From contig NC_057728.1 of the NCBI RefSeq assembly GCF_004010195.1, forward strand, positions 7,727,438 through 7,791,437: DNA of 64,000 nucleotides. Reading direction: 5' to 3'. Of the stretch, positions 1 to 64,000 are shown piece by piece (the first letter of the stretch is position 1; every line of letters starts with the position of its first letter). Under the pieces are notes generated by a model, which saw nothing but the letters and a program-made list of their open reading frames with translations, had not been told where the DNA came from and did not search any database. Source of the DNA: Chiloscyllium plagiosum (Eukaryota). The position numbers were made by a program, and so were the translations under genes.

Positions 1-118
1 GCTGTCTTAACAAAAGTGGCAGTGCTCTACAAAGTGGCAAGTGGTTCAGAAAGAACACGCTTTACTCTGTCTCTAGTCATACTGTGCCTGACCTGGGGTT
101 GCTTGATACTTACACTGC

Positions 119-307
119 TGAAAATGTGTTGCTGGAAAAGCGCAGCAGGTCAGGCAGCATCCAAGGAGCAGGAGAATCGACGTTTCTCTTCTTCAGGACG
201 TAAACGTCGATTCTCCTGCTCCTTGGATGCTGCCTGACCTGCTGCGCTTTTCCAGCAACAGATTTTCAGCTCTGATCTCCAGCATCTGCAGTCCTCACTT
301 TCTCCTC
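119..307. mobile_element. Penelope-like (PLE) pLTR-derived hairpin insertion, family A, with 15-bp TSD
   Basis: Arms 117-185 and 202-270 are near-perfect reverse complements; tail ...agcatctgcagtcctcactttctcc; TGATACTTACACTGC is duplicated at 104-118 and 308-322. Confidence 0.85.
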
Positions 308-784
308 TGATACTTACACTGCCAACCTTAGTTATTGAATACAAACATTCTCCATACAACCATTGTGTAGTGAAAGAGATGAATCAAATAATTGAATCCA
401 GCAACAATTCCTCTGCTTGTTATTTTAGATGCCCTGTCAGGAAATAATCTGCTTTATCTTCATGGTTTTTGAAATCATGTTAAATGATTTTAATATAAAA
501 TGCTGAGACTAATCTGCCCTGATGCATTGCCATTATCTCTGTGTGATGCGCATTGAACGAGCAATCCAGTTCCATCTCCCTGCTTCTCAAATAAAGATTT
601 GCATTTGCATAAATGGCTTTGCCATGTGGCCCAAAGCTCTTTATAAATCAATGAAGTCGCTTTCAAGATTAGGCGCTGCTATAATATCGGAAACACAACA
701 GCATATTTAAATGCAGCATACTCCTGGAAAACGGCAACAATATCAGGGTAATGAAGATTTTTTTTAAAATTGATTCGAATTGAG

Positions 785-1016
785 AAATAATTGCAGGCAG
801 GTGCTCTGGGGAAATCTCTACATGTCTCATTCAGAATGGGATCTTTTCCGTGACCCTGAACTGCAAAATGGGCTTAATGTGTCATCCAAAAGCTACCAAT
901 GACAGTACAGCACTCCCTCAGAATTGTCCAGGAAATGCCAGCTCAGGTATTGTTGTGTTGCCCCCCAAGTGGGGCTTGAATCCTCGTAGCCTTCTGGTTC
1001 AGACGTGAGTGCTACC
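785..1016 (-). mobile_element. Decayed Deu-domain SINE (SacSINE1/AmnSINE1-like)
   Basis: Reverse complement of the Deu-like core (gacagtacagcactccctcag, gggatctttt) and a tRNA-like head (cttgaatcc...gagtgctacc). Confidence 0.55.
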
Positions 1017-1317
1017 TATTGGGCTGCAAGTGGCATTGCTGCTGTAGATCATTGCCCGCATTTACAAATGCACATTGCTGCTGCATGTGTTCAGAGGCAT
1101 GAGCACTTGGTTTACCTGATGTGTCCCTAAGCCATGAGACTTCCAGTTCCCATCCAGCAGTGTGTGCCAAGTTAACGGGATCTGGTGACACTCCTTCATG
1201 CCTTTGCAGGATCATTGGCCTGATTGCTTTTGTGAAGGTGGTGGCACGTTGCCACCTTAAACCACTGCAGTCCATGTGCTTTAGGGACAGCCGTAATGCC
1301 ACAACGGAGATAACTCC

Positions 1318-1737
1318 ATGATTCAGGAATACCCAGATTATCCAGGTTCCAGGACTGAGGCAGGCAAGTGGACATGGGAGCACAACTGTGTGATTCATAT
1401 CAAGATCACCTGTGATTTCAAGATGAGAAAAACCTCTCCATTCATAGTAAGGCACAGCTGCAAGGGCCATCAAACATTTTATGCATTATCTCCATTCAAG
1501 AAAGTGATTTTTACACAACTGCAGTTTTGCTTTCAACTCTTGATCCCTTTCTCCTACTCTGAAAGGATTCATTCCTTGCTGGGGTCGGCCTCCATCTTCT
1601 GCACCTGGCTGCGAATAACTGTGCCACCCAAGCCAAGGGGTGGTTGGCATATATGGACCCAACAGAATAACTGGGGACCTGGAAGTGGAGATCCCCTTTG
1701 GTTCTGTGCCCCCCACCCCACCACATTCCTGTGTTAA
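1318..1737 (+). pseudogene. Possible highly decayed PIF/Harbinger transposase fragment
   Basis: ORF contains IHIKITCDFKMR and LLGSASIFCTWLRITVPPKP, resembling HARBI1-family NVQLVCD and LLGDxGYPLxxWLMTP in the expected order; the catalytic Asp is lost. Confidence 0.35.
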
Positions 1738-2012
1738 TGCAAAATCGTGGTAACAAAGGATTTCTGTATTATGGTCAGTGTGTGGAAAGCTGAAAAGAGA
1801 ACAGTGCCCTTTGTAGTAACCTGAATGGGACTGTTTGAAGATTTTTCTTTTGTTTGTCTGAGGAACAGAACTAATCCTGTGCAAGATGTGAACAGAATTT
1901 CTGTGAAGTCAGTCCAATCTCTGACTGGAAATCTGGAGACGTTCTAATGATTCTGTCTATCGGTCTGTGAGAGATCACCTACACTGCTAAGATGGGACAC
2001 ATATTTCATTTA

Positions 2013-2231
2013 CAGACTGTTTTGCTATAATGCATGTTTCATTAATGCAAATTCTCTGTAATGCGATTTACAAATTCAGGATACTGTTTCCAAAGCGCAA
2101 ACTTTTAAAGTGTGTATTGGTTACAATGCAATTCTGGCCCCATTAGTTTAAATGATGCTGCTATTGCGTGATTTTCTTATAACACAGGATTGCATGAGAA
2201 TGGAACTACCACGTTGTAGCAGAACCCATTG
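2013..2231. mobile_element. Tc1/mariner (Tigger/pogo-like) MITE
   Basis: Imperfect TIRs ta-cagactgttttgctataatgc / cgttgtagcagaacccattg; 5' TA flank; no ORF. Confidence 0.55.
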
Positions 2232-3551
2232 TCTTCTGCATGTTCTCCGGATGGGCCATACTTGTTACAGCCAATAGAAAACTGATGAAATATAGTCACA
2301 ATTTCTTAAATCAAGATTAATTGTGGTTTCTCTTTTTCTTTGACCATTTGTCTTTATTAGTGTTCATGATTAGAATGCATCCTCACCATCAAGGAATGAG
2401 GCAAATTGTCAAATAGGCATCTTGCCCTGAACAAAAATTGTCACCAAAGTTGTTGCTATTTTGCTCTTGTAGTGCAGTGTACTGTGTGCAATGTAACGAC
2501 TAGCTGGTAATCATTGACTTGTTCTTACTCTGTGAATGTGGTAAGGGCTTCCATTGCCCTTTCTTCTGCACATTGCTGAATGGGAAATGTCCTACGTGGC
2601 TTGAAACTCTGCGGCAATTCCTGCGGATTTCTACACTGCCCGCATATATTGTGACTCGCAGCCCACGTCTGCTTCAAACGCCCTCGGGCGAAGATTTCCT
2701 TCTTGTGTTATACGTCGCAAAATTGTAAACCTAATTATGGAACATCATGTTCATGGTCTCAGTACACGTCGAAGACAGAACAAATCTTCCTCCTTCCCCT
2801 GGGGGCCATGAAAAAATGATGGGCTGTGAGGGGATCTGAATAATAACAAATCGTTTGCAGCAGCAAATTATTAGCTCTGCCACTGTGTTTAAAACCAATG
2901 AGCCAGAGGCACCTTTCGATTCCTCTTTTGACTGGATGCTGAGATGTAAATTTGATCACGAGATGTTTGTGGTTTGGAGAAACCTTCAAACTCATCCAGA
3001 AAGACAGGAGCATTGCTGCATTTCTCCCCCCAACCACTCTATTGTCCAATTATTTATTACAAGACTCTGGAGTATTTGCTTCACTGCTTTTGTTAAAATG
3101 CCTGTTCCAAGAATATGACTACTGTGTGTGAATGCTGTCTTGCCATCGATCATAAACTTGCAGATTAATAGCTTTGAAGTCTCCAAAGTTAAGTCCTTCT
3201 CTCACTTGTTAATTGGAAGTAACAGTCCATATTTTCCATCCGTCATTTCCATCACTACAGTTCCCTTCTCACTTCCCTCGCTATGTATACCCACTTGCCA
3301 GGAGAAACCCAAATATCTCTACCTTTCTTCATAGCTTAGTTCACTTGTCTGCCTCTGCACTTTGCCAGTACACTTCCCTTGTGTCTGGGCACCCACTCTT
3401 TAATACTGTGATTGATGTGCCATCAGACCAGAGGACTTTGACTTCCCAGTTCTTTTTTATTTACTCTTTTGGTTGTGCGCTTTATAATTCTGTTGTTAGT
3501 TGCAGCTTTGTGTTTGTTGGATGTGTTGCACATGGAAATATAAAAAGACAA

Positions 3552-4157
3552 CAGAGTACAGGAGTTGGGAGGTCAGGTTGCGGCTGTACAGGACATTGGT
3601 TATGCCACTGTTGGAATATTGCGTGCGATTCTGGTCTCCTTCCTATCGGAAAGAAGTTGTGAAACTTGAAAGGGTTCAGAAAAGATTTACAAGGATGTTG
3701 CCAAGGTTGGAGGATTTGAGGTATAGGGAGAGGCTGCACAGGCTGGGGCTGTTTTCCCTGGAGCGTAGGAGGCTGAGGGGTTGAGAGGTTTACAAAATTA
3801 TGAGGGCATTGGTAGGGTAAATAGGCAAAGTCTTTTCCCTGGGGTCGGGGAGTCCAGAGCTAGAGGGCATAGGTTTAGGGTGAGAGGGGAAAGATATAAA
3901 AGAGACCTAAGGGGCAACTTTTTCACACACGGTGGTATGTGTATGGAATGAGCTGCCAGAGGAAGTGGTGGAGGCTGGTACAATTGCATCATTTAAGAGG
4001 CATTTGGATGGGTATATGAATAGGAAGGGTTTTGAGGGATATGGGCCGGTAGCTGGCAGGTGGGACTAGATTGGGTTAGGATATCTGGTCAGCATGGACA
4101 GGTCTGTACAACTCTATGACTCTATACCTACCATGCTGTACATCTCTATGACTCTAT
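3552..4157 (+). mobile_element. 5'-truncated CR1 (HER1-like) LINE, ORF2 C-terminus and 3' tail
   Basis: Translation LYRTLVMPLLEYCVRFWSP...LERVQKRFTRMLP...LGLFSLERRRLRG; tail repeat ctctatgactctat, present twice. Confidence 0.92.
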
Positions 4158-4283
4158 ACCAAAAGCTTTCTTCATGATCCTATCTACCTACAACTCCACT
4201 TTCAAGGAACTAAGAGACCTTGGAGTGCAGGTTCATTGTTCAGCAACACTCCCTAGGACCTTACCATTAAGTATATAAGTCCT
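4158..4283 (-). mobile_element. CR1 ORF2 fragment in reverse orientation containing a micro-inversion
   Basis: Homologous to CR1 sequence at 52095-52215 on the opposite strand, except 4213-4235, which reads in + orientation. Confidence 0.7.
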
Positions 4284-5429
4284 CAGTTGCACTGGACAAA
4301 CTGAAATAAATTGGTCAACATGGAAGAGTTGGACTAAAAGGTATGTTTCCATCCTGTATGAGTCAATAATTATATGACTTCATGAATTAACTTCCATTTT
4401 ACTCACCCATTTACTTTTGAGTACTGATGATTATACTCTGCACAGAGGATTGAGCGGTTGCCTCAGTTTGGGGAAAAAAATGTTTCTCTCTATTTACCAC
4501 TCCTTCAATCCTCCAACCTCTGAATTTCATTGCAAGTCAGTCACAAATTATTGGACCATTTTGCAATTTTGATTCCTGCGTAGAGACTGTACAAATTCCT
4601 TTCATGTTAGATCATTCTAGCCTTCAGTCCGGGTGGGTTGGAGTCCAGGCTGCAGACACAAAAGGGAAAACAATCCTTATTTTGTAACTTTCATGGTCTC
4701 TGATGTCTTTTTGGAGTGTTGGACATTTATGTACAGCAAGATCCCATTTAAAAGAAATGCGATAATGAGCCAATAATCTTGTTTTTAAATTCAATGTTGG
4801 TCAGGGAGTTGGTGGGTGTGGCTTCCCAGTGGAACCCCTAAACCTCCCCAGCTCTGAAATGAAATGTCGGTGCCCAACCCTCTGTGTCTCACAGTTGTCC
4901 CAGATATTGGGAGCAAAGTTATGGAAGTTATCCAATAAAGTTAGTCAAGTAGATTCAGAAAAGTTGCAAGTTGGCAACAGCTGTACATATCATTTCTGTT
5001 GTTCATTTTCAGAGATAAAATGTCCACTTTTCACAGTGGTGGTGTTGAAGATAACTACAGGTTAAAGACTGAACCATAAACTGGAGAGCTCTCACTCCAA
5101 GCTCATTAAAACTTGTATAATTGAGCTGAACTGATTGGGGAACCCTTCTTCCCTTTGCCTTTGTGTTTAAAGGAAGAATAATTCCTTGTTCTTCCCAAGA
5201 CCATTCTGCCTCATTGAAGAGCGGAGCAAGTGTAACAAGCAGTGGGACTCGAATAGGAACTCCATACACACAAAATAACAATTGCACTGTGTCCCGATTA
5301 CAGCAACTATATCAGAACAATCAGAGTGAAGAATGACAGCAAGCCTCAGTTGAATACGTGTCCCGATGTGAGCTGCTCCTTTTTATTTGCCATAATCTTG
5401 AACTCCCCAGGAACCCGTTGGCAGAAAAA

Positions 5430-5790
5430 GAACACCAGTGATTTGCATTTCCATGGTGCCTTTAACAAAAGTCATCCCGAAGCACTTCACAGTTATCACC
5501 AATGCATAAAGACCAAGGCAGAGAGCAAGACATATCAGGAGAGGTGGCAAAAGCTTGGCCAAGCAGCAATATTTTCAGGAGGAAAGGGCATTGGAGAGGC
5601 AGCAAGGGCATGGTTCCCTGAAGGCATGGCCACCAATGGTGAGTGGAAGTGGATGGAGGATAAAGAGGCCAGTCAGAAGAATGGGGGAGTTTGGAGGGTT
5701 TTCTTGTAAGGATGGAGGAGATCACCGAATTGGCGAGAGGTTGGTGCTATGAAGGGATTTAAACACAAGGTTAAGAATTTTAAAATTGGG
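5430..5790 (-). mobile_element. Old L2-like LINE 3' fragment
   Basis: Begins with a reverse-complement tail (atttgcatttccatggtgcctttaac); similar to decayed copies at about 8065-8190, 8600-8860 and 24610-24990. Confidence 0.4.
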
Positions 5791-6254
5791 GGAGCTGGAA
5801 ATTGGCGCAGATCTTTTGAGAGGTGGGTGTGATGAGCAAGCTAGCTGAATGGAAAATGGAAGGTAACCAGGTCAGCAGTGTTGACGTGACAGAGGCAGCA
5901 ATCAACGTTGGATGGGTCAAAAACGCAGAGGTATTTAAGCTGTGGTAACTTTGAAGAGCTCCCTCCTTTGTTCTTGTCTAATGTCCCATCACAGAAACAG
6001 TGTGACTGTCATTCAGTTGGGAATTACTGTGTCACTGAGATCCTACAATCATTGGGAGATGTAAAGATTGGTTTGTGTAGCTGGAAAAGCCCCTATTGAA
6101 ATAATTTCAAGGAGTCACTAACATACTCATTTGGATATTTCTTTTTCAAGGGAAGGAGCTATCCCCTTGCAGAATGGATACAGGATTAACAATGATGTGA
6201 TACATCAGCTGTTGGCATCTGTTAGGAACTGTCCTGCATTAGCCACCATATGTA

Positions 6255-6428
6255 CAGAGGAACCTTGATTATCCAGCATTTGATTATCCAAATAACCGAT
6301 AATCTGGCAAAATCGCAAGGTCCCGATGCTCAGCTAAACTATGTTATCTGGTATTTGATTATCCAGAATTCAATTAATGGACTGAAATACTTCCAGCTCA
6401 TGTCTTTCGGATAATCAAGGTTCCCCTG
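6255..6428. mobile_element. Tc1/mariner-type MITE
   Basis: TIRs CAGAGGAACCTTGATTATCC / GGATAATCAAGGTTCCCCTG; TA at the 5' flank; internal tgattatcc sub-repeats. Confidence 0.75.
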
Positions 6429-6454
6429 TGTATGCTTAGTGATGGTTTATTGGT

Positions 6455-6817
6455 CATTCAGGGGATTTGGGAGTTGGTGGTTCGACCAGCATTTACTGTC
6501 CATCCCTAGTTACCCAGAGGGCAGTTAAAAGTCAACCATATAGCTATGGGTCTAGAGTCACATGTAGGCCAGACCAGGTAAGTATGGCAGTTTCCTTCCC
6601 TAAAGGGCATTGGTGAACCAGATGGGTTTTTTCATGTCAATCAACCATGGTTTAATGCCACCATTACACACTCAACTCCAGGTCTATTTTGTTTTTAAAA
6701 AATGTAATTCACATTCTACTATCTGCCATCATGGGGTTGGAGCCCGGGTCCCTAGAGCATTAGCTGAGTTTCTGGATTAATCGTCCAGTGATTAAAACCA
6801 CTGGGCCATCGCGTCCC
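6455..6817 (-). mobile_element. tRNA-derived SINE, family 2 (ccatctggttcactaatgtccttt core)
   Basis: Reverse complement of the + copy at 59836-60168. Confidence 0.8.
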
Positions 6818-7722
6818 TTGGGTTATTGTAGGATTCCGCTTCCTATTAGAACTGTAGGTCTTCCTATATCCCAAGGACTGAAGTGGTTCAAAACAGCACC
6901 TTCTCTCGGGGCAATTAGGTATGGACATGAAGTGTTGGTCTAGCTAGTGATGGCTACGTTCGATGAACAATTTAAAACTGTTTACCAGGTGGAAATGTAA
7001 TGTAATGAGATAAATGCATTGTGTGTGATCAAGTTGGGAGAGTAATGAATTACTTCAATCCTGCCTGAAGCATACCACTGAGGCCTATTAAGTCAGTGGT
7101 CAAAGCCACGATTCTATCCTGCTTAATATTAGCTGTTCAGTCTAGCCGAACTATATGGTCAAATGTTGAACAAATCAAGTTGATGCTGTTGTCCTTCAGA
7201 CTTCCCCAATGTCATTGGGATTGTGTCTGAAGAACTAAATTTTTTGGGGGGTCAGCTGAGGAGGTTTGGCACCTCTCACTGTCACAAAGAGCTTCAAGCT
7301 ATGCAAGTACCTTTGAGTTATAGTTCCTTTTCAAAATTATGAAATAATTTCATTACTGCCAAGTCCCAACCAGAATTGAGAAAACTGACCAAATCATTTA
7401 TTCCTGATTTATGTTTATTGAGAGATAAATGTTGATCAGGACACTGGGGAGAATCCCCATCACCTTCAAATATGACTCATCTTTCATCTCTAATTGAATA
7501 GGTGGACTGAGGCTTTAATGTCTCACTTTTTCAATCTATCTTTTGTCTGAATTTTGCAATCTAAATTGCACTATAATCAACCTTTTGAGCTGCAAGCAGG
7601 TGGTTTTTTAAAATCCATTATTTTAACATTCTGAAGTCATGTAAAAATGTTTTCCTCTCTTAAAATGGAGCATTTGACAGCAATACTATATTGGTTTAGT
7701 ATTTATCACTTAACAACATAAA

Positions 7723-8061
7723 ATCATAGAATCTCTGCAGTGTGGAAACAGGCCATTTGGCCCAAATGTCACACTGACCCTCCAAAGAGTAACCCACCCA
7801 GACCCATTCCCCTACTCTATTACTCAACTTTTGCCTGTAACTAATGTACCTAAGCTACACATCCCTGAACACTATGAACAATTTATCATGGTCAATTTGC
7901 CTGACCTGCACATCTTTGGATTGAGGAAGGAAACCGGAGGAAACCCACACAGATGCGGGAAGAATGCTCAAACTCCACACAGACAGTCGCCCGAGGGTGG
8001 AATCAATCCTGCGTCCCTGGTGCTGTGAGGCAGCAATGCTAACCACTGTGAGCCACCATGC
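7723..8061 (-). mobile_element. HE1-like V-SINE
   Basis: tRNA-like head (A/B boxes), V-domain (gtctgtgtggagtttg...ttctcc) and CR1-like tail; matches 35117-35464. Confidence 0.88.
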
Positions 8062-8207
8062 GATAACTTGCATTTATAGAGCATTTAAGGGCAAATGTCA
8101 AATTGCTTCAGAGACCAGTTACTAAACAAAATTAATACTGACCCATAAAATGAATTATTAAGGCAGATGCCCAAAATGCTGGTCAAAGGTAGGTTGTAGA
8201 GAGCCCT

Positions 8208-8607
8208 GAGGATCGGTTAGCTCAATTGGCTGAGCAGCTGGTTTGAGATTCAAACAGGATGGGTCCAATTCCCACATTGTCTGAGTTTACCATGAAGGAC
8301 TGTCCTTCTTGATCTCTCCCCTCTCTTCAGGTGTGGTGAGATGGAAATGTGTTGCTGGAGAAGCGCAGCAGGTCAGGCAGCATCTAGGGAACAGGAGAAT
8401 CGACGTTTCGGGCATTAGCCCTTCTTCGATTCTCCTGTTCCCTAGATGCTGCCTGACCTGCTGCGCTTCTCCAGCAACACATTTCCATCTCTGATCTCCA
8501 GCATCTGCAGACCTCATTTTCTCTTCAGGTGTGGTGACCCCAGTCATAACTCTCTAATGATAGAGAGTCCCGAATAGTATTGTAAGGGTATGGCAACGTT
8601 ACCTTTA
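8208..8607 (+). mobile_element. tRNA-derived SINE, family 3, interrupted by a PLE hairpin
   Basis: Head ggttagctcaattggctg...gggtccaattccc; 3' end ctctaatg...atggcaacgttaccttta shared with 63530-63601. Confidence 0.6.
8340..8519. mobile_element. PLE pLTR-derived hairpin insertion, family A, with TSD of up to 18 bp
   Basis: Perfect inverted arms of about 65 bp; TCTCTTCAGGTGTGGTGA at 8322-8339 and 8520-8537 (part may overlap the element end). Confidence 0.88.
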
Positions 8608-10062
8608 TAGCGAGTGTCTCACAGGAGGATGGAGAGGTGTAGGGCAGAAGCTTCAATGCTTGAGGCTTAGGCAATCAAAACCATGACCACCAAAGATGGT
8701 GAGATTGAAGCTGAGGGTTTGCAAGGGATCAGAATCAAGTGAGCGCAGAGATTAGCGAGGGACATAGACTCAGACTGGGGGAAATTATTGAGATTGGGAG
8801 GGACCAGGCAATGATGAGAATCCAGGGCATGAATGTTCAAATGGTTAATTAAGAATTTTTCACTACTTTTTAAAATCTGCATGTTCAGTTTTAGCCATAG
8901 AAGTGACAGTGAAAGAACTGGTTTGTTGTGAAAACTGAATAGGTTCACAATTTTTTTTTAAAGGAAGCAAACTTAACATCCTTACCTGGTTTTGTGACAA
9001 CAATGTGCTGACATCAAAGTGAACCCTGAGCCAAGTATTCATTGCAGGCTCCACTGAAGGCTGTTTACAATATCGTAATATAGATTTGAATGTGCTACAA
9101 AAACTGCACTCCAATTCAGTTAAGATCAACTACTCCCTAACTAGGAAGAACAATTTGTATCAACTGCCTGACAGCTAATTCTAGTTTTGTGAAGCAGCCC
9201 CGAACCTTTTCAAGTTAATTTATTTCAGAAGAAAAGAGTGAGAAAAATAAGAGTGAAATCAGGCATGGGTGCAAAAGGAAGCATTGCTATTTGATCCTGA
9301 ATGATAAAATGAAACAGGAGATTGTGTCAACTCTCATAACTGATGAAGAGGATCCCCGTCAGACACCAGAAATTTGACTGTGTTCTACAGTGATTGCTTT
9401 TTCCAGCTGATCCCTCTCTTAAAGCGGCCGAGATGTAATGAGATAATTGACACAAAGACACACAGCTCAGAAGTAACCGAGGACTGCTTGATTGGTCGGA
9501 AATTCCTCCTGATAAATTTGATTTACTTACAAGCTGAAATTAATGTTAAACTATGGTGACACCTACATAATATTGCTGATGAGACCCAGCTTTCTGCCTG
9601 ATCGTGCTTTTTCTCCCTACACAATGACAAGGGATAGATTGAAGTGGCGATATGAATTATGAAGAACATCAGTGATTTCATTCTATGCTGCTTCAGAATG
9701 CCAGTGCCTATTGAATCTATGGAAAGTTGTTTAACTACAACAAATGCCTGAATTATATAATGTGAATAGAGAATAGTACACTAGAATCCACTCGTTATAG
9801 GGAATGAGGAAAATGAGACTTCTAACAGTGATTAGAATTCCACAATAGAGTTTGAATTTGATTTATTGTCATCACCTGTGATGAGATAGTGAAAAGTGTT
9901 GCGTTACGTGCAATACAGGCAGATTATACCCTGCAAAGTGCATCAAGGTAGCAGCAAGGCCTTGTAAATCCTGGACTTAATGCAGAAGACAGGTAGCTAG
10001 CTGGTCTACTATTGTAACAGGATGTTGATTTGAAGTTTGGAAAAGCAGTATTGTACATTTGT

Positions 10063-10395
10063 TAATCATTCACTCACAGGATGTGGGCGTCACTGGCTAA
10101 GCCAAGATTTATTGACTGCCCCAAATTGCCCAGATGGCATTCAGAGTCAACTATGGGTCTGGAGTCACATACAGTCTAGACCAGATAAGTTTCCTTCCCT
10201 AAAGGATGTTTGTGAACCAGATAGGGTTTATTTTTTCTCTTGGCAATCATGTCATGATCATCGTTAGACTCTTAATTCTAAATTTTTTTTGTTGCATTCA
10301 AATTCCATCACTGGAATTGAACCCAGGTTCCCAGTACATTACCTGGACCTCTGGATTAATAGTTTAGTGATGATATCTTGAGGCCATTGCCTCCC
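10063..10395 (-). mobile_element. tRNA-derived SINE, family 2
   Basis: Same blocks as 6455-6817. Confidence 0.75.
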
Positions 10396-11836
10396 GTCTG
10401 GCAGAAGTTCTCATTCGAAGCAGCTAGAAAATCCGATGTTTGGAGAGGATTAGTAAATTTGGAAGAGAGTTGCTTCCTGTTAGTTCTGCCAGCTACAGAT
10501 TGGAGAAACTTTAGCAGAGGGAGATGAAGGCAGTATCTGACTCTGGTTCATGTTGAGTTACAGTTGATAATGACAGAGACAGTTGAATGTGGAAGCAAAG
10601 TTTTGAGTTTTAAAAATGTTAGATAAATTGAATTCAAGTCTCTCTGGGTGGCTGATACAAGGGAATTTGGTTAAGTTAAATATACCATCATACAAAGTAA
10701 TAATGGTTCACCAAACAGGCATTTCTGTCCGTGATGGAGTTCAGGTCCAGCTGATAAATCAGTTTAGCATTTCTCCTCTTTGAGAACGGATCTGAATTTA
10801 TTTTTTGGCACAGACCTATTTTACTGCAAGCATTCATTGCCTGCCAGATTTCATAACATCTCTGGGTGACACAATTGCGCAGTACTTTCTAATCTTACAA
10901 AAAAAAGTGAGACTAAAGTTCAGCAACCTCCTGGGGAGCCCGAAAGAGCAGCAAAGCTCCGAAATCTGAGAACCTCGCCACAATTGACTGGAAAAACTGT
11001 GTGAAAGGAGGGAGACAAAAAGACAAGTTAATAAGCCAAGTGAAGGCCTTTAAAGGACTGAAACTCCCCTCCCACCTGATCTGTCAAACGTAGAAACAAA
11101 ACAAGGCTGAGCTAAAGAGGGAGCAAACATAATGGGTAACGACAATGTGGAGGGGAGGTGGGGATAATGCTGAAAGGTTTATCGCAAGGAAGACCAATGG
11201 ACTGGAAATCAGGTGAATGGAATTCAATACAAGCAGCAAGGCATTATTGTAGACTGGCCAAAAATATAATGTTTTTTTTTAAAGAATGGTAAGTTTTGAC
11301 GGAAAAGGAAAATTAAAAAGATAAAATCTGATTCGGTACAGAGCCCCAGATGTATTTTGGTGCAGTTTTATACATGGCTGAAGAAATGGAATGGAAAATT
11401 CCACATGCTGCAAGGCCTGACCACACAGGTCACATGGGGCAGAACTTCCCCAGCGGCTAAATGCCATTGGCTCTGCTGAGAAAGTTGGGAAATTCTGGAG
11501 AGATCTCCAGTGAGGAGTTTTTTGGTGTTAAGACCAGAAGTCTCACCTTCCGTCTTGTTGAACGATGAGATTCTCGCCAGTGAGCAGTGCGAGGCCTATT
11601 ATCATGTATTAACTTCTCGTTACAACTTAATTCCACTCATTAGCGTGTAGTTTGTAATTCACCTACCCACTGGATAGAAACCGGGTGCTAAGAAATCCCA
11701 ACGTGCAAGTCTGAGCAGGAACCTGGCAAGTCCAGTTCTCTGCTTGCTCTTCCAGACCTCCATTTTGAACACCTAGCACTAACATCTCAAGGCACACTCC
11801 CTGGGCAGCAACCGCGCACACACTTCCATCTTTAGG

Positions 11837-12072
11837 CATGATATGGAGGTGTTGGTGTTGGACTGGGGTGGACAAAGATAAAAAAAATCTAACACCACCA
11901 AGTTATAGTCCAACAGGTTTATTTAGAAGTACTAGCTTTCGGAGCACTGGTTCCTTGTCAGGTAACTAGTGCCCCAGTAGCTACCTAATGAAGGAGGAGT
12001 GCTCCGAAAGCTTGTATTTCCAAATAAACCTGTTTGACTACAACCTGGTGTCGCGAGATTTTTAACTTTGTC
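11837..12072. mobile_element. PLE pLTR-derived hairpin, family B
   Basis: Arms about 11871-11969 and 11978-12072 are imperfect reverse complements; each carries a decayed hammerhead motif with an AGCT helix III. Confidence 0.8.
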
Positions 12073-14235
12073 ACATCTCTGGGGAAATTGGTATCTGACA
12101 CGTACCAGCCTCATATCACATCTCTGATCCACTTACAATATGGTTCTGCACTTCAATGCTGTACTTTGGAGTCCACTAGCACCCCTCATTATAATGCTGT
12201 TGCCCAGGTATTTTCCATGCAGGGGTATGCACCCAGCTCATGGTTTGGACCAGGGTTTCTCTTGGGTCATGGTTTTCGGCAGTCATCAGTCAAGGTGGTG
12301 GACTAGTTGATGCCAATCTCAGTCATGCCAGCCCCAATGGCCAAGCTCTAAGGGGAGTAGTCCATAGTCACATCAATAGAGACCCCCTTCAAGCAAGGGT
12401 TCCTGATACAGTTAGTCAAAGGAAGCCTTCCCTCTTGGTCCAGAGCCTGGGCGCAGTCAGTCCACTGACCTATTGGGGCTTTCATGGTCGGGTGGGGGTG
12501 TATACCTGTACAATGAAGGAGTAGACTCCACTCAGTCCTGTGGGTCCTGTGCAGCTGGTCCAGGGAGTCACAGGAAGACAGTCAAGAATTGTACAGATAT
12601 TAAACAAGGGTGTGGTCACACCTCACGCTGCCTGCCAAAGTCGCTCGAGGTGGGGATGGGCCACAGTCCATCCTGGGGATTCGGACATGTGAAGTCAACA
12701 GGATGCTACCATGTGTGGGAGAGAAGTTGGAGAACTTAATTCGATTGAGTTGGCTGGGCTACAGACAAGAAGTAGGGTAGCAACTCCAAATGCATTGTGT
12801 GATGACAGAGCAGTGAATGGAGTGGTATGATGGGGCGGGGGAGAGCTCCTCAACAGTCAGCATCACCCTGGCTTCCATTGGAGCAGGGAACAGTGCACTA
12901 CTCTGCCTGCCATATTTACTCGGTCTGCCAGAGAGTAAACTGGGAAGGTGGCGATTTAGATGATTGAGTTGGGTGGCGACGTGGATACATGCAAAGCCGA
13001 CGGGTTGGCTGACAGGGCTACCAAGAAGGGTTGGTGTGTATCTGGCAGTTCACCAATAGGAAGAGGCGGAGCTGAAACTCACTGCCTGAGGAACAGGAGA
13101 CATGTTTGCTTCCATTGTGCGGTAAACACCAAGGAAATGGCTGCCAACATGCCCAGAGTTGTTGGGGATAGGCCTTCAATTTTGAGTGATGGGAGGCCTA
13201 TCAAAGGGCATTAGTTGTCATATAGTGAAACTGAAACATACCTGTGAGCACTGCAACCTCGGGCACTATCCTATTGTGTGCATCCTTTCCCCGAGCTCTC
13301 TCGACTCTGTTGATATAAAATTACAAATCTATTGCACCAATGGCTGTGATTCACACCTAATGGTTGTGGCCTGACAAGGTTGATCCTAGTTGCCAAAGGA
13401 ACAAACACGTGGTGCAGGAGCTGCTCACTTCACCCCTGGATTGGTTCCTCCTCTGGCCGGGTGCCTCCTGGCACAGCCCTGCCTCCTTCTGAAGAAGGGA
13501 CACCCAGAGTGAGGTCCTTGTCCTTCGTTTCCCCCCCCCCCCCCCGCCCCCCATCTCCATGCTATTGTAGACCATTGGAGTGCAGACCTGACTGTCCACG
13601 ACAGCAGCCAACCTGTCCATGTAGGCAGCCAGATGTTGGCATGCCTGAGGCAGAAGGGTTTCAACAGCGTTGTTGCAGTCCTGCAGCCCTTTGTGACTGG
13701 TTTTCCCAGTGCTGCTCCTAGGCATGTCAGTGAAGTTCCTGATTTCTGACACCATGGGGAGACTCCTCCTCTTCTGCCTGGGGCTGACCAGGTGCCTGGT
13801 CTCCGTCAGCCAGTGTCCTGGGGCATTTGCTCCTTGCCCAGCCGCAGAGACGTGGCAGTGAGGTCCTCCTGACTCTAATCTAGCAAAGATCCCCAGCAGG
13901 GTGTCAGAATGTGAGCTGGTGGAGGGTGCAGGAGGCTGATGTTTTGGCTGAGGAGTCGGAGCTGTCTTCCTCAGAGTCAAGGGGATGTCTGTCTTGAAGG
14001 GCCTCCCTCTTGATTGCGGAGACTAAGAAGTGAATGCATCACCCAGAAGTTCTGCCATGTTTTGAATACATGCACAGTTGGGATACTGCTGCTTGCTTGG
14101 TTGCTGAGACATCAATGTTTCAGTATCTCTATGGGACTGTTCCCTTGCCTTTGAGGCCTGAAGTCCTCTGACTGTTGTGCACCCCTATCTCCCATCCTGG
14201 CCCCTTCAGCCTCATCATGGGCTGTTTTCTTTAGG

Positions 14236-14366
14236 GAGAAAGTGAGGTCTGCAGATGCTGGAGATCAGAGATGGAAATGTGTTGCTGGAAAAGCGCAGCA
14301 GGTCAGGCAGCATCTAGGGAACAGGAGAATCGACGTTTCGGGCATTAGCCCTTCTTCAGGAATTTC
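14236..14366 (-). mobile_element. Single-arm PLE pLTR insertion, family A, with 11-bp TSD
   Basis: TTTTCTTTAGG at 14225-14235 and 14367-14377; nearly identical to the 8340 element. Confidence 0.85.
14332..14359 (-). ncRNA. Minimal hammerhead ribozyme motif with intact core
   Basis: CUGAAGA-A-GGGC uaau GCCC-GAAA-CGUC; helix III is the palindrome ACGU; helix I is weak. Confidence 0.65.
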
Positions 14367-15044
14367 TTTTCTTTAGGAAAGGGAGGAATTGAGCAAAGTG
14401 AAAGTGGGTTTCCCACTGTTATTGCTGATATAATCATGGGGTATGATGTCCTGACTGAGTCAGGTAGTCCAAGGGGCATGCAGGGTTAGTAGTGTAGGGG
14501 ATCGTGGTCGGTGTGTGAGTGAGCAAGGAAAGATGTCACAAGCAGCAGTGCAGAACCATGCATTTTGGTGGCTGCAGTTGCAGAGTGGAGTAAGTCTGGA
14601 GGAGCAGGGAGAAAATCATGGTACTTAACCTGGCAGAATGGAGCATGTTGTTGACCTCCTTTCTTCATGTCTGCAAAGAAAGATTACAAGGTGCTTGCAT
14701 GAGCTGATTGCTGATGTTGAAGGCTGAGCTCATATGCGTATGTCACTATCAGTTCTGGTGGCCCATGTTTGCATGAGGGGTGCTTTTACTCTGGAGGAAG
14801 GGCTTTAGCATCAGATGTGTGGCTGTATTTCTGCCTCCATTATACCATTTTTAAAGTGGTATGATTTTAAACTTGCCTCCATTTCTCTTCTCAAAGTTGT
14901 CTCATCAATCAAACATTGTCACACTCTTTTACCCAGTACATCCCAGTATTCCTTCTTCCCTTGTGAACTTCTAACATAAATGACATTACAACCCCAGAGC
15001 TTTTCAAAAATTGTGACCTTAGGAACAGGCTATAATTAACAGAC

Positions 15045-15328
15045 GGCACAGTGGCTCAGCGGTTAGTACTGCTGCCTCACAGTGCCAGGGGCCTGGGTTC
15101 GATTCCACTCTCTGGCGACTGTCTGGCACCTTCTCCCTGTGTCTGCGTGGGTTTCCTCCTGTTGTTCCTGTTTCCTCCCACAACCCAAAGATGTGCAGGC
15201 TAGATGGATTAGCCATCGGAAATGAGGGATTACAGAGATGGGGTCGCTGTAGGTGGGATGCTCATCAAAGGGGCAGTGTAAACTCAATGGGCTGAATGGC
15301 CTGCTTCCACATGAGGGGATTCTGTGAT
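15045..15328 (+). mobile_element. HE1-like V-SINE
   Basis: ggcacagtggctcagcggttagtactgctgcctcacag...ggttcgattcc head, V-domain and tail. Confidence 0.85.
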
Positions 15329-15862
15329 GTGAGCAGGTGCACATCACAACCTACAGATTCCAGGTTACCTGGGAGCAGTGTCATCGATGACCCTGTTCAC
15401 TGATGCTCAGCAGTTTGCGCTGTCAATTTAGACAAATCTCCTATAGATTGGAGTGGCAGATTAAAATGATTACATTATAGAGCCTGAATCATTTTCCTCA
15501 TTAACTTGGCTAAGTGGAATTCCTTGCTAGTAATCAGTGTATCAGAGTATCATTTCATTTCGGCTCGTGGCGGCCAGATGATGTTTAATTTTTATCTTGA
15601 CTTACAAAGGCAGGAAATTGAATTCCCTTCCATCTTTCCAATTTAGAAAGGATCATCTCACCCAAAGCGAATTATGAAGATGTGTTGGCATGGATGTCAG
15701 ACACAGTATAACCATAATGCTGCCTCATTATTATCGCTGAAAATGTTCTATCTGTGACATTTTTAACTGTTCAACCCACACCACATTTTTAATGTGCTCC
15801 ACCAAACTAACCTTTGACTACAAACACTCCTACAAGACAAAATCATTCACAATGATGACATA

Positions 15863-16525
15863 GGTGTCCCAGTCACTGAAGGTGAACGTGCAGGTGTAGC
15901 AGATGGTGAGGAAGGCAAATGAAGTGGGCCTCCATCACAAGAAAATTCATGAACAAAGGAAAGGGATGGCTTGTTGCAAATGTACAGGGTGTTGGTGAGA
16001 CCACACCTGGAGTCTTCTGTGCAGTTTTGGTCTCTGTACCCGGGGAAGGATGTTCTGGCTGGAGAGGGAGTACATCAAAAGTTTTCCAGAATGTATCCTG
16101 GGATGTCGGGATTGGCGTATGAAGAGAAACTGGATTGGTTCGGACTGCGTTCATAGGGGTTCACAAGAATGATCTCATAAGAACTTATCTAGTTCTAACG
16201 GGATGAGACAGTCGATGTCAATAGGATGCTCTCGATGACCGGGGAGTCCAGGACTTGGGATCATGATCTAAGAAAAAGGGGTAGGTCATTTCAGACAGAG
16301 GTGAGGAGAACTGTCTTCACCCAGAGAGTGGTGAGCCTGTGGAGTTCTCTGCCGCAGAACACCATGGCATTAAATGTTTTTGAGAAGGGATTAGCTATAG
16401 TTCTTCGGGCTGGAGGGATCAAAGGAACAGGGAGAAAGTTGGAACAGGATACTGACTTGGACGGTCAGCCATGATCAGGATAAAAGGCAGAGCAGGCTTG
16501 AAGGGCTGAATGGCCTACTCTTCCT
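15863..16525 (+). mobile_element. Older CR1 3' fragment
   Basis: YRVLVRPHLESSVQFWS; FQTEVRRTVFTQRVVSLWSSLP; tail gaagggctgaatggcctactc. Confidence 0.85.
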
Positions 16526-16594
16526 TTGGTATCGGTAACCCAGAGGAGTAGCTAAACTGAAGCTGTGCTCTCTGGAAGTGAACACAACACAATT

Positions 16595-16830
16595 ACACGT
16601 CATACAGTGTATTTTCAGGACGGTTAGGATAGTTGTACCTCATGCCCTGACCAATATCTATCCCTCAACAAATATCAGTGATTTTAAAAAACAACAATGA
16701 TTGTTATCTGGTTATTTATCTTGCTGAATTTTTCTGGGACCTTGCTGTGTGAAAGCAGGCCATGTTGCTTACATTTCAACACTGTTGAAACATTTAACAT
16801 ACTTCAGCTGTAAAATCTTTCAACACATTG
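16595..16830 (+). mobile_element. Deu-domain SINE 3' fragment
   Basis: ccctgaccaatatctatccctcaac...ttatctggttatt...gggaccttgctgtgtg blocks shared with 53230-53590. Confidence 0.5.
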
Positions 16831-17034
16831 TTGTTTCATGCTACGTTAATATTCATTCCGGTCTATATTCATTTGCATTTCTCTATTAGAATGTGAAAGA
16901 TCAGATGGAAACCCTTGCGACACTTTCACCTTCCTTCCCTCCTGTCTTCTCTTGAAGACGTTGACCCTGAACTCTGGCTGGGAAATGGGTCTGAAGCTGA
17001 CCAACACTGCGCACACTCCTGAAAATGGCCTTTT

Positions 17035-17202
17035 GATTTTATTTATTATTCTCACATGTACCGTAAAATACAGTGAAAAAGATTGTTTTACATGCTAACC
17101 TGACAAATTAAATCTTACATAAGTACACCAGGGTAATAGAACAGAATACAGAATATAGTGTTACAGCTACAGAGAAGGTGCAGAGAAAGATCAACTTTAA
17201 TG
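17035..17202 (-). mobile_element. Rex1/Babar-like LINE 3' UTR fragment
   Basis: Near-identical to 27105-27220; related piece at about 9850-9950. Confidence 0.6.
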
Positions 17203-17499
17203 TACAGTAATCGAGGTCTTGGCAACAGGCCCATGCTGCCCAGTTCTCACAATTAAACTAATCTGATTTGCCAATATATGAGAGTTCCGTTTGTAAGTCC
17301 AATTATGTGACTGATATTTGGTGATAATGGAGCTTTTCTTTTCCATATTCAGTCTCTGGATGTAGGCATTGCTGGTGAAGCCAGCACTCATTACTCATCC
17401 CCAGTTGTCTTTCAGATGTCTGTTTTGGACTCTCTTTTTATTGAGCTGCTATGATTTGTACTACTGGGGAGGAGAGCTCTCTATTATTCTCTTGTTATA

Positions 17500-18066
17500 A
17501 AGTCCTAGAGATGTACAACACAGACCCTTCAGTCCAACTCATCCATGCTGATCAGAAATCCTAAATTAATCTAGTCCCATATCCCTTCCTATTCCTTTAC
17601 CCATCCAGATGTCTTTTAAATGTTGTAATTGTACCCGCCTCCACCACTTCCTCTGGCAGATCAGTGCATACACGCATCATCCTCTGTGTGAAGACGTTAC
17701 CCCTTAGACCCCTTTTAAATCTCTGCCCTCTCACCTTAAACCTATGCCTTTTAGTTGTGGATTCTGCTACCCTGGGGGAAAAAAGACGTTGTCTATTTAT
17801 CCTATCCATGCCCCTCATGATTTTATAAACCTCTATAAGGCCACCCCTCAGTCTCCGACGCTCCAGGGAAAACAGCCCCAGCCTATTCAACCTCTTCCTA
17901 TTGCTCAAACCATCCAATCTTGGCAACATCCTTGTAAATCTTTACTGCACCCTTTCAAGTTGAACACCATCTGTCCAACAGCAAGGAGACCAGAATTGCA
18001 TGCAGTATTCCAAAAGTGACCTAACCTATGTCTTGTGCAGCTGCAACGTGACCTCCCAACTCCTAT
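17500..18066 (-). mobile_element. CR1 3' fragment
   Basis: LGLFSLERRRLRGGLIEVYKIMRG...FTQR...LPEEVVEAGTITTFKRHLD. Confidence 0.92.
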
Positions 18067-19490
18067 GCTGCTGAGGGAATGGGAATAAATTTTGGAGATT
18101 GGAGATAACTTTATTCTCAGGGGCCTGCTGCACTCTTTTTGCCAAGTAAAAATTAGCAGGAGCGCTTTATGGATTGTGCAGATAAATGCTTTCATCGCTC
18201 AGTACCTGACCTCCATGCTGGACCTATAGCTGAGATTACTTAGCATTGTTCACTAACTAGTCAGGATATTTATATTTAGCTGCATCAGGCTCTCTGTTAT
18301 GCTCTGTACAACTCCTGTACAATTAAATTGCCTGCCATTGTCTCTCATTGAATGGAGAAAGGTGAAGCTTTATTGGATGTGAATAAAAGAACCAACTTGA
18401 AGGAACAATAAGTGCTGTTTGAATGGCTTGTTGTGAGTTTGAAAGGGGTTTGGTGTACTTTCATCATGTGTTTGAAGATGAAAGGCTCGGTATGCTTTCA
18501 GCACATCAGAATTTTAGTTGTTTTTTGACAGTTACAGATATTCCATGGGTTCATAGTCAAGTTAACATGTACTCGGGAAGTAAGTGCACTGGTCATTTAA
18601 CAGCTGTGTGTGACCTTCCTTTGGGCAGATTTACATAACTAAATCTGTGGTCCCATCTGTTATCATCCTCAGGAAGCAACCAGCAGAAGGTTAACAGGAG
18701 GGACTAGTGTTGCTTTGATGGGCAGTAGTAAGTCAGTCCCTTCCCCATGTAGTGTGCCTCAGTCTACCTTGTGGAGGAACTGGTCATTGAGAGGGACAGT
18801 GGTTATTTGTAAATAGAAAAATTCACAGGGATAGAGCGAGGTAAGGCCATAGGGGTATGAAGATGAGTGAGCTTGACTAGATGTGAAACTAGAGGCGTTA
18901 TCATTTACATTAGTTTCACTGTCCAGAAGCCGTCCACCCACCGCTGCCCACCAATCCCCAGAAGATCTCCTCTTTCGTCCAGATGAAAGAGAAAAAGGGT
19001 GGAGTTTTGAAATTCAACATGCTGCACTGAAAAGAGAAATAAAGTGGGAAGTGTTATTGAGGCAGGCAGGGCGGGTCAAAAAGAGATTGCCTGACTGGTT
19101 TCTGATCTGATGTCTTTGTGGCTTTTTATTCTTTTACTTTGAGACTTCAAAGATCGTGTTTCATTGAGTATAAGATTCTTTTCTAAGCATGGTTTGTCAA
19201 GCAATGATTGATGCTGAACTGTCCTCTGAAGTGGCCCAGCAAGTCATGTAGATATCCATGTCGCAAAAATAAATACGGCAGGTTCATCGGTCCTTTCAAA
19301 ACTAAATGCTGTGGTTCTCTTCTCGAGGGATTGAAAGTGATGTTAAACTTGTAAAGGATCTTGGATGGTCCACACCCTGAGTGTATAGGCCTAGTCTCCA
19401 CATTATAAACATTGGCAAACAAAGCATTCACAATGATGACACGAGAACTGAAAGGTTATTCCAAAAGTCTAGACAGTCTTGGCTCTTTTC

Positions 19491-19735
19491 TGTAGAAACG
19501 TGGAATAATTGCTCAGAGGCCGGTATCCCGTCACCAAGTCACTCTTTATTTACATGTGCAGAGTAAATGAACTCTGACCAGCTAGCTCAGAGCTAGTCAC
19601 CAGAGTGAGAGGGCTCTCTGAATCTCCAGTTTGTATAAATGTCAGCCAGGGCTCCCTGACTGACCCAGGGTAACAACCACAAGTAAGGATCTCATAGTCA
19701 ATGCAATCCACATGGCCCTCGTTCCATTCACTATG
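19491..19735 (-). mobile_element. Probable solo LTR (Gypsy-like)
   Basis: About 245 bp, starts TGTAG and ends ctatg (degenerate CTACA); AATAAA on the minus strand; no clear TSD. Confidence 0.5.
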
Positions 19736-19759
19736 AAAAGAAAAGGCTAACTTAAGGTG

Positions 19760-20085
19760 ACCATTGAGATTATCTAAGTGCCTGATATGGTTGACATGGA
19801 GATCATGTTGCCACCTTAAGGGAAGAGTGGAACTAAAGGTAAATATGAAAGGTGGTCATTAATAAATCTATAGGATTTTCAGGCAAACGCTCTTTATCCA
19901 TAGCCATGAGAATTTATAATGTGTTACCTGAAGAAGCAGAAGAAATAAATTGCATGGTTCCATTTAAAGGGAGGTAGATAACCATGAGGGAGAAAGGAAA
20001 TGAAGAATATGTTTCTGGGATTGTTGGGTGAAGTCAAGTGGAACATGAACATGAGTGTGGACCAGTCTGTTTCTGTGTCTAGAAC
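19760..20085 (+). mobile_element. Very old CR1 3' fragment
   Basis: Decayed collinear CR1 3' blocks ending ctgtttctgtgtct. Confidence 0.45.
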
Positions 20086-21032
20086 CTACATCGGATTATT
20101 ATAGCCAGTGGCTCACTACTGCCATCCTCTTCGGGAAAATAACAATGAACAGGAATCTTGGCAGAGATGCCCAAATCAGGAGAAAGGCAAAATGAAGGAC
20201 ACGAGCAGAGAAGCAATAGTAAAGAGCTAATAAGACCATATTAAACCCAGAAAGCACATACTGCTGATGTGAAGTTGAAGCTAGGATTGCTGAAGGACAG
20301 TAATCAGGAAGAGGTTGGGGGAAGTGTGTGCATAATGCAACTTGTACATCTTAATAATATTTATGATCACGTTGGAACCATCTGTGTTTGGGAGAATGAA
20401 GGAGGAAGGGGGAAAAGCATAAATGGTACAATTAGGATCGACCCTTGGTTCAGGAACTATTACAGCTCTCAGTTACTTATCCAAATGATATTTAGCTATT
20501 CTCATGTGAGTCATCAATAATATGCCTAATTCAATTGATTGGACAGACTCATATACTGTTTACGATGGATGTCACTTTAAAGACCTGTCTCTGAGACATG
20601 CACTATCGACTTGCTTTGTGTGTTGCTATATCTGTGGAAAACAGATGACAAGATTATGCCAGTATCCACAAAAACAGACATCGTGGGGGATGGGATGAGC
20701 AGACATTTGAATGGTCGCAGGTTTCTCATGCAGGAGTCTGAAACCGCGACAGATTTGTACAGTGGACCTGCTAACATGAGGTGAAATGAGGCTGGGCTCT
20801 TGCTCTTTATTGACTGCCTATGTAGAAGCTGAGCCACAACGCTGACCATAGGACATGAAGTGGCTGCCACTGTTCTGTCAATAAAACTGTGTGGAACTAA
20901 CTGTCGATAGTAGGACAGAGTCCAAAGGAGAAGAGGATGTGGTATGAGATTGGGTCCAGACTTGACTTGGAGCTGCCTATACTGAATTAGGCTTAACTCC
21001 AAGAAATTCCGAGTCTTTATGTAAAGAAAAAG

Positions 21033-21377
21033 CATTCGGATGGGTATATGAGTAGAAAGAGTTTAGAGGGATATGCTGGCAAATGGGACTAGATTAGTTC
21101 AGGGTATCTGGTCGGCATGGACGAATTGGACCGAGGGGTCTGTTTCCGTGCTGGACATATCTATGACTCTAAAAAATGTCAACTTCGTCTCGAAGCAGAG
21201 AAGTAAACCCACCTATCGAAGGCTGTCAATTGATCGAGTTTAAGGACAGCACTCTGTGCAACCGTTTGACACCATACAAACAAGGAGCAAGCAATTGGGA
21301 TTAGATTAATTTCAGATATCTGGGTGGCATGGATGAGTTGGACTGGTGGGTCTGTTTCCGTGCTGTATAATTCTATA
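21033..21377 (+). mobile_element. Two CR1 3' tail fragments (21033-21170, 21295-21377)
   Basis: atctggtcggcatggacga...gtctgtttccgtgctg...ctatgactct, as at 4010-4125. Confidence 0.8.
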
Positions 21378-21720
21378 GTAGGCCACTCAGCCCATCAAGC
21401 CTGCTCACCATTCAATAAGATCGTGATGTGATTTTGACCTCCAGTTACATTCTTGCATTTCCCTGATAATCTTCCTTGATCATAAGACGCTATCTGCCTT
21501 TGAAGTAAAAAGTATTGAGAGATTCTGCAAACAGTGCCTTTTAAAGAAGGAAACTTGAGACTCAATCCTCTAAGAGGAAAGATATTGACTAAACTCTGTC
21601 TTAAAAGGGCGAATTTTGAACTATGATCCATATTCCTAGATTCTCCCACACAAGGAAGCATCCTTTCAACATCTTCCTGGTGAAGTCCCTTCAAGATAGT
21701 GCGTGTTACAATTAACTCAG
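21378..21720 (-). mobile_element. Older CR1 3' fragment, tail-to-tail with the preceding copy
   Basis: Reverse-complement tail gtaggccactcagcccatcaagcctgct; ORF LKGLHQEDVERMLPCVGESR. Confidence 0.75.
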
Positions 21721-22262
21721 GTCTGACCAGCACACTGTTACCCTTCCCTTCAGCACACTCGGAGGATTAGCTTGTTAGATCGAAGCAATTTCCTCTGGTG
21801 CAAGAGTCCAGAAGAAGGGTAAAATCTCTTAAATTTAGAACTAGGCCATTCAGGGTTGATATTAGGGAGCAATTCTCCCAATAAAGAGAAGTGGAAATCT
21901 GAATCCTCTCGCTAAAATGTTGTCAACACTGGAGGTCAGTTGAAAAGTACAAAACTGAGTTTGTAATGCTCAGCAAAGATAGCAAGGGACACGTAGCCAA
22001 AACAGATACACCATGTTGACATTAGAGGCAACCTGGAGAGCAGGCAAAGAAAAGCAGCTCATGGTGACTCACTGACTTCCTGACACTACTCTTGTCCCAA
22101 TCTCTGTCTGAGTAACACCCTCTGAGGAACGCCTTTTCTATGTTGTGCACCAGACACTGGAAAGACCACTGATTGGAGATACTGTACTGCTGTCTGATGT
22201 TAGGGTCTAGTGACAAAAAGATCTGACTGATTGACAGTCTGTTTTCCTTTTTGCCTTTTCAG

Positions 22263-22378
22263 AAGTGGACGTTTTGACATGAACGCAATTAACTGATGGG
22301 GCCCTGTTGAGAACAGATATCAAATGCAGGTCGCTTCCAGGGAGATCAGGAAGTGAAGAGAGTCAAGCTCACCATCTG
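22263..22378 (+). other. Candidate spliced non-coding/UTR exon (116 nt)
   Basis: ctgac branch-like motif, long pyrimidine tract ending TTTTCAG, and CTG|GTAAGA donor; stops in all three frames; not a recognised repeat. Confidence 0.4.
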
Positions 22379-25300
22379 GTAAGAAGGTTTAATGTGTTTA
22401 CACTCTCACAGCACAATGCATTTTGCATAATGTGCAAGGTCATTACCACATGAAAGCCTTGCTTGGTGACAATGGGTCAAGGTTTCATATCTGCCAACTG
22501 GCTGGCAATAGAGTGTGGTCTATATGTAGAGCACAGCCACGTCCTTTCGAAGATCTGTGTTCTTTGATCCTGATGAGATGTATCTGGAACATGTGAAGGC
22601 AACATGATCTCGGGTTGATGGAGCTTGGAAGAGAGAGACTAATTCAGTTGTGAAGCTGAAAACATCCACTGTGCTTTCTTATACCCTTTCCCTCCCAAAC
22701 CGGCCAGATACTTGAAATAAGAAAGATCAAAAGTGATGGAAGTTGGCTTTTTCTATAAATAAGATTGTACAAACATGGTGTTGATGATAGTTATGTGGTG
22801 TCATTTGAAAAGTCTCAACTTGGACCTTTTGAGATCCTCCTTGTTGGATGTTAAATGATGCGAAGGAAGAGGAGCAGGTCAAGTGGTTTAATTTCTGCTC
22901 TATGCTTGCCTTGCCTTTTCTACATGTTTTAATCCATCTCTTTCCCCATGCCTTTCATGACCAGAATTCATTGGGTCAATTGGAAGGTGATTGCAGTCTT
23001 GCCTCCCCAAGGTACGAGCTGTCACGCATTAGCCTGCCACTCTCGTGACCAATATATAATTCATAAGCCTTATCTTACGCCACACCACCCTCTACCAGCT
23101 TCCTTCAGAGCTCAAGGCTGCAGCCTCCTGATGCAGAGAGTACAATGGCACAAGAGGTACCTGCCTGATGACAGTGAGATCCCAGTTCATCGGCCAGCCC
23201 AGTACTGCCTAGGCACAGGAGAGCCTAATGGTGTCTGTTTCTAATATCTGTTTCAGGCTTGTCTTTGTCAGTGATGGAACAACTCCTCCGTGCTTGTGGG
23301 CACACATGCAAAATGGGATATCTGCAATGCAGCATCTCATGCACGCTTGTGTTTTACAATAAATTATTGACATCTTGATGCAGTAATGTGCTTAGCCACA
23401 ATCAGCAAACCACAGCCAAGCAGGTAGTTACCAGACAAACCGGAAGTGCCATTTATTGTCTCGTTTTTTTTTCAAAAATTCAAAAATAGTCTTGGAGATT
23501 CAATAGGGCAATTAAAGCTAATTTTCTGAATGGGAAAGTTTGACCTGGTTGTTAGACAAGGATTGATCGAACCACAGTCAACTCCCAGCAAGTGACCGAT
23601 GCTGCAGATAGTATTCTTTTGGCTCATCTGGGTCTAGTTTTTAATTCAAAACCATTCACTTGCACGGAGTTAAAATTAGGCTTGCATTCTGAGAGCTGGA
23701 TTTGCAGGTTTACTGTTGCAAGGTGATAAGTGGAGACGTGCATGTAGACAATTTTGTTTTCCAAAGCTCTTTACCACCAATTTAAGTAATTTTGGGTTGA
23801 TATGATGTGGGAAACATAACACCTAAGCTGTGATTAGCACACAGTGGTAGCATCCCTGCGTCAGGGCCAGAAGACTTGGATTCAGGTCCCATCTGTTCCA
23901 GAGATGTGTAAGAACACAGATTGGTTGGAAAGTGTTTTTTTGTAGCAAGCTCTGACATAATTATCATCAGGTGGGGGGTGCTTCTGGGTTCAAAGCCTCC
24001 CCAGAGGCTGAGTCATAGTCATAGAGCCCAAAACCTAGGCTGGGTCTCCAGTGAGGTACTGGGCAGTGTTGCACTGTTGGCGATGCCATTGTTGGGATAA
24101 AGCAGTATTTGAAGTAGATTGCCTCACATGTGACTTTAGGCAGCTAAGGCACTGCTGATGCCCTCAAATGGTCCTCAAATATAACGTTGATCACTTGCTC
24201 GGCTCATAACGCTTAGAGTAGACAGGCTTTCAAACAGCAATTGTTCTAATATAGTAATATCCCATAAACACACCCTTGGCAAAGGCAGATTCCGTTAAAT
24301 AGATAGTCTCACATGCAATTCTCCAGTCTATGAGGTAGGAACCAGAAAAGAAAATTCTGTCAAGAGAGAGGGGTATGGCAGCTTTCACAACCAACTTCAA
24401 AATACAGCAACTACTGAAACCTAAACTCAAGCCCCATCTCTATGGGAGCTTAACTCCACCCATTCATGCTACTTCTATTGTTCCAACTTTTTAAAAAATC
24501 CTCAAGGCCTTACAGGTTGTTTACCTCATTGGCCTGGGAGAGGCAGCTTTTCACCCATGACTCAAAACCTCCCTTTGCCCCTCTTTAAGCTTTAGTACTG
24601 CAGAAAGCACCTTTAACGTGCTATCTCAAGGGGTTTTACAGGACCTTAATTCATTTGACACAGTTTTGCAACAGTTGACACTAAGACTGGTGCCCAAGAG
24701 CTTGACCAAGGAGATTGTTTTGAAGGGGCATCTTAAAGGAGAAAAGCGAGTGGAAGCACGAGCAAGAGGGATTTCCAAAGCCCAGGTGGTTAAGTCACAG
24801 ACCCCAGTGTAAACTGCAACCTTGAGAATGGTGAATGGGAGGAATGCAGCATTTTCCAGGAGGACAATGAAATAGAGAGGGGTAAGAGCACCCCACCTCC
24901 CACCATGAAGGTATTTGATAGCAAGGATGAAAATTTGAATTAAGGTCTTGCTGGAGTTAGGGGGCCAGTGTATGGTGGCCCTAAGTATTGCATGCTCCTC
25001 AATGGGTACAGCTGGTTTTGTGGTCTGCAAAACAGCCTTGACTAGAATTCGCTATTCTAGGCCCTTCGTGGGGAAGGGTTTTTGAGTTTCAGAAATCTGC
25101 AGAAGCAGAAGGGGTTCTCCTATGCCACTGACCTCTGCTCACTGTGCTGCTGTGCACACAGTAATTTTCCAAGCAGATTGGACTTTTGCCAGGGCCCTGG
25201 TCTGCTTGCTCTGTGAAGCCCTGGACCAAATGGGCTGTTCCTCTCCAGTGTTTTGAACATTGTCATTTGTTAGCCGTGAAAATATCAGTGTTGAGGAGAA

Positions 25301-25479
25301 AAGGCCGTTTACCTGTCTGCCAAAAACCAATTGGTCACAGCATCAAGAACTTCAACCATTGCGCGAACATCAGTATTTCTCGAGGGCAATTGGGTGTGGG
25401 CAATAAATGTTGGACCAGCCGGTGGTGATCGTGATTCACGATCAAATTTTAAATTGATATTCTGACTTTGAGATGCTCG

Positions 25480-25878
25480 CTGTCACTCTTATTGAAACAT
25501 ATATGGTTCTGAGAGAACTTGGCAGGGTACACAGTAGGAAGATATTTGCCAATGTGAGGACAGACCAGATTTAAGAGGCACGGTTTAAAAATAAATGTCT
25601 TCTGAAGGAGCAACTCCATCATGAGTCTTTGGAATTCACTTCCTGAGAGAGCGATTGAGGCTGGGCCTTTCAATGATGACCATGAATCCATTGGCGGAAA
25701 AAAACCCATCACTGACGTCCTTTACTGAAGAAAACTGCCATCCTTACCTGGTTTGGCCTACTCGTCACTCCAGACCCACAGCAATGTAGTTGACTCTTAT
25801 CTGCCCTCCAGTCAATTAGTGATGCGCAATAAATGCTGCCTGGCCAGTGATGCCCTCATCCCGTGAATGAGTGAAAAA
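25480..25878 (+). mobile_element. CR1 fragment joined to the 3' half of a family-2 SINE
   Basis: CR1-like 25480-25670 (tggaattcacttcctgagag); SINE blocks 25671-25878. Confidence 0.65.
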
Positions 25879-26656
25879 AGAATTGACCAGGACTCCAGGA
25901 GAACTCCCTAGCTCCTACACAAAGTCAAGCCATGGGACCTTCACACCTACTTGAGGAGAGTTCGGTTGAGCAGCTCGTCAAAAGGACAGCATGGCACTCC
26001 TTCAGCCTAGAATAGGTGAACAAATCTCTGTTATTGCCCAACGCTTTCCATTTGTGTGACAGCAAACTACAAACCGAGACGGTTTTAGAATAAGGCAGGA
26101 TAGAGCCTTAGTGTAAAAATAGGCGAAAGTACGATCACAAAATTGCTTCAAGTAACAGGAAACAAAAAGATGTAGAGAAGCAGGCACTAAAGCCTCTGAT
26201 AAAGGGTAGTGTGGAAGCGTCGGAAATTCCTCTTTGAGAAATAGGTTGTGGTGTAGCTGAAAGATTACTTCCTGCCCTGAATATTTTCCTGTGTGTATGG
26301 TTTTGAACAAGCACCTTTACACAAAGAGGACTAATGGATTCTGAGGTCAAATCTTGACCCACATTATCCTGCATCTTCCATTACCTGGTAAACCTCACAC
26401 CTTATACACTAGCTTATACAATATGATCATCGCTATAGGGTTAAACTCACCAGCTCTGGTCAGGCGTGTTCCTGGTACTTCAATTACAACACCCTGCCTC
26501 TAGCCATCAATACACCAGCCTTCCCCACTTTCTTTTCACTGCATGCCTGATACTTCAGTCTTTGCAGAGTCTTCCCATGTCTAATGGAAAGCCAAGAGAT
26601 GTTGACCATCCTGGTCCTGTTTTTATTTGCTTTGATTTATTATTAAAGTCTTGAAG

Positions 26657-27085
26657 CTAGAGAGAAGTACAGCATGGAAACAGACCCTTTGTTCCAATCA
26701 GATATCCATGCCAACCAGATATCCCAACATAATCTGGTCCCATTTACCAGCTCTTGGCCCATAACCCTCTAAATCCTTCCTACCCATCCAGATGCCTTTT
26801 AATTGTTGTAATTGTACCAGCCTCCATCACTTTCTTTGGCAGCTCATTCCATACATGCACCACCCTCTGTGTGAAAAGATTGCCCCGTAGGTCCCTTTAA
26901 ATTTTTTTCCATCTCACCCTGAACCTATGCCCTGTAGTTCTGGACTCCCTCACCCCAGGGAAAAGACCTTGTCTATTTACCCTATCTATGCCCCTCATGA
27001 TTTTATAAACCTCTATAAGGTCACACCTCAGCCTCCGACACTCCAGGAAAAAAAGCCCCAGCCTGTTCAGCCTCTCCCAATACCT
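26657..27085 (-). mobile_element. CR1 3' fragment
   Basis: RLNRLGLFFLECRRLRCDLIEVYKIMRGIDRV plus tail. Confidence 0.9.
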
Positions 27086-27104
27086 CCAATCCTTGCAACA
27101 TCTA

Positions 27105-27331
27105 GTATTGGTATGCGTGCTATCCAGACAAAACATATGTTACCCAAGCACATCAGGGTAATAGAACAGAATGCAGAATATAGTGTTACAGCTACAGAGA
27201 TGGTGCAGAGATCAACTCTAATATATGAGAAATCCATTCATAAGTCTGATAACAGCGGGGAAGATAATGTTCTTAAATCTGTTAGTACTCGTTTGCAAAC
27301 GTTTGTATCTTCAGCCCGACGGAAGAGGGTG
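27105..27331 (-). mobile_element. Rex1/Babar-like LINE C-terminus and 3' UTR
   Basis: Minus strand reads PLPSG*RYKRLQTSTNRFKNIIFPAVIRLMN, matching the recalled LPSGRRY...RFxNSFFPxAIRLLN terminus. Confidence 0.7.
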
Positions 27332-27659
27332 AATTTTGGCCTGAATGATCTATTTTGGTGCTGGAAACTTCTGTCTAATGACATCTAAAGACTTGAGATC
27401 ATAAGGAGTAAAGGTTTCTGAGCCGCCTCTGCAATTTGATACCATCAAGGTTGATCAGGTTTTGGCCTTAGCTCCATTTTTCTGCTCACCCCCCCCCCCC
27501 CCCCCCCATAAACCCTGACTCCCTTCTCAATCAATAAATTGATCCGGTTACACATACAAACTTGAGATCACTGAGATACCAAGAGCAAGGTCGCTCAGTC
27601 TCACAGATATTCAGTGGCCCAGCCTCAACTGGTCTCTCAGGAAGTGAATTCTTTTCATG

Positions 27660-27940
27660 GTCATCTTAATTCCAGATTTTTATCACATTCAAATCCCACC
27701 ATCTGCCGTGGCAAAGATTTGAAACTGGATCCCTAACATCTGACCTGGGCCTCCAGCAACAGACCTCCCTCCGGATCCTTCGCTCGACACACTTTCCTCA
27801 TTCCTGAAGAAGGGCTTATGCCCGCTACGTCGATTCTCCTGTTCCTTGGATGCTGCCTGACCTGCTGCGCTTTTCCAGCAACACATTTTCAGCTCTGGAT
27901 AAATAGTCTGACAATAATATCACTAGGCCATTGCCTCCCC
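27660..27940 (-). mobile_element. Family-2 SINE 5' half interrupted by a PLE piece
   Basis: SINE blocks 27660-27752 and 27895-27940 are contiguous in the copy at 10260-10395. Confidence 0.65.
27753..27894 (+). mobile_element. PLE pLTR fragment, family A
   Basis: ctgaagaagggcttatgcccgctacgtcgattctcc... (GAAA mutated to GCTA). Confidence 0.8.
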
Positions 27941-28178
27941 ACCAACCTATTACAGTTATCTCCTACCTGCATCCACCTATCGCCGTCCCACCTACCTTCC
28001 CGTCCTCCCCACCCCCTAATTGTCTCTCAGTCCCCTTCCCCCTCCACATTCCTGATGAAGGGCTTAGGCCCGAAATGTTGACTGTCCTGCTCCGCGGATG
28101 CTGCCTGACCTGCTGGGCCTTTCCAGCGTCACGTTTTTCGACTCTGACTCTCCAGCATCTGCAGTCCTCACTTTCTCA
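27941..28178 (+). mobile_element. PLE pLTR, family A variant, with C-rich leader
   Basis: CTGATGA-A-GGGC ttag GCCC-GAAA-TGTT at 28052-28079, then the family A tail. Confidence 0.8.
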
Positions 28179-28397
28179 TCCTGTTTATTCACCAGTCAAT
28201 GGAACTAAAACACATTAGATGGTCTTTAGTAAGCAGTACAGTCCAGGGACCCCACAATGCAAAAGAAAAAAAAAGCAACCTCTTTAATTTTCTCTTTCTT
28301 AGGCTGGCCCTTAGGATGGAGGATAACCTTTTTTCCTGCTCTGGTACAATGGATCCTGAGGTGATTAAACAGTGCAATGCTGCATCCTTGAATTGGA

Positions 28398-28572
28398 GAG
28401 GGCAGAGGCGGGTATGATTACAACATTTAAAAGGCATCTGGATGAGTATATGAATAGGAAAGGTTTAGAGGGATATGGCCCACATGCTGGCAAATGGGAT
28501 AAATCATTTTCAGATATCTGGTCAATGTGGGTGAGTTGGACTGAAGGGTCTGTTTCCATGCTGTAGGGACTC
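28398..28572 (+). mobile_element. CR1 3' end
   Basis: EAGMITTFKRHLDEYMNRKG plus tail. Confidence 0.85.
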
Positions 28573-29717
28573 TGAATGGCCGGATTAAAGATGGTCGGGC
28601 CAGTCACTTCTCTGACACGGCCTGGGAATGGACATGCAGAAGGTTCTCTTGATGATAAATCAATTGCAATTCTCTCTCCCTCTAGTCCAGGATATTTAGA
28701 TGGGTTTGAATAACCCCAAAGCAGTGCCAGCTGAGTTCAGTCATACAGGGCGAAGGCGTTAGCTTGACTAGCTGTATGGGCGCACTGCTGCTTTTCAGAG
28801 ACATGACTGCAGTTGGCAACAGGTAGGGATTGCGAGCTCCGGCACTGCGCACTGACGATCACAGCTATGAGGACTTAAGAAAATCAGTGGCCCGGTATTC
28901 TTTAAAAGCAAGAGACATGCCGCAAGCCGGTGAAGGCTGGTCGCTGGGTAACTGGGGATTGTTGCCTTTCTGTGTTGAAAATATCACAGCACAATGCTGT
29001 GCGAGCGTCACTGCATACGCCTGGCTGTCTGACTGCTGACAATGTCGTTTTTTTAAACAAAACCCTAATCTGCAGGACGGAGAGCATTGGTGGAGGCACG
29101 GATCAATGACAGCATTAAAATAACTAAAGAGGAACGCACGCAGAACTGTTGTCCTTTGAGCTGATGCCATTAATTGTTCTGAAAGAGAACTGGAAAGTTG
29201 AAAATCTATGGCTGCAATATGGTAACTAGGCAATGCTTCTGGGTCTTTCAATATTTTGTTCTATTGCATTTTCAGCCGTTTGTGTGAAATTGCTTTTCCT
29301 CCTGCTGTTAACTCTCTGTATCATCCGTACAGTAATAAATCTGCATTGCAATTTCATAGCCTTAGCCTTACAATATCTACTTTACATTTTTATTTATTAT
29401 TAATAATTGCATGATAGATGTTTGGGTGGTAGGGGAGGAGGAGAGAAAGTCTATTTGACAACCATGAATCATCCCGTTCAGCAATGAATGGCTGGGTATT
29501 AACTGGGGTGGGCGGGCGTTGGCTGGGGCTGGAGTGAGGGCCTCTGATGTTGGCATGGCTTCAGGAGACCCTGCAGGTAAAATGCCCCCGCTCCCCCCCC
29601 CCCCCCCCGGCCTTCTGGCAGTGATGGTAGGACCTGTTTAGCACTCTTAATGTCTGTTTTCTGACCACAGCCAACTGGATTGAGAGGTTGGCATTCTAGG
29701 CCAAATCGAGGCTGTAA

Positions 29718-30320
29718 GACCATAAGGTAAAGAAGCAGAATTAGGCCAGTTGGCCCACCGGGCCTACTCCCACCATTCGATCATGGCTGATACATTTCTT
29801 AACTCTATTTTCCTGCCTTTTCCCTGTAATCCTTGATCCCCTTTACTAATCAAGAACCTGTCTATCTCTGTCTTAAAGACACTCAATGACTTGGCCTCTA
29901 CAGGCACCTGCGGCAGTGAGTTCCACCGATTGAGCGACCACTGGCTGAAAACTTTCTCCTCAATTTTAATGGGTCATCCCTTCACTCTGAGGCTTTGCCC
30001 TCTGGTCATCGTCTCTCCAACTTATGGAAGCATCATCTCCATGTCTACTTTATCCAGACCCCTCAGTATTCTGTAAGTTTCAATCAAGTCTCTCCACCCC
30101 CCCCCCCACCCCCCTATTTCTTCTACACTCTGTTAAGTACCAACTGAAAGTCCTCGATCACTCCTCATATGACAAGCCCTTCATCCCAGTCTTATAAACT
30201 TCCCCTGGACCCCCTCCAAGACCAGCACATCCTTCCTTAGATACAGGGCCCAAAACTGCTCTCAAGATTCCAAATGCAGTCTGACCAGAGCCTTCTCCAG
30301 CTTCAGCAGCACATCGCTGG
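29718..30320 (-). mobile_element. CR1 3' fragment (second subfamily)
   Basis: Reverse-complement tail cataaggtaaagaagcagaattaggcc; ORF2 blocks including GMKGLSYEE. Confidence 0.85.
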
Positions 30321-30832
30321 CTTGGGTTCAATGTGCACAACAGCCTCGTTCTAATCAAATTATTAATTCACTGACTGGGAGCGGGTCCGCATCCTATCAC
30401 CACCTTCTATAACCCTGGAAGCCATGCTGGAAGGGGAGCCATCCTCGAAACCTTGAGGAATATTTCTGTTGCGTCAATGATCTCGGATCCTGAAGCAGCC
30501 CTATGACAATGTCTCTGAACTGCTCCTCACTGGAAGTGCACAAGGAGTAGACTGACTAGCATTCATCTTTCAATAATGTAGAGGTATAATTAAAATCTGG
30601 AATATCTCTGAATAGTTACTCTTAACATGTAATCAACAGTGTTGTAAAAAAATTCCAAGCCTGAAGATATGTCTTGGCCGTGCCTCCTCCTTGACCAGTC
30701 TATCTTGAACTGAAACTCATGGATGTGCGCATAAAGCCACACAACACGATATTTACCAAATGGACTCATAATGTTTCTTGTAGGGGTGTTAGACAAAACA
30801 CGAGAGAAGATAAAATGGGTTAGTGGGAGAAA

Positions 30833-31185
30833 GTGGCGCCTAATTGGTCATATCGTTGGAGTAACCCAGAGGCTAAGGTTCCTGGGGACAAGGGTTCAAA
30901 TCCGACCACACCAACGAGTTAAATTCTGTTGGTAAAATCAGGAGTCCATACTGTACCTGAGTATTGACGGCCATGAAACCACCATCAATGACTGTGAAAA
31001 CCCATCCATTTCACCCATGTCCTTCAGGAAGAAAACGCCAGTCAGGCCTAGATGTGTATGCAGGCCGCAGCAATATTAAATGCCCTCTGAAATGGCTGAG
31101 CACGCTATTCATGTTTAGGGCAATTAATGATGGGTAACAAGTACTGACCAACATTCACCCACATCCTAGGCAAGAATGAAGAAAA
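30833..31185 (+). mobile_element. Decayed family-2 SINE
   Basis: gggttcaaatcc B-box and cccatccatttcacccatgtccttcaggaag core. Confidence 0.6.
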
Positions 31186-32194
31186 CAGCTTGTTTGAATG
31201 ATAGTTGGAAGAGTTCTTGTCCTAATAATTCAGTGCAGAGGTAAAGTAAATACACAAACTGCAGTGACAGTGAGTCTGCTTGAATTATTACCTAACCCAA
31301 AGGATGTGGAGCGGAGCAGATTTGATATGTCCAAATATTGATGGTCTGCAAAGTAAATATTGGCGATGAGATTGTGTTTCCCTTCACCCTGACCTCACTT
31401 TCTTTTAATGACAGAGAGAAAACTTTGCAGTGTTAAAATACAAAGCTGAAAGTGAAGGGAATCATATTATAGGTAAAGCTTGTGCCAGTGAATAAGATAG
31501 TGGGTCCTTGTTATAGAACGGAACAATACAAAAGAGACAGCATGGAAAGTTAATGGTCAAACATTGTCCACTGATTGAATGGGAAGCAAAGCTTAATGAG
31601 TATTTATAATTAAAAAAAAGAGAGACACCAGTTTCCCCTGTGTTTTCAATGCTGCCAATGTCAGGAGGCAGTCAAAGTGTTTTACACTGAGGTCAAAGGG
31701 TTCGAGGAACGAGGAGGGGATCTGTCTCGGGTTGTAGGCGGTTGAGCTGGCCCAGCCACAGTGAGCTGGGTCACCCATTTCTGGGAGTTCAGACATTGGC
31801 AATGGGAGGTTATGAGAGGTCGACTCTGACAGCTGTAGTCTGTTTGGAGGGCGGGGAAGTTGATGTAGAGCATTTTCTCAGTTTATTGCCCCAGTTTTCA
31901 CACACTCAGCACCTCCCTGGACTGTCTTGGGACTCAGGCCTGCAGCCTGTCCATGTCAAGTCCCCTGGTATATGACCATTTACCTCCACATCCTTGGGGA
32001 CAGGGAGTGAGAAACCAGCTACAGATAATGGGCATTAGGTGAGCATCTCTCTCTCCGACCCTCTCTCTCTAAACCCTCTTTCCCCCAACTCTGTCTGTTG
32101 CTTTCCCCTCATGCTCTCTTGTTCCCGTAACCCCATCTTGTCTCTCTCAATCATGTATTTCCACCCCCCCATCCATTTCTCTCTCTGCACTCAC

Positions 32195-32550
32195 CCCTTC
32201 CTTACTCTCTCCCTCTCTCTTCCTCCCTTCCTTACTCTCTCCCTCTCTCTTCCTCCCTTCCTTACTCTCTCCCTCTCTCTTCCTCCCTTCCTTACTCTCT
32301 CCCTCTCTCTTCCTCCCTTCCTTACTCTCTCCCTCTCTCTTCCTCCCTTCCTTACTCTCTCCCTCTCTCTTCCTCCCTTCCTTACTCTCTCCCTCTCTCT
32401 TCCTCCCTTCCTTACTCTCTCCCTCTCTCTTCCTCCCTTCCTTACTCTCTCCCTCTCTCTTCCTCCCTTCCTTACTCTCTCCCTCTCTCTTCCTCCCTTC
32501 CTTACTCTCTCCCTCTCTCTTCCTCCCTTCCTTACTCTCTCCCTCTCTCT
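32195..32550. repeat. Perfect 30-bp polypyrimidine minisatellite, about 12 units
   Basis: Unit TCCTCCCTTCCTTACTCTCTCCCTCTCTCT is identical across consecutive 60-bp lines. Confidence 0.97.
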
Positions 32551-33103
32551 CCCCTCCCTGACACTCTGGAGCCACCTGAACCGGACAGTGCCCTGGGATT
32601 AGGAAGCTGACAGCATTGCCGATCCTGTGAGGAATGACGACTCCTCGGGGCTTGGGGATTTTGAATTCTGCACCTGAGGACCCTACTCTGAACGTAAGGT
32701 TTGGCGTACAGACTGACAGGTTATTTCAGAATCCTGCAGCCTGCCTAGTAGAAGCTCCCACTGAGTTTGCGGGATTTATCTTTCACACTACTAATGTGAG
32801 TTTACATCCTCACTGCTCAAGTGAAGATAGTGTATTCAAAATCCGAAATGCTCATGTTTCACTTGGATATTGCTGGAAAGACTGGCCTTTAGTAAACCTG
32901 TCCTTACCTTCATGAATCAGCCATCATTCAACTGAGCCATCTTTCACCTCAGTTGAAAGCTCCCATGGTATTGTATCAGTGCTCATTCTGGGTTTACTGG
33001 CCAGCATTTCTCTCAGCCAGTATGACTGAAAAATAGTGGGGACTATCACATTGAAGTCTTGCAGTGGGCAATTTTGCTGCATTTCCTACATTGCAACTGT
33101 GAC

Positions 33104-33628
33104 AACAGTTGAGATCCCAACGCAGGTCCCTGTGGCTGTCCACTTGCCACCAAATGCTAACCTGTAAGTGACTCATTTCTTATTTATGGTCACCCTTGAG
33201 GGAGAGAGTTGGGGCGCGAGAGAGAGAGAGAGATGGAGAGAATCGGGGAGGAGAGGGAGAGAGGAGGGGAGACGTACTTCATTAGCTGTGGCATGCTGAG
33301 ATCTCATGTGATGCTATATAACTGTAAGTTGGCCCTTATTTTTGGTATTTCAACTGTGCTCATTAACCTCTGAGCATAAACTCCCAGACAATCAAAGTAT
33401 TTTCCTCTGTCTTGCCCCAGCATTTCTATTCTCTCTCCTTCAAGGTGCTTACTGTTGCTGACATGGTGTAGACATGGTTGGCTGGCCCTGGGCCTGGGCC
33501 CTTGTCTAGCCACCATCCCAAGTGGCTGCTCTTTTTGGGTGAACATAAATAAGAAATGAGTCACTTACTGGTAACCATTTGGTGGCAAGTGGACAACCAC
33601 AGGGACCTGTGTTGGGATCTCAACTGTT
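33104..33628. repeat. 92-bp inverted repeat (33104-33195 / 33537-33628), 341-bp spacer
   Basis: Manual alignment gives about 6 mismatches in 92 bp. Confidence 0.9.
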
Positions 33629-34505
33629 TAGTGTCTATATTAATGACTTGGTTTAAGAGACCCTCGCCAAATTGCAAACTGTGCAAAGGTGGGCAGAACA
33701 ATAAGTTGCAAGGACGGCACCAAGGGTTGTAATGATAGATTTATGAACAGCATAAAAGTTACTACATGGCTTATCAAGGTCTGAGATGTGAGCTTTTCCA
33801 CTTCTGCAGGAAGAATAGAAAGGCAGCGTATTAATTAAATGGGGAGAGATTTTAGAAGGTTGCAGTCCAGATGCATCAGGGTGTCCTTGTACATGAATCA
33901 CAAGAAGTTGGCAGAGATATAAAGCAAGTGATTATAAAGCAAGTGAAATGATTTATAAAATAGGGAGTCTTGTAACAACTGTACAGGACATTGATTAGAC
34001 TGCACCTGGATACTAGTACAAATTTGATCCTTGCTTATGGAGGGATTCATACAGTGCAGAAAAGGCCCTTCAGCCCATTGGGTCTGCACTGACGATGTAC
34101 GAGCAGAATGTTCTTGGATTGTCTGATGAGAAAAGGTTGAATGGATTGCCCTGATACTCATTGGATGTGAGAAGTGAGCGGTGATCTTATTAGAACATCA
34201 GGTTTTGAAAGGGTTAAATGATGAGGGGCTATTTCTCCATGTTATTGAACCTCAAGAGCTCAGAGACGCAGTTGCCGAAAAGTGTGTCTAACAGGGTAGG
34301 GTTGAGGAGGAATTGCTTCTCTCAGGTGGATGTTAGCATTTGGATTTCTCTTTCCCAGTGAGAGATGGAGTTAAAGCTGAATTAGATATTTGATTGACAG
34401 GGATGTTGAAGGTTGTGGGGAGAGCAACTAGGCAAGTGGAGTTAGGACAATAGTTCACCCAATCATGATTTGAATGACCCATTCCCTCCTATTCCTTATG
34501 ATCTT
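33537..34505 (+). mobile_element. Old CR1, RT domain to 3' end
   Basis: VASGQPQGPVLGSQLFSVYINDL (PQGSVLGPxLFxxYINDL motif), followed by collinear decayed ORF2 and tail. Confidence 0.8.
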
Positions 34506-34569
34506 GGGTGTGAAGGCATCACTACCTCTTTGCTAAAGGAGTGTGGATTCTTAAGCTTCGATGTACATC

Positions 34570-35880
34570 ATAGGAATTGTTACGCTGCAGGAGAATGTCA
34601 TTTGGCCAATCATCATTGTTCTGAGTCATAAAGACTTCTGACATGAAAAGGTTTTCTCATCTCACATTTGCTTCTTGTGTCAATTAATTGAAGCCTGTGA
34701 TCCCTTCTTGATCCATTCATCAGGAGGTACAGTTCCTCCTATCAACTCTGCCCAGATCCCACGTGAATTTGACTACCTTTACCAACCACTTTCTCATCAT
34801 TTGTCCGATCTGTTTGCATCACAGCAGTTGTTCATTCCTGAATCTATTCTTGTGAATCTTCTCTGTACTCCTTCCAGTGCAATCACATCCTTCCAGAAGT
34901 ACAGCATCCAGAACTGGATACAGCATTCCACTAAGACCAAGCTAGTGTCTGACACAAATTCAGCATAATCTTACTCTTCTGCCCTTTGCCCATATTAATA
35001 AGACCTCAGGCACTCCAAACCATTGCCTCAACTTGTTCTAGCACCTTTTAGTAGCTTATGGATATGTATACCAAGGCCTGTGTGCTCTTATGCCCCTTTA
35101 GGCACACTTCAGGTCAGCACGGTGGCTCAGTGGTTAGCACTGCTGCTTCACAGCACTAGTAACTCGGGTTTGATTCCACCCTCGGGTGACTGTCTGTGTG
35201 GAGTTTGCACATTCTGCCCATGTCTGTGTGTGTTTCCTCCAGGTGCTCCGGTTTTCCCCCTCAATCCAAAGATGTGCAAGTTATGTGGATTCCCATAGTG
35301 TCCAGGGATGTGTAGGTTAAGTGGGTTAACCATGGGAAATACAGGATTGCAGGGATAGGTTCAGGGGAGTGTGTCTGGGTGGGATGTTCTTCGGGGTTGG
35401 GGCATGCTGGTGTGGAAATGATGGGCCAAATGGCCTGCTTCCACACTGTAGTGATTCTATGATTTTGGAATTGTGCCCTTTGTTTTATCTTGTCTCTCCA
35501 TTTTGTTCATACCAAAATGAATGACTGCCCGTTTCTCCACATTGAATTTCATCTGCCGTTTTCTTACCCTTTTCACCAACTTAGCAATGTCCTTTTGAAG
35601 TTTCACACTATCCTCATCCCAATTTGCAGTATTTCCAAGTTTCGTATCATCTCAAATTTTGAATAAGTGCTCTATAAACTAAGTTTTAGGTGGATAATGT
35701 ATATCAGGGAAAGAAAGAGCCCCTAAGCAGATTACTGGGGAGCTTTGTCATGAATTTTACTTCAACCACATTAACACCCATTTTCCATTACTCCTTGTTT
35801 TCTGCCACTGAGCCAGTTTCATATCCATACTGCTATTGTTCCGTCTATTCCATGAATTAACCTTCCATACCAAAATATGA
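34570..35880 (-). mobile_element. Old CR1 split by an HE1-like SINE
   Basis: Minus-strand RT blocks (tttcgtatcatc = DDT motif; catccagaactggatacagcattcca). Confidence 0.65.
35117..35464 (+). mobile_element. HE1-like V-SINE, full length
   Basis: Head, V-domain, duplicated atgtgcaggtta...cat block and ttctatgatt tail. Confidence 0.9.
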
Positions 35881-36852
35881 AGGTACAAACAGTCCATATT
35901 ATGACGTAGAGTGGGCCATATTTGAGTAAATTCTCCCTTTGTATTGTGGAGGTATCTCTGACACTACCTATCCTCTTTTTTTCCCCCCCATGCCCAACCT
36001 CATGAGGTGGCACTGCAAGAGTCATTGCACAAAGCTATGAAAGTTCTCATCAGGGAAAGATAAGCTAGTCTTTTTGCCCTTTCTGTTGCGTTCCTGTTGC
36101 AAAAAACCATCGTAACCTCCACCACCCAATGGAAACTATTCGCTGTCCCTTTCACCAAGTGAGCTCAGTCCCCAAGCCTGGAAACATCAGACAGGGGTTT
36201 TGGTGGGAAGCTGATCACTTACAGTAAACAATCAACAGAAAATAACTGCATGTGAATCCAGATGCTGTTTTAAGCATGTTGAAAGGGGAATGACTGTCAC
36301 TGTATCCTTTTGTTAACCTCACAGTGAATGATGACACTTAATAGAACTGCCAAGCACTTATTGACTCAACATCCTCCTCAATACAGTAAGTACATTGATA
36401 TTTGGACTCTAGCTGTCCTACTGGTGAATTCAAACAGTGCACTCACTCAGTGATGCTGAAGAGTGAGGGAGCTGCACTATAAAGACTGGGAAGTGATCAG
36501 ATCTGTGTGCTGTCTCTGTTTCAATGCTTCATTTAGACACACTCCTCTGGACATCTGAAAGTGGGACAACTGGTGGATGATAAACTGTGTTTAGTTTTTA
36601 TTCCCCAGGGATTCATAAGAGGCCATTAAACCCTTCCACCCTGTCCCACTATTTAATTATGGTTTCACTTGTATAGTGCACCCACTGTTGTTTTACCCCA
36701 AATAACTTCCCTTTCTGTGTGATGCTGGGCATTGAATGGTGTTGGACTGTTTAACTATGGACCGCAGCACAGTCAAAACTGAGAATGTCTATTTCATACT
36801 CTGACTTTCCAGCTAGGATCATTTGACCAGGGACAGGAATCTCTGGATGAAT

Positions 36853-37111
36853 TAGGAGAAAGTGAGGACTGCAGATGCTGGAGATCAGAGTCGAGAGTGT
36901 GGTGCTGGAAAAGCACAACAGGTCAGGCAGCATCCGAGGAGCAGGAAAATCGACGTTTCAGGCAAAAGCCTTTCATCAGGGCTGACGAAGGGCTTTTGCC
37001 TGAAACGTCGATTTTCCTGCTCCTCGGATGCTGCCTGACCTGCTGTGCTTTTCCAGTACCACACCAATCTAGACTCTGATATCTGGCATCTGCAGTCCTC
37101 ACCTTCACCTA
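36853..37111. mobile_element. Full PLE pLTR hairpin, family A, two arms of about 128 bp
   Basis: Arms meet at ...tttcatcag-gg-ctgacgaag...; no TSD seen. Confidence 0.88.
36952..37009. ncRNA. Back-to-back hammerhead motifs on both strands
   Basis: Minus 36979-36952: CUGAUGA-A-AGGC uuuu GCCU-GAAA-CGUC. Plus 36982-37009: CUGACGA-A-GGGC uuuu GCCU-GAAA-CGUC. Confidence 0.6.
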
Positions 37112-38135
37112 ATGGGAGATGGGGGCCAGTCAAATGTCTGCTTTGTCCTGTTTAGTGCCTACATTCTCGAGTGAGTGCAACTTCAGGTAATGGGTGACTC
37201 CTGACAAGTGATGTATACCAAACCTATTATCTGTCTGTGCAATGCTCGTTTAACTGGGAGCACTGTTATAAAATTGATTTTATTTTCAGCCTGTCACAAA
37301 ACTATTTAATTTTTCTATACATGTTCTACCTATTTAATAGCCTGGATGATGCCCTTGATTTGGCAGAAACACTGGAGTCAGTCTAGGATGCTTCCAGTCC
37401 TGCTGTGATCTCAATGTTGGCAAAGTGCACCAGGCAGGTTGTAGCCCTGACATTCTCGCAGTTTTCAATGGATTAATACTATCTGACTGGCGTGATGGTT
37501 TCTGTCACCCACTTAGCCAGTTGAAGGCATGGAATATCCATAATGTTGATCACAGTGTGAAAGAAGCGAGGGTTAAGCCTGTGCCATTAGTGTGGGCTCC
37601 TGTTGATATTTGGCTTGGACTCCCCAGGCGCCCATTTTCAAAAGCAGTTTGGCCCTCATCAAGACAGGAAAGCATTCCAGCACTAGAGAATTCAATCAGT
37701 CAATAGCAGTAGAGAGTTAGAGATGTTAGCAGCATGAATGCAACACAATGCATGCCATGATGCAAATGCTTAGCCTTTGTCTATTGTTGGAACTGTTCAA
37801 CTATGCCCCGCATTCAGGAATTCTCTTTCCCTAGCCCATTGCCTGGCTTTGTCACTCTCCATCTTATACAAACCTCCCTAAAAGCAATGTTTACAATGAC
37901 TGAGCTATCACTCTTCCATCACTCTCTTGGTGCCTGAGCCCACCAATTGAAGCCACTCAGGAAGTTGAGGCCCTTAAAAGTGCTGTCAAATAGTAGGTTG
38001 CTGGCGACAGTACCACAGACCTCCTTTTCTGTGCCTTTGCATTGTGAATGGCACTTCTTGTCCCCGTGGCAACTCAAACAATCATTGGCCAAGAGGCCAG
38101 CAAAATCTAAAGGACCTCAATAGCGTTTTATTTCT

Positions 38136-38270
38136 TTAGGGTGTCGGTTTGCTCGCTGAGCTGTAGGTTTGATATCCAGGCGTTTCATTACCTGGCTAGG
38201 TAACATCATCAGTGGCGATCTCCAAGTGAAGCGAAGCTGTTGTCTCCTTTCTATTTATATGTTTGGCCTG
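38136..38270 (-). mobile_element. PLE pLTR fragment, family C, with hammerhead motif at 38176-38215
   Basis: cca-CUGAUGA-U-GUUACCU agcc AGGUAAU-GAAA-CGCC-ugg (U16.1 mutated to C). Confidence 0.75.
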
Positions 38271-38789
38271 TTTTTTTTTCTCTTGTGATGCTTATATTCC
38301 TGTCGATGAGTGTTTATCTGTCATCTGTGCTCGGTTATTTTCCTCTGACTGGTGTTAAGTCTGTCCATTCAGTCTAATCTTTGTGCTTTCATTGGGCTGA
38401 CCCAGGCTGTGACCCAGGCTACCTTTTGTCAGTTCTCCACCATTATGCTTGACCTTTCAACTTGTCAGGTACATGGTGGACCTTCAGCTAAATAGCAGTA
38501 CTTTTCCCTAGAAGCCAGAAGATACAGAGTTCAATGCACTGCCTTGTAGTCTGGGTTGAGATCTAGTAGCATAACCCCTGATGTTGGGATCCTGCCTCAC
38601 TGTTGAAATCTATAAGGGATGAAGGTTTCATGATTCACACCAACAGCTCATGTGTAGATGCCTCAGGCAAAAAAGGAACTTCTTCCTTTCTCTATCAAAT
38701 GGTTCATTCCATTCTCTTCCAAAGGGGGGATAGGAAATATCTCCGTGAGATACCAAAACAGATTTCAGGGACTTTGGTTTTTCATGGTA

Positions 38790-39065
38790 ATGCATGTTGT
38801 CCATTCCTCATTGCCCTTGCTAGGCTATTTGAGGGCAGTCATGTGTCTGACCAGACTGGGTAAGGAATACAAATTTCCTTCCCTTAATGGGAATTAGTGA
38901 GCAAGATGGTGTTTTATGACAATTGCTGATGGTATCATGATTGTCCACTCGAGTCCAGATTGATCCATTAAATTCAAATTCCATCAACTGCCTGGGTGGG
39001 ATTTGAACTCTGGTTCCCTTCTGGAATCCAAATCCAGTGACATTAGCATTAGGCTACCATCCTCC
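38790..39065 (-). mobile_element. Family-2 SINE
   Basis: Blocks shared with 6455-6817. Confidence 0.65.
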
Positions 39066-39120
39066 ATGTTTGCTGCCTAGCTTTTAGGGCAAGTACTGAC
39101 CAGAACCCAGTGATGGGAGA

Positions 39121-39211
39121 CCAAAAGAGAAAATGCTGGAAAATCTCAGCAGGTCTGGCAGCATCTGTAAGGAGAGAAAAGAACTGACGTTTCGAGTCTA
39201 ACTGACCCTTT
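39121..39211 (-). mobile_element. Short PLE pLTR insertion, family E, with 11-bp TSD
   Basis: GTGATGGGAGA at 39110-39120 and 39212-39222; minus strand GGGUC aguua GACUC-GAAA-CGUC. Confidence 0.8.
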
Positions 39212-39352
39212 GTGATGGGAGAGATGTATTGCCAGACATTTGCATCGATAAGGTGTGGCAACCAAGCTCTATCCTGACACTGTGTAGCCCTTTATCGATT
39301 GTTCTCCTCTTCGTCACCAAGTAGAACTGAGGTGAATTATACCATAGAATCA

Positions 39353-39545
39353 AAGAATATCGACAGTGTTGATGCAAACCATTCGGCCCATTGTGTCCAC
39401 ATTGACTGTTCAAAGTGACCCCAAACCAAACCCAAACCCTACCCTACTCTCAAAACCCTGCATTTCCCATAGTTAATCCACCGAGCCTGTGCATCCGTGG
39501 ACACTATGGGAAATTTAGCATGGCCAATCCACCTAACCTATCCTC
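39353..39545 (-). mobile_element. HE1-like SINE 3' half
   Basis: Matches 7723-7900. Confidence 0.75.
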
Positions 39546-40527
39546 TCCCTTTCCATCCTGATTGAGCAGAGCTTTTTGACCATCGGCTAAACCCAGCACC
39601 CTAGCAACACATTATAAGGTGCATGTACTCTCTGAACCGTCAAGGGAGCTGCTCAGCATTGCTTAAAGGCTGTTGACTCTCTATCAATAACTTGGAGTAT
39701 CACTGCTTGAGCTGTTAATTGTGTTTCTTGACTTCAAAAAGCAGTAATTGTACTGAAAAATTGACGAGTACTTTTTCAACATGGTTTGTCTCTGAGATAT
39801 TTATAAGTGTCTCATCATTTGAAGGAGGAATCTCAGAAGGAGATGTTGTTGTAGTAGTGGGCAAGATATTTGGAAGTAATTCTCGAATGGTGTTTTCCTG
39901 GAATGATGGTAGCAAGATAAGAAGGTGGAGCTTCGAGTTTGCGAAGGACAAAATTGAAGCAGATGTTGGAATGTTGGACCTTACGCTGTGAGGGTCAGCA
40001 AACCTGGAACAGGTTGGCAGAAAGGGTGAAGCTGAGGCAATGCAATGGATCTGGTTCAGAAACATCCAAATGTTGTCCAGGAAACTTGGTTTTAACTGGC
40101 TCTCTCGATAAACTGTGTACCTCAAATGCCGCAAAGTTTAGTGTATTATTTTGTCCAAGTAATATAGTTTTAAAAATTTATTTATCTCAGTGTAAATCTA
40201 CTTGTTCAATCAAATTATCAACAATTTAATCCAATTTCGAGTCAATTTCTCCTCAATGTCTGAATGGCCAGTTGAGAGTGCGAGTGAGAAGACTCTGCCA
40301 GTAGGGCAAGGTTACATTATTATTTGTGCTTTATGCTGTAAGTAAAGTATAACAGTGATGTGTATACCTGCTGCATTACATTTCTATGACTTGGTGTGTG
40401 TTTTTACATTGATTACGCGGACCTCTTGATTATTCAGAACATTTGATCAACCAGCGTCCTCATGGTTCCATATGTATCAGATAATAAAAAGTTTGCTGTA
40501 GTAAGAAGATGGTTGGATTGAGAGAGA

Positions 40528-41030
40528 TGTGGCATAGCAGCAGTGTCACTGGACTGGTAACCTCGAGTCCCAGGCTAATGTTTTGGGGCATGTGTTCAAA
40601 TCCCAACTACTGAAATTGAAATTCAATTAGTCACGCAGTCATAGAGTCATAGAGAAATACAGCTCAGAAACAGACCTTTCGGTCCAACCTATCCATGCCA
40701 ACCAGATATCCTGTATAAATCTAGTCCCATTTGCCGGCATTTGGCCGATATCCCTCTAAACCCTTCCTATTCATATCCCCTTCCAATGCCTTTTAAATGC
40801 TGTAGTTGTTCCACCACTTCCTCTGGCAGCTCATTCCATGCATGCACCACCCTCCACATGATAAATACAATTTGGAATCCTTTTGCTGGTCTGGCCTACT
40901 GTGACCCCAGGCGCACAGGAATGTACCCCAGCAATGCATAATGTTCTGGTATCATCCAACAGTGGTTAGTTTAAGGTAATCATGATCAAATGACTCTAAA
41001 GTGCCCTTTGAAAATGCCCAGCAAGTCTCC
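40528..41030 (+). mobile_element. Family-2 SINE interrupted by a minus-strand CR1 tail (40632-40860)
   Basis: SINE head 40528-40630, CR1 tail gtcatagagtcatagag..., SINE remainder from about 40870. Confidence 0.65.
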
Positions 41031-41059
41031 CAGTTGTAATAGTTTGCTACAAAGGTACT

Positions 41060-42136
41060 TGAGAACAGTGAAGGGTCATTTTGGTCAATTTGTGCTTTTC
41101 CAAGAATTTGCCCACCTATATTTCGTGCTGCGAATAGATGAGAACAAACATTGGCGGAATTGGCTAAGTTGTACCCAACCACGGTTGTGTTGCAGACTAG
41201 ATGTAACGCAGTAGCTGTGTTGTGTCCGGTGCGACACTATAGAACGGATGGAAGTGCGTTGCAGAGAATGCCGAAGAGATTTACAAGAATGCTTCCAGGG
41301 AGGAGAAGCTTCAGCTGTGAGGATAGATTGGAAAATTTTGGACAGGAGGAGGTTTAGAGGAGAACTGTTGGAAGTTTTCACGAGCTGGATAGATTAGATG
41401 AGGAGAAACTAATCCACCTGGTCACAGGATGAAGAGTGAGAGCACACAGATTTAAACTGATTTGCAAAAGAAATGCGCTGTGAGAAGAAAGCTTTTCTTA
41501 CACAGCGAGTGTTTTAGGCCTGTCTGGAAGTGTGGTGGAAGCAGATTGAATTCAGACATTGAGAGGGCATTTAATGATTGTTTACTTTCAAGTAGGTGTT
41601 AGGGTGTGGGGCAAAGCAAGAGGATGGCACTGAGGCAGGGAGGCTTGGACAGGCTAGGATAATGTAGGAAAGTGTGGGATCATGCATTTTGGAAGGAAGA
41701 CAAGAGATGTAGACTATGTACTAAATAGGAAAAGGCTTTGGAAATCCAAAGCATAAAGGGACTTGATAGTCCTACTTCAGGACTCTCTCTTCAAGTTAAT
41801 ATGCAGGTTCAGTTAGCAAATGCAATGTTAGCATTCAATCTACACAAGCCAGAATATATGAACAGTGATGTCCTGCTGAGGGTGTGTAAAGTTCTGATGA
41901 GACTACAGTTGGAATATTGAGAGTAGTTTTGAGCCCTGTATCTGAGGGAGGATGTACTGGCATTGGAGAGGGTCCAAAGGAGGTTTACAGGAATGAAACT
42001 GGGCATGAAGAACTAGTTACAAGAGGAGGGGTTGAGGACTCTGTCTCTCTACTTAATGTAGTTTAGAAAGGCTGGGAGCTGGGGTGGGGAGAGGAGGGGT
42101 GTCGTGGGAGCGGGGGGAATCTGATTGAAATTTGTA
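41060..42136 (+). mobile_element. Two adjacent decayed CR1 ORF2 fragments
   Basis: ALQRMPKRFTRMLPG; KCGIMHFGR...LLRVCKVLMRLQLEY...LERVQRRFT. Confidence 0.75.
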
Positions 42137-42320
42137 AAGATATGCAGGTCAGGTAGGTTAGCTATGCTAAATTGCCCATTGTGTCCAGGGATGTGCAGGC
42201 TAGGTGAGTTAGTTATGGAAAATACAGGGTGAGAGAGGGTAGGGTGGGATGAGTCTGGATGGGATGCTTTCAGGGGGATGGTGTGGACTCGATAGGCCGA
42301 ATGCCTGCTTCCACACTACT
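42137..42320 (+). mobile_element. HE1-like SINE 3' half
   Basis: aaagatatgcaggtcagg...cctgcttccacact. Confidence 0.75.
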
Positions 42321-43367
42321 CTGACACTGAAAATAGCTATCACATATGCTTCAGAGGAAGTGAGACTTACTACTGGCAATTGGGATGCATGTTTGAAAAC
42401 GTGGACAATTTCAGTAAACTGAACTCTTAAACCAATCTGAAATGAAATGCAGCTGGATCAGGGTTAGCTATCAGCCCCCTCCAAATTAAAATCCAGGCTT
42501 GTAATGCTTTGAACCCTTTAGATGGCCCTGCTTCAATACTGAGTGCATGCCTCAGTCTGTGGGCTGGTCAGATGCTGAGCTGTGTGCTCAGTCCTTTATT
42601 CACACTGAGCATTGATTTACTGGCCAGTCGATGTTTTGTTGCTTGGTTCTGGAGTGGGACTGCAGAAGAACAAAGTGGCGCAGTGTCACCCTGGTGACTC
42701 CAAAAAGCCACCAGTTTGTCGTTCAGACCATGAGAAAACCCTGACCGGATCGGCCAACGCAGTCTGATGTGAAGCGTGGCACTTAGAAACACAAGTTCTG
42801 TTTTATTGTCACGGCCAGTAGAGACTGACTTCATTCAAATATTACAACTGAAAAGGAAAGTGATTGCAAATTTTTTTGCAATGTTGATGACATGCTTTGC
42901 TTCAGGAATTTTTTTTTTTCCCTTTGCCTTGCTATTTATTAGAATTTCACACATCCAGCGATGCAGTTGGTGTGTGGTCAGGGAAGGGGGATAGATTTCT
43001 AGTGAAGGACCGATTGTTAATTGGCTGCTTGCCGCATTCGATGTAGACTTGCGTAGGAGGGGTGATTGTGGAGAGAAAATCTTGAAGCCCGTGGCCCAGC
43101 GTGTCCTGGTGCAGGGACAGGGTGTCGCCTTGCATGATTTGGAAAGAGCAAAGAACTAATTGAGAATTTACATCTGAGGTGTGATATCTGCTGTTACACT
43201 GCAGTCAGGTATGGAGCAATAATGTATGTCACCTGGGAAACCGGAAAAAAAACAATACTTGATTCAGTTTCAGTAGTTTTAGCTTAAAAATCTGTTTATT
43301 TTGAACTCTGAGAAACGGACCTAACAGCTGTATAGTCTGTAAAATGGAAAATGAGGATATTCCACTG

Positions 43368-43682
43368 TGGCACAGAGGCTCAATGGTTAGCACTGCTGTC
43401 TCACAGCACCAGAGACCTGGGTTTGACTCCAATCTCAGGTGACTGTCTGTGTGGAGTTTGCACATTCTCCCCGTGTCTGTGTGTTTCCTCTGAAACGGTC
43501 CAGAGACATACAGGTTAGTTGGATTGGCCATGATAAATTGCCCCATTGTGGATGTATGTTGCCATGGGAAATGCAGGGTTACAAAGATAGATATGGGTTT
43601 GGGTGATCAGCTCTTCAGAGTCGGTGTGGACTCGATGGGCCAAATGGCCACTTCTATGCTGTAGCAGTTCTATGGAGTCTAT
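43368..43682 (+). mobile_element. HE1-like V-SINE
   Basis: Head, V-domain and tail. Confidence 0.85.
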
Positions 43683-46094
43683 TTTAAGAAATCCAAATGT
43701 CTGATACCTTGCTCTCAATTCATTCCTTAGCAAATGAAATCAGAATTGTCTGAAGACCTCAGCCTTTCTTGAATGTGTGAGTGGAAGTATTTGTTGAGAG
43801 TTGTTGTGTAAGGCAGTCAGTACGGGAAAGAGTTACTACAAGGTAAACTCTACCCTTCAGGGTATAAAGGAGTGTTCCGAGGAAGAGTTGACCAGTGTTG
43901 TCATTTATCCCAACCAATTATGCTTATGATTCTCTGCTTGTCACCAATACTGTTAGTAGCTGTAATATGCACTTACTCTAAGTTGGTACCTAATACCTCA
44001 AGCAGCAATTACGTACTTTTAGATGTAATGTAGTTACGCTATTAAGAATTATGTAGTAGTCTAATTACTGTGATCGGTTTTAATTTAGTCATGTTGGAAT
44101 ATTTCCCCATGTATCAGTTGCTTTGATGAATACCTGGAGAGAGGGGTGAATTGTCAATTGTAAGAAGGATGGATTTGCAACTGGTTCTCTTTATTTCTGG
44201 ATACGTTTGGCTACAGCAAAACATTGGTGAGGACAGAGCTTTGTTGTTTCTGTAAGATCTTCCTTCCTTTCCTGAAGCCATAGGATTATGGTTTCACGCT
44301 TGCTCCCCTCCCCCCGCCCCCGTATAGTGCCCATTACCAAACTAAATCATGCCAACGTTTTACTTTGAGATGTTGCAACTGTTTCAGATCTTGTTTTCTC
44401 CTGCAGGCATTCTAGGGCTTATATTTCTGAACTCCACATTGGATTGTACCTTTTAAAAATCACTCTTAAAATCTTCCATCAAACTATTCTGGGGGCTATT
44501 TCAGCTCTTCTTACCAGTTCACTGTTAGGAACAGACCCTGGGCAAGTTTCTCCAATTTGTTATACCTCTTGGGTGTAGAGGGATTGCCTGACTCCCCTTC
44601 TTTTTCCCCCTTCGTTGGTTGCAAGTCAAATTTGCAAAAGGTCCATTTCCTTGTGGAAACTTTTCTCCCAGACCAAATAATCATCCGTTTCAAAAGTAGC
44701 TAATTTGCCAAGGCATTTTTGAATTAACAAGAACAGTCAGTCTATTAGTTACTAAAGTGAGAAAAATGAGTAATACAACGTGCACATTTATTAAAAATAA
44801 GACGCGAGTCTAAAAAAAGTGTTGAAAAAATGCAGATGGATTAGTTGTTGAATTGATCAGAGAGTGTTCGTGGTTAAACAGTTGGCTTTTGAGACACCTG
44901 ATTTTTCTCGGCTGACTGAGATTCCTTTGTCCTGATTTATTTTTGATATTGGCTTGGAACTCAAGGAGTTAGAGGGCCTTCCTTCCACATGGGTAACTAG
45001 AAACATTTATTTGACTGCGAGCTTCACAGCATGCTAGCTTGAACCCAGCCTAGTACATTACAGGAATGTCCAGCCCCCCTAGTCCAATCCAGTAGTGTTG
45101 AAACTGAGGTTTTTTGATATTGTCTTTGTGCATCCTTCAAAGGAAAAATGCAGAAAGCGCCTTCAGCTTGGGGGATAATCCACAAGGGACCAATTACTGT
45201 TAAGCAGGAGGTTGTCAGCCCCCTATTACCTTTGCAGTCACTAGGCAGGGATAGATTCTCCCATTGGTCCCGCACAGACATTTTTTACACATGGAGTATT
45301 GTATCTGAAGCAGTTTTCTTTTTTAAAATAAAATGCATGTGCTGAATTAAGAGAGAAATGCATCCACAGTACTTTGGGGTTCTGACCGATGGTTTTGACA
45401 ATACTTTTTCATTTGACCTCATGTTTGAATTGGATGTCTGAATGCATACCGATGTCCCTGAATTTACTGAGCTCGAGTGGGGTGATCTGGTCTGAGGTGC
45501 TGCACTTCATTAACTAGTTGTGGGAACTTGTAAAACTGCCTGGCATTATGGGGCAAGGCATCCAATCGGCTGGTATGAGGATGGTTCTGGCTGTGTGTGT
45601 GGAAATCATGTTCTTATTAACCAGCCTGCGATTCACTCCACCATTTCACAACATCTCCAAGGGAAATGAGAGATACAAAAACAGCTTTGCAGTTTGTAAC
45701 TATGTCCTGTCCTGTTCATGGCCGTACTCCATGGACCTCTGTACCTTACTGTTAGGCGTCTACCTCATTTCATCAGTGGCATGTCGGGCTTCATTGTTCC
45801 ACACATGAATACTCAGGAAGCAAAGGTAATTTAACATCAACATTTACCGGCAATAGACTTGGAATGCTATGTAGTGACATGTTGCAGAATCATAACACAA
45901 TGTCCATATTTGGCTTTGTCAGGTAAGAAAATCTTCATCCTTTTATGCATGAGATGAAGATCAGCAAAAACAGGAAGGAACAAGATAAAAAGACAGAACA
46001 CTGCCAGGATGTTAGAATGTACTGGAGTTCTGTTTTGACGTATTTGAGAAGAGTTAGACCAGTGTGCTTCAATTACCACTTTTACTGTAAACAA

Positions 46095-46585
46095 AAACCA
46101 CAAGGAGCTGTAGATGCTGGAAATCAGAAACAAAAATGGAAACTGCTGGAAAAGTTCTGCAGGTCTGGCAGCATCTGTGGAGAGGAAGCAAAGCTAACAA
46201 TAAGTGACCCTTCTTCAGAATGGATGGTAGTTAGGAAAATGTTCATATTAATGCAAAAGATGGGGTGAGGAAAGGGAGGGAGGGAAGGAGAAGTAAACAA
46301 TAGGTGGAGATAGAGTTTAAAGAGTAAGAAACACAGTTGAACAGACAAGGGAAATGGGTAAAGGTCAATGGGAACTATTAGTAGCTTATGATAGGCTGGT
46401 TGTGGTAGCAGCCCATGTGATAACAAGGTTCAGTGTGTTGGAAAGACATGAGAGAAGGTGCTCAAGCCTAAAATTGTTGAACTTGATATTGAATCCAGAA
46501 GGCTGCAGGTTTCCTAAGCAGAAAATGAGATGCTGTTCTTCCAACTTGTGCTGAGCTTCTCTGGCTTGTTGCAGTGTTCTAGCCA
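46095..46585 (-). mobile_element. PLE 3' fragment: endonuclease C-terminus plus family-E pLTR
   Basis: EAQHKLEEQHLIFCLGNLQPSGFNIKFNNFR, typical of the PLE ORF end, is physically linked to the pLTR. Confidence 0.85.
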
Positions 46586-46589
46586 AGCA

Positions 46590-47185
46590 CTTGAATCAAT
46601 GACAGTGAAGGAATGGCGATATATTTCTAAGTCAGGATGGTATGTGGTTTGGAGGGGGACTGCAGGTGGTAGTGTTCCTATGCATCTACTGCCCTTGTCC
46701 TTCTAAGTGGTAGAGGATGAGAGTTTGCCAGGTGCTGTGAGAAGAGCTCTGGGGAGTGCATCTTGTAGAAGGTACATACTGCTTATTCTGAGGTGCAGAG
46801 GGAGTGAACATTGAGGGTGGTGCTTTGGATGCCTGTCAAGTGAGCTGAGCTGTTTTTTTTTCTGACTGGTATCAAAGTTCTTGAATGTTGTTGGAGCTGC
46901 ACTCGCCAAGAGAAGTCAAGCATATTCAATCAAATTCTGACTTGTCGTATAGATGACAGGCAGGTTTTTGGGAGTCAGGAGCTGAGTTACCCGCTGTACA
47001 ATTCACAGCCTCTGATCTGCACAAGTAACCACAGTATTTACATAACCCGTCAAGTTCAGGTTCTGACCAATGGCAAGCACTGAGGAAGGTGATTGTGGGG
47101 GATTCAGCAATGGTAATGCTATTGAATGTCAAGGAACGATGGTTGGATTCTCTCTTGTTGAAGGTATTCATTGTCTGGTATTTGT
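46590..47185 (-). mobile_element. L2/CR1-group LINE 3' region
   Basis: SAAPTTFKNFDT and LTFNSITIAESPTI remnants. Confidence 0.65.
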
Positions 47186-47613
47186 GTTTTATACAATATA
47201 CTGGGGCCCTATTTCCTCAGCTATATTGTACCACTCTTGCAAGAACCCCAGCAGCAGAGCAGACACCATCACTGGCACTGAAACTGGCATCAACTGGATA
47301 TTGTCTCTTTCTGCTTTAGGTTATAGGAGGCTATAGGTTATAGGAGGCTACCACTAGATTACTCTTGCCACTTGGAGGATGGCAGGTACTTGGTTTGCCC
47401 ATTTGAAATGAGAGTTTGAAGTAAAAGCAAACAAGTTGTTGTTCAGGTGGCCTGCCCCTTGTTAGACGCATGTAGATCTGCTAGTGTCAGGAAGTAGACT
47501 ATTGCTGTTAAATTGTGGGTTCTATTCCTTGAATCATCTCTGTGGTGGGCTAAGGTTACATATTTCATGCCAATTTAACTTATTAAACCGTGATATCACC
47601 CATGTAAATCTGA

Positions 47614-47959
47614 GGGCATGGTTGCTCAGTGGTTAGCACTGCTGCCTCACAGTGCCCGGGACCCGGGTTTGATTCCAGCCTTGGGTGACTGTCTGTTTGG
47701 AGTTTGCAAGTTCTCCCCGTGTCTCTGTGGATTTCCTCCAGGTGCTGCGGTTTCCTTCACCAATCCAAAGATATGCAGGTTAGGTGAATTGGCTATGCTA
47801 AATTGCCTGTAGTGTTCAGGAATGTGTAGGTGAGATGCATTAGTCAGGGGTAAATGTAGAGTAATAGGGTAGGGGAATGGGTCAGGGTGAGTTACTCTTC
47901 GGAGGGTCATTGTGGACTTGCTGGGTGAAATAGCCTGTTTCCACACTGTTGGGATTCTA
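47614..47959 (+). mobile_element. HE1-like V-SINE
   Basis: Head, V-domain and tail. Confidence 0.9.
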
Positions 47960-48924
47960 CCTTATGTTGTCTATTTCTATGTCATCTCTCCCATGTAGTC
48001 TATCATCTATCTCTTTCCTGAGGTGTTGTGCAAAAAGTGCCCCTTGTGTAATTTGACCAAAACTCTACACAAAAGAAAAATTACTGCCCCTTTGCATTGC
48101 CATCTGTTCGTGATGACATGAGACAGTCCATGAGTCTTTTGGACTCAATGTTTGTGTCCTGTGAATCTCCATATTCGGATCTCCATTTGCTTTCCCCTCC
48201 CTCAGTTGGGGAGTCGAGTTCCATCGGGAATGACCGTTCTGGAGCTGAGAAGGCAGCTTCCTTGGGTGGCTCATCGGTGTCTCTGAACCCAGTGGCCTTC
48301 CTGCCTCCACCCGAGTCAAGTTCTGGGTAGGAAAGACCGATGTCTACCTTCCTGCTGCCAATTGTGCCTGTTGAGTTGTCGAATAATGATCAGTTGACTC
48401 GATTCCCTAGCTCCAGGCGTGACGTACACTCTGCTGGTAAGCCAGTCCGGGTGGGTAGGTATTTGGGGGAGGAACAGGGACTTATCCCCACAATTGTTTG
48501 TGCATGATCTAGAAATTGGACATAACATGAGGTTGGTGGTCACTGTAAAACACCTTCCTGACCTGAGTTCCAAAGCCAACCTTGCTCAATAAAAGCACCT
48601 TATCCCCACAATCTTGACTATTCACCTGGCAGCAGTCTTGGCCATCTTGGTGGTGCTGATCCAGCCTCTGTCATTAGATGGGACTTAATTCCACACAGAG
48701 GAATTGATCCTGCCTAATTGGAAGTTGATGTAGCCAGTCATGTTTTCGACGCATATGCTAGACTCTTGAGGAAATGGAGGTATTTCTCCGAGGTGCTGTC
48801 TCTCACCTTGCCAAGTGGCCTTTCCTAATGGACAAACCTGGGGAGTAAGTGTTTGTAAATTATCTGGCTATGAGCACGCACGCACTCTGAGATAAAATCT
48901 ATAAGTTGTCTCAATCAAAGAAAA

Positions 48925-49005
48925 GATTGGGCTGGGATATTTGGTCAGCATGGATGAATTGGACCGAAAGGTCTGTTTTTGTGCTGTACACCTCTGTGAC
49001 TCTAT
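48925..49005 (+). mobile_element. CR1 3' tail
   Basis: ggtcagcatggatgaattggaccgaaaggtctg...tgactctat. Confidence 0.75.
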
Positions 49006-51366
49006 ATAAAAAAATATGCTTTTCATTTCAAACTGGAGCCTGAATTTCTCGCCTGATTTTCATGTGTTCAGGACTCTGTGTGGCTGATGTTATGGTAAAT
49101 GATAACCGTTGCGCTGCACACTGCAAAGTCCTCAAATTCTCCATTTTAATTGTTCCAACAAATAATCCTTTGACCCACTGAAGCGTGATGGATTTAATGA
49201 GAAAATACCACACCTTTAATGAAGTTTAAATGATGCAACTTAATGAGTTTCAAACTGTCCTTTGTATTTGGCTGAAGGAAGAAAAGCATTTCAAAATCAT
49301 AGCGATTATCTCCAAATGCAATGAAAGGAGAATCACCGCTTTCAGATAGAGCAGTTATAGTTTGAACACTGATCTCTGTCTGCTGTACAAAAAGATTAAT
49401 CGAACTGCAGGAACTATTGCTGCGATATCTTGTGAAATAGTAGCAACTGGGGGCAGCAGGTTTGCTGAGTTTGTGTTTATTTTGTACTGGCTCATCTCAA
49501 CAATGCAGACTTTTTTTTGGCACTGTGTCAGGTACATTGCTCTTGCAAAACATTTCGACACATAGTTGCACTTCGCATCATTTTTGCAGATTGATTTAGA
49601 AGGTCAATTTGTGTGGGCTTTGAAGTTGCTGTTAAGAAGTTGCAAATGTGAAATGCCAAAGTATTTACGTTTAGAAAACATGATCAAGATTTGAAAAGCT
49701 GAACCCCAAAAGCCTTTCTCCATATTTAATGATTTGATAACAAGAGTCCATCAATATACTTATGTTAGTTCTAGTTGCATAACAGTAGATTCAAATAGTT
49801 TTGTTTTCCTATGAAGGGTTAGATTATGGTGTGCCTCAAATATAAAAGGCTGATTAATTGAAACATTGGAGGGGTTTGAAAGTTGTGTTTAACAGTAGCC
49901 AGTGCTGTGGAACTTGAAAGCAGTATGTGCTGGAGGTCTGTAGATGCCAAGGAAGTTTGCAAGTTTCTTGGGATAAGAGGAGGACTAGGTGGGGTTATAT
50001 CTCCATGCTGGAGTTAGACAGCATTTTGATAGGCTTTGGGTCAGACGTAGGTTTGAGAAAACCTTTGCAATCAGTGCCGTAAGAGATAATGATGTCGGAG
50101 TTTGCAAAAAAAAAACCTGATACATTGTATTTCCACCTCCCCCCTCCACTGATGGCCAAGATGAGATGCCAGGTTTAGCATCGTAGTGTAATGGTGCTCC
50201 ACGCTGGTTCACATGCCTCCTCCAGCCTGAGACTGCGTGCCACCTGAATCCAGTGTTACGCTGCTGCATTTGCAGTGATGCCACCTATTGAATTGCTAGC
50301 TGGCAAACTTGGATAAACATTTGAAGAAAGCATGCCAGGAAGAGGTTGGTCCAGTCAATTATATAATGGATGTGGCAGTATGGTCTGTGAAGTGGTGTGC
50401 CTCGTGATGTCGTTTAGAAGTGTAGTGGCATGGTGGTGAATACTGTATTTGCCATGGTATAGAAAAGAATATAATTGTTTCAATGAGTGCCCAACCCATG
50501 TTTTTACAGTCGAACTATTTTCATAGCAAAATGCCCGCTATTGATTTTAAAGTAAATTCTTTCCTGTGCGCATCCCAGGAATTGTTAGCTGTTGAACTCA
50601 TAAACAGGGCTGCATTTTCCACAATCATCTGCACAGTGACTTGATGGAAACCACTGCAACTGCAGAAATTGCTGCTAAAATTGAGCAGAAGGACCAATTG
50701 TTATTGGAAAAAGCTGATCATTTCTGCCTTTAAGCTCCAAATTAATGATATGTGGAATAGATTGCCTCAGTTAGAGCCCAGTAATTGACTTATTGGTGAG
50801 CAAAATAATATTCTGCTCCATTACCTTGCAACTGCAATCATATTCATATGGCATATTAGCTATTTTTCTTTGTGCTGTGATCAGGTCCTGATTTTCCCTC
50901 AGCACCTAAATACGTTTCTAGACATCTAGATCCCTGATGAATGCCTGTCTGTAGAATTAATGATCCACTTTACATATCAGAATGAATTCCCTGCATGGTT
51001 CGGAGTTAATTCTGACCATTTGATGGAACCCATTTGATTTTGAAGAAATAAATTGGTGGAGGGTCCATTTCACACTGCTGCTTAGAGTCAAAGACAAAAA
51101 AAAACCAATTAATTGTCTTAAATTGAGTTTCATAACGCAGCTAATGTTGTTACATTTTGGGAATTGGCAACCAGGTTGAAAGGGCACAAGGCTGAGCAGG
51201 TCTTAATGCTATGCTCAAGTGACGAGGTTCAAACTTGAAATTTCAGTTGCAAAATATAAAACCCTTTTCTGTGCTGTACTTGTCCCATTCTTCCCTCTCC
51301 CGTGACGATCGCGAGAGGGAGCAAGGCTTCAAGTGCAGCAATTATTTGCTGGCTGTCTCAACTGTA

Positions 51367-51912
51367 GGTCATAAAGTCATAGAGATGTACAACACAGAAA
51401 CAGACCCTTCAGTCCAACTTGACCAGATATCCCAACCGAATCTAGTCCCACCTGCCAGCACCCGGCCTATATCCTTCCAAACCCTTTCTATTCATATACC
51501 CATGCAGATGCCTTTTAAATGTTGCAATCGTACTAGCCTCCAACACTTCTTCTGGCAGCCCATTCCGTACACGTACCAACCTCTGCCTGAGAAAGTTACC
51601 CCTTAGATCTCTTTTATATCTTTCCCCTCTTACCTTAAACCTGTGCCCTTTAAGTTCTGGACTCCCCCATCCCAGGGAAAATACTTTGTCTATTTATTCT
51701 ATCCATGCCCCACATGATTTTATAAACCTCTGTAAGGTCACCCCTCAGCCTCTGATGCTCCAGGGAAAGCAGCCGTAGCCTATTCAACCTCTCCCTATAG
51801 CTCAAATCCTCCAACCCTGGCAACATCCTTGTAAATCTTTTCTGAACCTTTTCAAGTTTCACAGCAACCTATTGATAAGAAGGAGACTAAAATTGCATGC
51901 AATTTTCCAAAA
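51367..51912 (-). mobile_element. CR1 3' fragment
   Basis: KLEKVQKRFTRMLPGLEDLSYRERLNRL...RLRGDLTEVYKIM. Confidence 0.92.
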
Positions 51913-52086
51913 GGCTGTGAAACATAGCAAAACTTCATCTGACCACCTGCAATTCTAATAGAAACATTTGAAGCTTTCAGAGCAAGGTTTGGGCCAATTC
52001 AGATTGCTGCCTCTCACTTCCAGATATTCACTTTGGGCTGCAGTTAACCTACCCCTCTGTGTGCGAAATGATAGAATAGAAATGGT

Positions 52087-52820
52087 GCACAGGAAGGCAG
52101 AGTACTGGGTCAATGGAAAGATTCTTGGTAGTGTGGATGTGCAGAGGGATCTTGGAGTCCATGTGCATAGATCCCTGAAAGTTGCCACCCAGGTAGATAG
52201 TGCTGTTAAGAAGGCACACGGTGTGTTAGGTTTCATTCATAGAGGGATTAAGTTCCAGAACCGCAATATCATGCTGCAACTATACAAAACGTTGGTGTGG
52301 CGACACCTGGAATATTGTGGTCGCCCCATTACAGAAAGAATGTGGAAGCATTGGAAAAGGTGCAGAGGAGATTTACCAGGATGTTGCCTGGTCTGGAGGG
52401 AAGGTCGTATGAGGAAAGGCTGAGAGACATGGGTCTGTTCTCATTGAAAGAAGAAGGCTAAGGGGGGATTTGATAGAGACATACAAGATGATCAGAGGAT
52501 TAAATAGGGTAGACAGTGAAAGACTTTTTCCTTGGATGATGACGTCAGCTTGTATGAGGGGGCATAACTACAAATTGAGGGGTGATAGATTTCAGACAGA
52601 TGTCAGAGGCAGGTTCTTTACGCAGAGAGTGGTAAGGGCGTGGAATGCCCTGCCTGCTAATGTAGTCAACTCAGCCACATTAGGGAGATTTAAACAATCC
52701 TTAGATAAGCACATGGATGATTTTGGGATAATGTAGGGGGACGAGCTGAGAATAGTTCACAGGTCGGTGCAACATCGAGGGCCGAAGGGCCTGTTCTGCG
52801 CTGTATTGTTCTATGTTCTA
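52087..52820 (+). mobile_element. CR1 3' fragment (third subfamily)
   Basis: QRDLGVHVHRSLKVATQVD...LYKTLVWRHLEYC...FFTQRVVRAWNALP; tail ttctatgttcta. Confidence 0.92.
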
Positions 52821-52821
52821 G

Positions 52822-53164
52822 AATAGATTCCCTACAGTATGGAAACAGGCCCTTTGGTCCAATAAGTCCACACCGACCCTCCGAAGAGTAACCCACCCAG
52901 ACCAATTCCCTGAACCTATTACTCTACATTTTCCCCAAACTAATTCACCTGACTTGCACATCCCTGGACACTATGGGCAATTTAGCATAGCCAATTCACC
53001 TAACCTGCACATTTTTCTTTGGATTATGGGAAGAATCTGGAGCACCCAGGAGGAAACCCACGCAGACAGGGGGAGAATGTGCAAACTCCACGCAGTCTGC
53101 CTCGGCTGGAATCGAACCCAGGTGCTGTGAGGCAGCAGTGCTTACCACTGAGCTACCATGCCAC
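52822..53164 (-). mobile_element. HE1-like V-SINE, tail-to-tail with the CR1
   Basis: Reverse complement of the full SINE. Confidence 0.88.
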
Positions 53165-53229
53165 CCAGATATTGGCAGGTTCAGACCACCCGTGATGTGA
53201 GATGGTCAATTCACTGAGTGTTAAGTGGA

Positions 53230-53590
53230 AATTAGTCGCAAGGTTGTAAGTTGAAGCCCCACTGCAGAAAATGAAGCAAAATCTAGGTTGCCATCTCAGT
53301 GCAGTGCTGGGGGAATGCTGTCTCGTCAGGTTTGTCTTTCAGCTTGGACATTCAGTTTTGTTTTCGGCGAACATGTGAAATACAGTGGCATTGTTTGAAG
53401 TCCAGGGCACTTCACCTTGGTGCCCTGACTGAACATTTATTTCTCAATCAATATTTACTAAAATAGATTATTTGGTCATGATCACACTGCCATCTGTGCA
53501 CCTTGCTGTGTGCAAATTGGTTGCTGTTTTAATATTGATTACATTGACTACACATCATAAGTCTTAGAGCATTGAGCACTTTTGGATGTT
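53230..53590 (+). mobile_element. Deu-domain SINE
   Basis: cagtgcagtgctgggggaatgctg...tctttcag...atttatttctcaatc...ccttgctgtgtgcaaattggttgctg. Confidence 0.6.
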
Positions 53591-53619
53591 TGATAGGGCT
53601 GGACAGACTGGATGCTGGG

Positions 53620-53685
53620 GTCAACATTAGAGTGGTGCTGGAAAATCATAGCAGGGTCAGGCAGCATCCGAGGAGCAGGAAAATC
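53620..53685 (-). mobile_element. 66-bp PLE pLTR insertion, family A, with 12-bp TSD, inside an old CR1 3' end (about 53590-54010)
   Basis: CTGGATGCTGGG at 53608-53619 and 53685-53696. Confidence 0.8.
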
Positions 53686-55897
53686 TGGATGCTGGGCTGA
53701 TGATTTCCCTGGCTGGGTGTTCTACAACAGTGGGTTATGGCCTCGTTATACAGATAGATCAATTTAGTTTCCACTGAGGCCAAATAAATTCACTCAAATT
53801 GGTTAATCAATGGCATTCTTTACCATAAAAAGCTGTGAAGACCAGTCACTAAACACATTTAAGAAACAAACCCCATTTCTGGAGACTGACCATCCCAACG
53901 GGTATGAGGACTTTGGTGTTGAGATAAAGCATCAATCAGGACCTTGTTGAATGATAGAATGGGTTTGATGGGTGGAATGGCCTTCTCCTTCTAAAATCTG
54001 TTTCCATATCCTAAATTTGGAAAACTACTGTCTAAATGTAAGCTGTTTGCTTGCTTACTTTCTGTAGATCTATTTGTCTAATGTTTTATGAGTGTGTGCT
54101 ACTTTTAATGTTGATTTTCTGTTGACTGGTAAAGACAATCCCTCAGTGAGCAGGGCAGGGTGAGAAACCCAACAAGAGAAGGGGAGAGTGCAAGGAACAA
54201 AGTTTGGAGATAAATTAGGTTCGAGAGACCAAGAAAGGCATAGGGAAGGTAAATAAACCAAGATAATTAACAAGAAGGAGGAATGATGGCTGCAGTTGGT
54301 ATAGGAAAGTGGTTGAGGTGGAACATGGGAGATAAACAAAGAAAGAGGATGAGCAAACATAGGGAAGGAAGCTTATAGGAGAGAGTGAACAATTTGGAAA
54401 GGAAATATAATAAGGAGACAAAGTGTTGTTTTAAGTGTTGCAGTAAACTTGAATGAAGAGAAAGAAGGGGCCATTTTTAGGGTAGCATAAAAGATCGGTA
54501 AAAGTGCAAATAAAAAATGAGTGCTGAGATATTTGTGTACGTGCATGAGAGAGAATGAGGCTGAAATTGTTGCTAAGTTCAGAGTCCCTCTGAGCAAATT
54601 GCACTTCAACCCTTGTTTCCCTTTCTGACATTTCCCTTGCAGCTGATCAAAATTCATTGAGAAACCCAATAATTCATTCGTCCGTCACCATGAGACGTAG
54701 GAGCCACTTGAAAAATGTGACCTTCATTTTAAAAACAAGCTTTCTATGTCTGGCTTAGAATTTAGAAATCTCCAGACAGTGCATTCTCTGGCCAGCCTGT
54801 CTGGACCAAAGGATAAAGAGAGAGATCCTCCCCTGCATATTGCATTTCAGTCACAGAGCAGAGTACCTCTTAGACGCTTCATGTAATGAGTTACTGCTGT
54901 ACAATATCCAAAGTTATATTGGCAAATATAGCTATCGGCTTATATTGGTGCAAGTAGCCATGCTAGTATGATCATTTAATCTGTTTTGTCAACAAGAATA
55001 TGAGAGCAATGAATATTGGTCTGAATGTGACATTTATGCTTAACGCAAGAACTTTTAACAGCCCCGAAACAATTCAGTCAATTTTGTCCATACATTGACA
55101 ACGCCCAGAAATGCAGCATTCACTCACTTCTCATAATGATATCAGCTATTCAGATGTGATCGGAGCTTGAGCTTATAACTGTCTGATGCAGTGGAGGGGG
55201 TGTGATCTCTGGAGTGACTCTCAAAACAAGTGGATAGCAGTTGTCAGAGTAGCTCTTCGCTGATGTAGAGAGAGGGATTTTATTGTCTGGCTTTTTACCG
55301 CGATTTGATATAACACATTATTTGTATTGTCGTTATGTGCAGCCAGCTTGTAATCACAGTTCAAACCTTTACTACGCACTTTGGAGGCAATCTGACTGGT
55401 ATATATGCTGCTGATTGAATTTTTTGGTAAATTAATGTAGCGCCCACATCATTTTGGGATAAACGTTACACTAGTAAATAAAATGACAGAAATTTGCCAC
55501 TTTTTGTGACAGTAATACGAGTATAAAATGTGGAATGAGAAAAGACCGCTCTGATATGAATTCACAAGGGCACAGAACTCTTAGATCACAAAATTTCACT
55601 TCAATAACCTGAAGGTAGGTGAACACTTGAGGGCATTATCAAGGGAATGCGGCCTTGCTTGAGCTGCCATCTTTTGCATATGAGATGAAACCACAGGTCT
55701 GCCCTCAAAGATGGGGGTCAGTGATTTTTTTTGGGGGGGCGCTGTTTGCAACTACTGGTATTTGATTCCAGAGATATTTTCAGTGTATGAGCAGCACACA
55801 TCCTGCACTAAGCATTCAGACACAGTGTTTGAAAAGATTTGTAACTCAGGTTATGGATGAGGTTGCAGATTCGTTCACCAAGCCAGTGTGGTTTTCT

Positions 55898-55937
55898 GCA
55901 GACGTTTTGTCACCTCGCGAGGTGACATCATCAGTGT
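55898..55937 (-). ncRNA. Hammerhead motif in family-D pLTR (G12 mutated)
   Basis: aca-CUGAUGA-U-GUCACCU cgcg AGGUGAC-AAAA-CGUC-ugc; a deleted counterpart lies at 56967-56994 (+). Confidence 0.6.
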
Positions 55938-56071
55938 GCCTTCAATAAAGTGTTGGTGGTTCTATCCCACCTGGTGTTTGTCCGTCTGTTTGTTGGTACT
56001 TGCGGTTCTGTATCTGAGCAGTTTGTATACAGGGTCTAGTTCAATGTGCTTCTTGATTGAGTTCCTGTTGG

Positions 56072-56273
56072 TGTCTGGATTAGAGTGGTGCTGGAAAAGT
56101 GACGTTTCAGGCAAAAAGCCCTTCATCTGGAATAGAGCTATTCCTGATGAAGGGTTTTTGCCCTAAACATTGATTTTCCTGCTCCTCGGATGCTGCCTGA
56201 CCTGTTATGCTTTTCCAGCACCACTCTAGTCTATGCTCTGGTTTCCAGCATCTGCAGTCCTTGTTTTCACCTA
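56072..56273. mobile_element. Family-A hairpin nested inside the family-D PLE, 8-bp TSD
   Basis: CCTGTTGG at 56064-56071 and 56274-56281; the host reading frame joins across it. Confidence 0.85.
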
Positions 56274-58039
56274 CCTGTTGGAGTGCCAGGCTTCAAGGAA
56301 TTCTCTGGCGTGTCTCTGTTTTGCCTCTGCTAGAGTGGTTACGTTCTCCCAGTTGGGTCTGTGTCCTTTATTTGTGTGGTTGAAAATGAGAGTGCTGGTC
56401 ATGTCTGGCAGTGGCAAGTTGGTGTTCGTACACTCGTCTGATCAGTTTTCTTTCTGTTTGTCCTATGTAGTGTTTTTCCCCAATCCTTGCAGGGTATCTT
56501 GTAAATCATGTTCATCCTGTTGGATGTGGGTGTCAGGTCTTTAACCTTTTGTGAGAAGCTGGTGAAAGGTGTTCACTGGTTTGTGGGCTGCTATGATTCC
56601 TAAGGGCTTGAGTACTTGTTTCTGATATATCTTTGATGTATGGTGTAGTCACTTGCGTGCCTGGTCGCGTAGTGTTTCCTCCTTTAGGTTTGTTGAGCAT
56701 GTATCAGAGGATAGTGCTCTTGGGACACCCGCTTCGTTTAAATCCCTTGAATAGGTGTTCCTCTTCTGCCTTCTGGAGTTCCTCCACACAGACAACAAAG
56801 GACACTAATTCCACCGGGACAATGTAACCTTCATAGCAGAGGCAAAAACAGAGACACATTGAACTGGACCCCGTATACAAACCACTCAGATACAGAACCG
56901 GATGTATCAACAAACAGAGTCACATAAATACCAGGTGGGATGGACCACCAACACTTTATCAAAGACGCACTGACGAGGTCACCAAAATGTCTGCCGTAAA
57001 CTACACCGGCTTGGCGAACGAATCTACGACCTCATTCAATCACGTTTTTTGGGCTTTATCTCACTTTTTTGCTCTGAAGTCTGATTTTGAGAGTTTGGCC
57101 AATCCAGGGAAGACTTTGTCATTGTCATATTCATTCATCGCTGAAAGTCTCTTAGAAAGGTCTGCGATGCCCAGGATCAATAAGACTGTTTAGTTCCAAA
57201 CTTTTTAACTTAGCACTTGTGTCTTCTCATTTGGCTCTCACGATCAGAGTTAGGTAAGCATTACTTGTCAATTTTCATGATCATTGTTAGCATCTCACAT
57301 ACCTGCACAAATGATCTGTAAGCGAAACATCCATCTGCACCAAATATGCAGATCAATTTCAAAAACTGGGGACGAAATATGAAAACTGGAATGAAAAGAC
57401 AGCTGGATTCTTCTGACCCCCCAGACTTATGCTTGTTGTGACAAAATGTCTTCCATTCTGGGAGTTTCTTCACGAACTTAGAGACCTAAGTACCAGAAAT
57501 ATCCTTATTGTACATCTCAGAAGTTTTCCAACGCATCACTGCCTTTTCAAGGTCAGACTTGAATGTTATTTTACTGGGAAGTGATACTTAGAATACATAC
57601 AAGATGGGAAAATGATATTTTCAGTATATGGACAAATGTCTTTGAGATGTAGCTTAGATGTTGATTATCCTCAACAGTAAGATTCTAACTGAGCAGATGC
57701 TTTCAGTTAAAGGTCGATAAATACATCTTGATCCTTTGCCTTTGTTGTTAGTAGTGGCGCTGGTCTGAGTAGTCAACATATCTGGTACAAATATTATGAA
57801 ACATACTCTGAAATCAAGTTGCTGTTTACAAGCCAACCCCAGTTTGAATTCAGCCAGCGTCCTCCATTTTGGTCATTTGAGTTTATATTTTTCAATTCAA
57901 ATCCTTTGTGTTATTATTTTTGCCCTGGTGTATGAACTTTTCTTCATTGCAAGCATTCTTCAAGGTGAATCTCAAAATATATATCCAAGTCTCATCCCTG
58001 AGATTTAAAGCAGGATTATAGCTCAAAAAATCAGTGTGG

Positions 58040-58700
58040 CACTAAAGGATGTGCCAGTTTCAGTATGTAAAAAGCACGGCAAGAGAGGGTGTAAAGCTAG
58101 ATTTACTAATGGGAAGTTAACTAGGAAAGATGAGGAATGTAAAAGCAGGGGGTGCATCTTGGGACTAATGATCACAGTATAGTAAGGTTTGAGATGAAAG
58201 TTGAGAAGCATCGAAGTGAGACAAAGATTGGAGGAATAAGTTGGAGGAGGGGTCTGAGTTTAACAGAATGAGAATTTAATGAGGGAAAAAATTACAGATG
58301 ACCAATCACCTAAAACAGCAATGTGAAGCGTGGAGTGCAGAAGAAATGCATCTCATTGAACTGCAATATTGTCACTCCATGATCTATAAGGAAAGAGAGT
58401 AAAGTCAAACAAATGAAAATATACACTACACAAGTGCAGACATAAAAATGGATAATGTACAGTAATACAAAATTGTTAGGAAGAAGCCAATAAGATGGTC
58501 AGAAGATAATTCAAAATTAAATCATCAAAGTAAAGGAAATTAAATAGGAAGATATTTCAGAGGTGCAGAGAAGTAACCAGAAAAATCAGGATGGTATCAT
58601 TAAATACTTACGATATTAATCTCTCATCTGTAATGGCAAAGAATATTAAAAACTGCTTTGCCTCAATTTTTATGAACCAGATAAATACCATGGACGTTAC
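58040..58700 (+). mobile_element. Very old CR1 endonuclease-end/tether remnant
   Basis: catcttgggactaatgatcacagtatagtaaggttt = HLGTNDHSIVRF (SDH motif). Confidence 0.4.
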
Positions 58701-58889
58701 TTTGGAACAAAATATAGGCCTGGGTTTTGTGATCAGCTGAGAGGCAACAGCATTTGTCACTGACCAGAAAGAAAGCTGCGCAAAAAGGTTCTGGCAATCT
58801 CTGTGGCCTGAAATTCCCCTTGTCTGAGAGCAGTTTAAATCTGGCACGCAGTTCAAGAGATTTCCAAACACGTGTTGCCAGAAAACTGA

Positions 58890-59006
58890 GAGAACAAAAC
58901 AATCAGAAACAAGAACAGAAATTGCTGGAGAAACTCTGGTCTAGCAGCATCTGGGATGAGAAAGCTGAATTAACGTTTAAAGTCCAGTGACGCTGCTTCA
59001 GAACTG
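58890..59006 (-). mobile_element. PLE pLTR fragment, family E
   Basis: Similar to 46095-46220 and 62555-62680. Confidence 0.7.
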
Positions 59007-59264
59007 TAGTCACATTGAAGTAGTCTTAGAAATAAACCAAAGCTGCAATTTAAGAGCATTAAAACTCTTACTTTAATAATAGCCTTCAGAATGTGAAATG
59101 AATGATTGCAATAATGGGTTTACAATAGAAAATAAAGATGAACTTTAAAACAAAACTAAAACTGTGTATAGACATAAATTAGAAATGTGATTATGAGAGC
59201 AAGGTGATGAACTGAAATGGCAAGCGACTGGGAGGTTGAGTTTGGGCTTGCAATTTGAACATGC

Positions 59265-59460
59265 TTCTAGTTGCTTGTTATTTCAATACACCACCTTGCT
59301 GTCAGATGTACATTTCTTTTTCAGGCCTGCTGCAATCTTCAGGAGACATTCATCACAGAGCTGGGAAAGAGCACTTTATTTCCCGATTAGACACTTCACG
59401 TCATTCCAAACTCAACACTGAGTTCAGCAACTTGAGACTCTTTCCTCTCTTCTAATATTG
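59265..59460 (+). mobile_element. Old PLE endonuclease C-terminal fragment
   Basis: VACYFNT...GLLQS...KEHFISRLDTSRHSKLNTEFSNLR aligns by eye to the 46386-46586 peptide. Confidence 0.65.
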
Positions 59461-59539
59461 TTTTCTTACCCCCCCCCCTCTGCCAGAGTGTATCTTGGTT
59501 TCACGTTTCTGTTCACAGTTGAGTTGAACTTCATCCTGT

Positions 59540-60800
59540 TATCAATACCTACTCTGGACAACGCTGAACTGGATGAGAGGGTAAGCTGGGAGGAGGATGC
59601 TGTGTGATTTGGATAAGTTGGGTGAGTTGGAAAATGTGCGGCAAGTGAAGTAGAATGTAGATAAATGTGTAGTTAATTACTTTGGTAGCAAAAGCATAAG
59701 AACTGATTATTATCTGAATGATGATGGATTGGAAGAAGGGAGAACTGTGCAGTGAGAACTGGGTGTTCTTGTCCACCACCTGACAGTAAGCGTGTAAATG
59801 CTGCAGATATTGAAGAAGGGCAAATGATATGTTACGGGGGAGGTGATGGCCCAGTGATGTTATCACTGGATTGTTAATCCAGAAACCCAGGTCATGTTCT
59901 GGGGACCTGGGTTTGAATCCTGTCATGGTAGATGATGGAATTTGATTTCTATAAAAATCTGGAATTAACAATCTAATGATGACTATGAATCCATTGTTGA
60001 TTGTCAGAAAAAAAAATCCATCTGGTTCACTAATGTCCTTTACCTGATATGGCCTACTTGTAACTCCAGACCCACAGCAATGTGTTGACCCTTAACTGCC
60101 CTCTGGGATGGGCAATAAATGCTGGCCTAGCCAGCAACACCCTTATCCTGTCAATGAATAGAAAAAAATGTTGTCCTTCAGAGTGAGAGGGTCCGTGTAC
60201 AAGAGTAGGGATGCCATGCTGTAATTGTGTAGGGTCTTTGGTGAGACCACACCTCGAGTATTATGTACAGTTTTGGTCTTTGTATCAGAGGAAGTGTGTT
60301 TTGGCTATGGAGGGAGTACCACAGATGTTTACCAGGCAGATTTATGGGCTTGCTGGATTGACGTATGAAGAGAGACTAGATTACTTAGGATTGTATTCAC
60401 TGGAGTTAGGATGAATGAGAGGGGATCTTACAGGAACCTGTGAAATTCTGACCGGGCTATTAAGATCAATGCAGGAAGGATGCTCCCAATGAACAGAGTC
60501 CAGAACCAGAGGTCACAGTTTAAGGGTACAGGGTGGACCATGTAGGACTCAGATGAGGAGACATTCTTCACCCAAGGAGTGGTGTACCAGTGGAATTCTC
60601 TACCACAAAGTGGTTGAGACCAATTAATGTTTTCGAGAAGGAGTTAGATGTAGTTCTGAAGCTAAAGTGATCGAAGGATATGGAGAGAAAGCAGGAACAG
60701 TGTATTGAGTTGAATGATCAACCATCATTGTATTGCATGGCAGAGCAGGCTTGTAGGACTTGATAGCCTACTCCTGTACCTATTTTTATGGACTAATGCT
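59540..60800 (+). mobile_element. CR1 ORF2 3' part split by a family-2 SINE
   Basis: LVRPHLEYYVQFWS...YEERLDYLGLYSLE plus tail. Confidence 0.8.
59836..60168 (+). mobile_element. tRNA-derived SINE, family 2, near full length
   Basis: A-box tgatggcccagtgatg, B-box gggtttgaatcc, tail aatgaatagaaaaaaa. Confidence 0.85.
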
Positions 60801-60802
60801 GT

Positions 60803-61060
60803 GTCACTTCGCAACAGCCATTACCCATCTCCTTTTGCTTTTAGCACCTTTTGAGCTCTGGTATCCCTTACTTTTCAATCTGGACCTTTCCGAACAGCAT
60901 GACACCCATCTCATGTGCACCTCTATTCTGTCCCAAAGAACGGTCACTGGATTCAAAATGTTCACTCTGTTTCTGTCTCCACAGATGCTGCCAGACCTGC
61001 TGAGATTCTCCAGCACTTTGTTTTCATTTCAGATCGCTAGCAACCACAGTGTTTTCATTA
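60803..61060 (+). mobile_element. PLE pLTR fragment, family E
   Basis: ggtcactggattcaaaatgttcactctgtttctgtctccacagatgctgccagacctgctgag. Confidence 0.7.
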
Positions 61061-61534
61061 ACAAAAATATGTATTTCCTCAATCATAGGGAAGAAAAATG
61101 TGACTGTTTCCTCAAAGACAAAAATAATTTTCAGGGCAGGCCCAGATCATTAGACTTCGTTAAGGTGTAACTTTTCCATTGGCTTTTCCAGATGGAAAAT
61201 TCACGTGTGGTCGAAGTTATCATTAATTCATAGCATTTCCACTGATTCTTTCTGACATTTGATACACCCAAGTCCACGCAACATCATTGCTGTAGCCAAC
61301 AAATGGCATGCAAAGGGGGGCATGATAAGATCTCAACAACATAGTCTGTGCAACAGGGTACACTGACTAGCAACAGCCTCTGGATGTGTACATGGCACAG
61401 GACATGAGAATTCTAATGAGCTGCTACCTGTCTGAGTGGAGTCACAATGGTGAAGGCTCAGAATTTCAACACCACATAATCTCAGCCGCAAAACAAAATG
61501 TTTAAGATAGAAATGGGGAAATGAGAATAACCTA

Positions 61535-62440
61535 ATCAAACTTGGAGATGATAAGACCCCTGGTCCAGATTGATTTCATCTACAAATAGTAAACAAATTA
61601 GCAGCGGAACAGTTACATATAGAGTCATAGAGATGTACAGCATGGAAACAGACCCTTCGGTCCAACCCGTCCATGCCGACCAGATATGAAAAGGCACAGT
61701 AAACAATTAATCCAATCTTGGACCAAGGAAGTTAGAACAAGTCGAGGCATCTAAAGACCAATTAACATCACCTCGGTGTCTACAAATAGTAAACAAATTA
61801 GCAGCGGAACAGTTACATATAGAGTCAGAGAGATGTACAGCATGAAAACAGACCCTTCGGTCCAACCTGTCCATGCCGACCAGATATGAAAAGGCACAGT
61901 AAACAATTAATCCAATCTTGGACCAAGGAAGATAGAACAAGTCGAGGCAGCTAAAGTCCAATTAACATCACCTCGGTGATATTAGAATTCTTGTTCAAAG
62001 ATATAATAGAAGAACATACAAAGAAATTATGATATTATGAAAAGAAGCATGAATTTCAAAAGGAAGGGTAATACAGGACCTTCCTTCTTGAATAATTTTT
62101 CAGAAATAACAGGAAGACCAAATGAGGGTGATGTTATAAACATTGTCATTTGTTTGGTTTTCAAAGGTCTGATACATTAAGCTCAGAACATGTAAAGTCA
62201 GGGGCAAGTAGCAGCCTGGATAGAGAACTGTCTACAATGCAGTAAATGGAGAGCAGGGGTGCAATGTGATTCCTTGGGCCAATGGGGAGAAATGTGGCTG
62301 CTCAGAAAGCAGAGACCACTTGTTATAAGCAGTACTCGGCCAGACTAGTTTTCAACTTTAAATTATAGGAACGTGAACAAGTCCAACAGTGAAACAAGCA
62401 AAGACTCAGATCCATCAGGTTTTGATTGTTTAAAAGCAAA
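61535..62440 (+). mobile_element. Very old CR1 RT N-terminal remnant
   Basis: KTPGPD*FH (KSPGPDxIHP) and downstream QHGF/TNL/VDVVYLDF-like decayed blocks. Confidence 0.5.
61579..61978. repeat. Tandem duplication, 2 x 200 bp
   Basis: 61579-61778 versus 61779-61978: 6 substitutions, no indels; each unit includes a minus-strand CR1 tail of about 67 bp. Confidence 0.95.
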
Positions 62441-62554
62441 GCAATGCAAATGCTAGTTATCTGAAATAAAAGCAAAATGCCTCAAGCCCTTGGCATATCT
62501 GGTGGCTTCCAGTGGAGAAGAAAGAAGGATGAACACAACAAATCGATGATCAAA

Positions 62555-62680
62555 CCGAGAGCTGCAATGCTGGAAATCTGAAACAAGGACAGAGGTTGCT
62601 GGAGAAGCTCAGCACGGTCTGGTATCATCTGTGGAGAGAAAAGAGTTAATTTTGAGTCCAGTGAACCTTCTTCAGAACTA
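62555..62680 (-). mobile_element. PLE pLTR fragment, family E
   Basis: Minus strand guu-CUGAAGA...GACUC-AAAA..; rest matches 46095-46220. Confidence 0.7.
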
Positions 62681-64000
62681 ACCTCTCTCATCAGGCCTTC
62701 ATCTAATGTTGGATTAATGAATTATGCAGATTGATAAGTGTTCATTAGCTACAAACTTTAGTTTTCTAAAGAGAGCTTTGCATTTGTAGCCAAGTGTTAA
62801 TGGCAGAGTATGGTGGCTGAGAGCCTTGGGCCATTTTCAATTAACTGTTTGCTGGTGCGATTGCTGGCAATGTGTCACATGATGGACTGACGGCAAAAGG
62901 AAAACGACCGTTCTCAGCTGGCATGAGGCAGAACATTGATGAAACTCCCACCGTATCACAATAAAAATGAAACTTGCATTACTTCTGTACAATAATTAGC
63001 AGCTGTAAGGTTAGGCCGTACAGGAAAATACAGCCTGTAGGCCCAGGATTGACCATAGCAGTTTGTAAATGGCAGTTCTGATGGAAGTGTGTGATTTGCC
63101 TGTGTTATTAGCATTTTGTTGAAGAGTTTAGATTTAAACCAATTATATAAACTTTTCGTCCTGCAAATAATCACTCACCCTGTACCTCGCACAGTGACCT
63201 ACTAGCAAAATCTCCATAACACTAGAGCAAAGGTCAAGATAAGAGTGGTTTTTTGCAGAGGGATTTAATAATTAACTGAGTTTTTTTTTGGTACTGTGAT
63301 TTTTAAACCTTTGTGCATCAGAGTTAATGTAAGTTTGTTTATGACAACAAGAGAGGAAACATTGGAGGACATGAGCTTCTAGGTTTTGGAATAATTGCTT
63401 TTAGCAAAGGAAAACCAAGAAATGGCAAAATGTTTGGGTTCGGTTGAAAGGAAGTCTGACTGAGGTCAGATGTGAGGATAGTTTTCTCCTGGAGAAAAGA
63501 TTTCCTACAAAACAACTAAGGGAATAAATTAAAAGGCAACCAGTCGTGTCCCTCTAATGTGAGAGCAGCCCTATTGTTCGGTAAGACTGTGGCAACTTTA
63601 TGTTTTATCGCACGGTTGACTTTTGTGAAAATGGATGGGAATTGAAAAGTGCAGTTTGATGGTATCATAATCTCTAACATCCTTGTGAGGGGTCATGTTG
63701 TGATTTGCAAACTGAAAGATTACTGTGAATTTTTTTAGTGGTGTGGCTGGAGAAGAAGTCAGAATTTCTCGTTGTTTTAAGAGATACGTTCAGGTTCAGC
63801 TGAGAATATTTGGAATGGAGCTTACAGGACAGAACATGGGCACATATCTCAGTCATCATTGGGCTGTTCCTGAACAAGTGGTCACATCTTCCTTGGTGCA
63901 TCCTCAAGAATGCTGTGCAGTTTTGGTATGGAATGCCGGAGTCTGGGACTTCACTTAGGTCCGTTAACAGATTGCAAACATCACCAACTGCAGTCAACCA

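Follow-up and report, generated by a model that had tools for sequence, protein, structure and literature searches.

Minimal hammerhead motifs in Penelope-like pLTR pieces of a shark genome and a sharp 5′ edge suggesting RNA templates that were mostly copied uncut

Penelope-like pLTR pieces in the window

The window, the whole 64-kb stretch of Chiloscyllium plagiosum DNA that was analysed, holds 22 Penelope-like pLTR pieces of five families (12 of family A, five of E, two each of B and D, and one of C), where an earlier note on this DNA had counted about 14. Tandems are not the layout, and 12 of the 22 pieces stand in head-to-head inverted pairs. A strict hammerhead descriptor was passed by only two pieces, at 14359 (−) and 28052 (+), versus no match in any of 200 shuffles, while all 11 core bases are retained in four copies, these two and those at 36979 (−) and 36982 (+).

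Both matches belong to family A. The first is a young short copy (14232..14363, −) that begins at an initiator-like A, carries an 11-bp target duplication and has near-identical copies genome-wide; its intact minimal hammerhead spans 14328-14363, with C3 at 14359 and C17 at 14332. The second (28043..28180, +) has an intact motif at 28048-28083, with AUGU as helix III and U17, and lies 248 nt beyond a copy broken by a GAAA to GCUA change (27782..27897, +), the upstream partner in the only close same-strand pair of the window. Among the family A inverted pairs, both motifs of the one at 119..307 are broken (helix II is deleted from the minus arm and the CUGA box is missing from the plus arm; 15-bp target duplication at 104 and 308), and in that at 8338..8527 (18-bp duplication) the minus arm begins at G5 and the plus arm near the cut site. 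The pair at 36852..37112 has two complete cores, with C3 at 36979 (−) and 36982 (+), but its helix I 5′ strands have been replaced and its predicted fold is a 120-bp hairpin. Another pair (56087..56273, 8-bp duplication), with motifs broken by U4A and G12U, is nested within a family D insertion. The first base of a further piece (53611..53685, −), which lacks the core, is G1.1, the predicted cut site, and is overlapped by a 12-bp target duplication.

The family D head-to-head insertion (55816..57040) contains motifs at 55898-55937 (−, G12A) and from 56967 (+, helix II half deleted), together with a broken GIY-YIG-type remnant at 56277-56744 (−). Family B is represented by an inverted pair (11880..12070) with motifs at 11930-11964 (−, G8A) and 11982-12016 (+, G5A), and family C, Poseidon-like, by a copy at 38120..38270 (−) with U16.1C in its motif at 38176-38215. 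For families A to D these coordinates agree with those of the earlier note; the family E motif that it had placed at 39121 is a remnant at about 39184-39213 (−) that lacks the CUGA box, in a short copy with an 11-bp target duplication (39114..39213, −). A longer family E copy (46102..46564, −) extends to an endonuclease C-terminal remnant and has its motif partly deleted, two old copies (58901..59017, −, and 60912..61055, +) have degenerate motifs, the former near an endonuclease remnant that faces the opposite way (59257-59472), and the last (62558..62680, −) combines G12A with loss of part of helix III. Each of the B, C, D and E copies previously quoted as examples of the architecture has a core defect (G5A, G8A, U16.1C, G12A or deletions). 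None of ten long open reading frames in the window matched Pfam, and a search of the window against Rfam (E up to 1) returned nine matches but no hammerhead family, its miRNA-like matches being the inverted pairs.

Element identity and lineages

Endonuclease remnants of GIY-YIG type lie upstream of the pLTR in each lineage (loci L009 for A; L036 for B; L055, L056 and L059 for C; L063 for D; and L084 for E, where the evidence is the C-terminal part only) and support the assignment of the pieces to Penelope-like elements (PLEs), as already proposed. Matches to Pfam PF01541 (GIY-YIG) were weak for A, C and D (E 0.02-0.06, below cut-off) and absent for the B and E remnants, and a genome search with this profile gave one weak match and no full element. 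The copies have the traits of EN+ PLEs, namely 5′ truncation, inverted pLTR copies, an optional 30-40 nt tail and target duplications, here of 8-18 bp; their 3′ ends fall in two clusters about 30 nt apart. Neptune-like (A, E and B) and Poseidon-like are provisional names, based on motifs typical of these clades and on similarity among fragments. The five families had been described as unrelated-looking; judged by similarity they form three lineages, since about 60 nt are common to A and E (E 1e-10), the motif itself links C with D (E 8e-7), and B stands apart.

A shared architecture with compensatory changes

The majority sequences of all five families fit a minimal type I hammerhead consisting of CUGANGA, one extra nucleotide, helix II, GAA, a palindromic ACGU or AGCU, H17 and a short helix I, and the core CUGANGA ... 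GAAA ... UH is the majority in every family. The claim of one architecture throughout thus stands for the family majorities and fails for most window copies. The extra nucleotide between 9 and 10.1 occurs in 73 of 74 distinct strict matches, under a descriptor that also allowed none; helix II, only 4-5 bp long in A, B and E, opens with a GC or GU pair in nearly all alignment rows. Helix III is ACGU in A, C, D and E, a palindrome worn away by CpG decay in old copies, and AGCU in B, where it is paired in 41 of 42.

As the earlier note had proposed, the helices covary around a constant core, within lineages: compensatory pairs were CG 19 / UA 19 in B, GC 14 / UA 6 / CG 5 and CG 14 / UA 8 in C+D, and CG 23 / UA 21 in A+E. 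The paired share or score was reached by none of 500 shuffles and slid controls were much lower, though the changes amount to only a few independent events, and two of five measures fell short of significance. Greater conservation of the core than of its flanks did not hold in family A, in which the downstream GATGCTGCC block is equally conserved; this comparison is uninformative for copies that decay neutrally. Two patterns among the first matches were discarded: U16.1C looked amplified among the top matches, like a dead motif that was spreading, but an unselected list of 100 genomic family C copies has it twice, against T at U16.1 in 96, and a common GAAA before ATTC was a product of query-based selection.

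Intact motifs in the genome

A 1.34-Mb genome sample contained 74 intact motifs by the strict descriptor, which scales to a likely total of about 190,000 genome-wide, and one exact motif pattern was found 48,333 times in the genome, in line with the very large ribozyme load that had been anticipated. The accompanying statement that most copies are core-mutated is true of the window but not of the sample, where 87 of 140 motif-spanning family A copies keep the 11 core bases.

A sharp 5′ edge at the motif

A new finding is that the 5′ ends of short copies form a sharp edge at an initiator-like A, which precedes C3 by 4 nt in family A and by 8-9 nt in family B. In family A, 66 of 188 non-edge sampled pieces (245 less 20 unusable, less 37 edge or long pieces) have 5′ ends at −8..−2, with the mode at −4; restricted to non-inverted copies, 29 of 65 ends within ±60 sit at the edge (p 4e-19), and target duplications terminate at −6..−2 in 6 of 15. 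A hand tally of the first 100 listed of 3,944 matches to one family A subfamily found 29 beginning at −4, 19 at −3 and only four at −7 or further up. Likewise by hand tally, 19 of 50 truncated family B copies begin at −8/−9 and just two further up, and this edge coincides with B's own initiator and TATA; a canonical TATA is absent from family A. For family E, 29 of 79 ends fall at −9..−1, an edge that may partly reflect upstream divergence because the family is old and has only six long references. Families C and D gave no edge at the motif among 11 and 17 usable copies, respectively. A test for an extra cap-derived G was suggestive but confounded by inverted arms (8/10 in B, 14/29 in A). In fruit-fly Penelope the start is 46 nt ahead of an intron rather than at the motif. 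A search of mostly open literature found no printed report of starts at a hammerhead edge.

We consider it probable that the pieces are inserted 3′ ends of three PLE lineages, that short copies are reverse transcripts of uncut RNA whose start lies on the first strand of helix I or immediately before it, and that the majority of copies in the genome are inert remnants eroding through CpG loss. The templates, judged from where copies begin, were likely capped. The RNA start would be set 4-9 nt before C3 by an initiator, accompanied by a TATA box in families B and E and by a conserved T/A-rich box in A, and the element protein would then prime inside the RNA about 100-130 nt downstream and run off its 5′ end, leaving an insert of about 135 bp; internal initiation has been demonstrated for a lizard element (PMC11167929). 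Inverted pairs would arise when each strand of a single target primes one cDNA and the two cDNAs are joined at their ends. Since helix III is loopless, the motif could be cut only together with another copy, supplied by the other pLTR or by a second RNA, and probably with the help of protein; cutting would remove a capped leader of 32-40 nt and seems rare or late. In the lizard system, unprocessed RNA was the dominant substrate and both strands were extended (PMC11167929).

Is cleavage required?

A model put forward in 2014, and emphasised by the earlier note, makes cleavage indispensable: the motifs in the two pLTRs of a full-length transcript would dimerise and cut, freeing a unit-length or circular RNA as template. 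For the short copies we regard this as unlikely. Three lineages have kept the core and helices with compensatory changes, which indicates selection on the motif in active elements, and low cleavage was reported for dimeric and trimeric constructs (PMC4209133). When all copies are pooled, 5′ ends show a bump at the cut site, +28 (21 of 100 listed versus 6.6 on average at nearby positions, P 6e-6), where the window copy at 53611..53685 also begins. That bump, however, sits in inverted junctions, and nine of its members are one recurring junction that helix I microhomology accounts for, although cut RNA could also yield the bump. Non-inverted copies have no cut-site peak, with counts of 2, 1, 2, 4, 3, 6 and 2 at +25..+31 among 60 fetched of 100 listed places (16 of the 21 at +28 included, one at +27 unscored; the remaining five at +28 carry the same inverted junction string).

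Starts at −4/−3 outnumber cut-site starts about ninefold or more (among the matches listed, about 48% of 3,944 versus 21% of 977, from patterns that cover different subfamily sets). Nor is there support for tandem dimers as the usual layout: of the 74 intact motifs in the sample, only 2 are accompanied within 500 nt by an intact motif of the same family on the same strand, versus 10 accompanied by one on the opposite strand. Catalytic mutants had no effect on insertion in vitro (PMC11167929). The active dimer is possible on paper, yet in five of five cases another fold had the lowest energy, under an energy model that ignores core contacts and protein.

Is the edge an RNA start?

It seems still less likely to us that the edge is a preferred stop or joining point, produced either by stalling of the reverse transcriptase once it has passed helix I or by trimming at an ATT-like word through the endonuclease or microhomology repair. 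The lizard enzyme does cut preferably at 5′-ATT-3′ (PMC11167929), family A short copies begin ATT, and microhomology is frequent at junctions. Yet family E has its edge at AGTT and family B at ACW, 5 nt clear of helix I, so that the edge tracks the initiator rather than the ATT word or the helix; moreover, almost no ends lie just upstream, as expected if the template ends at the edge.

Inverted pairs and RNA dimerisation

About half of family A and B copies are held in head-to-head pairs. An inverted arm lies directly upstream in 106 of 188 A pieces and 35 of 59 B pieces, versus 5 of 300 random flanks, and the junctions are concentrated in the motif, which such pairs are predicted to bury in a long hairpin. 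These frequencies, and retention of the palindrome in all lineages, would suit a motif that is mainly an RNA dimerisation signal, in which two RNAs are joined at their 5′ ends by the palindrome (ACGU or AGCU) and by exchanged helix I strands, so that two cDNAs meet and join head-to-head. We find this doubtful: twin priming can be put down to a dimeric protein (predicted, PMC11167929) with no pairing of RNAs, Naiad elements without hammerheads still form inverted structures (PMC8557442), the catalytic bases are conserved too, and junctions would cluster at the RNA start anyway. Equally doubtful is a joint version for vertebrate Neptune-like elements, whose RNA would begin on the hammerhead and be copied uncut, the palindrome pairing two template 5′ ends as a retroviral-like dimer signal while one protein dimer writes two cDNAs that are joined head-to-head. 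If true, RNA pairing would explain both the inverted pLTRs and the conservation of a barely active ribozyme.

Chance resemblance to a hammerhead, conceivable for a short motif with a helix I of a mere 2-4 bp, is refuted by the strict matches in the sample and by shuffles of its first 60 stretches (0-1 versus 33 real), and is further countered by the compensatory pairs and by a position the same as in published elements, leaving it a negligible prospect.

Comparison with known systems

The motifs belong to a kind described in 2014 by Cervera and De la Peña, the minimal hammerheads of PLE pLTRs. Their paper (PMC4209133) already gives the minimal core (CUGANGA, one nucleotide between 9 and 10.1, G10.1-C11.1), the palindromic 15.2-16.2 pair without loop 3, a short helix I, several consensus families per genome, mainly solo truncated copies, opposite-strand pairs and thousands of copies per genome; it also proposes dimer action, so that the dependence on dimers inferred in the earlier note was already published. 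The shark differs in the short helix II of A, B and E (only 4-5 bp), in having 5′ ends at a helix I initiator, a feature not reported in the text compared, and in number: the estimate of about 190,000 is 20-50 times the vertebrate counts given there (about 4,000 in coelacanth and 9,000 in Xenopus), although descriptors and assemblies differ. A search of mostly open literature found no report of such motifs in sharks.

Neptune and Penelope/Poseidon EN+ PLEs (PMC8557442, PMC3846280) likewise have a C-terminal GIY-YIG-type domain followed by the pLTR, heavy 5′ truncation, head-to-head inverted copies, an optional tail, a putative TATA plus initiator in the pLTR and target duplications of about 8-10 bp. 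Non-LTR retrozymes are similarly non-coding, hammerhead-bearing and PLE-derived, but they form tandem arrays with a motif per unit (PMC7229834; bioRxiv 10.64898/2026.07.22.740005), whereas the shark copies are dispersed solos and inverted pairs; a tandem-repeat scan of the window detected no retrozyme-like array.

The closest functional parallel is the Poseidon element PAc of Anolis (Frangieh et al. 2024, PMC11167929), which shares the pLTR hammerhead, two priming sites bracketing a 30-40 nt tail, extension of both target strands and uncut RNA as template. It differs in that its ORF starts in stem II and that its evidence is biochemical, whereas support in the shark comes from where copies end across the genome, and the Neptune-like lineages (A, E and B) show the sharp edge but C and D do not. 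The ends of copies thus offer a genomic readout, with exact positions of the putative RNA start and cut site, that points to RNA starting on helix I and mostly copied uncut; it agrees with the one in vitro system and bears on what these ribozymes do.

Lineages and endonuclease remnants

The five Penelope-like element (PLE) pLTR families A to E, each carrying a minimal type I hammerhead motif, had been described as unrelated-looking, and they resolve into three lineages (A+E, B, and C+D) because A and E have ~60 nt in common, including the block GATGCTGCC (E-value 1e-10), and C and D have the motif in common (E-value 8e-7). A core scan and inspection of each quoted site upheld the coordinates proposed for A, B, C, and D, while those for E were loose. 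Genome searches revealed that sequence upstream of pLTR relatives leads into endonuclease remnants for A (genomic stretch L009), B (L036), C (L055, L056, and L059), D (L063), and E (L084, C-terminal part), with further remnants inside the window at 56277-56744 and 59257-59472. Pfam GIY-YIG scores were weak for the A, C, and D remnants (E-values 0.02-0.06), and none of the B and E remnants matched in that search. From motif patterns, we provisionally class A, E, and B as Neptune-like and C and D as Poseidon-like. Sequence 5′ of the L009 pLTR has short matches in the window at 6528-6634, 10074-10220, 25743-25793, and 59837-60166, which may be Penelope coding remnants or another repeat.

Separately, the block GATGCTGCCWGACCTGCTG, ~20 nt 3′ of the cut site in A/E copies (e.g., 14294-14314, reverse strand), is common to both families and as conserved as the ribozyme core. 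It could mark an ORF start (reading M-L-P-D-L-L), bind a protein, or serve as a branch point preceding the acceptor-like word TTTTCCAG.

Motif copies in the window and genome

Profile searches yielded 22 pLTR pieces across the window (A 12, E 5, B 2, D 2, C 1) rather than the ~14 copies first estimated. A strict descriptor (full core, i.e., CUGANGA, GAAA, and UH; helix II of at least 4 bp; paired A-N-N-U; H17; and helix I of at least 2 bp) matched 2 of the 22, at 14359 (reverse) and 28052 (forward), and gave zero matches in 200 shuffles. An Rfam search of the window returned no hammerhead match, and its miRNA-like matches are inverted pLTR pairs. Six head-to-head pairs account for 12 of the 22 pieces, the only close same-strand pair (27804 and 28052) has a broken first member, and target duplications of 8-18 bp flank several inserts.

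The very large genomic motif load suggested by the earlier note was borne out in 140 stretches of 10 kb picked regardless of content (1,342,502 called bases), which held 436 pieces and 74 distinct strict motifs, or 325 (bootstrap 288-362) and 55 (bootstrap 42-71) per Mb, respectively. Extrapolated to a 3.56-Gb genome, these give ~1.1 million pieces and 188,000-196,000 intact motifs, with exact-pattern floors genome-wide of at least 48,333 (one A pattern) and at least 2,007 (a portion of the C motif); the window, at 344 pieces per Mb, is ordinary by this genome's standard. That most copies are core-mutated holds for the window but not for sampled A copies, since all 11 core bases were intact in 87 of the 140 spanning the motif, with G12A at a CpG the commonest loss (23 copies).

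Other repeats also occupy the window. A tandem of two 200-bp copies (61579-61978; 97% identical, repeat end included) stems either from recent duplication at the locus or from an artefact of assembly, and a pyrimidine minisatellite lies at 32195-32559 (30-bp unit, 12 copies, 99% matches). A dispersed family with a tRNA-like head (forward at 15042, 35113, 43366, and 47612; reverse at about 7770-8048) is presumably a SINE, and another abundant repeat, present as 3′ fragments at 3555-4103, 17491-18069, 26648-27149, 40638-40865, and 51368-51913 and in many sampled stretches, is probably a LINE.

Covariation of helices

In alignments built on sequence (B, 42 distinct rows; C+D, 35; A+E, 51), the helices covary as the earlier note had claimed, with a paired share and covariation score reached by 0 of 500 shuffles and a paired share of 81-93% for the real structure versus 16-56% for slid structures. 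Helix I of B was CG in 19 rows and UA in 19, the first helix I pair in A+E was CG in 23 and UA in 21, and C+D varied in both helix I (GC 14, UA 6, CG 5) and helix II (CG 14, UA 8). For changed pairs the count was borderline (15-41 of 500 shuffles), and in none of the alignments was the count of further pair types significant. The covariation reflects a handful of events at the subfamily level rather than many independent changes.

Where short copies begin

Counting from C3 of the motif, with G1.1 (the predicted cut site) at +28, 66 of the 188 A pieces have their 5′ end at -8 to -2 (mode -4), as do 29 of the 65 non-inverted A pieces within 60 nt (p 4e-19); target duplications bear out 6 of 15 ends of this kind (34 tested). 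For a one-subfamily A pattern with 3,944 genome-wide matches, the first 100 listed, tallied by hand with one excluded, started at -8 (2), -7 (2), -6 (7), -5 (9), -4 (29), -3 (19), -2 (7), -1 (10), 0 (3), and +2 (11). Among the first 100 listed of 7,951 B matches (49 long, 1 excluded, 50 truncated), truncated copies started at -11 (2), -9 (9), -8 (10), -7 (7), -6 (6), -5 (4), -4 (5), -3 (2), and -2 (5). E starts fell at -9 to -1 in 29 of 79, and no start edge at the motif was seen in C and D copies.

Exactly at these edges, long copies have CTCATT in A, TCAGTT in E, or TCCACW in B, words that we read as putative initiators by consensus, and ~30-32 nt upstream they have TATAAA in B, CATAAA in E, or TTTATCT in A. 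The edge tracks the putative initiator and not the helix, and we therefore infer that it is the RNA start, which in A and E would be the first base of helix I.

Starts at the cut site itself offer another reading, in which cut RNA is copied. Among 977 matches breaking at +20 to +33, 21 of the first 100 started at +28 (mean nearby, 6.6). This excess sits in inverted junctions (11 of 16 inspected, plus 5 uninspected sharing one recurring string), and one recurring junction, attributable to helix I complementarity, makes up 9 of the 21. Non-inverted copies among the 60 places inspected individually had no cut-site peak (2, 1, 2, 4, 3, 6, and 2 at +25 to +31), and cut RNA may contribute slightly to +28 starts.

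Arrangement of copies and predicted folds

An intact same-strand, same-family partner lay within 500 nt of 2 of 74 intact motifs and within 5 kb of 8, and an opposite-strand partner of 10 and 24, respectively, all counts being clipped by the 10-kb stretches. An inverted arm sits immediately 5′ of 106 of the 188 non-edge A pieces and of 35 of the 59 B pieces (control, 5 of 300 random flanks). The window's five short inverted pairs have predicted folds of -69 to -226 kcal/mol, which would leave the lone sense motif buried. Under an energy model that ignores core contacts, the best alternative was lower in energy than the active dimer fold for all 5 real copies modelled, a result that weighs neither for nor against cleavage. 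One natural pair, L002:1516-1790, has two intact family A motifs on the same strand with 174 nt between them.

Proposed mechanism and comparison with known systems

The simplest account of the copies, judged from genomic sequence, would combine four steps: RNA would begin on the hammerhead motif, priming would be internal at a tail 100-130 nt downstream, copying would run off at a putatively capped RNA end, and twin priming of both target strands would be frequent.

The catch of the earlier note is correct and of an already known kind. PMC4209133 describes the same motif, the dimer reasoning, opposite-strand pairs, low cleavage of dimeric and trimeric constructs, and motif counts of 4,000-9,000 for coelacanth and frog. 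Truncation, inverted pLTRs, tails, and putative TATA and initiator elements appear in PMC8557442, PMC3846280, PMC2377424, and PMC6155905, which term the ribozyme role unclear. Nothing in the literature searched, with subscription papers mostly outside its coverage, places 5′ ends of copies at the edge of the hammerhead. The value here lies mainly in the motif load, plus genomic evidence on the RNA start site and uncut copying. As known systems, tandem retrozymes are linked to PLEs in a 2026 preprint (bioRxiv 10.64898/2026.07.22.740005), and a lizard element is reported (PMC11167929) to initiate internally, extend both strands, undergo protein-assisted cleavage, and use unprocessed RNA.
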